DNA of 64,000 nucleotides from Stegostoma tigrinum. Its lineage: Eukaryota. The first letter of the stretch is position 1. Each line of letters begins with the position of its first letter. The notes under the pieces were generated by a model. It had not been told where the DNA came from. It ran no database searches and was given only the letters and a program-made list of their open reading frames with translations. Both the position numbers and the translations under genes were made by a program. The stretch is from positions 8,251,464 through 8,315,463 of the forward strand of contig NC_081400.1 of assembly GCF_030684315.1 (NCBI RefSeq), given 5' to 3'. Of this stretch, positions 1 to 64,000 are shown piece after piece.

Positions 1-149
1 TATGTTGTCTTCAGAACAGAGAGGGTAGGGAGGGGCAAGAATGGTCCAAAAGGTAACAGCCCAGATAGTGCAAGGCTAGTTGGCGAAATGGATCTAACAG
101 TGGCTCACAAATAGTTTGTATAATTGTAAGCCTTTGACCACAGTGATTG

Positions 150-520
150 TTGTTCTGTCTGATTGAAGTCAATATATTATGAGAAGCTTTGAAAAGGTAA
201 ATCGCGTGAACATTTTCCCCGCGGCAGACATAAGTATGTCTGAAGGGCACATGTTTACGGTGAAGGGCAATTGATTCAGACGTGATCAGAAGAATTTATG
301 TTCCCCCAGAGTACAGGAGAAATATTGGAGGTGCGGCCTGACAGGGTGATGAAAGCAGGTACTCTCATAACATTTAAGAAGCATCTGGATGGGCATGTAA
401 AATGGCAGAGTATAGAAGGCTATGGACTAAGTTCAGATAAATGATATTTTTGTAGTTCAGTAATGTTGGTTGGCAGAAGCATGTTGGGCCAAAGAGCCTG
501 TATCTGTCATGTATAACTCT
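150..520 (+). mobile_element. CR1-type LINE 3' fragment, degenerate
   Basis: Matches the ORF2 C-terminus and 3' UTR pattern of other copies in the window (…acatttaagaagcatctggat…gggccaaagagcctgt…). Confidence 0.7.
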
Positions 521-1206
521 AAAATAATTGACAACGAGGTCCTCATTGAAGGGTTATGGAAGGTTTCCAAACATTGATCGAAGCCTGCTGTGTATTCAGA
601 GCTTTTTTTCTAGTTCTCGATTTGTAAACAGATTTTGACCTAATACCAACTGTTCCTTGTTTTTATACGTCTCGCAGATGGTCAATTGATATTATACTGA
701 TAAATCACTAGTTCTAGACTTCATTCAATGCTTCTTTAGTGAATAGGTTATTGCATTGCAACAGATATAGTTCCCTGCATCTACTTTGAGATTCAAAGCA
801 GGATGTATCACATCTGGCCTGTGACTTCAACAAGAAAAATATTAACTTGCTCAATATTCCCATATACCCCATTAGTTTCTGTCAATGTTCACATTGAATA
901 CACTATAGAAGGTAATGGAATGGAAAGAGTTAACTTAAACTGTTTGTTCAGTGACTGTAGTTAGTGTGAAGTTCCACAAAGTAATTGTGTCACCAGAGGA
1001 TTTGCGCTTGTATGAATAATTGGCAATGCTCAAAATATTATTCCACAATGAAAGGAGGAGAATAAACTCAACCATTGAAAAGGGCCAGAGCGTCCGAAAA
1101 GAAAGAAGAGATTGAAATGCGAGCGTGATAAAGAACAATATTTCAACAACGGGTCAAAGTCTGAGCATAACGCACGACACTGAAACAAACTCTGGGCGAA
1201 TTACAC

Positions 1207-1360
1207 ATGAATGTTACAAAAATGGACAGGAGCTTTTCCTATTGGTTGCACTATACCTCTGCAACTTATGATTGGATAAAATTAACTGATCGGATCTATT
1301 TCGTATTGAAGTTGATGCAAACGATTTATTATCCCATCCTCGCTATTGTTGGTATCCCAA
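1207..1360 (+). CDS. GPR139-like orphan class A GPCR, coding exon 1 (N-terminus and start of TM1)
   Basis: ATG at 1207 is the first in frame after TAA at 1168. Translates MNVTKMDRSFSYWLHYTSATYDWIKLTDRIYFVLKLMQTIYYPILAIVGIP, then a phase-1 donor A|GTAAGT at 1361. 'IYYPILAIVGIP' is the typical TM1 start of shark GPR139-like receptors. N-glycosylation sequon NVT at residue 2. Confidence 0.88.
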
Positions 1361-2949
1361 GTAAGTCTCTCTAGTGGCTATTAATTTTATCTGCAATGTA
1401 ATGTCTACCTGCTATACCGCAATGGAAATTTTCACTGAGATTATTCTAGTTTATGATGAGTCGTTGAACTTTCCAGTAGCCATTAAAAAAGCTATATTTT
1501 CATTTGCATGTATTTTGTGCCCTTTATAAGACTTTGAACGTAGCATTTGTTTGTAAAACTAGATGAGTTTTAAAAGTCTCTGCCTGTTTTTGTACTGACA
1601 GTGCGAAAATTTATTGTTAATTTTCCTCCTGAAAAAACTACTCCTTCCAACTAATTCCCATCCCAGCCGCTGAAAATGTCGGGGACTGAGACAAATCGCA
1701 TTCAATCCTTAAACCTTTTCAGTCTTGATCTCACTTGGAACCTCATATCTCCTTTCCCTTTAATCCCATTTCTGAGAAATATCTTATTTTCAATATTTGT
1801 AATCATTAGTTTGCCTCTCGCTTCCCCAGTTATTCTCAATGCCCTGTCCATTTCTTGCAATGCACCATTTGTTTTGCTTTAAGTATTTAACGTTAATACC
1901 TTTCCCATCATTTTTCCCCCCGGCAGGGATTCGGGGATCTGTGGAACTACCATAATGAACTCAACATACAGCATATTACGTGTGAACTCTGATAGCCACT
2001 ACAGACATTGTCTGCACATCCATATGGGGCCGGATGTTGCAGCAGCCTGCATGGGCTTTTGCAAGCTGCTTATGAACTTATTGTCTGATAGCCTGTCTTA
2101 CATGCAGGTGACCATAGATTTAGCAACACTAAGTGACATGTTGTTACTTTAAAGGGCTTGCAGTTTGCAGTTAAAGAGACTTTGATTCGCTTTTGCTGCT
2201 ATCAAGCCAGTGTGGTCCTGCGGTTGTGTTTTCTGAGGTTTATGAAAGAATCTGCTACCTATTTTGAAGGAGATCAGATGATTTACTGAAGTATTTCTGG
2301 TGGATGTTTGGAAATTCTTGTCACAGTTCAGATGACCAAAATAACAAAACAGCTGTTGTCGAAAAGGGATGGATTGTAACGGTGGCAATTGTGTGCTCTA
2401 TCTTTCAAGGCGGAGTTTTAAGAACGCACTTTTCTGATCAACACAGAATTGATGAACATTTGGTGCATTAATTTCTGACTTGCAGAGAGAAAAAAAACAT
2501 ATAATTAAGATCCTGAAATTTTGCATTGCGACATTGGAAATTCAATGGGAATTCATGGTGGATGAAGTGAAGTATGCTGCATTATAGTTACATGGAACTG
2601 ATTTTTAATTAAAGTGTGCGAGAATTACGTTTACATTTAGTTTGCAAAAGGAAAAGAAAACTGCTTACTTCATAATGCATTGTAGGTTTTATTTATAACG
2701 TAAGATAGCAAAAGTAGAAAAATACCATAAAATAACTAGGTAAACAATATGCACGTCTGGTGATTGTAACAAGGTCAGCCAGTTGGATCACATAGAATAT
2801 GGTTTCCTGATTGGCTCCGTTAATCAAGTTCAATCAGGTGGTCCATTTGCCAGAAAAGTAGGAATGTCAGATACCCTGTTCTCTCTCAGAGCTGAGTCTC
2901 AGGGAGCTGGGTCTGTGTCGAAGATTCTCCACCTGTAAATAAAGGATGA

Positions 2950-5105
2950 TTATAACGATCTTAGATTTAACATTGTTATGGAAAAAGATCGGACAGGTCC
3001 ACAGTTTAAGATGCTGAACTGGAGCGGGGCCATTAGGCAGGATCTAGCAGAGATCATTTGGGTGAGTTTACATGAAGGAAAAGGGATGTCTGGCAATGGG
3101 GGGCAAGTGTGTCCCTGATAGGGTGAAGGGAAAAACAAGCAGATTTAGTTATCCATGGCTGATGAAGGATATTGTGGCTCTGGTCGGGAAAAACGAAGAC
3201 GGCATGCATTGGTTTTAAGCTCTTGGGCTCAAGTGAATCCAGAAATGACTGTAAAAAGTGTAGGAGCACACTTAACAGGTAAATCAGAAAAGCAAAAAGA
3301 GGGCATGAGACAGATGTGGCAGATAATGTTAAAGATTATCCCAAGAGGTCTATTGCTATATTAAAAGCAGAAGGGTGGCTAGAGAGAGATTAGTCCTCCT
3401 TAAAGATCTGCCTGGCTGTCTATGTGGAACCACAGGAAAAGGGGAGATTTTTTAATGAATATTTCTTCTCAGTGTTTACTGAGGAGACAATCGTGGATGC
3501 TAAGGAAATAAGAGAAATATTTGGAGATGTTTTGGATGGCATATATATTGCCAGAGAGGTGTTTGCTGCCTTAGATTACATTAAGGTGGATAAATCCCCT
3601 GGGCTTGACCAAGTCTTTCCTCAGACATTGTAGAATGCTCAGGAAGAAACTGCAAAAGCCCATGCAGAGATTTCTGCTTCACTTTTAGCCATCAGTGAAA
3701 TTCTGGAAGACTGGATGGTGGCTAATGTTGTCCCTTTTCTGAGAAAAGTAGCAAAGACAAGACAGGGAACTACAGACCAGTGAACCTGGCATCAATAGTA
3801 GGCAAGTTATTGGAAAGGATATTGAGTGACAGGATCAATGAACATTTCAATAGCCAAGGTCTGATGACAGATAGTCAGCATGTATTTGTGTGTGGGAAGT
3901 TATGTATGACAAATCATTCAGTGCTTTTCAAGGTTGGTAACCAGGAGTAAACATGAGGGTAGGGCAGTGGATGTTGTCTACATGGGCTTTAGTAGGGCAT
4001 TTGACAAAATCCCACATGTCAGGTGAGTCCTGAATGTTAGATAACACGGGATCTATGGAGAGCTAGCTAATCATGTTTAAAAGTGGCTGGATGGTAGGAA
4101 TGGAGAGGGTGAAGTTTGAAAGTTGTTTATTGGACTGAACGCCTATGGTATGCTACATGGATAGGTGCTGGGATGCTTGTTACTTGTTATTTACATAAAT
4201 GATCTAGATGTGAATGTACAAAACATAATTAGTAAGGTTACAGATGAAACAAAATTATGAGGTGTCATGAACAGCGAGGAAGGTGATCAAAAATTACGGA
4301 GAGATCTGAATCAGATGGGAAAGTGGGGTGAAGATTAGCAAATCCAATTCAATACAGATAAGGGTGATGTGTTGCACATGGGAATGTCAAACAAAAGTAG
4401 AACTTATGCAGTAAATGGTAAGGTCCTGAGAAGTATTGTGCAACAAAGAGACCTAGGGGTACAAGCACATAGTTTGTTGAAAGCAGCATGACAGTATACC
4501 GATTGGTAAAGAAGAAATTTTGCATGAGGCCTTCATCAGTTGAGACATTGAGTGTAGGAGTTTGAACGTTGTGGTACAATTGTATTGGTAAGGTCTCAGA
4601 TACGTATTGTGCACAGTTTTGGGCATCCTTTTTATAAGAAAGACACAGTTAAACTGAAAAGTGTTCAAAGAACACTTATGAGGATTTTGCCAGGACAAGG
4701 TTGACCAAAATAGGGGTTTATTCCTTGGAATGTAGGAGAAGGAGGGGGGTTCTTACTGAAGTGTATAATGTCATTGGGGGGGGGGGGCAGAGGTAGGATG
4801 AATGTATATAGCCTTTTCTTTTCCCAGCGATGGGGAATTGGAAACTACAGGGCATGGGTTAAAGTTAAGAGAGGGAAGATTTAATAAGGACCTGTTTGGT
4901 AATTTCTTCACACAGAGAGTTTTGCATAAATGGAATGTGTTGCCAGAGAAAGTGGTTGGTGCAGATACAATGGCATTTGGTTAGGTACCTAGCTGGGAAG
5001 TGTTGGGAGGGATATGGACCAACTGCATGCAATTGGAACTAGCTGAGCGAGCACCATTGTCGGCATGGACTGGTTTGGGCAGTATTACTTTATGATTCTA
5101 TGATT
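2950..5105 (+). mobile_element. CR1-type LINE, degenerate RT ORF2 and 3' tail (GPCR intron)
   Basis: Fragments FNEYFFSVFTEE, KVDKSPGLD, NYRPVNL, GHGLKLREGRF, FFTQRV; ends in tatgattctatgatt. Confidence 0.9.
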
Positions 5106-6714
5106 TGTTGATGGGTTGATGTCGTCTGTGGAGTTACTTTACATGTATGTTATAAACAGTCAGACAATAGGACGAGAGAGACAGGACACTTCTCAAATAT
5201 TTGTAGCAACTTAGGATGTGTGAACGACCTGGAAAAAGAAATCAAAGCTGGAAAGTTGTGATTGCCTGTGGGGTCATACAGTTTGACAGGGATACGAACA
5301 ATGATTTCTGCGTTCCTCTGCATTCAAGTGGTGCCCATTGAAGCAAAGTGCACTAAACTGCTGTTAATATTTTTGTGGAGAGGAGAGATTTCCCTAAATG
5401 GTTTACAAAATAAAAACCAGAATGCTCAGGATAATAGCATGTACAACAAAATTTGAACTAGTGTATGGCCTGAAAGTTGACCAAAAAGAGAATAAAGTGA
5501 TGTTTCAATTAATGGTGTAGCATTTGAAAACAGATTGGTCACGGAATAAACCAGGCAGTCATACACTGTGGTTAATTATAATTCAATTTCATATTAAGGA
5601 AGTTGACAAGGGAACACGACATGAGAAATAATGAGAAAAACATTCTCAGCTATGAATGCCACCCGTTTTGTCAAGGGGAATGGCCAAATGCAATAAATAC
5701 ATGAATTCAGTTGTCGACTGTAAAGAGGCAATCAACGAGAAGGTGCTGTTGGTGATCAGGATAAATGAGAGGCAACATTAAAAACAGTTTCAAAGTTGAT
5801 CATTGAAAAGACGAAGACACCATTCAGTCCAGCTGATATTAGGATGGGGAAACATTTGTTTCCAGTCCTATTGCCAGTGCTGAGTGAGTTGAATCTATTC
5901 TTTATCATTTTAAAATGCTTTCTCAAACAGGGCAGTCACATTTCAAGGTTTGTATGTGTGTTCATTTCTGGTCTGACTGTTCTCGCAACCACCTGAAAAT
6001 GGAAACACTTGCATTGCCTGTGTTTTCTATAAACATGTGCCATATGCTGCACACTTACATTAAGTTGTTCTGAAAGTTGTGTGCACATACCATTGGAAAC
6101 TGATCAACTTGGGGTTGAATACTTTCTGTCCTCTATTTATTAACAATTCTGAATTTCATGCAATGGGTTATTTTTAAAACAACATCGCCTCTTTAGCTGA
6201 TGCATATATGATAGTTTCACGATTGAAGTAGTGCAAAGAAAAATGGTTCAGTCTACAAGAAAATGTTGTATTTCAATGAACTTGTGGCTGATCTGTTGAT
6301 TCTTGGAACTCCACATTCACATCTAATCCCAATGACCCTTTGTTCACTACTAACAAAAATCTTTTCAAATCTGTGTTATAAACATTCAATCGCCTCATGC
6401 TTACAGCCCTCTGAGCTGCACAGTAAGTTGTACAAACTTGTGATAGAGAAAAAAAATATGAACGGTCTTCATCCTTGAATTGAAAGATTAGTCACTCAAC
6501 TTGAAGGAGTGTCACCACTGCCACTGCTATAAGAGGAAATGTCAGATCTATACGAAACATGCCAAGACAATTTACAAACCTTTCCAATTCAATTAATTTC
6601 ACTTCCCTCTTCTAAGTACAGTGGAAACAAGTCAAACCTGTGTCACCTATTCTTACAGGGAAAACAACCCTTGTTCTTATCAAACTTGTCAATCTCCTCA
6701 GAACACCTCCAATG

Positions 6715-7069
6715 GGATTGGACAATCTGGAGGCAGGAAGCATGTTTCCGTTGATGAGGGAGTCCAGAACCAGAGGACACAGTTTAAAAATAAGATGTAG
6801 GCCATTTAGAACAGAGTTGAGGAGAAACTTCTTCACCCAGAGAGTGGTGGATATATGGAATGCTCTGCCCCAGAAGGCAGTGGAGGCCAAGTCTCCGAAT
6901 AATTTCAAGAAAGAGCTAGATAGAGCTCTTAAAGATAGTGGAATCAAGGGTTATGGGGATAAGGCAGGAACAGGATACTGATTGTGGATGATCAGCCATG
7001 ATCATAATGAATGGTGGTGCTGGCCTGAAGGGCTGAATGGCCTACTCCTGCACCTATTGTCTATTGTCT
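6715..7069 (+). mobile_element. Young 5'-truncated CR1-type LINE inserted in an older antisense CR1 remnant
   Basis: Open ORF2 end RTRGHSLKIR…RRNFFTQRVVDIWNALPQKAVEA…GYG, (ctattgt)n tail, AATG on both sides. Confidence 0.88.
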
Positions 7070-8169
7070 AATGTATTTACATCATTGTAAAAGCAAGTGA
7101 TTCATTGTTGCAGATGTGGCACCAAAAATCAGCATTATACCTGAAATTTAACAGCCTTACATTTCTGTGTATTTCCTCCCATAATATACCAGAACATTCA
7201 ACTATTATTCTTGATTCCATGCTACACCTGCATAGCAGATTTTCTCTGACTAAACCAGTGGAAGATCTAAATTTGTCTGAAGCTCAGAATTCTTCGTCTT
7301 CCCCATTTAAGTAATATACTGACATTTCACTCTCGCAAATACCAAAATTGATTTACTGTAACCTTTCACAGTATTCTCTGTTTTGTTTCATGTTAATCTG
7401 GCATCTCAGTCAGTCTCATTATTTCACTAGTGCAATGTCTTCCACCTTTTATGCGTGAGGTACCTTTTCAAAATTCATTAGGAAACCAGAGAATATCACA
7501 AAAGCAATGGCAGAAATAAAATGACAATATGTATCACGACACTAGTTTGAAATTCTCATATGGTACATCGAATCTGTTGGCTTTCTCAAAGCTCATTCCA
7601 GTAAGTAAAAAAAAGCCTCACACCTTCTGTGTATCCTTAAATTTAGTCCTCTTCTTTCCTCTCTGAGAATGTTTGTGCTTGTATGCCATATGTGGCAGGC
7701 TTCATTTATCTGTTCCATCTTTTCTGTTCTGCCACAAGTCTGATCCGCCCTCCACCTGTACTTGAGGGTGAATTGGGAGAGTATGAGTTTCTGTCGAAGA
7801 AAGATCCCGAGAGGTGATTAGGTGAGTTAAGGTCCCAGTAAGAATGGTTTTATTTTTATTAGATATTTTACTGTCCAAGGGAAATGATGAATCAGAGCCT
7901 AAGAGTTGGTGCTCACCTTCTGGAAACAGCAATCAGTGACATGAATCTTTCAGAATTCACTTAAAAACAGTGTTGAGTTTGAACATGAGAGTATGGAGAG
8001 AAAGATGTGTATAGCGTAATATGGTAAGAAAGGAAACAGAGAGACTGATATAGCAGTTGATATACAAATAGATCACAATGAAAAAAAAATCAACAAGTTA
8101 TGAGACCGAAGCAGGGGCCAAAATGGAGAAAAAATAATGGCTATCTGTGAATATTGTGTTGGTAGAGTC

Positions 8170-8700
8170 ATTGATATCAACAGCACACAAAATACCCTTC
8201 CAACAATTGAGTCTGAACCTGTAAAAACAATCACCTATTTGTTATGATCTGATTTTGCAGTGATGGCCAGTCCCCTTGCATGCCTTGGTTTCATAATTTG
8301 ACATCTAAATACTTCTGAAATATTATTCAGGCTTCTACTTCTACCACCTTAACACACAGTGAGTTGAAAAGTCCCACCAAGCTAGAATTATTTTTGTTTC
8401 GTCATCCCTACTATGAAACTTCTGAATTTTACAGTACATCTATGACCATTGGTCATTTATCCTTTCAGCAACAGGATAGATTTTTTTTGTTCACCCTCAT
8501 AATTTTATGCCTCTTCGCCCCAAGTCAGTCGTACCTGCTAGAAGGAAGACACCCCCAGTCAATCCAGTTTCCATTCAGAACTAAGATTCTCCAGCATGGA
8601 CAATATCCTTGTAAATCTCTACTTTCTTATGCACTTGCATCCCTCCTATGATGTGGATTCCAGAACTGCACACAATGCTCTACCTGTGCTTGAAATGACG
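8170..8700 (-). mobile_element. CR1-type LINE 3' fragment, degenerate
   Basis: Reverse complement of the CR1 ORF2 C-terminus (…ccagaactgcacacaatgctc…). Confidence 0.6.
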
Positions 8701-9154
8701 GAAATCCTCCAATTTAACAGTACCTGATTCAGTAGATGAGCAAGGTGTAAATTGACAAAAATGCACATAATGTTGGGAACTTGATTTCATGGCTCATAGA
8801 CTAATGGTTTCCTGCTTCTTCAACAGGAAACGTGGGATCTGTCTTTCATGAGTGAACAATGTCATTATCATTCTTGATTGGAGGTAGATTGTTGGCTGTC
8901 CCAACACTGAGCTGTCTGCATTCTTGCAGGCTCAGACATCCTGAATCAGAAGTGCAACAGAGAATATCCCCCTGATAAATTCGCCATTGGAACTGGCGCC
9001 GATGATGCACCATTGTCAGCTGTAGGGCCTGTAATCTGTTCTGATTGATCCTCTCATGCCATTGAGATCCCATCATCCATCTCCATCCACACTCATGTCT
9101 AACCTGTTTGGCACATAGAGGCCTAGTTGTGTGTCACAACAAATGTTTTCAGTA

Positions 9155-9276
9155 GATAACAAGGTGTAGAGCTGGATGAACACTGCTCCTCTGATGCTGG
9201 TTGGCCTACCGTGTTCATCCAGCTCTACACCTTGTTACCTCGGATACTCCAGCATCTGCAGTTCCTATTATCTCTT
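9155..9276. mobile_element. Penelope-derived mini-element with internal hairpin and 12-bp TSD
   Basis: TSD ATGTTTTCAGTA at 9143-9154 and 9277-9288; perfect 26-bp inverted arms at 9158-9183 and 9211-9236; sequence shared with the termini of the 36.7-kb Penelope. Confidence 0.85.
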
Positions 9277-10069
9277 ATGTTTTCAGTAACCTGTGTTAGT
9301 TAACGTCAGGCATTATGAATTATTTTCGGTTGACTAGGCTGCTCAAGCAGAATTTCCACTGCAGCCCATTCATGTTCTTCTGAGGTTGTCTGCTCCTCCA
9401 CTTGCCTTTGAAGACTCAACAGATTTAGCTGCACGTGCTGTGGACTGGATTCCCCATTTAGCGTCTACAAGCACGTGTAGCCCATCTGACTCTGACACAA
9501 AGTAAGACATGCTTTGTTATGTTCCTGTAAAAACCATTACTATAGCCCTCCTGCCACATAAACCCATTTACATAAAGAGAAACATTTCAACGTTTTGAGA
9601 CTTTTCTATCGGAGTGACATGACAGCTGAATAGTTTATTGTCCATTCACTATTGCAATATCCTAAACACATAGGTTCATATTGTGGACTTCTTCCCAGAA
9701 TCTGGAGTTTTAATATCCCTCTCTTTCATGAACAATTGTTAGTAGATTAGCAGCAGCAATTGGTTCAGGCAGTTGACGTTTTATTCCTTCATTTTGTGAC
9801 ATCACGGTATGACTTCTTATTAATTGCCAAAGATTTGGAAGAATCAGAACAGAAATTCCTATGTGTATTCTGTGAATGTCTGTTTGCATCTTGCCTGCTT
9901 TCATGACTTTCGTCTGCTATTTCATCCATTCAGTCACAAAGTGGAACAAAAACTGACGTTTCCAATTCAGTATTTAATATTTTACTGACAGTTGTGACAG
10001 ACTTTTGTCTTTGTTATAAACATATCCAGTGAGTCGTAGCACTTTGGGCCACAACAAGTCAGACATCTT

Positions 10070-11570
10070 TGCATCCTTTCTGCCGCAGTGAGGTCCCAAA
10101 GGACTGGAGAACAGCTAGTGTTGTTCCATTGTTTGAAGCGGTAAAAGGGTATCCAGGAAATTACAAGCCTGTGAGCCTCACATCAGGCATCAGGAAATTA
10201 TTTGAAAAGATTCTCAGTGACAATATCTATATGCATGAAGAAGGAAACAGATTGATTAGTTGAATACAACATGGTTTTGTGCAGAGGACATCGTGCCTCA
10301 CTAACTTGTTTGAGAATTTTCAGGACGGGAAAAAGAAGACTGATCGGGAAAAGAAGTTGATATTGTCTATTTGGACTTCAGTGAGGCCTTTGCAAAGGCC
10401 TCTCATGGTAGACAGGTACAAAAAAGTGAAGTGACATCCTATTGGCTTGAGTTGTCAAGACGGATATGCAACTGGCTTATGCATAGCAGACAGAGGGTAG
10501 CGGTGGAAGAAAAGTTTTTTTTTGGAATTGACGGTTGTGACTAGTGGTGTTCCACAGGGATCAGTACTGGGACCTCTGCTGTTTGTGGCCTATATAAATG
10601 ATTTTGCGGGAAACACAGCTGGTCTAATTACTAATGTTGTGCATTATACAGAGAATGGTGTATAGGCAGATAGTGAAGAGGATTGTCAAAGGACACATGA
10701 GGATATAGAACAGTTGGAGGGGCATGGACAGATAAAAGGCAAATACTGTTTAATCTGGGCAAATGTGAGGTGATGCATTTTGAAGGTGAGGTACATGTGG
10801 AAATTATACGGTGAATGGCAGAACGCTTCAGATTTTTGTTATGCACAGAGATCTGGGTGTGCAGATCAACAGATAACTGAAGTTGACAGCGCAGGTGGAT
10901 AAGTTGTTAAAACGAAATCCTATGGCATGATTGCCTTCATTGGATGAGCAATTGAGTATAAGGATAGACAGGTTTTGCTGCAGTTTTATAGAACTTTAGT
11001 TGGGCCAGAGTTGGAATATTGTTTACAGTCTGGTTACCATGCGACCACAAGAATTTGGCTGTTTTGGAGAAGGTACAGAAAAGATTTACTAGAATGTTGC
11101 CTGGCATGGGGGATTTTAGCTTTGAAGAATATTCAGATTGTCTGCTCTTTTTTCACTGGAAACCAGGAGGTTGAGAGGCAACGTGATAGAAGTTTATCAG
11201 ATTGTGACTGGCATAGAGAGAGTTTAAAGCATGAGACTCCTTCCCAGGACAGAGTGGTCAAATGCTAGAATCACAGGTTTGAGGTGCAAGAGAGGAATGT
11301 TAGAAAAGATTTGCAAGTCACCTTTTTCTCACAAAGGGCATTGTGTGCCTGGAAAGCGCTGCCAGAGGAGATGGTGAAAGTAAACGCAACAGCAGCATTC
11401 AAGAAGCAACCAGGATGAATGAATACATGAACAGGAAGGGAATAGAGAGATACAGAATTCTGTAGGCGAAGACTACAAAAGTATGAAATGGAATTATATG
11501 TAGGCACAGTCTTAGAAAGCAGAAAAGTCCATTCCTGTATTGTATTGTTCTTTGGTCTCTTTGTTCTTAA
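10070..11570 (+). mobile_element. CR1-type LINE, degenerate RT and 3' end
   Basis: EVPKDWRTASVVPLF, PGNYKPVSLTS, SGVPQGSVLGP-like DNA, LYRTLV.P.LEYC-type segment, (ttctt/tgttc) tail. Confidence 0.9.
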
Positions 11571-12301
11571 CCAACAAGTTGATGTCACATTTAATCTTTT
11601 CGTGGCTTCCAGACTCACAATCAGTCTATCACTAAAATCATCTCAATCTATTGTTGCAACATTCACTACTCATCACATATCACAACTGAACTTCTATTTA
11701 ATCCTTCATTCTCACTTTTGTTTTACCTCTAAACTTGCATATTCAAGCACATTCCGAGCTGGTATGAGATAATCTATCCCTGTATGCTTCATGTGATCGT
11801 GAGCTCTTCCAATTGTGCCTCTATGTAGTATATTTCAGCTATTTCGTTCAAATCACATATTACTTCAACTCATGTGTTATACTACAGCTGAATTTCAAAG
11901 AGCTCATTCCTCTTTTCAAATGACCTCATGGGTTAGTGCTTCTGCTTGATTTCTGCCCCTTCCTGTGAGGAATTTTGGCCTATTAAGCCTATTTTAATAC
12001 AATAACAGCACAATATAAGTATTTCCTGTGCCTTCTTTTATTAGAGGACTCAGACTTTTTACAATAAATTGCACAGTGAAGAACACAGTTAAATTTTCAG
12101 TTCAGAGATCTTCCATCAGCATTTCAAGTGCCTGGGATCTCTCCTTACATCAAATTATCATCAACCTTGCTGTCTGTTATTTGAGCTACAATGATTCAAT
12201 ACTTTATAAGATATAATAATGTAACTATAAATCTAAATCTGTTAACATTTTCAAATTTTAATCCATAGTTTGCTTGTATTTTTCTTTTTCCTTCCTCCCA
12301 G

Positions 12302-13206
12302 TTAATATATTGACGATTATGATTCTATCTCGGGAACGTTGCGGTCTCTCCAAATGTGTGACTCGATATTTGGTCGCCATGGCACTGGCAGATTTATTGG
12401 TCATTATCTTTGATCTGATATTAAGACACATTCCTATTGCTTATAAGGAACATTTCATTTTTGTGCAATCTATCCATGTATGTAATATCCACGCTGTTCT
12501 ACTTTATGCAGCCACTGACTGTTCAGTCTGGTTCACCGTCACATTTACCTTTGATCGCTTTGTGGCAATTTGTTGGGGGAATCTGAAAAATAAATATTGT
12601 ACAGAGAGAACTGCAGCAAAGGTTCTGGCTGCATTGACTGTATTGATCTCTTTGAAGAATGTGTTCTGGTATTTTATGTTAACAGGTCAGTATTGGTTGT
12701 GGAACGATCCTTGGTTTTGCAAAGTGACTCCGGATGTTCAGATGTCTCATACCTGGGGATTAATTGAGTTGCTGCATCACTTTATAACCCCAGTTGTCCC
12801 ATTTGTCTTAATTCTGCTGCTAAATGCACTAACCATCAGACACATTTTCATGCAGAACAAAACTCGGAGGAGACTCATGGCTCATAAAAGAGCTGTCAGT
12901 GACAGAGACCCGGCAATGGAAATGCGACGAAAATATATATTTCTGCTGTTTTTTCTATCAGGAAATTTCATCCTGTTATGGGCAGTGTTTATGGTATTTT
13001 CTATATGGAGGCGTATGTGGGATTTGGGTCAATCTTCTGTATGGATAGAATTTTTTGTGCTGGAGTTAGCTTTCATGTTGCAGCTCCTAAGTTGTTGCAC
13101 AAATACAATGATATATGTTGTAACACAAAAGAAATTTAGAAAACAGTTGAAGCATGTTATTACATATCCTTTTACTCCCATATTACAAATCACTCAGTGT
13201 CTGTAA
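12302..13206 (+). CDS. GPR139-like orphan class A GPCR, coding exon 2 (TM1-TM7, C-terminus)
   Basis: Pyrimidine tract TTTTTCTTTTTCCTTCCTCCCAG ends at 12301; the phase-1 join gives ...VGIP-I-NILTIMILSRERCGLSKCVTRYLVAMALADLL. Motifs: TFDRFVAIC (DRY variant), ECL2 PWFC, TM7 CCTNTMIY (NPxxY variant), helix 8 QKKFR. Spliced CDS 1059 nt = 352 aa, no disablements. Confidence 0.93.
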
Positions 13207-14399
13207 AACTGAATCACTACATCTCATCTTTGTATCTTCAGTTATATTTATGTTTTGGGAAGATATCATTCTCAATAATTACAAGTCTAGCTGTAGCCAA
13301 TTCATTAAATTTACACAGAACTGGAGTACTCTATTTGTTGAGGACACCGATACTGCAGGACAAGAAATTTCCACATGTCTATCATCATGCACATCATGAT
13401 CACATTTGCATGATGATAGACATGTGGAGGTTTTGAATGTGTTTCATTGAAATGGCCATTGGAAAGGTGAACATCTCATCTGCATGATGATAAGTTCGTT
13501 CAGTTGCAGCCTATTTTTATAATGGCTTGTGCGTGAATTTCACTTATTTGATTGTAGTACGATAGAAGCAGACCGTTATCAATTACTCCTTGAAGAAATG
13601 AATAAGTTCGAAGCATATTTTGCATCATAAAAGAGAGGAAGGTGATGGAATGTTAACCGTTTTGACTGGCAGTGGTGTTACCTATCAACATTGTGAGGAA
13701 GGAATAGGGATTTTACGTTTGACATGGTGGGTCCTTCCTGTTTTAAACTGCTTGAAATTTGGTCAGGAGTGTATGGGGCAGAGGAGAGGGTTCCCAAGGG
13801 TAAAGGCGGAGTGTGGAGCAGAGTTGGTCTCCATGTAATGGGTGTTGAGTCTGGTTTTAATAGTCGACTATAAGAAGAAAACTGAGGTGGGTATGTGCCA
13901 CTTGCTGATGTGATGATTATAGTCAGTGTCATCAAAATGGTTATAGGGGATTGGGGCTACAGTCACTATTATGCCAAGTCACTGTAGGAATTGATCCAGT
14001 ATTGACCTTGGAGTGAGAACTTAACTACTTAGCATCGCCCACGTGGGCAAGTGTACACAATGCTGAGTGAAATTTGTGGCGACTTTCATGACACCATGAT
14101 GGGAAGGAATTAATAGTGATTGAAATGTTCTCAAAGTTTTTTTGTGAGTGTTTTTCTTTAATATGATTGCATGTGTTGGTTATTAGAACCTTCTCCAGTC
14201 ATGTTGAGAATATACGTGAGTGCCGTTGTTCACTACAATTATGACTCATTATGATGAATCATGATCAGAATAAAATTTTATATGAAATTTACTCTTCACT
14301 TACTCTTCAGCTCTGCCTTAATTATGTATCTCCTTTTTCTAAATTATTAATCTTTGATCCTAGTTGTAGTAGTTGCTGAATCTCCAAACAACAGGGAAC

Positions 14400-14915
14400 C
14401 ACATCTTACGAATGTTATAGACGCCCCGTAGAAAGCATCCTCTGCAGATGCATTATGCTAGGTATGGTAAGAAGGTGATGCAAGACTGCAAGAAATTCGA
14501 GAGAATTATGAATGCACCACAGTCTATAACAAAAAAAAGCTTTCCTTTCAACGACTCCAATTGCATTTCACCCTGCCTCAGGAAAGCAGCCAACATAATC
14601 AGCCCCCTCTGAACCAGTTACATTCTCATCCACCCCCTTCCATCAGGCAGAAGGTACAGAAGTTTTAAAAACATGCACTGACAGATTTAAAGACTGTTTC
14701 TTCCCCGCTGTTATCAGACTTTTGAACGAACGTTTCATACATTAAAAACGGTTAATTATCTGCACTTTCTCTGCAACTATAATCCAATTTTCTGCATTCT
14801 GTTCTGTAATGCTGATGTGCTCATGTATGTTATTATTTGCTTTTATAGCATGCAAAGCAATACCGTTCATCGGATTTCAAAACGTAGTAATAATCAAATT
14901 CAACCAAATCAAAGA
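14400..14915 (+). mobile_element. Rex1/Babar-type LINE 3' fragment
   Basis: Translates LPSGRRYRSF…DRFKDCFFPAVIRLLN, the characteristic Rex/Babar ORF C-terminus, followed by an (aatca)n-like tail. Confidence 0.72.
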
Positions 14916-17261
14916 TGAATTGTTTGATTATAAGTTTGTGTTGACAGTATAGGAATAAAACACTCATTAAGCAAGCAAATTAAGTATTGACAATATTACA
15001 TGAATAAGAACCGAAATAACTGCCAATGCTATAAATCAGAGACAAAAATAGAAATTGCTGAAAAACAACTCAACAGATCTGCCAGCATCTGTGGAGCGAA
15101 ATGAGGCTTAACATTTCGGAGCAGATCAAAGAATTTGATGAACCAGCAAAAGCTGAGAGTGTCTGGAAATTTAAAGGAACGAGTGGTTAAAAGTGGAGAT
15201 GTCACATATAAAACTGTAAATTTTTAATCACATCTTTGCTGTCTTTGAATAAAGTTGTGACGAGCTTCATTCACTGCTAACTTGTAGTATGGAGTCATCT
15301 TTCTGATAGAAATAAAAGTACCTGGGTAAATTATTTTTATGCATAGAGGTGGAGGAGTCCGCAAGGTTCTGGAAACAAACTGTCACGGACAATATTTTGG
15401 CACCTCTGTCAAAAGGCGTCCATTGAAATTGACACTTAAGGTCCTTGGAACACAAGCTGCCAAGCTGTGCTGGATTTTCATACGGCTGTCTTGGGCTGGT
15501 TTTTCGGAGGGCATCTACTCCATGTGAAGATTGAGGTATAACTTGAATGAGAGCACCTTCAAGGCAGAGACCAGGCACCCTGACTGGCAAACCATGATAC
15601 AGTTGCATCCACAATATAAAGTTGACTTTTAAGTGGATTAGATTAGCGATAATGCGTTTATTACGACGAAGAAAACATAACCCCAAACTTAGCAAGGCAT
15701 TTCAGACAATATCTGTGTTAAAAATGACACAGATAAACAGGGTTTTGCAGTACGCTGGTCTGTTCTTGTACAGAACATTGCCCAGCACAGTAACTATGGC
15801 AGGAGACCATAAAGAGCGAGGGAAGAATTTTGGAAAGCACACCCCGGTGACTGCTGCGGCTTGCAGCCTGGAAGACTCCCCGGTCAGCAGTTGAGATACG
15901 TTCACTACAGGAAAAGCAACTAACAACGATTGATGAAATTGCAAGGTTTGAGATCTTAGACGTAAAACAGGACATAAAGTTGTCTGAAATAAATAATTCA
16001 CATCGGACAGTTCCAGTCAACTTTGAAAGAGCAAATTACTACAGATGCTAGAATGTGTGCTGACACCCACAAATGCAGGAGATAGCAGTGGGCCAGACAA
16101 CATTCATGGAGAGAGCAAGCTAATGTTGTGAGTCTAGCAGACTGTTAATCAGATTTCAACAAATTTGAAAGAGCCTATTCAATTGAGAGGATGGGCATTG
16201 AAACAGCGAGGCAGCCTTGCATATTGTGACAAGCTGGAACAACAGTGTAGGAAGCTCTACTCAGCAACGTGGGTCCGTCTATGTCTGGAAAATGGAGCAG
16301 GGTAAGTCAGGCCCCAGTACAGAGCATTCAAAGTTACAGAAACAAATGCAATTGTTATTGATAATAAAATGTGAGGCTGGATGAACACAGCAGGCCAAGC
16401 AGCATCTCAGGAGCACATTGCTATTGAAACAGGTCTCCACTCAGAATGGATCATGCCTGCAATTGGGTTCCACCCCACAGAACGATAACAAAGGATTCCA
16501 CACTGATACATCCACATCCAGTCCTGAGCCACATATCTGCGACCCTGCTGCATTTCTCCCCTGTGACTGCACCTTCAGACCCACCCCAAAACCGCAACTG
16601 AAACCGGAACCCATGATTCTTGTGATCACTCAGCATAGAACAACTGATTGTCACATTCCAGCGAACCAACTGGTGGACATTGCCATAATGTGGTTTCTAT
16701 TTGATTCCATTTCTAATCTCTTTAAAGTTTTGATGAGGTCCACCGACAGATATTAAGATAGACCAAAACCTTTTCAAAGACTTCACCTGTATGGGTAATA
16801 TTTACTCAGTTTGAACGAGGGAGTAGGTGCAGAGATATTGGTGTTAGTCCATCTCTAATAGTAAATGATGAAAATATTTGCACTCTTCCTGAAATATTGC
16901 CCAAGACAGTGGCAGTTTGTGAATAAATGGAGAGAGGTATGGTTTTCTCTTGTACAATATAAGGCTAGGAAGCCCAGTAAAGACTGCGGAAGTGATAATG
17001 GAATAATGGGGAATAAAACTGATTATTCCAGGAATACAGTTTATTTTTGGAATGACTGAGCTGGATCACAGGTTAAAACAATGCCCATTGTAGTGGAAAA
17101 TCCAAAAGAAAACCAGTGAACTGAGGAGTTAAAGGAAAACTAACCTGGAATTTTCCGGTCTGTGTGGTGACCAGATCCACAGCCATGAGGTAGAACAAGA
17201 AGGGAAAACAAAAGAGAAAGATGAAGGATTTGTGATCCAAATAGGTGACACTCTGTTCAAT

Positions 17262-17511
17262 GATAGTAGGAGCTGCAGATGCTGGATGATCTGAGTTAAC
17301 AACGTGTAGAGTCGGATGAACACAGTCGGTAAAACAGCATCTTTGGAGCACAAAAGCTGACGTTTTGGTTCTAGACACCTCTCTGATGAAGGGTCTAGGC
17401 CCGAAACGTCAGCTTTTGTGCTCCTGAGATGCTACTTGGCCTGCTGTGTTCATCCAGCTCCACACTTTGTTCTCTTGGATTCTCCAGCATCTGCAGTTCC
17501 CCTTATCTCTG
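17262..17511. repeat. Head-to-head inverted pair of Penelope terminal fragments
   Basis: An arm of about 120 bp followed by the reverse complement of a related arm (…gagcacaaaagctgacgtttt / aaacgtcagcttttgtgctc…). Confidence 0.8.
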
Positions 17512-20500
17512 ACATCAAGATGTTGTTGGTTTTTGTTGCACCTGTCATACGTTTCAGATGGTGGTAGGTTAGCCACAGCCAGTGATACGATCAGTGTCTT
17601 TGCTGTCAATTCCCGTGTTTGAAGAACCATTCACAGGCATTACAATTGGTTATGTTAGTAATCTCCCGAAAAACCAAGACAGAGCCAGTATTTCCTAACC
17701 ATATCGGATGTGTCTACCAGGTTTCTAGTTGCGATCCCATTACCATATATTGACACAAAAATGTTTCTGGAGACATTTTTTGCTTTCTTCAGCCATTATA
17801 GATTACCCTATAGATTCAGTCAGACCAAGGGTCCAATTTTACTGCCACATTATTTAAGGAGGTCGTGGATAGTTTCTGCATCAAGCACTTAAATCTAGTG
17901 TGTACCATCCTGAATACCAGGGCGCATTGTAAAGTTGACATCAAACAATTAAGTCAATGGTGAGGGCCTTGACCCAAATAATTGGGGAAAGGTACCCCGT
18001 TTATATTATTTGCTATTAGAGATGCTTCAAATGAATTGACTGAGTTTACTTCATTTGAATTGATGTTCAGACACAAAGTAAGAGGACCTTCAAAATTCAT
18101 TCAGGAAGTGTTGATCTGTCCAAATTCAGAGGTCTTACACTTGGATTATGCATCTGAAGTGAGAGAAAGATTAAACAGTGAATTAGTTAGAAAACGTTTG
18201 AAGGTGGCACAACACCCAGTGAAACAAGAAGAAGAGAGGGAATCTAAACTGTGTATGCTTGCCCAGGGGATAAAGTATTGGTGCCGTTGCCAATGGTAGA
18301 AGATCACTTCAAAGCAAGATTTAGTTGTCCGTATCAGATTGGAAGTTAAGTCAGGTGAATTATCTGATAAATGTGTCAGATAGGGAAAACAATAAAAGTG
18401 TTAGCTGTCTCATGTGAACATTCTGAAACCTTACTATGAAAGGGAAAGGGAACCGAAGAAACAGGTATGAGTTCCTGCCACTCAGATTGATGAATCAAAT
18501 CCAGATGATTTGGATTTTGATGTGCCTCAGAATTAAATGAATAATGGGGAAGTCTTAAAGGAATGGGAAAGGGTATTGAGCTATCTGTCCCAGGAACATA
18601 CATTGAATTGAAAGGCTTACAATTACAATGCTATGAAGACATAAGTAGAAAAAGAATGGCGAGGAATAATGTCATAGTGCATGAGGTTGACGTACAGAAT
18701 GCTGGCCCAATAAAACAAACACCCCCACAGGCTGAATCCTCTCAAAGCAGCAGTGATTCAAAAGGAAGTGTAAGTGATACTCCAAGAAGACATTCGAAGG
18801 ATTAATGAAATTGAGTGAAGTACGCCGACCATGTTGGTTCCCGAACCTAATAGTACTCAATGATTCTACGTAGATTATTGGAAGTTCAACACCGTGACAA
18901 AGTCTGACTCATACCCAATTCCAAGACTGGATGATTGTGTTTAAAATGTAGCACAATCCAATTGCATCAAAAATTGGAATACTTCTCTGTTACTGTGAAG
19001 TACCTTTGTCGCAGTGAGCAAAAGACATTTCTGCTTTTGCAACCCCAAATGGGCTATATCAATTTAAAGTAATGACCTTTGGATTTTAAAAAAATGCACC
19101 AGCTACGCTTCAAAGGCTTACTAACAGAATTGTTTCAGGATTGACTAATTATTCCATCTACATTGATGATGTAGTGATCTTTAGTCATTTGTGGAATGAT
19201 CAAATGGAGTATTTGCTATCTGAGACACAGGGGAAGGCAAAGTTGGTCATAAATTTGGCAAAACAGAATTGGCAAAAGCAGAAGTGACATTCTTTGGGCA
19301 CAACACTGAATACGGAGGAATAAAACTGAGGAATGTGAAGATGAAGACCATCGAGCAATTTCCAAGGCACCTTCAAAAAAGAAAGTACTCCGATTTTTAG
19401 GATTGTGGGAATTCTACAGTAAATTTGTACCAAACTTTAGGAGAGTAGGGGCAACATTGGCAGATTTGTTTAAAGAAGCACAACATTTTGATGGCTAGAA
19501 CAATGCCAGGATGCATTTGAGAATATAAAAGCAGTGTGTGTTAACCACTGCACCAGTTTTGGACACACCAAATATTTTGGAGCCCTTCAAAATCACCACT
19601 AACATAAGTGGTGTAAGTGTTGCAGCTGTGTGATTTAAGGAGAATGATTGTGTAATTGACAGGCCAATACAGTAGTTTTCAACAAAATGTAATATCTACC
19701 AGAACAAAAATAGCCATTGTCAAAGAGTTATTGAGTTTGGTAATGGCTTTACAACATTTTATTGTCTACATTACAACCAATGCATCAGAGATGATTGTGT
19801 ACACCGATCACAATCCTTTGACATTTATGGAAAGATTTAAGGACAAGAACACTAGGTTTTCACTTTGAAGTCTCATATCACAAGCATTAAATTGCAGATC
19901 TTTCATGTTGTGGGTCGTGAAAATCATAGAATGATAAATCATAGCATTCCTGCTGTGTCAAAATATGCCCTTTGGCCCAACAAGTTCACATTGATCCTCA
20001 GCGCACCCCACTGTGAACCTATACACCAGCTAACCTACACCTCCCTGGGCAATATAGCATGGCCAATTGTCTGCACATCTTGGGACTGTGGGAGGAAACT
20101 GGAGCATGAGGAGGAAACCCACGCAGATATGAGGTGAATGTGCAAACTCCACACAGACAGTTACCTGAGTGTGGATTTTAACCCGGGTCCCTGGCGCTGT
20201 GAGGCAGCAGGGCTAACCACAGAGCCACTGCTCCACTCCCAAGATATTATCTCGGATACCTTGTCACAAGTTTAAAAGAAAAATGTCTGTATAAGATCGA
20301 AACGACAGTGTTCAATTTAAGTTGAAGTTTTAAAAGAAAAATATACATCTTTTCATAATGAAGGTTCATTATATTTTGTATTAGGGGAGGTGTTGCCAAG
20401 TTAATAAGCGAATTTGTGGATTGGAAAGCAGAAAGGAAGAAGTTGGTCAAAGTAAAGTGCTCAGAGGGAAATCATTGCTTAATCCCTTTAAGTGAATATG

Positions 20501-20760
20501 TGCATTGACTGTGCTTGCAGATTTACAATGTATGTCTGAGAGTGGCAGCTTGGAAGTTTGGAAAAGGGCACACAGGACCTGAATTGAAGCACTCGTATCA
20601 AAATACCGAACAGCAAACATGTCAAACATCAGTTTTCTTTTTAACAAGAGATCAAGCTTCTGAATTAAACCAATCAATTTGAACCATGGACTCAGATACC
20701 GGAAACCAATGAAATTTAAATCTAATGGGTTTGACAATATGGCACCAATCCTATTGTGAA
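17510..20760 (+). mobile_element. Gmr1-like Ty3/Gypsy LTR retrotransposon remnant (INT-RT-RNaseH order)
   Basis: Integrase at about 17540-18400 (IPVFEEPF, STRFLVAIPL, SDQG-like, SSVYHPEYQGAL), then RT at about 18680-19500 (TKSDSYPIPRLDDCV, TPNGLYQFKVM, YIDDVVIFS), then RNase H at about 19550-19920 (KELLSLVMALQHF, YTDHNPLTF). Purine tract AGGGGAGG-TG near 20383. Confidence 0.82.
19926..20232 (-). mobile_element. HE1-type tRNA-derived SINE
   Basis: Reverse complement begins GTGGCTCTGTGGTTAGC (A box)…GGACCCGGGTTAAAATCC (B box), followed by the SINE core shared with other copies. Confidence 0.85.
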
Positions 20761-21404
20761 AAATATTGATGTATCATCAGGGGTAAAAATGAAGGGGGGC
20801 GGTGGGCATTTGGACAAAACCTCAGATCCAGCTGCGACCCACCAAAGCTAACTACCTTCACCTCACAAGACAGAATCGTTGACTCTCATAACATCCCCTA
20901 TGTCTTAGAAAAGACACCAGCCAAATAGCAATAGTACCAATAGCACACCAAGTTATCATTGCTAACAGAAGGTTCGGCAGAGAATGCATAGTACATTGCG
21001 GAAGACACATAACCTAGATGCTTCTTTTAAAACCCTGACACGGGCAGCACGGTGGCTCAGTAATTAGCACTGCTGCTTCACAGTGCCAGGGACCCTGCTA
21101 ATATTTGGCATGAATTTCTGGAAAGAAAAATCAATCAGGGGCAAGAATCGCAATGCTTCCCTCTTTGTTGGGAAGTGACATGGACATGGGAAATTACCCA
21201 GTCACCTTTGTTTACATATCTGGTGCGGCCTTCTCTCCATGTCCAATATGATGGCTGAGGAATGTGATTTCAGCTTTTGCGAATTCGCTCTTACCCATTT
21301 TTATCACCAAGCCTGTCTCCTAATGTCGTCAAAAAAATTCTGCTAGATGGCCAACATCATCCTTCCATGTGTCAAAATAAAAACACCCAGACATCAATAT
21401 CCAC

Positions 21405-21697
21405 TGCACGGTGGCTCCGTGGATAGCAGGGACAGCACCAGGGACCCATGTTCAATTTTAGCCTCGGGTATCTGTCTGTGTAGGTTTTGCACATTTTCCC
21501 TGTGTCTGCGTGGGTTTCATTCCACAGTCCAAAGGTGTGCCGGCAAGGTGGATTGGCCATGCAACATTGCCATAGTGGTCAGGGATGTGTAAATGAGGTA
21601 GCTTCCAGGGCAATGGGTCTGGGTGGGATTCTCCATGGGTTGGTGGACCTGTTGGGCCAAAGGGTCTGTTTCCACAATCTAGTGATTCTATGGTTCT
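21405..21697 (+). mobile_element. HE1-type SINE (5' fragment of another at 21041-21095)
   Basis: gcacggtggctc…ccagggaccc…gttcaatt…cacagtccaaag…ctatggttcta tail. Confidence 0.85.
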
Positions 21698-22555
21698 AAA
21701 ATGTAAGTGGAACAGCATGCAATTGGAATCATTCTTTATTCTGGAACAGTTAGTTGTTCAAAGGCATTTATTCAGTCTATTAAATGATTAGCTAACTTGT
21801 TCACTGTTAGAGTTAAATAAATAAGTTGTTCCTTGTTGATTGTAAAATGAGTGCCAGGGATTTATTTTATTTGACCACTAGAATTTGCCACAGGAATGTT
21901 ATGCCACTTTTCACACCCCTTTTACAAATTATGGTGAGGTGCTTCTCTTTGGTATTTCGGTATTACTTCTCAGGGTGGAGGAGGTCACCCTCCACTGTAT
22001 TACAATATTGCATTCTGGTAATGTGTAGTAACCACAATTTACTATTGAATATGTAATAGTTGTGATACAGCTCACTTTACCATCTTAACCTGCATGCTCA
22101 TTTCAGAACCTGACTGTATCCACGATGGCTTATGCTATAGGTCACGTATGCAGAGGTTCACCTCATAAAACATCTACCTCACGGCAGGTCGACCTTGTGT
22201 TTTATATTTAGACAGTGAGCAACTTTCACCAAAGTTCTTTTTGTTCAACAGGAGGAATGCAGCTGCTGCGTCTGTGAAGTAAAATAATGTTAATGCTCAG
22301 AAAGAGGAAAGCCAGAAATACACGCATAGTAACTGAAATAAACAGGGGACAGAAATTGTCCAGAAAGCATGGTATGTTAGGAATATGATAACGAAGATAT
22401 ACAGACACACAGAGTCAATTTTGCCTGTGCACTGTTTCTCACAGAAGGCAAGCACAGAGGGTTGAAAACTAGAGAGGCACCAGAACATATTAGAAAAAGA
22501 AAAAAAGTCAATTCAGCCTTTGCTGACAATCAATTCACCACGACTTACACGGGCA

Positions 22556-23090
22556 GAAGTAGAACACAGAACATAGAACATTACAGCGCAGTACAGGCCC
22601 TTTGGCCCTCGATGTTGTGCCGACCTGTCAGAACAATCTGAAGCCCATCTAACCTACACTACTCCATGTACGTTCATATGCTTGTCCAATGACGATTTAA
22701 ATGTACTTAAAGTTGGCGAATCTACTACCGTTGCAGGCAAAGCATTCCATTTCCTTACTACTCTCTGAGTAAAGGAACTACCTCTGACATCTGTCCTATA
22801 TCTTTCACCCCTCAATTTAAAGCTATGCCCCCTCGTGCTCGCCGTCACCGTCCTAGAAAAAAGGCTCTCCCTATCCACCCTATCTAACCCTCTGATTATC
22901 TTATATATCTCAATTAAGTCCCCACTCAACCTTCTTCTCTCTAACGAAAACAGCCTCAAGTCCCTCAGCCTTTCCTCATAAGACCTTCCCGCCATACCAG
23001 GCAACATCCTAGTAAATCTCCTCTGCACCCTTTCCAAAGCTTCCACTTCCTTCTTATAATGCGGTGACCAGAACTGTATGCAATGCTCCA
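22556..23090 (-). mobile_element. Young 5'-truncated CR1-type LINE
   Basis: Intact ORF2 C-terminus EHCIQFWSPHYKKEVEALERVQRRFTRMLPG…FTQRVVRKWNALP (ORF 22654-23163). Confidence 0.92.
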
Positions 23091-23279
23091 TGTCAATACA
23101 ATAAAAGATGAGGAACAATTCTTGTTCCACAAACAGGCATGTCAAAGCATCCACTGATAGCAAGCCATTACAAAATTAACAACATTTTAAGATAATAAAA
23201 CAAATTAATTCACTGTCCATGATTAGTCAATTCCTTGGACAATTTGCGAAGGCAGTCAGGAAGGAATAAGATCTCAGCC

Positions 23280-25260
23280 CTGACAACATTAAACATAACT
23301 CCCATTCTATAGTCTATCGAGAGAAATGTCTGGACACAGGAAAAGCCAGACCAGGTTGCTGTCCGCTCAGAGTGAGTTGAACAAATATATTTAGAGAGAG
23401 AGAGAAAGAGACAGAGACAGAGAAGAAATACAAAGGATGCGATGGCTCAAAGACAATATAATCAAAGAGAGTTGCAGCGGCTGGAATTCACCCAGAGTAA
23501 TGGTGTCAAAACCAGACGGTACCCAACAGTAAGGTGTTAACCACCGCAAAGTCATTCAGTTGCAAAGTCTGATTCATACCCTGTTCCATGTTTGGAAGAC
23601 TGTGTTGAGAAGTTGGGAAAGGTGACTTATATTTCAAAGGTGTACTTCCTCAGAGGATATTGGCATGGACCTTAATCTTGAAGAGCAAAGACAATTTCAG
23701 CTTCTTTGCAAATGACTGTACAGTACCAATTTCAAATCATGCCATTTGGTATGAAAAATATGCCAGCCACATTTCAAATACTAACCAATGAGGTCATTCC
23801 CAGATTACTCGATTGTGTGGTGTCAATCGATATGGAAAGAACATTTCCAACATTTGTCAGAAATATTAGTTCAACTTTGGGAGACAGCCTTGGTGATAAA
23901 CCTGGCTAATAGTGAATTTGTGAAAGCCTCTTTCCTGGGCCATGTTACTGAACATGGAGAGATGGCCCCACAAAAATGAGAAAACAAAGGTTATTGGGGA
24001 GTCTTCAATACCAACAAAGAAGACTGAATTATTACGATTCCTGGGATTGATTGGGTTTTATTGGAAGCATACCAAATCTGAGCAGTGTGGTTTCTCCACT
24101 GACTTAAGTATTGAAGTGCAGAAAAGTTTAGCAGGTGGCAAACTATCAGAAGTCGTTTTATAGCCTGAAAGCTGTGAAAACCACTGTCCCAGTATTGTAC
24201 AAAGCCAATCAAGGTGGCTATCAATGCAACTCACATTGGTGTTGATTCTGTACTCTTCCAAGAAGACAACGAGAAAATAGAAAGACTTCTTGTGCTTTTA
24301 TTCTAGAAAATTGAACACATATAAACATAAGTATTCCACGATTGAGAATGGAACCTTGAGCTTCATAATGATGTTAAAACAGTTCAATATTTGAAATGCC
24401 AAACATTTGTCTGAAAAGATTATATATACTGAACATAACCCATTAAAGACTTTTTGGAGAAATCAAAGGGCAATATTTCCAGACTTTTTAGATAGAGGTC
24501 ATTATTGCAGCCATTTCATTTGAAAATTATACACATGGAAGATCAAGAAAGCATAATTGCTGATGCATTCTCATGATTTGGATGTAGTAACATGGAGGAA
24601 TTCAGTGACAGGAGTAAACAGACTGAAACAGAATGCAGTAGTGAATGCATACATGTTTAGAGTCAACACAACCTCTACGTATTTTAACGTACAAATAGAG
24701 TAAGGCTAACAGTTTTTAAATGAAGCCATGTTTGTATATTAATAGTTCATTTTCTCTAATGGTGGGAGGTGTGATTGTGCTGTCTCTTTTAAAAGGTAGT
24801 TTCGCAGTTTTTTTTGAAGAGAGTTTGTAAAGGCAGAGCTGTCGAAATGACTACTGAAGATGGACTATGTTACAATCAGAGAAGGCTGTTAGATTTTATT
24901 TTAAAAAGTTGTAACAATGGAAGGGAAATAGCCAGTTCTCACAGATCAGGTTTTCTGGTTTTTATTAACTTTGGCAGGCAACAGCTGTTTGGATCCCAGA
25001 ATTTTGCCCTCAAATTTATCCAAAAGACTTTAATGGGTTATGATCAGTATATATAATCGTTTCAAACAAATCTTTGACAATGTAAATGTTGAAATGTCGG
25101 AGCTTCAGTCAAATGATTCCTGGCTGATGCATTATCTGAAATCTCTCCTAAATGTTGTTTCTTCCCAGATTGGAGAATAGCACATAAGAATCTCTGTCTG
25201 AATTTACCATTTTGACAAGGGGTGTGTTTGCATGATGTTTACAGGCCTGTAGTGAGCTAC
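23280..25260 (+). mobile_element. Gypsy (Gmr1-related) RT-RNaseH remnant plus 3' LTR
   Basis: KSDSYPVPCLEDCVE, YQFQIMPFGMKNMPATFQ, LLRFLGLIGFY, YTEHNPL; purine tract tggtgggagg-TG at about 24761-24772, then LTR-like sequence. Confidence 0.78.
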
Positions 25261-26044
25261 ACTTATTTCAGTTGATATTCGCAGTGAAGTTTGGATCATC
25301 CCAGAGCTTGAATTGTAATACTTCACATTTGTGATATTTCGTGGAATAATGGGGCATGCTCAGTAACTGATGATTTCCTCTAGGACAGAGGCAGTAGTAA
25401 CAATTGTAAACTAGAACATTTTCTCGAAGTGTTAGATATGTAAGGAACACAGATGAATTTTGAGAGATAGTGAAGAAGTCGATTAGCATTTTCAAACATG
25501 TTAATATGCTGCAAAGAGCCTGGACTGCAATAAATATGAAACTGAAACAACACCGCATGTTGTTTAAATGGTGATACATTGTGAAGTATAGATGCCCAAA
25601 TCGGTCTGGTGTCATTGCACATAATCTAATTAAGTAGCCACATTGGTAAAGAAGGTAATTCCGAAGAGAAATCGTTTATTGTCCTCCATTGCATGCGGGT
25701 GTGAGGTCAGCAGTAGGATGCACTGATACAGGTGTACAGTGCCTTGGTTAAAAAAATAAAAATCAACTGAAATATTATGGGCAGCTTTGGTATTCCCACG
25801 AAAGAAAGTGTATACCTACTAAGGGAAGAAACACAGCAAATCCTTCCAAGTCAGTTCCTGAGATGCCAGAACGCTACTATAAGGAGAAATTTGCTTGACT
25901 GGCCCGCTATTATTTTCATATTAAGAAAGATGAGGGGAGATCCAGTTGAAGTAAGCAACAATATGTTAGAATCCAGGTTATGCAGCTTAAAATCTATCTA
26001 CCTAGCGACCTATCAATCTATCTATAAGTTTCCTAATGGATGAA

Positions 26045-26595
26045 GGGATGGCATGGTGGACGAGTGGCTCAGTGGTTAGCACTGCAGCTTCACGGTACTG
26101 GAGATCCAGGTTCAATTCTACCCTTGCGTGACTGTCTGTGTGGTTTTAGCACATTTCCACCACGTCTGTGGGCTTCCCCCCACAGTCTAAAGATGTGTAG
26201 GTGGATTGGATTGGCCATTCTAAATTGCCTGTAGTGTTCAGTGATGTATAGTTTGGATGGCTCTGAGTGTTGTGCACCAAGGGTCATGATGGGACTTGTG
26301 GGGCCTGAACTACTAGGAGGCATTGTTTTAAAGTGAGTGGAAGTAGATATAGGGGAGATGTCAGAGGTAGGTTCTTTACTCAGAGAGTGTGTAGGGGCAT
26401 GAAATGCAGTGCCAGAGAGGGTAGTAGAGTCGGCCACATTAGGGGCATTTAACCCGCTATTAGATAGGCATAAGGATGATAGTATAAGGCAAGGGTGGAG
26501 GTTAGATAGACCTTAAGATTAGGGTAAAAGTTCAGCACAACGTCATGCATTGAAGAGCATCTTCTGTGCTGTCCTGATCTATTTTCTATGTTCTA
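26045..26595 (+). mobile_element. HE1-type SINE followed by a CR1 3' fragment
   Basis: gtggctcagtggttagcactgc…ggttcaattc; from about 26315, aggttctttactcagagagt…ttctatgttcta. Confidence 0.8.
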
Positions 26596-26599
26596 AATG

Positions 26600-28400
26600 A
26601 TTCCAAGCTGTTATTTTCTCTGAAATCTGTCTGATGCTGTTTTGTACTGGATTGGAGAACTGAATGTAACAATCAGCGTCTGAATGTATCTTTTTCCCAA
26701 GGGCTGTGTTTTTTGACATGTTACTGTACTGGAACAGTTAAGTACTAACTGGTACAGCAACTATTATTTGTTTAAGTTTTTGTTTTCAATCGTTAACTTA
26801 TTCTAAATTCATCTTACTTTTATTTGTGTTTAAACTACAGTGTTTAAGCAAATTATGTTCTGCTTAACTTCGAGTATTTTGATCAATTGAAACAGATCTT
26901 GGAACATGCACTTGATGTTGACCAATAAAATGTGGAAAATCTAATATCGTGTCTACCTTCTCAAAATGTTTTGAGGGAGTCTGGTCTGGTGCAAAACTAC
27001 GTGGACAAATGGTTCCACAGGATGTGGAAAAAAATTATTGGGGAGTTTTCCAAACCAACAAGAAAGAGGAAAGTACTATGTTGTCTGGGAATTAATGTTT
27101 TTTAGGGGAGGTTTGTACTGAATTATTACATTGTGGTTGCGTATTGAAGAAGTGCAGAAATTTTCATTAGAAGGAGGAATCTCAGAAGCCATTTGACAGT
27201 CTGGATGCTGCTCCAGTGTCAGGCGCATGTAATTACACAAAGCAAAGCCATTCAAATTGACTGTCGATGTGAGTATAAGTTGGTGTCAGTATTGTACACT
27301 TGCGAGATGATGATGGGAATATTGGAAGGCCTACTGGACATTTTTTTCACAATATATTGAATACAATCAATACAGATAATCCACGATTGAAGAGGAATCC
27401 TTGAGCAACATGTCAATATTTATATTGCCAGTAATGTGTCTGAGAACATTGCATCTACTGATCATAATCCCTTAATTTTTGTTTTTGGAAAGAAAGGATT
27501 TCCCGACGGTCTCGATTGAACTTATTATTGTGGCGAAGAGAGCATATTTACGAGGCATTGCCACGACTTTGTAGAAGGAAGACAGAGGTGTTTGCTGATG
27601 ACAAAAACGTACCGTAATAGACACTAGTAGTGAATGTTTGAATGCTTATAGTTAATGTATATCATTGTTATTCACTAAGAATGTGAGAATAAATGACTTT
27701 TTTTTCAAAATGATATCATGTCTGTATATTGATCAGAATGGGCCACTGGACCTGGACCCGAACTGTTAACTCGGATTTCTCCCCACAGGTGCTGCCACAA
27801 TGGCTGAGGTTTTCCAGTGATTTCTGTTTTTTCTTTCTGATTTGTACCATCCACAGTTTTTTGGTTTTAATTTTGTATGTTGATGGCTCATTTTTTTAAG
27901 GTTGGAGATTTAGTGCTACAATGGCTCTAAGAGATGTTTTATCTTTTATGAGGAGAGATTGACATAGAGGTGCTGATCTGTTTGCTTAGAGACAATAAAG
28001 TAAACAGCCGTGAGACCCTTTCTTTCAAAGTTGTAACATCAGAAGCAGGCTGAATTGTCAAGCTCCCACAGGACCAACAGTCTTCAAGCTGAATATGGAT
28101 GACCTTAACCCTTTCTCTGTCACAAGGAAAGCTGGGATGCACTTCCTGCTGCTAGAGTCACCTGAGAGACTGTCTATTCTCCCGGATTTGTCTTTGCGAA
28201 GTGTGTTTTTATGGGATGTTACTATTTTGGAACAGTTAATTAGTAATAGTTAAAAGCATTGATATGTGTGCATGTGAGTTTGTGTTTTATATATATTATT
28301 TTGTTTGGCATTTCAAACAAGCTGCAGTGAAGCCACTTGTATCTAATAAAAGAAAAATGTTGGGTCTCAGCTATCTTCTTAAAGTATTTTGAGGGTATTT
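26600..28400 (+). mobile_element. Gypsy LTR fragments and RNaseH remnant
   Basis: LTR core (…gtgt(g)tttt…atgttact…ggaacagttaa…) at about 26700 and 28200, also at about 25220 and 39650; TDHNPL-type RNase H DNA at about 27460. Confidence 0.65.
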
Positions 28401-28419
28401 GGCCTGGTTCATATCTGCA

Positions 28420-30190
28420 CTGTTTACTTACTACACTTGTACCTACCGACACTGTCAAAGCTGTCCGGCTCCCGTATTTCATTTTGTGTTGTTCATTATT
28501 TGCCATGTTAGTGAGAATATTTTTCTCCTTTTTCCCTTTCAGATGTTTTGGAATGCAACCTTCAAATCCTCTCATGTAGCGATGCCCCGCTGGATTCTTC
28601 ACCACTTGCCCTCTGACTCTATCCGTTCTTCTATTCTCATTCATTGCCATAAAGTACTTGCTGACCCATTATAACCAATTTTCATAGGCCCAGTGTTACT
28701 TGAGCACCACCAAAACACCTTTTTCTATTACATCAATGATGTCAACAATGCTGCTTTCAGCCCTCACGCGCAATTAAACAACATCTTCAGTTTGGATTCT
28801 AAATTCCATTGTTCGGCTTTACCTGGACCATCCCATCTTTCAATCCTCTTCTTTGACTTCACTGATTTTCAAGCTGAGAATATGTATTGAAGACAAACCT
28901 AACGACACCCACAGTTGACTCGACTATACTTCGCCACATCTTTCTTCCAGATATTTTTCCATGCCTTTCATCTTTCTTGCATCCTTCATTACGATGCCTC
29001 TTTCCAATGAACTTTTTTTTTGTCTCAACACAGGACACCAGCATCCCAACATTTTTGGCAATGGCTGAATTGTGTTTTTCCCAGAACTAGTCATTCTGGT
29101 CTTACTCTTACCATCCCTCCCAAAGCATTAACCTTCCTATGTCTTCACTTTCCACACCACATAAATTCGAATTCAAAGGACCATTTTTCACTGTTTCCAT
29201 CAAATCTAGCAGGATCCCACCATTAAACTCATTTTCATTATTCCACGGTATCTATTCCCTCCCTCCCACCCTGATACATGCCTCCATAAAGGGGAATATT
29301 TCCTCACAACTCTCACCCTTCCTTACTCACCAACACCAATTCGACCTTTTCATGCGATCGTCAAATTTGTGGCATTTGCTTATTCACTTCTAACCTGTTC
29401 ACTGAAGGCTCAAATACATCTTACAGGTGAAGTTGTGTTTTACTTTTTTTTTGTTTTAAAAGTCTAGTTTATTGGTATTCACTCTTCACAATGACCTGTT
29501 CTTTTTCATTGATGAACCAATAAGCAGACTAAATGACTACTTTCAAAAACATCTCCATTGCGTTAGTGGGAATGAACCTTGCATTTAGTTTCTTTCTGTT
29601 ACTGTAAACCTCCTGACCCATGTTAACATTTCCCTTCTGGTATTACTGCTATATTCAACTGAAGCTCAAAACAAGCAGTAGGACAAAAAGGAAGCAATCA
29701 CACCTCATTATCTGCTTTGGAATGTTATAAAATCTATGACTCCATTTTATGTTCAGCAACTTTAGAGCCTGGTGCCTGCGCTCCACCTTTCTTTTCTTAA
29801 ATGCCAACACCTCCTCTGATGAAGGGTCTGGGCCCAAAACATCAGCTTTTGTGGTCCTAAGGTGCTGCTTGGCCTGCTGTGTTCATCCAGCTTCACACTT
29901 TTTTACCTCGTCTTTATTGTTGTGTTTTGTTTGTGTTGTATCTACTTTGCTTCCTTCAGACCAGAACATTTAGTTCATTTCATAACTCGTGATTATATTC
30001 TTTTTGACGTGTATCACCTTTTATCTTTTGCTCTGGTCTCGCTAAAAATCTGCTCCGCTCATGTCTCCCTCTGTCACCAGCATAATAAAACATGAACCAA
30101 CACCTTTTAGTACTGAAGGAAAACAGGACTAAACTCGAAATGGTAATCCTGTTTGTCTCACCATATGTGCTGTAAGACCTCGTGAGTTTT
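28420..30190 (+). mobile_element. Old, highly decayed Penelope-like element (RT and GIY-YIG remnants) with a younger mini-element at about 29812-29910
   Basis: FFYYINDV (YIDD-like) near 28720; remnants at 29420-29770 align by eye to the GIY-YIG region of the younger copies. Confidence 0.55.
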
Positions 30191-30945
30191 ACACTACTAC
30201 AAACAAAGAAATCATTTGAATGTTGTGGTGTCTAATGTTTTAAATGATCTCCCCATAAACGATCAAGGCACAGCAGCAGCGTTTAAATATCATAAGAAGC
30301 AAAATCTCGCTCAGACCATTTGACAGAAACTCTCCAAACGGTTGTTACCTTTTGTCAAAAATTTCTAATACTCACCAAACGGGGATGTACTGCATAGTCC
30401 AACCAAAATTAATGTTGAAGTGCAAATATGCTATCATTCTTCCATTGAAATGACCTCAACATTTTGGCACTGCCCTCCAATGGCACTTTGTTTTTTATGC
30501 TCAGCACAAGATGGTTACATATTAAATATATTGAAGTAATCTCCTCAATGGAAATGTTGCATTCACGCAGACTGTTGGCCTTATTAGCAATGCCCACATA
30601 TTTTGAAGAATAAAAATAAGAAGAAAGAAAACAGTAGCAGCTACATCATTTCTATTTTGGATGATCTCTGATCAGGTTAATTATTCATTATGACAGATAT
30701 ATGTAACATTTGGCAGAAATGATGCAACCTTCATCAAGTGGATATTCAGTTTTCATTGTATCACGTGTTCTTCTGAACCAATCTTCCAACTATATGATTT
30801 TGGGATCCAAAACACACTGGCATAGCACAGAATCGAGGAAATATTCATTTGATTAGTCATGAATAAAGTTTCTTACAGACTTCAGAATGAGAGAAAACAA
30901 AAAAAAAGATTGGATATGTTCTTCAATTCATGAATGTGAGTCCCA

Positions 30946-30990
30946 TCAGAACGTTGAATCTCCAGTAAATGCTAAATGAGCATACAGAGT
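30946..30990 (-). CDS. Non-rearranging VJ-C1 IgSF receptor, terminal exon with tyrosine motif
   Basis: Acceptor TATTTTTTTTTCCTCCATAG; phase 0, matching exon 5. Encodes TLYAHLAFTGDSTF* (TxYxxL). Confidence 0.74.
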   Translation of the reverse strand, partial: TLYAHLAFTGDSTF

Positions 30991-31177
30991 CTATGGAGGA
31001 AAAAAAAATACCATCAGCATCTCGTAAACCGAGCTGCAGTATGTGTTCTTTTGTCATTTCTGTTTGATATATCATTCAGTTAGATGATAACTAACATTTA
31101 TCTCCATATAACCGTAATGATTTCCACTTCAACGACCACCTCAACATTGAGTGGCTTATGGATCTCCACACTCTTAC

Positions 31178-31213
31178 ACTCTTCACCACTTTTCCCATTG
31201 GTACCCACTCCTT
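31178..31213 (-). CDS. Candidate optional 36-nt cytoplasmic exon of the VJ-C1 receptor
   Basis: Acceptor GTTTTTTTCTGCAG, donor AGT|GTAAGA; read in phase 0-0 it gives KEWVPMGKVVKS. Lies 187 nt upstream of the terminal exon. Frame and usage are not provable from sequence. Confidence 0.4.
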
Positions 31214-31579
31214 CTGCAGAAAAAAACAGCTTTTTGCTGTTTACTGATTATAAGTTACAGCCTCTACTATCCTCATAGTCAGTGTATTCCAGATTTCCTT
31301 TCCCTCAAATACTCTTGACAGCCTCTGTCATTCATCTTAAAATTAGGCCTATTGTTATTGATTCTTCAATTAAGGTAGGATGGCTGCCTCCTTTCCAATA
31401 TGACCGTGCTGCTCACTATCTTATGCACTTCAGTTAAGTCTCTGTTCAGCCTCCTCTACTCTAAAGGAAACGAGAGACTGTGCAATCTAACTTTATAGTG
31501 ATACTACTCCATCCCAGGTAACATGCTCGTGAATCTCCTCTGCACCCGCTTCAGTGCAACGACATTACTCGTGGAGAGC

Positions 31580-33960
31580 ACATTTAACCAGTTGGTTACA
31601 TCAGGTGAAGATTACACAGGCAGAAAGGGATGGGTGACTATCAAATAAATTAAGAGAATCAAGGAGGAAGTGTTGGAATCCATTGTGGCCATCACACTCT
31701 CAAACAGGAATACTACCATGGATACTTTGGGTGTTTGGCCTCTCAGGGGAAATTAGCAACAGTCACGTTTATACCAACAAGCAGAGTTCTACTGCACATA
31801 GGGGAAGGGAATGAGCAACAGGGTTTTAGTGGTTGGCTTCAATAGTAAGGGGTACAGACAGATGCTTCTGTGACTGTGGAGGTGAACTCAGCATGATATA
31901 TTTATTGTGTCCTGTTCTGGTCACCTCATTACAGGAAAGATGTGGAAGTATTAGAAAAGGTGCAGAGGAGATTTACCAGGATGTTGCCTGGAATGCATCG
32001 AAGGTCTTTCGAGGAAAGATTGAGTGGGAATGGCTTTTCTCTTCAAAATGATGAAGGATGAGAGGTGACTTGACAGAGGAGTACAAAATGATCAGAGGTA
32101 CAGATAGAGTTGACAGCCAGAGACTTTTTCCCAGGCTGGAGGTACCTATTACATGGGGTCATATTTTTAAAGTGAAAGGAAGTAGGTATTGGGGAGACGT
32201 CAGTGGTAGGTTCTTTACTCAGAGAGTGGTAGGGGTGTGGAATGCTTTGCCGGAGAGGGTAGTGGAGTCGGCCTCATAAGGTAGCGGTGGAGGTTAATTA
32301 GACCTGAGGTTTAGGGTAAAAGTTCGGCACAACATTGTGGGCCGAAGGGCCTGCACTGTTCTATGTTGTATATTTCCTGCCTGGTGCCAGGATCAAGTAT
32401 GTTCAGGAGTGGGATGTTGAGCAATCGGTGATCATGGTAAACATATATGCCAGTGACATAGGTAATCAACGATATGAGGACATGAAAACTGAATACAGGA
32501 AGTTAGAAGCAAAATGGAAATGCAGGACCTCAAAAAGACTAATTGCAGGATTACTGCCAATGCCACTTGCTCGTGAGTGTTGGGACAAGACAATATGTCA
32601 GGTGAATGCATGACTGAAGAAATTATGTGTCAGTCTGGGGCTTCAATTCTTGTGGCATTGGGACCATTTCTAGGGAAGGGGGGGGACCTGAGAAACCTGA
32701 CAGGCTGGTCAGAGCTGGGGCAAATAACCATGCAGGGCCTTTTGCTCGCTCCATCGGTGAGGTCTTAAGCTGGTGTGACAAAGTGTAGGATAACATTGGC
32801 CAGATACAGATCAGAAAATATGAGATAGGATGTTAGTTTGTGATGGAGCCAGCAATTTGGAATGACAAAGAAATAGAATTTAAAAAAGTGTTCAGCAAAG
32901 GAATTTGATAGGTTTCCGTTGTTTATTCTTCAATACGAAAGGTTTAACAAACAATGTAGATGAATTAATGGAACAGAAAGGCATATAGCAGCACAATGGC
33001 TTTGCTACATCGGAAAATTGAATAAAGAAATTGGCTACTCACTATCCCTGGATGTGGATTTTTCAGGCACAGTATAGTGGATTACTAAAAGCAGAGGGAA
33101 TGCAGCAATATTGGTTAAAGACCTAATGAATGGTATACCAAACAGATTAAGAAACAAGGCTTCAGAGATAGTAGGAACTGCGGGGTCTGAAGAAGGGTCT
33201 AGGCCTGAAACATCAGCCTTCCTGCTCCTCTGATGCTGCTCAGCCTGCAGTGTTCATCCATTTCTACACCTTGTTATTTTAGAAACAAAGCTTTTTGGGT
33301 TAGGTTTAGGAATATAAAGTGGGGGCAATAACACCGCTAGGAGTCTACTAGAGACTCTCAAATAGTGAGAGGGAGACAGATTAACCTGCATTTAGACAAA
33401 TTTCGGCTTGTACGAATAACAGAACAATAAAAGGAGGAGACATTTTTTAACTTCCCCAGTAGCAAACAGAGGTAAAACTATATATGGGACATGAAAGAAT
33501 CATGAAATGTGTCGAGGAAACTCTGAAAAAAAAACAGGCAGTACATGACCATACCAATGAAAAGAGACACAATTCTCAAGGTTTAGTCTTGGGAGATGAA
33601 AATGGGTCAGTGATTGACCATCTGACAGTTGGTGATCATATCGAAGATAGTGACCATAAGTCAGTTCAATTTTGTACTATTATGGAAAACGGCAGAATTA
33701 AATCAGGACTAAAAGTTTTAAACTGGTGGGAGGCAAGTTTTACTAATCTGAGAATTGATTTGGCTGCATTGGATCGTACAGGACTACTAAAGGATAAATC
33801 AGTGATGAACTGGTAGGAAGCACGAGTAAATGAGATCCTTTGGGCATAAAACAGACAGGTTCCCTCAAAAAATAAGCATGGTACTGCCAAATCTAGACCA
33901 TAATATTTGTCCATAAAAGTACTGGGGAAGATTAAGCAGAACAAAAACTTGTGACAGTCA
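31580..33960 (+). mobile_element. Degenerate CR1 ORF1 (esterase)/APE region with nested CR1 3' fragment (about 31890-32370) and Penelope mini-element (33163-33280)
   Basis: SIVRGTDRCFC, FLPGARIKYV, IAGLLPMP (CR1 ORF1 esterase); DSDHKSVQF, LNWWEASF (APE); MRGDLTEEYK…FFTQRVVGVWNALP. Confidence 0.8.
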
Positions 33961-34713
33961 CATAAAATGAAAAGGAAGTTGACACTGCAGATAACCTCCA
34001 ATAATATAGAAAGAATTGGGATCAAGTTGAAAAGAATGACAAGATGGAGGATGGGAAAAGATTTTGCCTGTAAGAGCGTGGCACCTTTCTTGAGATATCT
34101 TCAGTATTAGAGCTGATATGCATGAATTCTAGGAGCAGCAATTACTGTTCCATAGGTTGTTACGGTGTTTTAGAAAAGGAGGAAGGAAGACCAAGGCAGT
34201 GACCACATAGTGGCAACAGAATCAATGTAGAAAGAAAACTACGCTGCAGTCTGAGAAAACAAAGTGTGAAGCTGGATGAACACAGCAGGCCAAGCAGCAT
34301 CGTAGGAGCACAAAAGCTGACATTTCGGGTCGAGACTCTTCATCGGAGGATACTGCAGTCTGACTCAGCCATGACCATTTACAGCGACTGCCTCTACTGT
34401 ATGATTTCAAGGACCTCTGGGCCTCAGAGTTTGTCTAAGAAAAATAAACCAACAGCGAAATTCACAGCTGATCTTGTATAAACCTGTCAGGTGAGGTCAC
34501 TGCATGGGAGCACCTCAGTGGCTAGGTATCTTTTTGTGAATCTATAATAGAGTCAAGAGCATATTTTCTTTTGATTATACGTTTCTATTGAGATCTGACT
34601 CTTGATTAAACTTTAAAGTGATAAAACCTAGGTACTAAGTTAGTATAGAACAGTGTTTTTCGAACAGTAAGGCTGTGCTATTTTCTGATTCTGTACATTG
34701 TTGAGTTGCAAAG

Positions 34714-34915
34714 ATGGCCTTTCTTAGAGGGAAATGCTCTTTCTGTCGGATGTGGGCCATTAGGGAAAGTTTCCATGTTACTGACGATTATGCCTGCAGG
34801 AAGTGTGCTTGGTAGCGAATCCTAATGGATCATATAGGTTGATTGGAGCAGCACTAAGAGACTCTGATGAATTTACGGGAGCTAGTGGGTGTGGTGGATG
34901 GCCATTGAAGAACTG
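34714..34915 (+). mobile_element. CR1 ORF1 N-terminal zinc-finger fragment
   Basis: MAFLRGKCSFCRMWAIRESFHVTDDYACRKC (CxxC…CxxC). Confidence 0.7.
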
Positions 34916-34984
34916 AAGAATTGGCAATTAATGCTGGCCTTGCCAGTGATACCCACTTCCGGTAAATGAATTAGAAAAGATAAT

Positions 34985-36175
34985 TATAGAACATAGCACA
35001 AAGAACAGTACAGAGTAGTACAGCCCCTTCGGCCCATGATGCTGTGCCAACCTATTATCCTACACTAAGATCAAACTACCCTGCACACCCTGCATTTTAC
35101 TATCATCCATGTGCCTATCCAAGAGTCAGTTGAATGTCCCTAATGTATCCGACTCAATCGTCGCTGCCAGCAGTGCATTCCACGTCCCCAATATTCTCTG
35201 CATAAAGAACCTACCTCTGACATCTCCCCTATACCTTCTTACTATCACCTTAAAAGTATGCCCCCTCATAATAGTCATTTCAGCCCTGGGAAAAAGACTT
35301 TAGGTCTCCACTCTATTTACACCTCTCAATATCTTATACACTTCTATCAGATCACCTCTCATCCTTCTTCACTCCAATGAGAAAAGACCTAGCTCCCTCA
35401 ACCTTTCCTCATAAGCCCTGCCCTCCAGTCCAGGCAGCATTCTGATAAATCTCCTCTGCACCTTCTGTACAGCTTCCACATCCTGCCTATAATGAGGCGA
35501 CCAGAACTGAACACAATATTCCAAGTGTGGGCTAACCAGAGCTGCAGCATAACCTTGCAGCCCTTAAACTCAGTTGCCCTGCCAATGAAAGCCAATACAT
35601 CATTCGCCTTCTTAACAATGCTAACTACTTGCGCAGGGTCTATGGACGAGGACCTGAGGTCTCTCTGTTCATCCACACTTCCAAGAATCCTGCCATTAAC
35701 CATGTATTTAGCATCAAATTTGACTTTCCAAAACAAATCATTTCACACTTTTCCGGGCTGAATTCCATTTGCCACTTCTTTGTCCGGCTCTGCATCGTGT
35801 CAGTGTCACGCTGCAAACTTAAAAAGCCCTCCATACTATTCACAACTACCACCAACCTTCGCGTCACTGGCAAATGTACCTAGCAACCTTTCAATTTCCT
35901 CATCCAAACCATTTATGATGATCACAAAGAGCAGTGGTCCCAGAATAGATCCCTGCAGAAAGCCACTAGTCACTGAGCTCCAAGCTGAATTCTTTCCATC
36001 TACTAACAGCCTCTGCCTTCTATTGGATAGGCAATTCTGTATCCAGACAGCCAAATTTCCCTGAACCTCATGCCGCCTTACTTTCTGAAAGAGCTTACCG
36101 TGGAGAACCTTATCAAATGCCTTGCTAAAATCCACATACACCTCATGTACTGCTCAACCTTCATCAATGTGTTTT
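34985..36175 (-). mobile_element. CR1-type LINE RT and 3' end
   Basis: YVDFSKAFDKVLHG, VTSGFLQGSILGPLLF, FASDAKVGG, WQMEFSPEKCE. Confidence 0.92.
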
Positions 36176-36697
36176 GTAATTATGGAACGTCATCTTCATT
36201 GGCTGATTTGTAGAATAGAAATTTTTGGAGAAAATGGTGATACTGTATAAGATATTTGTCACCACATTCCAAGAAAGACATAATTGCTTTGGAAATAATG
36301 CAGAGAAAATTTACGAGAATTTTGCCAGGACTTGAGAATTGTCATCATGAGGAAAGGTTCGGGTTATTCTGCCTTGGAACAGAGAATACTGATGGATGAC
36401 CTGATTAATGTATACACAGTTGTGAGAGGATCAAATGCAGCAGATAGGAGGAAACTGTTTATCTTGGCAGGGAGTTCAAAAACCAGGTTTCATAAATTTG
36501 AGACAAATTGCAGAAGGACTAGATTGGATATGAGCAAAAATGTTTATGAAGAGGTTAGTGCTTGACTGCAGTTCACTGTCTGAGTATACACGCTAAAGTC
36601 ATTTTGGAAGTACCTGGATCTGGACTTTAAGTTCTGTAAGTTGCAGGACTGTGCGCCATGTGCAGGAAACTGCAAATAGAAATTGTGTCTGGGTATC

Positions 36698-38324
36698 AGA
36701 GATAATGGGAACTGCAGATGCTGGAGAATTCCAAGATAATAAAATGTGAGGCTGGATGAACACAGCAGGCCAAGCAGCACCTCAGGAGCACAAAAGCTGA
36801 CGTTTCGGGCCTAGACCCTTCATCAGAGAGGGGGATGGGGAGAGCGAACTGGAATAAATAGGGAGAGAGGGGGAGGCGGACCGAAGATGGAGAGTAAAGA
36901 AGATAGGTGGAGAGAGTATAGGTCGGGAGGTAGGGAGGGGATAGGTCAGTCCAGGGAAGACGGACAGGTCAAGGAGGTGGGATGAGGTTAGTAGGTAGAT
37001 GGGGGTGCGGCTTGGGGTGGGAGGAAGGGATGGGTGAGAGGAAGAACCAGTTAGGGAGGCAGAGACAGGTTGGACTGGTTTTGGGATGCAGTGGGTGGGG
37101 GGGAAGAGCTGGGCTGGTTGTGTGGTGCAGTGGGGGGAGGGGACGAACTGGGCTGGTTTAGGGATGCAGTAGGGGAAGGGGAGATTTTGAAACTGGTGAA
37201 GTCCACATTGATACCATTAGGCTGCAGGGTTCCCAGGCGGAATATGAGTTGCTGTTCCTGCAACCTTCGGGTGGCATCATTGCGGCAGTGCAGGAGGCCC
37301 ATGATGGACATGTCATCTAGAGAATGGGAGGGGGAGTGGAAATGGTTTGCGACTGGGAGGTGCAGTTGTTTGTTGCGAACTGAGCGGAGGTGTTCTGCAA
37401 AGCGGTCTCCAAGCCTCCGCTTGGTTTCCCCAATGTAGAGGAAGCCGCACCGGGTACAATGGATGCAGTATGCCACATTGGCAGATGTGCAGGTGAACCT
37501 CTGCTTAATGTGGAATGTCATCTTGGGGCCTGGGATAGGGGTGAGGGAGGAGGTGTGGGGGCAAGTGTAGCATTTCCTGAGGTTGCAGGGGAAGGTGCCG
37601 GGTGTGGTGGGGTTGGAGGGCAGTGTGGAGCGAACAAGGGAGTCACGGAGAGAGTGGTCTCTCTGGAAAGCAGACAGGGGTGGGGATGGAAAAATGTCTT
37701 GGGTGGTGGGGTCGGATTGTAAATGGCGAAAGTGTCGGAGAATGATGCGTTGTATCCGGAGGTTGGAAGGGTGGTGTGTGAGAACGAGGGGGATCCTCTT
37801 AGGGCGGTTGTGGCGGGGGCGGGGTGTGAGGGATGTGTTGCGGGAAATGTGGACTTCACCAGTTTCAAAATCTCCCCTTCCCCTACTGCGTCCCTAAACC
37901 AGCCCAGTTCGTCCCCTCCCCCCACTGCACTACACAACCAGCCCAGCTCTTCCCCCCCACCCACTGCATCCCAAAACCAGTCCAACCTGTCTCTGCCTCC
38001 CTAACCAGTTCTTCCTCTCACCCAACCCTTCCTCCCACCCCAAGCTGCACCCCCATCTACCTACTAACCTCATCCCACCTCCTTGACCTGTCCATCTTCC
38101 CTGGACTGACCTATCCCCTTCTTACCTCCCGACCTATACTCTCTCCACCTATCTTCTTTACTCTCCATCTTCGGTCCACCTCCCCCTCTCTCCCTATTTA
38201 TTCCAGTTCCCTCTCCCCATCCCCCTCTCTGATGAAGGGTCTAGGCCCGAAACGTCAGCTTTTGTGCTCCTGAGATGCTGCTTGGCCTGCTGTGTTCATC
38301 CAGCCTCACATTTTATTATCTTAG
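36698..38324 (-). mobile_element. Young Penelope-like element (GIY-YIG end) with 477-bp inverted arms and 14-bp TSD
   Basis: ORF 37051-37521: FTCTSANVAYCIHCTRCGFLYIGETKRRLGDRFAEHLRSV…GTLQPNGINV. Arms 36733-37209 and 37846-38322 are near-perfect reverse complements. TSD TGTGTCTGGGTATC at 36684-36697 and 38325-38338, interrupting an older CR1 3' end. Confidence 0.93.
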
Positions 38325-39198
38325 TGTGTCTGGGTATCTTTGGTTTGGTATGGACAAGATGAATTGAATGGCCCCCTTCAGCGCTGTATCATTTCTTTAG
38401 TTCTATGGTTCCTAGAAAGAGATGAGCAGAATGACACATGGCAGTCCAGTTGTGACCTAAACAAAGTTTTGCGCAGCTCCCACATAACTTCACTGCTGTT
38501 ATAATCTATGCAATGACTGAAAATGTTTAGTGTCCCATATGTCTTCTGAACTACCATGTTAATTTGGCCTGGAGCATTCGAGAATCTGCAGACAAGGAAT
38601 CCAAGTTTCTTCTGAATTTTGAGCTTCCTATTATCCTAATTTTTGGTGAAGATTGCTCTTGTTTTTAACTTCTTTAAAAGTGCATCACCTCATTCTGTTC
38701 TTCAGGATTAAATTCCATCTGGTAATCATCTGCCCGTCTGACAAACCCTTGTCTATCTCACCCTAATCTGAAATGTTTTTTTCTGAATATGAAAATACCG
38801 GTCAAAATTCGTGCCATCCATAAACTTATTTTTTCATTCCATCTCTAATTTCTCACTAGTTTGCACCTTCATTTTTTTTTATGATGAGGGATTATCTTCA
38901 AACCTGCATCATCTGTTCTTGGAATATAACCATTAAAAACCTGTTGTCCTTGAATGGAACATTCCTTCTGAATGTATGTGTAATTAAATTCATTTAATCA
39001 GCTTCATTCAGTATCCATGTGTATACTTTCAACAGCTTTAGTTTCTTCGAAAATGTTAAACAATGCCATTTAGCATTGTTCTCACTGAAACCTTTAGAAT
39101 AATTGTTTCATGCTGGTCATCATTCTCAAACATTCATTTCTGAAGCTAGGGTAATTAAAGTGCAGTTTTAGAAAAAATTAAAATCTTCCTGCATTTAC

Positions 39199-39254
39199 CT
39201 CCTGATTTGAATCACGTGGTCTGGCATCTGTGAATGAATCCTTCTCCCACTTGC
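39199..39254 (-). CDS. Non-rearranging VJ-C1 IgSF receptor, exon 5 (cytoplasmic)
   Basis: Strong acceptor GCTAATTTTCTTTCTTTATTTCAG, donor GAG|GTAAAT, 56 nt, phase 1 to 0. Encodes the hydrophilic (G)KWEKDSFTDARPRDSNQE. Confidence 0.76.
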
Positions 39255-39479
39255 CTGAAATAAAGAAAGAAAATTAGCTTTTAAATATTGTAAAAACTAC
39301 TCTTTCTCATTTTGGTGATCCTATGGCTTTAGGAGGCATGTACTTTTTGAATACAGGTTTTGAGGCAGAGATTCCAGCTGTTTATTAACAACTTATGATT
39401 AGTTTCTAAGTCTTAGCGTTTTCTCTAAAGTTGGAACAGCAGACAAATCTTGAATATGTGCGGTCAAGCACCCACAGAA

Positions 39480-39930
39480 CAAAGGGATTAGTTTTAGATT
39501 CCAACAGTTGTTGCTGGTGTCTGTGCAGGATTGGAACCAGCAGCACATCTCTCCCTGCTGCACTCTCAGAGTTTTCCCTTGATGAGCTTTAAGCCTGGAG
39601 TTGCATGTGAGACAGCCTGTCTTCTTTTTCAGAATTTACCTTTGTGAAGGGTGTGTTTGTGGGGTGTCACTACATTAGAAAAGTAAATTAGTAACAGTTA
39701 CCATTTCGAGTATTTTGTTAGGTATTTCGATAATGTTACAACTTTTTTTGTTGTTACAATCGTTTTGTTTTCTTTCGTTTTACCTACAGTGTACGAATAA
39801 CGTCCTTTAGGCATTAACTGGAGTATTACAAACAATTGAATTGCATCTGGATCGCAACACCTTGCATTTACCTTTAGATGAAGAGAAAGGTCGGGTCGAG
39901 GGTATTTTCTTTATATATTTTGAAGGGGTT
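39480..39930 (+). mobile_element. Solo/partial Gypsy LTR
   Basis: Shares the LTR core seen at 25.2, 26.7 and 28.2 kb (aatttacctttgtgaagggtgtgtttgt…). Confidence 0.55.
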
Positions 39931-39949
39931 TGCTCGAGGCCAAGACAGT

Positions 39950-41852
39950 AATCAATCTAATCATACACCAGATTTTGGAAAGATGTGAAAAGAGCAGGGT
40001 TGTGTTGGGTGATTTTAACCTCCCTTATGTTGACAGAGACTCACTAAATGTGAGGAGCTTGGATGGGGAAGAATTTGTAAGGACCATTCAGGAGGGACTC
40101 TTGACACAATATGTAAACAGTCCAATGAGGGAAGGGATTATACAACACCTGGTTTTCAGAAATAAGACCGACCAGGTGAGCGAAGTTTCAGTGGGGGAGC
40201 ATTTTGGGAGTAATAGTGATAATACCGTGAGTTTTTAGATACTCATGGGTAGAGATAACAGCAGTCCTACAAGTGTTAAACTGGAGGAAGGCAAACGAGA
40301 ACAGTGTTATGCGGGAATTGAAGAATTTTGATGGAAAGCGGCTGTTTGACGGTAAATAAACATTGTACATTTAGAAGTATTTGCAGCCAGAAGAGGTAGG
40401 TGAGGTCCGAAATGAATATTTATATCCATATTCATGAAATTGTTGGAAGATGCTGTTAAGGAAGGCAGTGTCAAGTCTTGAAGCCAAGCCACTATTAAAA
40501 AGGAAGATGTGTCATGTATCTTTAAAAAAAGTATTAAGGTAAATCAGTCCCAACTCCTGATGGGATCTATCACACAATATCGAAGGAGGCAAGGGAACAA
40601 ATGCTTGGAGCATTGACAGACATCTTTGTATCCTGCTTGGCAGCAGGTGAGGTCCCAGATGACTGGAGAATAAACAAGGTTGTCTGACAGTTTAAGCAGG
40701 GTAGCAGAGATTATCCTAGCAATTACAGGTAGACTGGTACAAACCATGAAGTCACATGGTATCGGGGTGAACTGGCATGCAGAACTGCCTTGGTCATAGG
40801 AGATGGAGTGGAGAGGGAGAGGGATGCTTTTCAGAATGGATGGCTGTGACTAGTGCCGTTCGATAGGGATCAGTGCTGGGACCTCTGCTGTTCATCATCT
40901 ACATGAAAGATTTGGAGGAAAATGTAGCTGGTCTAATTAGTAAGTTTGTGGATGACGTAAAGATTGATGGAGTCATGGATAGCGAATGGCATTGTCAGAG
41001 GATACAACAGGATAGAGATCAATTCGAGACATGGGCAGAAAATGATGGCAGATGCAGTTTAATGCAAGCAAATGTGAAGTGATACATTTTGGAAGGTCAA
41101 GTAGAGGTGGAAATTGAAAACTGAATGTCAGAACCCTTAGGAGTATTAAAGTGCAGAGGGGTCTGGGCATGCAGACCCCAGACCACTGATGTTGGCAGCG
41201 CAGGTAGATAAGGTGGTAAAAGCAGCCTTATGGCATGCTTGCTTTCATTGGAAGAGGCATTGAATAGAAGAATAGCCAAATTATGCTGCATCTTCAGAGA
41301 ACCTTAGAGGCCACACTTGGACTGTTGCATGCAGTTTTGACCACCACACAACCAGAAAGATATGGATGCTTTGGAAAGGGTACCAGAAAGGTTTGACACG
41401 ATGTTGCCTGATACAGGGGATTTTAACTATGAATAAGGTTGCCTAATGAGTTTATTTGCACGAGAATGCAGGAGGTTCAGGGGTGAGCTAACAGAAGTCA
41501 ATATGATTGCAAGTGGCAGGGTTAGCATGGAAAGGGTAAGGTTTTTTCCCATGGTGGAGGAGTCAGTTATGAGGGGGTGCAGGTTCAAGGCGTGAGTGGG
41601 GAATATTTAAAAGTGAGGTGTGAGGCAATTGTTTCACACAAAAAGTGGTGAATATCACCACGCCTAGGTGGTTGAAGGACACACAGTAGCAGCATTCAAG
41701 AATCACTTGGATGAATACACGCAGGTGAAGTGAATAGAAGGTTAGGGATCCTTGACGTGAAGACAGTTTTAGTGTGGAAGGGCAAAACGTGGCGGGTCAG
41801 GATTGGATAGAAGAAGGGCCTGTTCTTTTGATGCACTGCTCTTTGTTCTTTG
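39950..41852 (+). mobile_element. CR1-type LINE, degenerate APE-RT-3' end
   Basis: VVLGDFNLPYVD, VGEHFGSNSD, LGPLLFIIYMKDL…KFVDDVK. Confidence 0.88.
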
Positions 41853-42034
41853 TACATCTGGAATAGGTCCATCTTGTGCCTGGGCCTCCTAGTCCAAGGG
41901 TAAGGACATTACCTCTGCACCACAAAATGACATGCGTGCTTCAGCTAATTAACTCAAAACATCGAAGAACATACTGACTCTGTACCCGGGGTATATGGCA
42001 TGATGTAGTTCCAGCAACAATGGACATATCCTAC

Positions 42035-42145
42035 CTGAAACACATTTGCTGTAAATCCAAATTGTGACAGCTAACATCGTGAGAGGGAGCAGTATCATCA
42101 ATGAACACCAATAATACATGAGCTGGCAATGGGTCCACCATGGCT
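42035..42145 (-). CDS. Non-rearranging VJ-C1 IgSF receptor, exon 4 (stalk and transmembrane)
   Basis: Acceptor TATCTCTGTCTTCTTCAG, donor TCAG|GTAGGA, 111 nt, phase 1-1. EPWWTHCQ-LMYYWCSLMILLPLTMLAVTIWIY-SKCVS: a 24-aa hydrophobic span preceded by a Cys. Confidence 0.82.
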
Positions 42146-43194
42146 CTGAAGAAGACAGAGATACCATTAAAAGTCCAGCATCAAGCCACCAGTTACTTGA
42201 ATTCTCACCATCCCAATTCAGAGTAACAGAGGATAGGGACAACAATATAATTCTTTTCAGAATCGCCGACAGCCCAAAAACTAAAATAAACACGAAACTC
42301 CAATGATAAACAGAAAACAATGGAAAGGAATAATAACATGAGAAGAGAGAAAAGAAATGTGAGAGATAGTTGGAATGGCTGATGCAAGAGTCTGAGATAA
42401 CAAGATGTAGAGCTCAATGAACACAGGCAGGCCAGGCAGCATCAGAGGAGCAGGAAGGCTGACGTTTCGGGTCTAGACCCTTCTTCTGAAACTGAGATAC
42501 ATGTGGAAAGGAATGGTGTAGAAAAAACATTACTTTGAAATCTTTGATTGTTATGCTTGGATTGAAAGTATAAAATTCTGAAATTTTACGAGTTCCTTTA
42601 TACCCGAGTGTAAAATGATTACTCAAACCTCTCTAGATATATTTGTATCTATCTGTATCTAATCTACACAATGGCACTTCATTGCAGGCGACACTGATGA
42701 CGTTACCCAGCAGGGTAATGAAACGCCTGTGGAACAACAAACCAGCTCAGTGAGCCAAACCAACCACAACCTGAGCTACAAATTTACCCTAAAACCTTAG
42801 CTACAGTTTTATCTGCCTACTTTAATGCAATTTCTCAATCTTTCCACCAATGATCCAATTTAATATTCAACCATTTGAAAAAGCTGATTGCTTCTTCCCT
42901 GTCTTCCAAATTCTCATCCGTGTTCTCAGATTTAGTTTGTAACATGCAATAAATTGTTTATAAGCCAACATCTTCAAAGACACTGTACCAAGTCTTGCTG
43001 CAATTTTATGCAACTAAATCTCCTTCAAACATTTAACTAGCCATGCAGCAATAACTGTCAACAAATATTCTGTTAAGTAGTTTCACAAATCAATAATAAT
43101 ATTTTGAACTAAACTTTGTGCATAAATTATTGTCAAATGTAGCTCTATTTGGAAAGGTGATTTTTACCCAAACATCATGACATCTTAACAGGTG

Positions 43195-43440
43195 GATCAA
43201 CAAAACAGCTCAGTGAGCCAACCTCAACACCCATATCTTGCGCTCCAGATCTACTCCAAAACTTTCGAGACCTACGGGAGTAACACGTTTGAACTGACCA
43301 GGAAATGAGAAAACTATGGCAAATGAGAGAGCACAAATCGTGAACAACTCTACTTCCTTGCAGAACAACAAGACAGCTCGGCCAGCCAACCAACCTCAAC
43401 ACCTACAACCCAAGCTACAGATCTACTCCAAAACTTTCGA
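43195..43440 (+). repeat. Direct repeat of a Penelope-type terminal segment (related copy at about 42690-42800)
   Basis: acagctc…agccaacc…caacacc…cagatctactccaaaactttcga at 43201-43268 and 43369-43440. Confidence 0.6.
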
Positions 43441-43899
43441 CACATTAACACACCTATAATTATGGAAATGTTCTTCTTCTTCTTCGCTACTGAACGATAT
43501 ATTTCAGAAATATAATTTGATCAAGGAAATTAAGGAGGATGCACTGAATCTTTTTTTTTCACTTTGAGGGCAGAAGAAGAGTGAATTTTCACCACTGTTT
43601 AAAAAAAAGGTCATATCGTTTATTAACCATATTAAATGCAAGTGAACTAAAGTCCCACATTCAAATTCACATTAATTCAAAGAAATGAACTTATGGAGTT
43701 AGCCAAGAGAATATTGATTCGATCAAACTCTGATTACGAAGAATAGAAATGCTCTGAAAGTGCCAAGTGGATATTTAAGCTAGGCAGATTGTGCAAAAAA
43801 TATTTCTTTCGATGAGACCAGATTACAATGTTTGAAACAATGAAAATGATTGAAAAATCTAGGCTTTTTTAGTCCCACTAGCAATGGGTAAAAATGGTG

Positions 43900-44980
43900 T
43901 CCTGACAGGTGGCTGTTATCTATGGATGTGTTTGACAGAAAAGTAGAGGGGAGGATGCTTCTACTCTTGAGGAAAACTGAACCAAAAAGAGGTCATGCTC
44001 ATTGCTCCCTCATAGCAGCAACCCGAGTGGATAAAGGTGATAAGAAGGAATACAGAATGCTTTCTTTCATCAGTCAGGGCACTGAGTGGAAAAAGAAATG
44101 GCAAGAGGTGTTCCAACTGTTTCAAACATTTGTCAAGCAACATTGGGATGACTGTGTACAGTTCTGATAGGCTTTGGAGAGGATGTAGAAGAAATTTATT
44201 GGGATGTTTCCTGGAAATGGAACGGGGAAGTGGGCCAAAATTGGATTTTTTTCTGTTGGAGCATGGAGGCTGAGGAGCAATCTGATAGAATTATACAAAC
44301 TTATAAGAAAAAAAAATGGTTTGGACGGAGGAGTCTCTTTCCCAGCATGGATGTTTTAAATGTTTGAGGCAACAGTTTTAATGTGATGGGGGAAATTTGA
44401 AAGTTGTGGGTGAGGAAATGTTTTACAGATTGTGACAGGTGCCTGGAAACACACTGCCACAGGAGGCGTTTGAAGCAGAAGCATTAACAAAGTTTAAGAG
44501 ACATTTGTAAAGGCACATGAGCAAGCAGAGAATAGAGACACACAGACATTAATTAGTCAGATGGTCAAATCATAGAGTTCTACGCTGTGGAAAGAGGAAA
44601 TTTGGCTCCGAAGTAACCCTATGAAGAGCATACCACTTAGACCCAGTCCCCGACAACTGAATAACCCTGTATTTACCCTGATAATTCCCTTTAAAACTGC
44701 AGGCCTGGATAATTCAGAGCAAATTAGTATGATGACTCCACCGAACCTACACGTCCTTGGACTGTGAGAGGAAACCGGCGCACCTGACGGAAAGCCATAC
44801 AACCATGGGAAGAATGTATAAACTCACAGACAGTCACCTAAGGCAGGAATCGAACCTGGGTCCCTGGCGCTATGAAACAGTGGTGCTAGATTAGTTTAGA
44901 ACAGAATCATGGTCAGCATATACATGGCAAGCTGAAGGGCCTGTTCCTGTGTCATACTGTTCTGTTTTATGTTCTCATAT
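43900..44980 (+). mobile_element. CR1 3' fragment interrupted by an antisense HE1 SINE (about 44565-44890)
   Basis: CR1 C-terminal motifs on the + strand; atcgaacctgggtccctggcgc (B box, reverse) at about 44850. Confidence 0.78.
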
Positions 44981-45249
44981 AATGGCATCACTCCCACATC
45001 AGAACTGGGATATGAGTCGATAATTTCTATTCAGTTTGTGCTAGCATTTGGAAATACTTACGCTAAAGATGATCTAATGTGTTGGAGATCAGTAGGAATC
45101 GAGTATCTTTAGTGCATTTGGGAGCACAAAATATGTGGATGTAGGTATGTGATGATGGCATTACCAAAACATTGTTGGGGCGATATTTGTGTGGAATAGG
45201 AATAATGACTTATCTATTGTGTCTAATCGTCTGTTTCCAGAGTGAGACT

Positions 45250-45336
45250 TTTATTTTAGAAATGCAGGTGGAGATTTGTGTGCATTAAATGGGAAAGCAG
45301 CAAATTGGAAATGCAGCTGTATTTTCCAATTTTATT
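45250..45336 (-). promoter_or_regulatory. Two candidate intronic polyadenylation signals after the C exon
   Basis: AATAAA on the - strand at 45336-45331 and 45255-45250, about 200 and 280 nt after the read-through stop at 45533. Confidence 0.35.
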
Positions 45337-45543
45337 CAGTGAAAGCATAGAGTTCTTTCTTAGACATTAATATGCATAAATGGCCTGATCAAATGGACTG
45401 AAATTATCATTCATACAGTTAAATAGTGTAGCATTGAGGAAGGAAATCTGTAAAAGTCCAGATAATCAGAAGCGGATACGAAAAAGGAGCAACATTTTAC
45501 TAGTTATGCATCAAGCATTCGCCTCACCTATGTCAACATTTAC

Positions 45544-45846
45544 CTCTGTGATAGGAGATAACTTCGCTGGCAAGAATTTCTGTTGAAGTGATTTGAACTG
45601 AGCAAGTGCAGGAAGCGACTTGTTTCCATGTTTCTGTTGGGACTCTGAAGTGACTTATGATAGCGAATCCTCCAGCAGAGACGATTGTCCCAGAATGTGT
45701 CCAATGCTTGCCATCCCAAGTGGAAATATTCCAGCCGATGGGAATTGAATCAGAAAGCACGTTGTTTACTAAGCACACCAATGTGTTAGCCTCCATATGA
45801 AACATTTCATCCAGCGGTAGTGATAAGAGAAAGATGGCTGGGGGTT
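45544..45846 (-). CDS. Non-rearranging VJ-C1 IgSF receptor, exon 3 (C1-type constant domain)
   Basis: Acceptor ...CAACAG| at 45847, donor AGAG|GTAAAT, 303 nt, phase 1-1. Translates EPPAIFLLSLPLDEMFHMEANTLVCLV...IGWNIS...SHFRVPTETWKQVASCTCSVQ...SYHR, with C1-set motifs P-x-I-F-L, TLVCLV, W, and W-x5-CTC-x-V. The 5' boundary is less certain because a LINE tail lies about 15 nt upstream. Confidence 0.88.
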
Positions 45847-45862
45847 CTGTTGTGTTGGAGAA

Positions 45863-46700
45863 GCATCACAGAATCACAAAATTGCTATAATGCCGAACTG
45901 GACTGACTGGCCTATTGTGCTGCATAAGCTCTTCAAATGAGCATAATAATGTAGCTGTACACTCCTATTTTTATTTTTCTGCGTGCCTTTGGCACACCAT
46001 TTCCATCAAAAAGATCATCTGATGTTCCTGGAAATGCCTCAATTGAATTTGCCTCTCCCACATTTTTAGCCAGTGCATTCAATAGCCTAAATACTGTGTG
46101 AAATAAAGTTTAATTATCACAACACTCTTGTTTCTTTTGAAATCATACGCGATAGTCTATGTTCCTTTTATGAGTGGGAAAAAGATTCTCCCATCTACTC
46201 TACCAAGCTGCTCTTGATTTTGAAAACCTCAATCAAGTCTTCTCTCATCCTTTTTTCTCCAAGGAGAACGGTCCAAATTCCTTCTTTTTATCAACATAAT
46301 TGAAGTTTCTCATTTCTGGAAGCATTCTTGCAAATCATTTCTGCCCTATCTCCAGTGCATTCTATACTTTCCTATAATGTGACACTTATAATGTTACAAA
46401 ATGCTGATACATTACCTTGGTCTTGCGTCCTTTGCTCCAATGAATAAAATGAAAGATTACTGTATTCTTCATGAACTGTTCTGTCTGCCCAGGTCCTGAC
46501 ACCTTCAATGATGTGTGCATATACACACTTAGGATCTCCTGTCCCTGCACCCACTTTAGTATTGTACTGTTTATTTTCTTTCTTGCATTTCAGTGTTTTT
46601 CCAACCAAAGTGACTTAACTCACACTTCTGTGCATTGAATTCTCTATGTCGTCTATATGCTCATTCCAACACCTGGTCGATGTCCTTTTGTTGTCATCCT
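45863..46700 (-). mobile_element. CR1-type LINE 3' fragment ending next to the C-exon acceptor
   Basis: Reverse complement of the ORF2 C-terminus; tail ATTTTGTG-ATTCTGTG-AT ends about 15 nt before the AG at 45848-45847. Confidence 0.75.
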
Positions 46701-47221
46701 TACAGCTTACAATTCCTTCTGATCCCTTGTAGTGACAGAACTTGCTGCTCTATCACTATGGCCCACGACAACATCCTCCTCTTCTGCAAAGTTATAATGT
46801 GTTCATTTATGCTCTATGTCAATGTGTAAACCAATTTTGTGGGTTTGAATCGATGCTACTCATCCATTAACAATTCTAATATGTTGTATGTGCCTATAGG
46901 TGACTTTGGGATTCCCTCTTCTACTTTCTAGTATTTTCTTGTCATTACTTTCGGCTTATTTTGTTTGCTTTGCCAACTCCCCGCTAAAACTGCAGTATTG
47001 CACTTGGTTCTTACTTTTAATTCCACCTCATAACCTGTAATGAGCACAACATTCTTCTATCTAAAATAAATTTCCATCTCCTTTACCATCCAGGGAGCTC
47101 ATATCGTCTCATTAAAAAATGCATTGACTGTGCCTGGTCTATCACTGTTTCAAAGGAGGCAAAGCACTGTCGTAGATAAAGGAGTAGTTGTATGGCAGAA
47201 GGCAGAGAAGAAGGATAAACA

Positions 47222-48680
47222 AATAATGGGAACTGCAGATGCTGGAGAATCCAAGATTACAAAGTGTGGGGCTGGATGAACACAGCAGGCCAAGCAGCAT
47301 CTTAGGAGCACAAAAACTAAAGTTTCGGACCTAGACCCTTCATCAGAAAAGGGACGGGGGAGAGGGTTCTGAAATAAATAGGGAGAGAGGGGGAGGCGGA
47401 TCTAAGATGGATAGAGGAGAAGATAGGTGGAGAGGAGACAGACAAGTTAAAGAGGCGGGGATGGAGCCTGTAGAGGTCAGTGTAAGTGGAGAGGTCGGAA
47501 GAGGATAAGTCAGTCCGGGGAGGACGGACAGGTCAAGGGGGCAGGATGAGGTTAGTAGGTAGGACATGGGGGTGTGGCTTGACATGGGAGGAGGGGATAA
47601 GTGAGAGGAAGAACAGGTTAGGGAGGCGGGGACGAGCTGGGTTGGTTTTGGGATGCAGTAGGGGGAGAACTGATTTTGAAGCTTGTGAAATCAATATTGA
47701 TACCATTGGGCTTCAGGGTTCCTGAGTGGAATATGAGTTGCTGCAGAGGAGGCCTGCTGCCATCTGCAATCCGACCCCACCACCAAAGGCAATTTTCCAT
47801 CCCCACTCCTGTCTGCTTTCTGGATGGACCACTCTCTCTGTGACTCCCTTGTCTGCTCCACACTCCCCTCCAACCACACTACACCCGGCACTTTCCCCTG
47901 CAACTGCAGGAATTGCTACATTTGCCCCCCATACCTCCTCCCTCACCCCCATCCCAGATCCCAAGAAGACTTTCCATATCGAGCAGATGTTCACCTGCAC
48001 ATCTGCCAATGTGGTATACTGCATCCGCTGCACCCATTGTGGCTTCCTCTACATCGCGGAAACCAAGCGGAGGCTTGGGGACAACTTTGCAGAACACCTC
48101 AGCTCGGTTCGCAATAAACAACTGCACCACCCATTCACGAACCATTTTAACACCCTCTCCCATTCCTCAGACGACATGTCCATCATGGGCCTCCTGCAGT
48201 GCCACAATGATGCCAGCCGAACGTTGCAGGAACAGCAACTCATATTCCGCCTGGGAACCCTGCAGCCCAATGGTATCAATATGTATTTCACAAGCTTCAA
48301 TATCTTGCCTCCACCACCTGCACAACTACTGCATCCCAAAACCAACCCAGCTCATCCCGTCTCCTTAACCTGTTCTGCCTCTCACCCATCCCTTCCTCCC
48401 ACTTCAAACCGCACCCCCATGTGCTACCTACTAACCTCATCCCACCCCCTTGACCTATCCATCCTCCCCGACTGACCTATCCCCTCCCTACCTCCCCATC
48501 TACACTCACATCTACTGGCTCCATCCCTGCCCCTTTAACTTGTCTGTCTCCTCTCCACCTATTTTCCCCTCTAACCATCTTCAATCTTCCTCCCCCTCTC
48601 CCGATTTATTTCAGAACCCTCTCCCCCTCACCCTTTACTGATGAAGGGTCTAGGCCCGAAACATCAGCTTTTGTGCTCCG
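47222..48680 (+). mobile_element. Penelope-like element (GIY-YIG end) with inverted arms
   Basis: ORF 47726-48475 includes FTCTSANVVYCIRCTHCGFLYIAETKRRLGDNFAEHL…GTLQPNGIN. 47222-47750 is an inverted, more diverged copy of the 3' portion. Confidence 0.9.
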
Positions 48681-48964
48681 AGTGAGGATAAAGACCTCTT
48701 TTTCAGGTTGGCAGCTGGTAACTAGCGGAGTTCTAGAGGCAGCTGTGTGGAACCACAGCTATTCAAGTTATACAATAACTGTCTGGTTAATAGAACAAAG
48801 ACAAGCGAACGTACCAGTAGTGTTGAGGAAGCAGCGAGTTTTTCAAAGGATTTTGAACATTCTAGGCAATTGTGCCAAGGAGCAGCAGTATCAATAGAAT
48901 GTGGGAAAATGTGAGTTTGACCACTATGGGAGGAATGTCACAGGCGTGACAGACTATTTTCTAA

Positions 48965-51900
48965 GGAGCTGACGATTAAAGGACAAGCTTAAATGTTCTG
49001 TGCCTTATTGCACAGACCATGCAATAAAATGTGTGAATTAATCATGCAGATAGATGTAAAAGTACAATACAATTGGGATTTCAGAGACCCGATTGCAGGG
49101 TGACCAAGGATGGGACCTGAAAATCCCAGAATATTCAGTCTTTAGGAAGTACAGGCAAAAAGAGAATGGTGTTGGAGTGGCAGTGCTGGTTATATATGAA
49201 TTTAACACTACAGAGAGAAAGGATATCAGCTCTGAAAATGTGGAGTCTGGATGGGTAGAGTTGGGAAGTACCGAAGTGGAAAAAAAAACAGCAGCAGGTA
49301 TCATACATATATGCCCTAAACTGCAGTGGTGATGGTGAGGATGGCATTAAACAGGAAAATAGAGGTGCATGCGATAAGGAAATATGGATGATCATGGGTG
49401 ATTTTATTCTGCACATAAATTGGACAAATCAAATTAGCCACAATGCCACAGATGTAGAATTCCTGAAAAGTGTACAGGATGGTTTTCTTGACCAATATGT
49501 CGACGAACCAACTGGACAAAAGGTCATTTTGGATTGGGTGTTGTGCAACGGAAAGGGAATCATTGCCAATCTAGCTGTTTGGAACACCAACGAGAAGAGC
49601 GACCAAAAAAAAAGATAGAATTATTTATCAAGACGGAGAGTGGGGTTTCTGATTTGCACACTTGGGTGCTGTACCTAAATAAGGAAACTACATGGATATG
49701 AGGTTTGGTTTGGCTTTGATGGATAAGGGAGAGTTACGTCAAAGGATGCCAGTGGATAGACAATGGCAAGCTTTCATGGAATGCATGGGGCAAACTGCAA
49801 CAACTATTTATTCCTGTCTGTGACAAAAGCAAAATGGGTAAGTGGGCCAATCCATGGCTTACAAAGGAAATAAGAGATACTTTCTGATCCAAGGAAGAAG
49901 CATGCCGATTGTCCAAGAAAAATAATAGATCTTAGGATTGGGAGCAGTTTAGGATTTGGCAAAAAGAAATCAAGGGATTGATTACGGGGGAAAATAGAGT
50001 AGGAAAGTAAGCTTGCAGGAAACATAAAGACTGACACTTAGAGTTTCTATAGGTACATGAAAAGAAAGCGATTAATAATGACAAATATAGGTCCCCTACA
50101 GACAGAAATGGGGTAATATATAAAAGGGGATAAAGAAATGGCTGAGGAACTGAATACATATGTTGATTATGTCTTCACGAAAGAGGATACAAATGAAATG
50201 CCAGAATTGTTCGAGGATGCAAGATTTAGTGAGAGGGAATAACTGAGAGAGATCAATATTGCAGAAATAATACAGGGAAAATTGTTGGGATTTAAGGCTA
50301 ATAAATCCCCAGGGATTTGATAGTCTACATCCAGAGTATTTAAGGAAGTAGCTCTAGAAATTGTTGCTGCATTGGTGGTCATCTTCCAGGATTCCATTGA
50401 CCCCGCAGATTGGAGGGTGGCTGATACCACTCCAATATTCAAAAAGGAAGGTAGGGAGAAAATAGGGAATTATAGACCAGTAAGTCTAACATCGACAGTG
50501 GAAAAATTATTGTTTCTATTTTGAAAGATTTTTTAGCTGAGCATTTAGAAAACAATGGCAGGATCAGATCGAGTTGGCATGCATTTACGAAGGGGAAATC
50601 ATTTTTGACAAATCTGTTGGAATTCTACAAAAATGTAACTCATAGAGTTGACAAGGGGAGCCAGTCGAATTAGTACATTTGGACTTTCAGAAAGTGTTTG
50701 ACAAAGTCCCACCTAAGAGATCGACATGTAAAAATAGAATACATGGGAATGGGGGATATTGAGACGGTTAGTAAACTGGTTGACAAAGAGGAAACAAAGT
50801 ATAGAATTAATGGGTCCTTTTCAAATTGCCAGGGAATAACTAATGGGGTCACAGCGATTGGTGCTTGAATACCAGCTATTCACAATGTATATTGAAAATT
50901 TGGATGATGAAACAAAATGTAACATCTCCAAGTTTGCAGATGACACCAAGTTGGGTGGGAGGGTGAACTGGAACGAGGATGCAGAGATCCTTCAGCATGA
51001 TCCCGACAGGTTAGGTGAGTGGGAAACTTGTTGACGGATGCAGCATAATTTGGATGTATGTGAGCTTATTTACATCAGGAGCAGAAACAAGAAGGCAGGT
51101 TACTACTTGAATGGCTGTAAATTTGGAGAGGGGAGTGTGCAGCAGGACAGTTTGCATGTAAGCAGACAGATGCAGTAGCTGGCAAAGAAGGCAAATGGTA
51201 TGTTGGCCTTCATTGCGAGAGGTTTCGAGTACAGGATCAGGGATGTGTTTTGGCAGTTGTACAGAGCCTTGATGAAATCACACTGAAATATTGTGAGCAG
51301 TTTTAATGTCATTTTTCTGTGGAAGCATGCTCTTGTTCTCAAGGGACTGCAGCAAATGTTTACCAGACTGATTCTGGAGAAGGTGCGTTTGACATAAACA
51401 GAGAGATTGATTAGGTTGGGATTGTTTTCACCACAATTCACGTGAATGAGGGGCGACCTCATACAGACTTAGAAAATCAAGGGGTACGGGAAGAGAGCAG
51501 GAGGACGGGGCAGAGGAACTTATCAGCTATGATTGACTGGCAGCGCAGTCTTGGTGGGCCGAATGGCCTAATTTATGTCTTATGGTGTTAAAATCCTAAC
51601 AGGGCTGGACAGGGTAAATGCAAGGAGAATTGTGGCTGTGTCCAGAAACAAGGGTCACAGTATGAGGATTTGGTAGATGATTTATTACATAGAATTCTTA
51701 CAGTGTTGGAAACAGGGCCTTCAGCCCAACGAGTCCACACCGACCCACAGAGCATCCCAACCCAGACCAATCCCCCTATAACCCACCTCATCTACACATC
51801 CCTGGACACTACAGGGCAATTTAGCATAGCCAAACCACCTAACTTGTACATCCTTGGACTGTGGGAGGAAACCAGAGCACCTGGAGGAAACCACGCAGAC

Positions 51901-52270
51901 ACAGGAAGAATGGGCAAATGCCACACAGACAGTCGCCCAAGGGTAGAATCGAACCCATGTCCCTGGTGCTGTTAGGCATCAGTGCTAACCCCTGAGCCAC
52001 CATGATTTAGGATGAAGATGAAGAGACATTTCTTCACGAAAGAGTGGTGAGGGTGTGGAATTGATTACCGCAGGAATTAGTCGATGCCAAATTATTGAAT
52101 GTATTCAAGAGACGACGAGATATAGCACTTGAGACCAAAGGATCAAAGGATATGGGGAGAAATCAGCATTAGGCTATTGAGTTGGATGATCAGCCATGAT
52201 CGTGAAGAATGGCAGGGCAGGCTTGAAGGGCCAAATGGCCACACCCTACTCCTATATTCTATGTTTCTAA
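48965..52270 (+). mobile_element. Long CR1-type LINE (APE and RT, disrupted) nested in an older CR1 fragment; contains an HE1 SINE (51687-52003, -) and a short foreign tail (51479-51589)
   Basis: WDLKIPEYSVFRK, IMGDFILHINW, NYRPVSLTS, ISKFADDTKLGG, 3' tail ttctatgtttct. The host fragments at 48680-48964 and 52271-52500 rejoin at tttctaa. Confidence 0.9.
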
Positions 52271-53690
52271 ATGGAATAGGCTTTAGAAATCTGATGTGCA
52301 AAGAGACTTAGGAGTCCTAGTTCAGAATTCTCTCAAGATTTACATCCGGGTAATTTGATAGTTAAGAAGACAAATGCAATGTTGCCATTCATTTCAAGAA
52401 AACTAGAATACAATAGCAAAAATGTGCTGACTATGGACAGACCTCATTTTGGATATTGTGAGCAGTATTTTGCCTTGTGTGTGAGGAACGATGAATGATT
52501 TTGCTTCAGTATCTTATAGTCTTATTGTTCTCCTTTTTTTCCCTTCCACCAACCTTTGTTTTCCAGTCAATTTTGCACAACTTTTTTCCCCATTTCAATG
52601 TCTACTTCTTCACTGATTTTACTTGTTTCATTTTACCAAACTCTTATAATGCACATACCATTGAGTACTAAATGTTTGCTCAACGGCAATTGATCCACTT
52701 TTCCCACCTCATTTCCAAGGACCACATTCAATTATTATTCATTTTCTGTTTTTTATTTGAACAAACACTTTTTTAGGAAACTGTCATGAATACATTATAG
52801 AAACCCCTGTTTCTCGTTGTCCCATACATGACCAGTGACCCAGTTTATGTTTGGCTCACAAATGCCTTCCATTATAACCATTCTAAAATGTTGGTATTTT
52901 CCTGGAAATTTCCTGCAGATTTGCTCTTCTAAATCTTCTCCTCGAGGTGATTATATCTGTGCTTCACTAATCAATGTACATGTTCCAATAATATTCCTTA
53001 GCTCAAAGTCAGTTATTGACCACCCTGAAAAACACTGAAATACCATCCTTAACATATAGTTCTACTCTCCCCCTCCTGTCGTACATTTCTAACCTTTGTT
53101 TTTGAAGAATATATATCCAGGAATATTTAAAACCAAGTCTTTCCCTCTTTTAGCCAGTTTTCTATCATTGTCACAGCATTGTATTTCTATATGGCACCAT
53201 GTCTGTAGCTACTGAATCGTATTTCCTATATGCCAAGGATATTAGGTCTATATTAGATTTCATTTCTTTCTCCCTATCTCTGCCCTCAGCTATTATCTTG
53301 TTATTCTCTTTATAGTGCCATCTGTAACCTGAAGTAAAGTGGACCCGAGAATTCTCTACGATTATTCGCTTTTGTTTCCCACATCGCTTCCAATTTAGGT
53401 TAAATCCCTCTCAGTAACAGAAGCACAACATTTCATAAGGAAATTCGCTCCACCTCTATTCAAACACAGTCATCCCTTGTACAAAATCTATCAACTCTGC
53501 ATAAGTCTCAGTGTTCCAGGAATCTAAAGTCCTGCTCTATCTGTGCTACTAGCATGATAATCCTTCGTGTCCTAATTGTAAATTCACTAACACACAGCAT
53601 TGGCAGTGATGTGGAGACTACCAGAGGTAACACAAAATCACAGTTCCAACTTCCTGGTAATTTATGATGAAATGAGTGAAACAGTCTTAC

Positions 53691-54029
53691 CTGTTATAAA
53701 CAACTTTGATCCATTTCCCACTTTGTAGGGCTCTCCATAAAGTTCTCTGGCTGCACAGAAATAGTGACCTGAATCATTTCTCTGGACATCCCGAATGACA
53801 AGGGTATAAATAGTTGAGTCGTCGTTAATTTTTCCAGAAAATCTTCTATCAGGAACAAAGTGCTTGTGCACAATGTAAACAAGTTGCAGATGTTCTTGTA
53901 GCTGTTGTTTATACCAGTGAACACCTCCACTTGTGTAACAACTAGTGTAGCAATTCAGCATTACTGTGCTTCCAATGGAAACTGTTTGTACTGGAGGAGT
54001 CTGTGGGAGAGTTTTCTGAACAGCAGTAA
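53691..54029 (-). CDS. Non-rearranging VJ-C1 IgSF receptor, exon 2 (germline-joined VJ domain)
   Basis: Acceptor TGTTCTGTTTTATTAG, donor ACAG|GTAAG, 339 nt, phase 1-1. V-set hallmarks: B-strand Cys (VMLNC), WYKQ, RFSG, YTLVIRDVQRNDSGHYFC, and a J-like G strand YKVGNGSKLFIT in the same exon. Confidence 0.92.
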
Positions 54030-54468
54030 CTAATAAAACAGAACACGTCACAAGTAATACAGACTTTGCAAAAATGGAATGAATCAAGGGAAACCTGGGT
54101 GGGATGAAGGGAGAAAGGAGGAGAGTAACTAAACTCATATTTGTATGAATCTAGGAAAACTGGTTGACAATTTCGCTCAATGGAAGATTCTGAAAACAAC
54201 AATTGCATAATAAACATATAATCTATATTCATCATTTCGGTAAAGAGATGTGTATTAGTCTAGAATGCTATGTAGATTCATCAGTGTATTTGTTTTTCTT
54301 CATCCCAATAGTATCAAAGAGATGTGGATGGTTGGTTAATTTTACACCATTTCAGATAATACAGTTCCTCAATATGTTAAAGTTAAAGACACTTTGTGTT
54401 CCACTAGTTGAAACTACCCATTTACTTTACTCTGCAAGTAGTCTGGAATAAAAGCATAAAAATCTAAC

Positions 54469-54511
54469 CTGGCATCAGACTGAAAAGTGTACCGATACAG
54501 AAGATATTCAT
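54469..54511 (-). CDS. Non-rearranging VJ-C1 IgSF receptor, exon 1 (split leader)
   Basis: AAAACA-ATG context; MNIFCIGTLFSLMP, then phase-1 donor CCAG|GTTAGA. Splicing to the V exon completes the signal peptide MNIFCIGTLFSLMPVTAV-QKTL, a split-leader arrangement as in Ig/TCR V genes (439-nt intron). Confidence 0.78.
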
Positions 54512-54679
54512 TGTTTTCAAACAATCTTCTCACTCTGATCTTCACACTGCCTGCTTCTGTTCTTTTTTCTCCTAATGCCCAACCTTGAGGCGCCACATGC
54601 TGAAAAGCACAACCGTCAAAATGATGTACTGCGTTTACAAATAGCTGAGTGGAAACAGTACAGCAATGCACAGGATCGT

Positions 54680-54782
54680 TGTGGGTTTCCTGTTTACACG
54701 ATAAACATCCATGTATAATTTTTTCTGCAAAGGTCAGTTGTTAACTATTGGGTTTCAATATGTTAGAAAGGTGGTTTGCGGT
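54680..54782 (-). promoter_or_regulatory. Candidate promoter motifs of the VJ-C1 gene (FOX:ETS composite, RUNX-like sites)
   Basis: GTAAACAGGAAA on the - strand at 54697-54686, about 175 nt upstream of the leader ATG. RUNX-like TGTGGG (54680-54685), GGTGGTTT (54770-54777) and TGCGGT (54777-54782). Motif match only. Confidence 0.35.
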
Positions 54783-55789
54783 ACAAAATGAGAATAAAAA
54801 TAACTGTTCTACACCGAATTTTGTAAGGGTCATAAGAAGTGGCCTGGCACTAAACATTTTGCATTGGTCCAGAACATAGCCATTTTGAACCTTGTGCATG
54901 AATGACGGAAATCATCATGTTTTGGAACAAAATTGTGTCTGTCTTTTAGTAACTTGTCACGCAGAACATAGCCTGCCTCATTTCATTTTCCATCTGCTCT
55001 TTGTTCCCCTGATCTGGTGTTGAATGTTAGTCAATGGATAAAAGATTAGCTTGAGAGGAAGAATATCTTTATTTGATGCGTTCCTCCAAAATTTTGAACA
55101 CAATGTAAAAGACAGTCGCAATGTTTAGGGTACAGATGTGCTGTACTTGTAAAGGTATTCTTTCACCTGGGATATTAAATCGATACAGCCTACTTGGCTT
55201 TTCAGTTATCATAAAATATCATATTAAAACTGCATTTTCGAAATTATCAGGAGAGTTTCTACAATTTTCCTGTACATAATATCCCCATAACACAATTTGG
55301 AGGAAGAGCCTTTGGTTATTGGCTGTCATTGTTTGCACAAACTTGCTTTGTAAATGTTTGCTATCATATAATCAGCATTAAGAAAGTGGTGACGTATTAT
55401 TTCTACTCTTCATGTCTTTATGACATTTGAGTCACTGTCGCTGTCTAAATACAGGTCCTCATCAATTGTCCTATATGTTTCTCTCTATCTCGTTGATAAC
55501 CATTGCTGTCAACGTGGAAGCTGCTGGAGTGGAAAATGACATAGAAATCTGTGGTTGAACTCTGCATAATTTGTTTGACTTTGCTTGCTTAGTTACAGAA
55601 AACAATACAAGTCACAATTAAGTAGCCAACCGTTTATACTTTGGATTAAGTATTGTCTAAATTGTTTAATTGCCTGTGACAAGTGTGCAAATATGCACAT
55701 AAGTCTGCATATGAAAAATTAATCTCAATACAGAATACAAGTGGAACATAAAATGATTGTTATGCGTGTTAAATAAGTTCTTTTTTTAA

Positions 55790-56100
55790 TTAGATTCCCT
55801 ACAGTGTGGAAACAGGCCCTTCGGCCCAACAAGTCCACACCAAGCCTCAGAGCATCGCAACCAGACCCATCCCCCTATAACCCACACACCCCTGAACACT
55901 GTGGGCAATTTAGCATTGCCAATCCATCTAGCCTGCACATCTTTGGACTGTGGGAGGAAACCGGAGCACCCGAAGAAAACCCACGCAGACACGGGGAGAA
56001 AATCAAAACTCCACACAGACACATGCCCAAGGCTGGAATAGAACCCGGGCTCCTGGTGCTGTGAGCCTGCAGTGCTAACCACTGAGCTACCGTGCCGCCC
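55790..56100 (-). mobile_element. HE1-type SINE, relatively young
   Basis: Reverse complement starts GGGCGGCACGGTAGCTCAGTGGTTAGCACTGC…CCGGGTTCTATTCC. Confidence 0.9.
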
Positions 56101-56899
56101 AAATAATATAATAGGCTTCAAGTAAAAGTACTGTCAGAGTAAGAAGCCTCTGTAGGATTTTGTTATTTGACAAATAGATGCACGAATGAAAAATGCTGGA
56201 ATAACAATAAATTCTGCGTAGCGGAAAATAAGTAACAGAAATTTTGAGACATAGTCATGCCGTTTCTAAGACAATGAATTGATTGTTCGAATATACGACA
56301 GAATAAAATTCAGCCGAGTGCTAAAATGAACATGGATAAAGTATATGAGATTTAAGGTAAAAACATGAAACAATATATTTGTTGTTATCAAATAACTTTA
56401 TATTTCTAACCAGAAAGTGAGCAATAACGTTCCAATTGGTCTTCGGATGAATATAATGACAGCGATTTTTTAATGCTAAAGTTTCATGAATGATGTCGGT
56501 GCTTGTTGTATAGGGAAAGACAATGCTAAGAAGGGAAATAACTGTAGAATAATTTGATGTTTTAATACGTAAACAAATAATAAAATAACATCTTGTGATC
56601 AAAATGAGCCATAGCCAAATAAATTCTGCTGTACACATATTTGTTTCAGCATGAATCTGTAAACTACCTTTTCTGCCTTTTCCCAATTTCCCTCCATATG
56701 AAGCAAGCACTGTAATTCAGTCACCGCACTGACAATTCTTTAACACATTTCAACTGTCAATTCAAATCATTATCAATACTCCATTCAAAATAAACCTGAA
56801 TGGCCGTTTTCTTCAGATAAGGCCCGGTTGACCTTCAAATTATTCCTTAAAAATGTCTGAGAATAATGCAAAAATTGGTTGAACTTTTTCACAGGATAC

Positions 56900-57930
56900 T
56901 CAAGCAGATTACTCAAGCCTGATAGATTCACACACGTGGAATCATACCTGACAACGTCCCAGACACTACAATTACAATGTCTGGGTAGATCCTGTCCCTC
57001 GCCAGTGTAGCAATATACAGTAGGGAGGATGTTGCCCTCAACATTGACAACAGAGACCAGGATGTGTCACAGCTTCAGGTTAAACATGGCAAATGAAATC
57101 TCCTGCTCATTACCGCCTATTGCTCTCCCTCAACTTACAAATCAATCCTCCTCTATGTTTAACAACGCTCATAGGAAGTACTGAGATTGGCATGGTTATA
57201 GACTGTACTCTGGGCGAGGGATTTCAGTGTCCCTCACCACCTCTGTTTTAATAGTAGGACTACAGGTCGCCTGGTCGAGGTGAAAAGGAAATGGCTGTTA
57301 AACTTTGTCTTCAGCCAATGGTGATGGAACCAGCAACAGGGAAAAGCATACTTGTCCTCATTCTTTTCCGTCTGCAAACTGCAAATGCATCTCTCATTGA
57401 CAGTACTGATCAAAGAGCACACTTCTTATAGAAATGAAGTCGACAGAATCTTGATCCATTGAGAATACCCTTCACTATATTGTGCGCCAGTACCCCCGTG
57501 TTAAGTGGGACAGGGTCGATAAAATCAAGACTGTGCAACCGTGGAGTGCTGTGGGCCAGCAACAGCGGCAGAATTGTACTCCCCAACACAAACTGCAAAA
57601 TCATATTCTAGCATATTCCACTGCCATTAGCTCGTGGAATCAGCCCTTGTTCAATGGAGGTGCAGAAGGGCATGTTAGGAGATCAAAAGCCATTTTTAAA
57701 AACTGATATGTCAAACTGGTGAAGTTACCGAGCCTGCATGCCAAACAACATTCGCAAATTGACAGTCGGAGCTAAGCGATTGCACAATCAATTGATCAGA
57801 TTTAAGGTCTGCACTCCTGATACATCGAATTGTGAATGTGAGTGGGCAATTAATCAAAATACTGAAGAAGTAGGCCCTGCAGATATTCCAAGCAAATGTT
57901 CCACTGTTGGTGAATTGGATTCTATTGTTT
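56900..57930 (+). mobile_element. Decayed LINE (APE/ORF2 region) of a different CR1-related family
   Basis: Remnants resembling ESYL…PDTTI, LLITAY, GDFSV.H and QPWFN typical of LINE endonuclease/linker regions; many stops. Confidence 0.5.
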
Positions 57931-58387
57931 TCCTCTGATGTTTCGGCAGCGCTTGCAGCAGTATGGAGCAAATGATCGCTCCATTCTCAGGAATTAATTT
58001 GGACAATCAATTGGTTTTCAGAAGCTGAGATAAGCCTTGGTCCTCGAGAATTGTGTCAGTTTCCTGGGGATGGCAGCGGCTGGAGTTTCTGTACGTATGG
58101 CTTCAGCATCATTTTGGGTCCAGTCACCAGGGTCACGGGCTGCTTCAGAATGCTTTTGCCTTGGTGTTGCAGTCTTCGGAAAACTTCGGCAAATCGAGTG
58201 TGGCGGCTTGCTATAGCTACTTAGGAAATCATTCAGCCATGAATATGAAAAAAAATCAACATTTGTCTGAACTTTGTATGATTCATTTATTTTTTATAAT
58301 TAATGTAATTAAAATGGTGCTGGCTTCTGGCGACTTAGACAAACTTTTTTTTCATAAATACACGTGAAATATCTGAACAGAGACCAG

Positions 58388-59860
58388 TGTCCCGTCACCA
58401 AAAAACCCCTTATTTACATTGCACTGGCTCGGACGAGACACCTCAAAGCCAAACCCTAGACTGAAGAGACGTCTGAATCTCTTACTTATATTTGTCAGCC
58501 AGGGCTCCCAGGTTGGCCTGGTTAACAACTCCAATCAAGGATCTCTCAGTAAAAATAACAGGCCGACATCACCACCCAACCTACCCCCAAGTCGCGGAAT
58601 GTTGTCGTTTCTCTTGTAGCTTCTTCTGGGAAGTTTTCACCACAGGTACATTTTCTCTGGTTTGGCCTCGGGAAGTATGTACAGCTCAGTAGCCTGTTCT
58701 TATGCTGAGAGCGTTTCAGGAGAGTTTCCTGTTCACCTTCTCATGGTAACGTTACCAAGAATGTTTCCACCTTGAACTGTGCTTAGTGCTAGTCAGAGGG
58801 GAGCAGCCCACAGTTCCTAATAATCTTTCTGGTTGTTCTGAAGGGACAGGTATAATTTGCTCCTGCTCCATTTCCATGGTAGCAGCTTTGAGGTGATTGA
58901 TATGTTTGTTCAGGACCCAATTCACCGACCCGAACTTCGTATGGCATGGCTCCTGACCTTGCATCGATTTAGCGTCCTGCCCATGCTGGGACATTTCCAT
59001 GATTCGGGCAGCAAACTTCTTTCTCCAAAGTAAACTGCCTTTCTCTATCTTAGAGGAAGCATGTGGTTGGCTTTGGCTCTGCTGATATCGTTTAATGCTC
59101 CCCGCCAGGTACAGGAATATTATGTTTAATCTGATCAACAAATCTGCTGGAGCTATTGTGGTAGTTGCAGAGTGGTGGCTCCAGAATCACATAGGAACCC
59201 GGACAGTTTGGTATGGAGTGAAGGTGTAGGTTGTTTCTTTAAGCCCACCTTCATAGTCTTTACTTCTCTTTCTGCCAGACTATTGGACATCGTGAATGCC
59301 ATTCGACTTTAGGATGTACTCAATCGCCCTGCTGGGAAATGACACCCCATTGACCATGGCCAAAACTTCTGGGAGCCTGTGCATTGTAAATGATGCTCAC
59401 AGTTTTTCAATCATCATCCCTGACTTTGCCGAATGCGCTCTATGTACACCCAACCATTTTGAATGGGCATCAACACTCACCAGGAACATCGAGCTCATGA
59501 AACAACTTGCACGCTGGACATCGACTCCAGGTTTTACCCAGCCATTCCCATGAGTGTTGCTGGGGAAAATATTTGTCCTTGTTGACGCTCTAGGAACTGG
59601 CCTAGTACGGCAGCTATGTTGGCAACCAATCCTGGTCACCAGACATAACTTCTTTATTTTGGAAACCCCTGGATGATCCTGTTGGAGTTCAGCCAGTATC
59701 CGAAAATGATCTTTGCTTGGGACATTCAATCCTGCTCCTAATAAACCATCCTCTGCAGCGATCTGGTCCCGTCGCATCTGGAAAGGTTTCAGCCCTGCTT
59801 GTAAGGGCCAGTCTGTTTCCCCCATTTCCAGTAGCTTGTTGTTTTGCCAGAACGCGATTC
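58388..59860 (-). mobile_element. Gypsy (Mag/K02A2.6-like) integrase remnant with 3' LTR fragment
   Basis: ILAELQQDHPGVSKIK (zinc-binding region), MFLVSVDAHSKWL, VSNGVSFPS-type core; LTR-like sequence at about 58388-58545. Confidence 0.72.
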
Positions 59861-62394
59861 TTTTGAAAATAAGTTAAAATTGGAAATATATTAAGGTGTT
59901 CAGAATTACAGTGTTCTCAGGTAAAGACTGTTCTGTCGCACCAGTCTCAGGACTCACTGCAATGTACTGTCCCGGGTATTGCTACCCATGTGCTGTTGTG
60001 GGGCTTATTCTCTGCATTGCTCCAGGCTTGAGGCCCACGTGCTGCTCCAGGGCTCATTGCTCGCAATGTTCTGCGGCTCACCGGGCTTGACTGCAGGCCC
60101 CTGAGTTCAAGGCCACGCTGTTCGCTCCAGTTCTCCACTGTTTCGGCCCACCTGCTCCGGTCTGCCATGGTTCTTACCCGCTCTGGTCCTTTGCTGGCCT
60201 CAGCCTGTGCTCAAACGGGTCTTGGCCTGCTCACTCTCGCCCGTCGTGTGTGTCAGCCTGCTTGTTCCGGCCTGCCTTGGATCTTGGCCCGCTCACTCCA
60301 GCTCTCAGCAACTCTATACTCCGAAGTGGGTGAGACAAAATGGGGAAAGGTTAAAGGAAATGGTGAGCAGAGGTGTTCCAAATGGAGCATCATATTCTGC
60401 CACCATCTTTCTTCCACTATAAGGTGACCTCTCAGCCTCCGAAGTTCAAAATGTAAAAAGTCATCAAGCTATCCAGGCTTTCTTTATTACTCAAAATTTC
60501 CAGTTTCTCTAAAATCCTTGTTAATCTTTTTTTAACAACCTTTCCAATTTAATAACTTCCTCTAGCAAGGCAATCAGAATTAAACACAATTGTCACACAA
60601 ATGTGACCTTACCAATCACTTGCACACCTGTAACACGATGTCCCAACTATTCTACTTAATGCTCTGTCCAGTGAAAGCAATTGTGCCAGTTATAAAGGAA
60701 GGAGGCTGTAACAGAACTGTGCAGAAAACTGTTTCGGCCACAGATGGTGTACAGTGTACATTTCTGTTCACTGCATATTCACCCTAATGTAAGATAACAA
60801 GGTGTGAAGCTGGATGAACACAACAGGCCAAGCAGCATCTTACGAGCAGGAAAGCTGATGTCACGGGCCTAGACCCTTCTTCAGAAATTATCTCTGATAC
60901 AATCTTCACCCAAATATCGTCTGGGTTGGAGTGTTTCAGTTCTAAAGAGGCTGGATCAGCTCAGGTACTTTTCTTTTGACTGGATCAGTTTTGTGGGTCG
61001 GGATTATGGTTGTTTTAGGTATCATTGACAGGGTGAATAGATAATAACTGTTTCCCTCAAATCAAGGGCCAACAGCAAGGGGGTGTAATTGTAAAAATGA
61101 AAGGCAAGCAGTTTAATGCAAATGACAAATTTTATTCAGTGTCTGTACAAGGAGTCTAATTGCTTTCAACTATGATACAAAATAGGCTGAGCTGTTCCTT
61201 TTTTCTGCTCAAAGGAAAAACAGCAAGCAAATTTCCCTAGCTTAACCAACATTTATTGCCAATTGCTAATTATTCATGACGATGTGGTCATGAGCTACTC
61301 CTTTGAACCACTTCAGTCCACATTAGTAATGTATTTCGCCCCCAACTTAACCTTGCCATGCATTGTCACTACCTTTCCGCATCGGCTCCAATTTCCCACA
61401 TTGTGTCAATTATTCAATAGGGGACCAAATCCAGATTGGGTGTTAAATTTATGTGACAGCTCTACCCAGTCTGCGAACATGACACTGGTATTCTGCTCAT
61501 AACCTCCTTCAGTGCTCCAGTAAATCTCAATTCAACCTTCAGAAATATTTATTGACTATCTTATTGACTTCTGGTATTAAGGTTAATGGCCATTGTCCCT
61601 CATTTGGATTTTTTGTTGGGCATTCAGGTATTAGAATATTGTTTTTGATGTTTGGGGGTTTTTTCTCTATTTCAGACAGAGCTATTTCTTATGTTGATAT
61701 TTAAATTAATTCTGGACAAATACTTTTTTTTCTCTTTACAAGAATCATTGTCAATTATTTTGCTTGAATAGACATGAATTCTCTATCATTCAACCCCTTC
61801 GTTACAATACAAGGGAACAAGTTTAAAGAAGATTTGAGAGACAGATTGTTTTAAACTGAGGCAGTTAATTGCCTGGAATTGCTGTTAAATGAGGTGATGG
61901 AGGCAGATCCAGTTAGGTTTAAGATATATATTGCCAGATGTAAAAAATAAACAGGGAATAGAGGGATAAGAACAATGCAGAAGGAACTGTTTTGTAGTAT
62001 AGAAAGGAGTCATGTGTTGGAGTAGTTTGGATAGACCAAAGGGTCTGTTCGTGGTCTGTATTGTTCTCTGTCTTTGTTCTGTTTTTCAGTTCATCCATTT
62101 TACTGCCAATTGCCTATGCATTAAAATATAGAACATTGATATCTGTGTGGTTGTTGACTTGCTCATCAAGCTGGTATGTTTGTTCACAAACATTTTGTCA
62201 CATGCTAGGTAAAATCATCAGTGCACCTCCAGTGAGGTGTCAGTGTTCTGTACTGCTTGCTTTCCTAGGAGAGATAATTGCTTTTCCAATATGGTTTGAC
62301 CTTGTTTTTGTTGTTTTTTATATGTCTCAGCTTTCTGTGGTACAAATCTCATAAACATTCATAAACATCTCCCTAGCTAATGAAATAACAGATA

Positions 62395-64000
62395 AATCAT
62401 TGTATCCTCACTAGCTAGAGGGGAAGTCCTAGAGGATTGGAGAATAGCCAATATCGTTCCTTTGTTTAGGAAGGGTAGCAGGCATAATCCAGCTAATTAC
62501 GGGATGGTGAACCTTACAAATGGCAAACTCTTAAGAGTAACCTGTATGGAACTTGGTGTACAGGTACACAGGTCATTGAAAGTGACAGTGCAGATAGACA
62601 AGGTCATCAACAAGGCAGAGGATATGGTGGCCTTCATCGGTTGGGGAAGTGAGTTTAAAAATTATTGGAGAGGATTCTTCGGGAAAGGGTTTATTCCGAC
62701 TTGAGCATAAGTGGGCATATAAGTGAGAGGCGACATGGATTTGTGAAGGGGTGGTCATGTCTCACAAACTTGATTGAGTTTTTGGAGGAAGTGACTAATA
62801 GGATCAATGACGGTAGGGCAGTGGATGCTGTCTACTTGGACTTCAGTGAGGCATTTGACAATATCCCACATGGCAGGCTGACACAGAAGGTAAGGTCACA
62901 TGGCATCACAGGTGAACTTGCACGATGGATAAAATACTGGCTCGGTCATAGAAGAGAGAGGGTAGCAGTCGAAGGGTACATTTCTGAATGGTGGGCTGGG
63001 ACTAGTGGATCGGTTTTGAGACCTTTGCTATTTGTTTACATTTCTGATTTGGAGGAAAATATCACTGGTTTGGTTGGTAAGTTTGTGCATGATACAAACC
63101 TTGATGGAATTGCATATAGCAATGAGGACTGTCACAGGATACAGCTGGATAGAGATCGGTTGGTGACCTTGACAGAGAGATAGCAGATAGAGTTTAATCC
63201 GGAAAAATATATGAGGTAACGCATTTCAGAAAGTCTAATCTGGATGGAAAATGTACAGGAAATGGTAAAACCCTCAATGATACCCCTTAAGGAACTGGGT
63301 GTACAGGTACACAGGTCATTGAAAGTGACAATGCAGATAGACAAGGTCATCAACAAGGCATGTGGCACGCTTGCCTTCATCGGTCAGGGCACTGAGTTTA
63401 AAACGTAGTTGGTAATGTTGCAGGTTTATTGAACCTTAGTTCGGCTGCATTTGGAATACTGTGTTCACTTCTTCACCACAATGCCAGAAAGATATGTTGG
63501 TTTTGGAGAGATCACAGAGAAGATTTACGAGGAAGTTGCCTGGTATGGAGGGCCTTAGCTATGGGGCAATGTTGGAGAAACTTGATTTGTTCTCACTGGA
63601 ATGATGGAGGTTGAGGAGTGACCTGAAAGTGGTCTACAAGATTGTGAATGGCATGGACAGGCAGGACAGTCAGAAGCATTTTCCCAGGGTGGAAGGGTTA
63701 GTTAGCAGGAGGCATGGATTTAAGGTGCGAGGGGCAAGGTTAAAAGGTGATGTACGAGGCGTTTTTTATACAGAGGTTGGTAGGTGCCGTGAGTTCACTG
63801 CTGAGGCCGGGGAAGGGGAGGTCGTGGAAGCAGGTACGATAGTGACTTTTAAAGGAGTCTTGATAAATAAATGAATAGGATGGGAATAAAGGGATACAGT
63901 CCCTATAAGTGAAGGGGATTTTAATTGTGATGGACAGCTAGTCGGTACAAGTTTAGAGGACCTAGGGACCAGTTCCTGTGCTGCAACTTTCTTTGTTCTT
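62395..64000 (+). mobile_element. CR1-type LINE RT and 3' end (further CR1 3' remnants at about 60900-61150 and 61800-62085)
   Basis: RHGFVKGWSCLTNLIEFLEEVT, VDAVYLDFSEAFDNIPHGRL, RRHGFKVRG. Confidence 0.9.

What the first reader, a model, noticed from the sequence alone, without database searches (positions are those of the whole stretch)
30946..54511. Complete non-rearranging, antigen-receptor-like VJ-C1 membrane receptor with an inhibitory-type tail
Seen: six exons (43+339+303+111+56+45 = 897 nt) spread over 23.5 kb of repeats splice in frame with canonical GT-AG sites. They give a 298-aa protein: leader / VJ / C1 / stalk-Cys-TM / cytoplasmic tail ending ...NQE-TLYAHLAFTGDSTF. Known: VJ plus C1 is the architecture of TCR chains and Ig light chains, which normally need RAG rearrangement and have no signalling tail. 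A few non-rearranging VJ-C1 genes (shark UrIg, avian PRARP, Xenopus VJC1 genes) are discussed as relatives of the pre-RAG ancestor. Inference: this is an invariant receptor with a TCR-like ectodomain and an NK-receptor-like tail, probably auto-annotated as 'Ig light chain-like' and not characterised. Whether it belongs to a described family cannot be decided here.
Basis: partly seen in the sequence, partly recalled or inferred. Interest (0 to 1): 0.9.

Follow-up and report, generated by a model that had tools for sequence, protein, structure and literature searches.

The report
Shark germline VJ-C1 inhibitory-type receptor gene
This is an intact zebra-shark gene for a membrane receptor with an antibody-light-chain-like outer part that needs no gene rearrangement and a short tail with one conserved tyrosine motif; it is one of a large, unnamed family found from sharks to birds.

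Summary
On the minus strand, six exons (54511-54469, 54029-53691, 45846-45544, 42145-42035, 39254-39199, 30990-30946) have canonical splice sites. Checked exon by exon, they give letter for letter the 298-aa RefSeq protein 'uncharacterized protein LOC125449850' of Stegostoma tigrinum.

The layout is split leader, one-exon V with a J-like motif, one C1-set domain, stalk cysteine, uncharged membrane span, and a 39-aa tail ending in TLYAHL.

It is not a lone oddity. It belongs to a clustered multigene family in sharks and rays, with full-length collinear relatives in coelacanth, lungfish, frogs, turtles, crocodilians, lizards and birds (profile-profile E 1e-52). All are auto-named 'Ig light/heavy chain-like', 'TCR-like' or 'uncharacterized'.

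Family C1 domains group apart from teleost light-chain, IgH-like and UrIg2-like C domains (93/68). The tail tyrosine, stalk cysteine and uncharged span are conserved family-wide.

The best reading is a non-rearranging, probably dimeric, inhibitory-type receptor. Expression of this gene and its signalling remain untested: only genomic DNA runs were found.

The tetrapod branch may be the published PRARP family, but this rests on memory and could not be checked. First readers of this scan noted at least five similar genes elsewhere in this genome.

The parts
54469..54511 (-). Exon 1: start codon and first 14 residues of the split leader (43 nt, ends in phase 1, GT donor)
   Evidence: equals P0098 residues 1-14.
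53691..54029 (-). Exon 2: end of the leader plus a complete V domain with the J-like strand fused in the germline (339 nt). Cys41 is at 53950-53952 and Cys106 at 53755-53757.
   Evidence: V-set E 6e-16; best solved relatives are kappa V domains; P0098 residues 16-127.
53692..53721 (-). J-like motif VGNGSKLFIT (the family consensus is FGNGSKL), followed directly by the GT donor; no break between V and J
   Evidence: F118V is one of only three departures from conserved family columns.
45544..45846 (-). Exon 3: one C1-set Ig domain (303 nt). Cys152 is at 45773-45775 and Cys209 at 45602-45604.
   Evidence: (C1-set 31 bits).
42035..42145 (-). Exon 4: stalk with conserved Cys235 (42126-42128) and an uncharged membrane span, about residues 237-260 (42051-42122)
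   Evidence: no K/R/D/E in the span; helix 232-266; C235 invariant in 17 elasmobranch members.
39199..39254 (-). Exon 5: membrane-proximal part of the tail (56 nt), ...KWEKDSFTDARPRDSNQE
   Evidence: A homologous piece is present in the Chiloscyllium punctatum model P0001.
30946..30990 (-). Exon 6: TLYAHLAFTGDSTF plus stop. The tyrosine motif TLYAHL lies at 30973-30990.
   Evidence: Y287, A288 and L290 invariant in elasmobranch subfamily 1.
29473..29923 (-). Candidate polyadenylation signals (AATAAA starting at 29918 and 29473), 1.0 and 1.5 kb after the stop
   Evidence: position only, not shown to be used.

Best explanation
This is an intact protein-coding gene of the zebra shark (RefSeq LOC125449850). 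It encodes a type I membrane receptor of the immunoglobulin superfamily. Shown here: a split leader; a V domain whose J-like strand is already fused in the germline, so no RAG rearrangement is needed or possible; one C1-set domain; a stalk cysteine; an uncharged membrane span; and a 39-residue tail with one tyrosine motif (E-T-L-Y-A-H-L) near the C terminus. Also shown: it belongs to a clustered multigene family of elasmobranchs with full-length relatives in lobe-finned fishes and tetrapods. Among shark paralogues the CDR-like loops vary most, while the framework, stalk cysteine and tail motif are nearly invariant. Inferred: the V domain binds an unknown ligand through its CDR-like loops, and different paralogues bind different ligands. 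Inferred: the chain pairs through C1 and the stalk cysteine into a disulfide-linked homodimer or a heterodimer with a paralogue. Inferred: after ligand binding a Src-family kinase phosphorylates Tyr287, which fits the ITIM/ITSM pattern and recruits SH2 phosphatases (SHP-1/SHP-2) that dampen activation of the cell. The family is thus a germline-encoded, antigen-receptor-shaped inhibitory receptor set, working like SIRP-alpha, inhibitory NITRs or KIRs.
For: Gene structure and identity with P0098. Domains. Fold: the AlphaFold model has V at 28-127, C1 at 131-225 and a helix at 232-266, with mean pLDDT 75.5. The best structural matches are Fab kappa light chains and a TCR chain over about 220 columns. 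Family: 36 and 119 relatives, with several members per scaffold in Stegostoma, Rhincodon, Heterodontus, Cetorhinus, Mobula and Hypanus. The elasmobranch profile matches the tetrapod profile with probability 100, E 1e-52, over 290 columns from leader to tail motif. No decay: only 3 of 51 conserved family columns are changed in this gene, against a family range of 0-11. Motif conservation: nearly all of the roughly 55 members inspected have an uncharged span, a stalk Cys and a single [T/S/I]xYAxL near the C terminus; none has an ITAM or a mid-span charge. Y287, A288, L290 and C235 are invariant in 17 elasmobranch members. A family member is transcribed and spliced in the predicted way: a 1540-nt Logan contig encodes the complete 309-aa little-skate-type protein. 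That the pattern (S/I/V/L)xYxx(I/V/L) or TxYxx(V/I) binds SHP-1/2 or SAP is established knowledge of ITIM/ITSM receptors, not a result obtained here.
Against: There is no RNA evidence for this gene. The only public runs holding exon 3 are genomic DNA of one sample, with contigs that cover the introns. Thr at -2 with Leu at +3 fits neither the strict ITIM nor the strict ITSM consensus exactly. YAHL is also a YxxΦ sorting signal. A single tyrosine is weaker than the tandem motifs of SIRP-alpha or PD-1. The J-strand Phe is Val here, and the C1 branch of this gene is long (0.42 against a median of about 0.1). No clear whale-shark orthologue was sampled. The homodimer test gave no verdict. The conserved N-G-S sequon inside the J strand could, if glycosylated, hinder antigen-receptor-like V-V pairing (inference from the sequence).
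Confidence: 0.6

Rival explanations
1. The receptor is real, but the conserved tyrosine motif is mainly a YxxΦ sorting or endocytosis signal (YAHL binding AP-2). The protein would then be an uptake or trafficking receptor, not an inhibitory signalling one.
For: YA[HRDQ]L fits YxxΦ. The motif sits in a short tail, and conservation extends beyond the ITIM core (E at -3, A at +1, F at +5). That extent could reflect another binding partner.
Against: The residue at -2 is kept as T/S/I across more than 50 members. ITIM/ITSM requires that position and YxxΦ does not. Turtle, alligator and gecko relatives have a textbook ITSM, TEYAAV / TDYAEV, and frogs have IQYAQL.
Confidence: 0.15
2. The gene is intact in sequence but silent or decaying: a recently dead member of a fast-turnover multigene family that the annotation pipeline predicted by homology.
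For: No RNA run was found. It has a long terminal branch in the C1 tree, F118V in the J motif, L249P in the membrane span, and very long repeat-filled introns.
Against: There is an open frame through six exons with all splice sites canonical. Only 3 of 51 conserved columns are changed, fewer than in half of the other members. The V exon and tail exon 5 are also kept in the Chiloscyllium punctatum counterpart P0001 (72% identity in V).
Confidence: 0.1
3. The single tyrosine acts as a switch or activating/co-stimulatory motif (SAP/EAT-2 or other SH2 adaptors, as in SLAM-family ITSMs), so the receptor tunes or activates and does not inhibit.
For: Thr at -2 is the ITSM hallmark, and the tetrapod relatives have TxYxxV.
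Against: Leu at +3 in nearly all elasmobranch members is the ITIM preference. No second motif, no charged span and no ITAM occur anywhere in the family.
Confidence: 0.1
4. It is a conventional shark light-chain cluster that was joined in the germline, and the downstream TM and tail exons are a false gene model. The real product would be the secreted read-through form ending ...HRGKC.
For: Germline-joined light-chain clusters exist in cartilaginous fish (established knowledge). The V domain is most like kappa V. Read-through of the exon 3 donor gives G-K-C-stop (scan note s1-881565).
Against: The TM and tail exons are homologous, collinear and conserved in dozens of species. A skate transcript contig carries all parts. 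The family C1 groups apart from teleost IgL C domains (family 93/68, IgL 100/98). The C1 shares under 30% identity with any solved Ig or TCR constant domain.
Confidence: 0.03

Closest known systems
[quoted passage not shown] 2019, J Immunol 202:1992, cited in PMC10751288 and PMC11599192)
   Same: Non-rearranging V domain with a joined J-like strand, a membrane span and a potential ITIM. The original report gave orthologues in bony fish, amphibians, reptiles and birds, and disulfide-linked dimers (from my memory of the abstract). The tetrapod branch found here has this layout and may be the same family.
   Different: The paper is not held here, no protein in my searches carries the name, and no chicken sequence was recovered, so identity is untested. 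As I recall, cartilaginous fish were not covered, chicken PRARP was described with a single V domain, and the second domain of other species was called C2. The shark genes have a clear C1-set domain.
UrIg and UrIg2 of elasmobranchs (PMC12227049)
   Same: Non-rearranging, single-exon VJ domain with the split leader, followed by C1-type domains, in sharks. They too were auto-annotated as light chains.
   Different: UrIg has three C domains and is secreted. UrIg2 has nine to eleven C domains. This gene has one C1, a short tail with a tyrosine motif, and many paralogues. The V and C domains of the multi-C1 proteins that I take for UrIg/UrIg2-like (P0005, P0002 and others) group apart from this family (V clade 98*; C1).
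SIRP-alpha (SHPS-1)
   Same: A germline V domain with a J-like strand, C1-set domains, an uncharged span and tyrosine motifs that recruit SHP-1/2 (established knowledge). This is the best-studied receptor that works as I propose. A SIRP cluster is among the nearest language-model neighbours, and one turtle relative is auto-named SIRP-like.
   Different: SIRP-alpha has two C1 domains, a long tail with four tyrosines and no stalk cysteine, and has charged-span partners (SIRP-beta). No SIRP chain was among the best solved-structure matches.
Ig light chains and TCR chains
   Same: The V-J plus single C1 ectodomain; the best sequence and fold matches are kappa light chains. The stalk cysteine sits where TCR chains carry their interchain cysteine.
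   Different: V and J are one exon with no place for recombination signals. The span has no basic residue for CD3-type partners. The tail is 39 residues with a tyrosine motif. The product is not secreted in the main model. The C1 domain groups apart from teleost IgL.
NITRs of bony fish
   Same: A multigene, clustered family with germline V domains carrying J-like motifs, mostly inhibitory with an ITIM (PMC2442602).
   Different: NITRs have V alone or V plus an I-type domain, never C1, and include activating members with a charged span. No such members were seen here.

Membership tests
Unnamed pan-gnathostome VJ-C1-TM-tyrosine-motif family (auto-named 'Ig light/heavy chain-like') | Collinear homology over the full length: leader, VJ, C1, stalk Cys, span and tail motif | tested here: met
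   P0098 aligns end to end with the family. All family-invariant residues are present (C41, W53, D100, G102, Y104, C106, C152, W166, C209, C235, Y287, A288, L290).
Unnamed pan-gnathostome VJ-C1-TM-tyrosine-motif family (auto-named 'Ig light/heavy chain-like') | The C1 domain groups with the family and not with IgL, IgH-like or UrIg2-like C domains | tested here: met
   55 family C1 domains form one side of a branch (UFBoot 93 / SH-aLRT 68; 96% of bootstrap trees). This gene lies inside an 18-row galeomorph shark set (100/97). TCR and shark IgL C domains were not in the set.
Conventional Ig light chain (including germline-joined shark clusters) | Secreted V-J-C chain without membrane and cytoplasmic exons; C domain of a light-chain isotype | tested here: not met
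   TM and tail exons are present and conserved. The C1 lies apart from teleost IgL. Shark IgL isotypes themselves were not available for the tree.
T cell receptor chain | Separate V, (D) and J segments with recombination signals; basic residue in the span; tail of a few residues | tested here: not met
   V and J are one uninterrupted exon ending at a splice donor. There is no K/R/D/E in the span and the tail is 39 aa.
UrIg / UrIg2 | Single-exon VJ followed by three (UrIg) or nine to eleven (UrIg2) C1-type domains (PMC12227049) | tested here: not met
   There is one C1 exon only, and no other C1 in the window. V and C lie apart from the multi-C1 proteins; their identity as UrIg/UrIg2 is inferred from architecture only.
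PRARP | Joined VJ V-set domain, membrane span, potential ITIM, dimer formation; sequence orthology with the chicken genes | not testable with these tools
Bird relatives found (P0190, P0195, P0196) lack a recognisable tail motif in their models.
ITIM/ITSM-bearing inhibitory receptor (functional class) | Cytoplasmic (S/I/V/L)xYxx(I/V/L) or TxYxx(V/I), uncharged span | tested here: inconclusive
   TLYAHL has T at -2 (ITSM-like) and L at +3 (ITIM-like). The span is uncharged and the motif is conserved. Phosphorylation and phosphatase binding are not testable here.
SIRP family | V plus two C1 domains, long tail with four tyrosines | tested here: not met
   One C1 only and one tyrosine motif.

The most novel reading that the evidence does not exclude
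The elasmobranch genes and their tetrapod relatives form one ancient family, present in the last common ancestor of jawed vertebrates. It would be a family of membrane-bound, single-C1, non-rearranging VJ receptors that has never been described as such for cartilaginous fish. It would be the closest living model, in domain layout (one V-J, one C1, stalk Cys, span), of the chain that the RAG transposon invaded. It would also show that this layout was first used by germline-diversified inhibitory receptors that pair like antigen-receptor chains.
Probability: 0.3. Interest if true: 0.75.

Novelty: new member of a known kind. Interest (0 to 1): 0.5.

Why it matters
Non-rearranging genes with an antigen-receptor-like V-J plus C1 layout are sought as relics of the precursor that the RAG transposon split about 500 million years ago. 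In sharks only UrIg and UrIg2 have been described, both with many C domains. This gene shows that sharks also carry a whole cluster of single-C1, membrane-bound versions with a conserved inhibitory-type tail, hidden under misleading automatic names such as 'kappa light chain-like' or 'TCR alpha chain-like'. The same layout persists in lungfish, frogs, turtles, crocodilians, lizards and birds. That gives a concrete, testable set of genes for three questions: what antigen-receptor-shaped molecules did before or beside rearrangement, whether they pair like Ig and TCR chains, and what they bind. It also warns that annotated 'light chain-like' genes in non-mammalian genomes are not all light chains.

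Tried and rejected
1. RNA support: the look-up of sequencing runs on exon 3 returned four runs of one sample. Their contigs cover introns at 100% identity, so they are genomic DNA, and no junction could be tested. The only splice-like joints listed are repeat artefacts.
I therefore had no orthologous DNA, no dN/dS and no synteny beyond the window.
3. Homodimer prediction (residues 16-236, two copies): no verdict, score 0.02. This counts neither for nor against binding.
4. Literature: searches for UrIg, PRARP, VJ-C1, 'nonrearranging' and related terms found no description of this shark family. Fu 2019, Ohta 2019 and Flajnik 2023 are not held.
5. The full-length family profile against solved structures is swamped by antibodies and does not discriminate. 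No UrIg2 or SIRP chain appeared among the best 60.
6. V-domain tree: deep branches are unresolved, and the teleost IgL V domains fall in a polytomy with the family's branches. The V domain alone therefore cannot be said to lie outside the light-chain V radiation.
7. Naming the non-family C1 hits by cluster look-up gave only 'uncharacterized' or 'hypothetical'.
8. There is no Ig octamer or TATA box within 790 bp upstream of the ATG.
9. The joined spliced sequence was never built for or sent to a search. Exons were searched by reference, and full-length work used the identical database protein P0098.

Full report
WHAT IS THERE

The gene lies on the minus strand. Reading the sequence and translating each exon by reference gives six exons:
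- Exon 1, 54511-54469: ATG plus 14 leader codons and one base.
- Exon 2, 54029-53691: the last leader residues and a full V domain that runs straight through a J-like strand, ...YFCAARELYGEPYKVGNGSKLFIT, into a GT donor.
- Exon 3, 45846-45544: a C1-type domain.
- Exon 4, 42145-42035: ...PWWTHCQ, then a hydrophobic span.
- Exon 5, 39254-39199.
- Exon 6, 30990-30946: TLYAHLAFTGDSTF and the stop.

All internal boundaries are AG/GT with pyrimidine tracts. The introns are 439, 7844, 3398, 2780 and 8208 bp. They carry decayed retroelement pieces (RVT_1 E 3e-11).

A family search returned the database protein P0098 (298 aa), which RefSeq calls 'uncharacterized protein LOC125449850 [Stegostoma tigrinum]'. 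An exon-by-exon comparison, including the four split codons, shows that it equals the six-exon model at every residue.

DOMAINS AND FOLD

Pfam scores exon 2 as V-set (E 6e-16) and exon 3 as C1-set (31 bits, cut-off 21). Among solved structures the V exon is most like kappa V domains. The C1 exon matches constant domains of many Ig classes only weakly, under 30% identity, with no preference for one class.

An AlphaFold model built on 42 family members (mean pLDDT 75.5) has two beta-sandwich domains (28-127 and 131-225), a helix at 232-266 and a disordered tail. Foldseek's best matches are Fab kappa light chains and a TCR chain over about 220 columns at 22-24% identity.

The membrane span has no charged residue. 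The tail has 39 residues, one motif TLYAHL and no ITAM. Three N-glycosylation sequons are visible in the sequence and conserved in the family consensus: N99 in ..RNDSG.., N120 inside the J strand (GNGS) and N167 in WNIS.

THE FAMILY

An exhaustive HMMER search with the C1 exon found no close copy, but it did find a set of roughly 300-aa proteins with the same layout. Word-indexed profile searches then gave 36 and 119 relatives. They occur in sharks (Stegostoma, Rhincodon, Hemiscyllium, Chiloscyllium, Scyliorhinus, Mustelus, Cetorhinus, Heterodontus, Pristiophorus). They occur in rays and skates (Mobula, Hypanus, Hemitrygon, Pristis, Leucoraja, Amblyraja, Rhinoraja). They also occur in coelacanth, lungfish, frogs, many turtles, alligators, lizards and several birds.

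Their source names are a random mix: 'immunoglobulin kappa / lambda-1 light chain-like', 'gamma-1 / alpha-2 heavy chain-like', 'Ig heavy chain Mem5-like', 'T cell receptor alpha/beta chain MC.7.G5-like', 'lachesin-like' and 'uncharacterized'. This is the mark of an uncurated family.

Several members share one scaffold in each of Stegostoma (three on a 9.69-Mb scaffold: P0094, P0098, P0102), Rhincodon, Heterodontus, Cetorhinus, Mobula and Hypanus, so the genes are clustered. First readers of this scan noted at least five further VJ-C1-TM-motif genes in this genome, one about 159 kb beyond this window. I did not examine those.

A profile of 17 elasmobranch members matches a profile of 10 tetrapod members with probability 100 and E 1e-52. 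The match runs over 290 columns, from signal peptide to tail motif (ETLYAxLAF against PQTEYAAV).

TREES

A careful maximum-likelihood tree used 77 C1 domains. The 55 family domains form one side of a branch (ultrafast bootstrap 93, SH-aLRT 68; 96% of bootstrap trees). Teleost light-chain C domains form their own group (100/98). The C domains of a platypus IgH-like protein and of two multi-C1 elasmobranch proteins also lie outside.

I take those two multi-C1 proteins for UrIg2-like because one has a V plus nine C1 domains, as described for nurse shark UrIg2 in PMC12227049. This gene sits inside a galeomorph shark set (100/97), on a rather long branch (0.42).

In the V tree its partner is the Chiloscyllium punctatum fragment P0001 (96*, 72% identity). 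That fragment also carries a homologue of tail exon 5, so a bamboo-shark counterpart exists. The deep V relations are unresolved, and UrIg2-like V domains are apart (98*).

There are limits. No TCR constant domains and no shark light-chain isotypes were available as vetted sequences. It fails to refute for IgL of bony fish, IgH-like and UrIg2-like domains, and it is open for TCR and shark IgL.

IS IT ALIVE?

In an alignment of 22 shark members, this gene departs from only 3 of 51 columns that are at least 90% conserved in the others (F118V, G128E, L249P). The family range is 0-11.

Variability among paralogues peaks in the three CDR-like loops (about residues 44-50, 69-75 and 108-116) and is lowest in framework 3. 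In the tail E284, Y287, A288 and L290 are almost invariant.

A 1540-nt Logan contig encodes a complete 309-aa protein of the little-skate cluster. A contig that short can only be a spliced transcript, so the family is transcribed with all its parts in at least one species.

For this gene itself I could get no RNA evidence. The four runs that hold exon 3 are genomic DNA of one sample.

HOW IT PROBABLY WORKS

Shown: the layout, the conservation pattern, and the absence of charged-span or ITAM-bearing members.

Inferred from what is known of ITIM/ITSM receptors such as SIRP-alpha, KIR, PD-1 and NITR:
- The V domain binds a ligand through its variable loops.
- The chain pairs through C1 and the invariant stalk cysteine.
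- Tyr287 is phosphorylated on engagement and recruits SHP-1/SHP-2.
- The outcome is inhibition.

I put this at about 0.6. The main rivals are a sorting-signal role of YAHL (0.15), a silent or dying copy (0.1), a switch or activating ITSM role (0.1) and a mis-modelled germline-joined light chain (0.03).

Nothing shows that this form is used.

COMPARISON WITH WHAT IS KNOWN

It is not a light chain, TCR chain, UrIg, UrIg2, SIRP or NITR (see the membership table). The closest described kind is the set of non-rearranging IgSF genes with joined VJ domains that specialists list together: CD79, NITR, SIRP, CD8, NKp30 and PRARP (PMC11599192).

PRARP (Fu et al. 2019) is, from my memory of its abstract, a VJ-type receptor with a potential ITIM. 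It forms disulfide-linked dimers and has orthologues in bony fish, amphibians, reptiles and birds. The tetrapod branch found here may well be that family.

Within the held literature I found no description of the elasmobranch genes. That is a limited library and no proof of absence.

VERDICT

This is a real, intact, already annotated but unnamed gene.

It is one ordinary member of a large, old and largely uncharacterised family, not a unique relic. I rate it a new member of a known kind, of moderate interest (0.5). The value lies in the family as a whole.

Noticed in passing
window 12274-13206 (+): An uninterrupted 310-codon frame scores as a rhodopsin-family 7TM receptor (Pfam 7tm_1, E 1.9e-21). 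Its best solved relative is GPR139 (E 4e-12). It looks like an intact single-exon GPCR gene about 18 kb beyond the 3' end of the receptor gene.
   Followed up: partly
window 45500-45546 (-): Reading through the exon 3 donor continues the frame as G-K-C-stop, which would give a secreted V-C1 chain ending in a cysteine (scan note s1-881565). The sequence is as described; there is no evidence that this form is made. A C. plagiosum relative has an annotated isoform (P0007) that skips the membrane exon.
   Followed up: partly
window 37051-37985 (-) and 47618-48475 (+): There are two inverted copies of a repeat with a GIY-YIG-like frame (Pfam E 0.002, under the cut-off), probably Penelope-like elements. 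They lie in introns 5 and 2, next to proline-rich low-complexity frames.
   Followed up: no
family level (P0036, P0040, P0044, P0118, P0119, P0136, P0139 and others): Elasmobranchs have a second, distinct subfamily with the same layout but a different V (YYCADKDGY...) and the tail motif ILYASLEF. It forms its own starred clade in both trees. A sturgeon protein (P0031) has one V and two family-type C1 domains.
   Followed up: partly
family level, turtles: Turtles carry a marked expansion of the tetrapod branch: many paralogues per scaffold in Pelodiscus, Mauremys, Chelonia, Gopherus and Pangshura, with a textbook ITSM (TEYAAV) in the tail.
   Followed up: no
P0098 residues 99, 120, 167 (window 53776-53778, 53713-53715, 45728-45730, minus strand): There are three N-x-S sequons conserved in the family consensus, one of them inside the J-strand bulge (GNGS). 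A glycan there could interfere with antigen-receptor-like V-V pairing.
   Followed up: no
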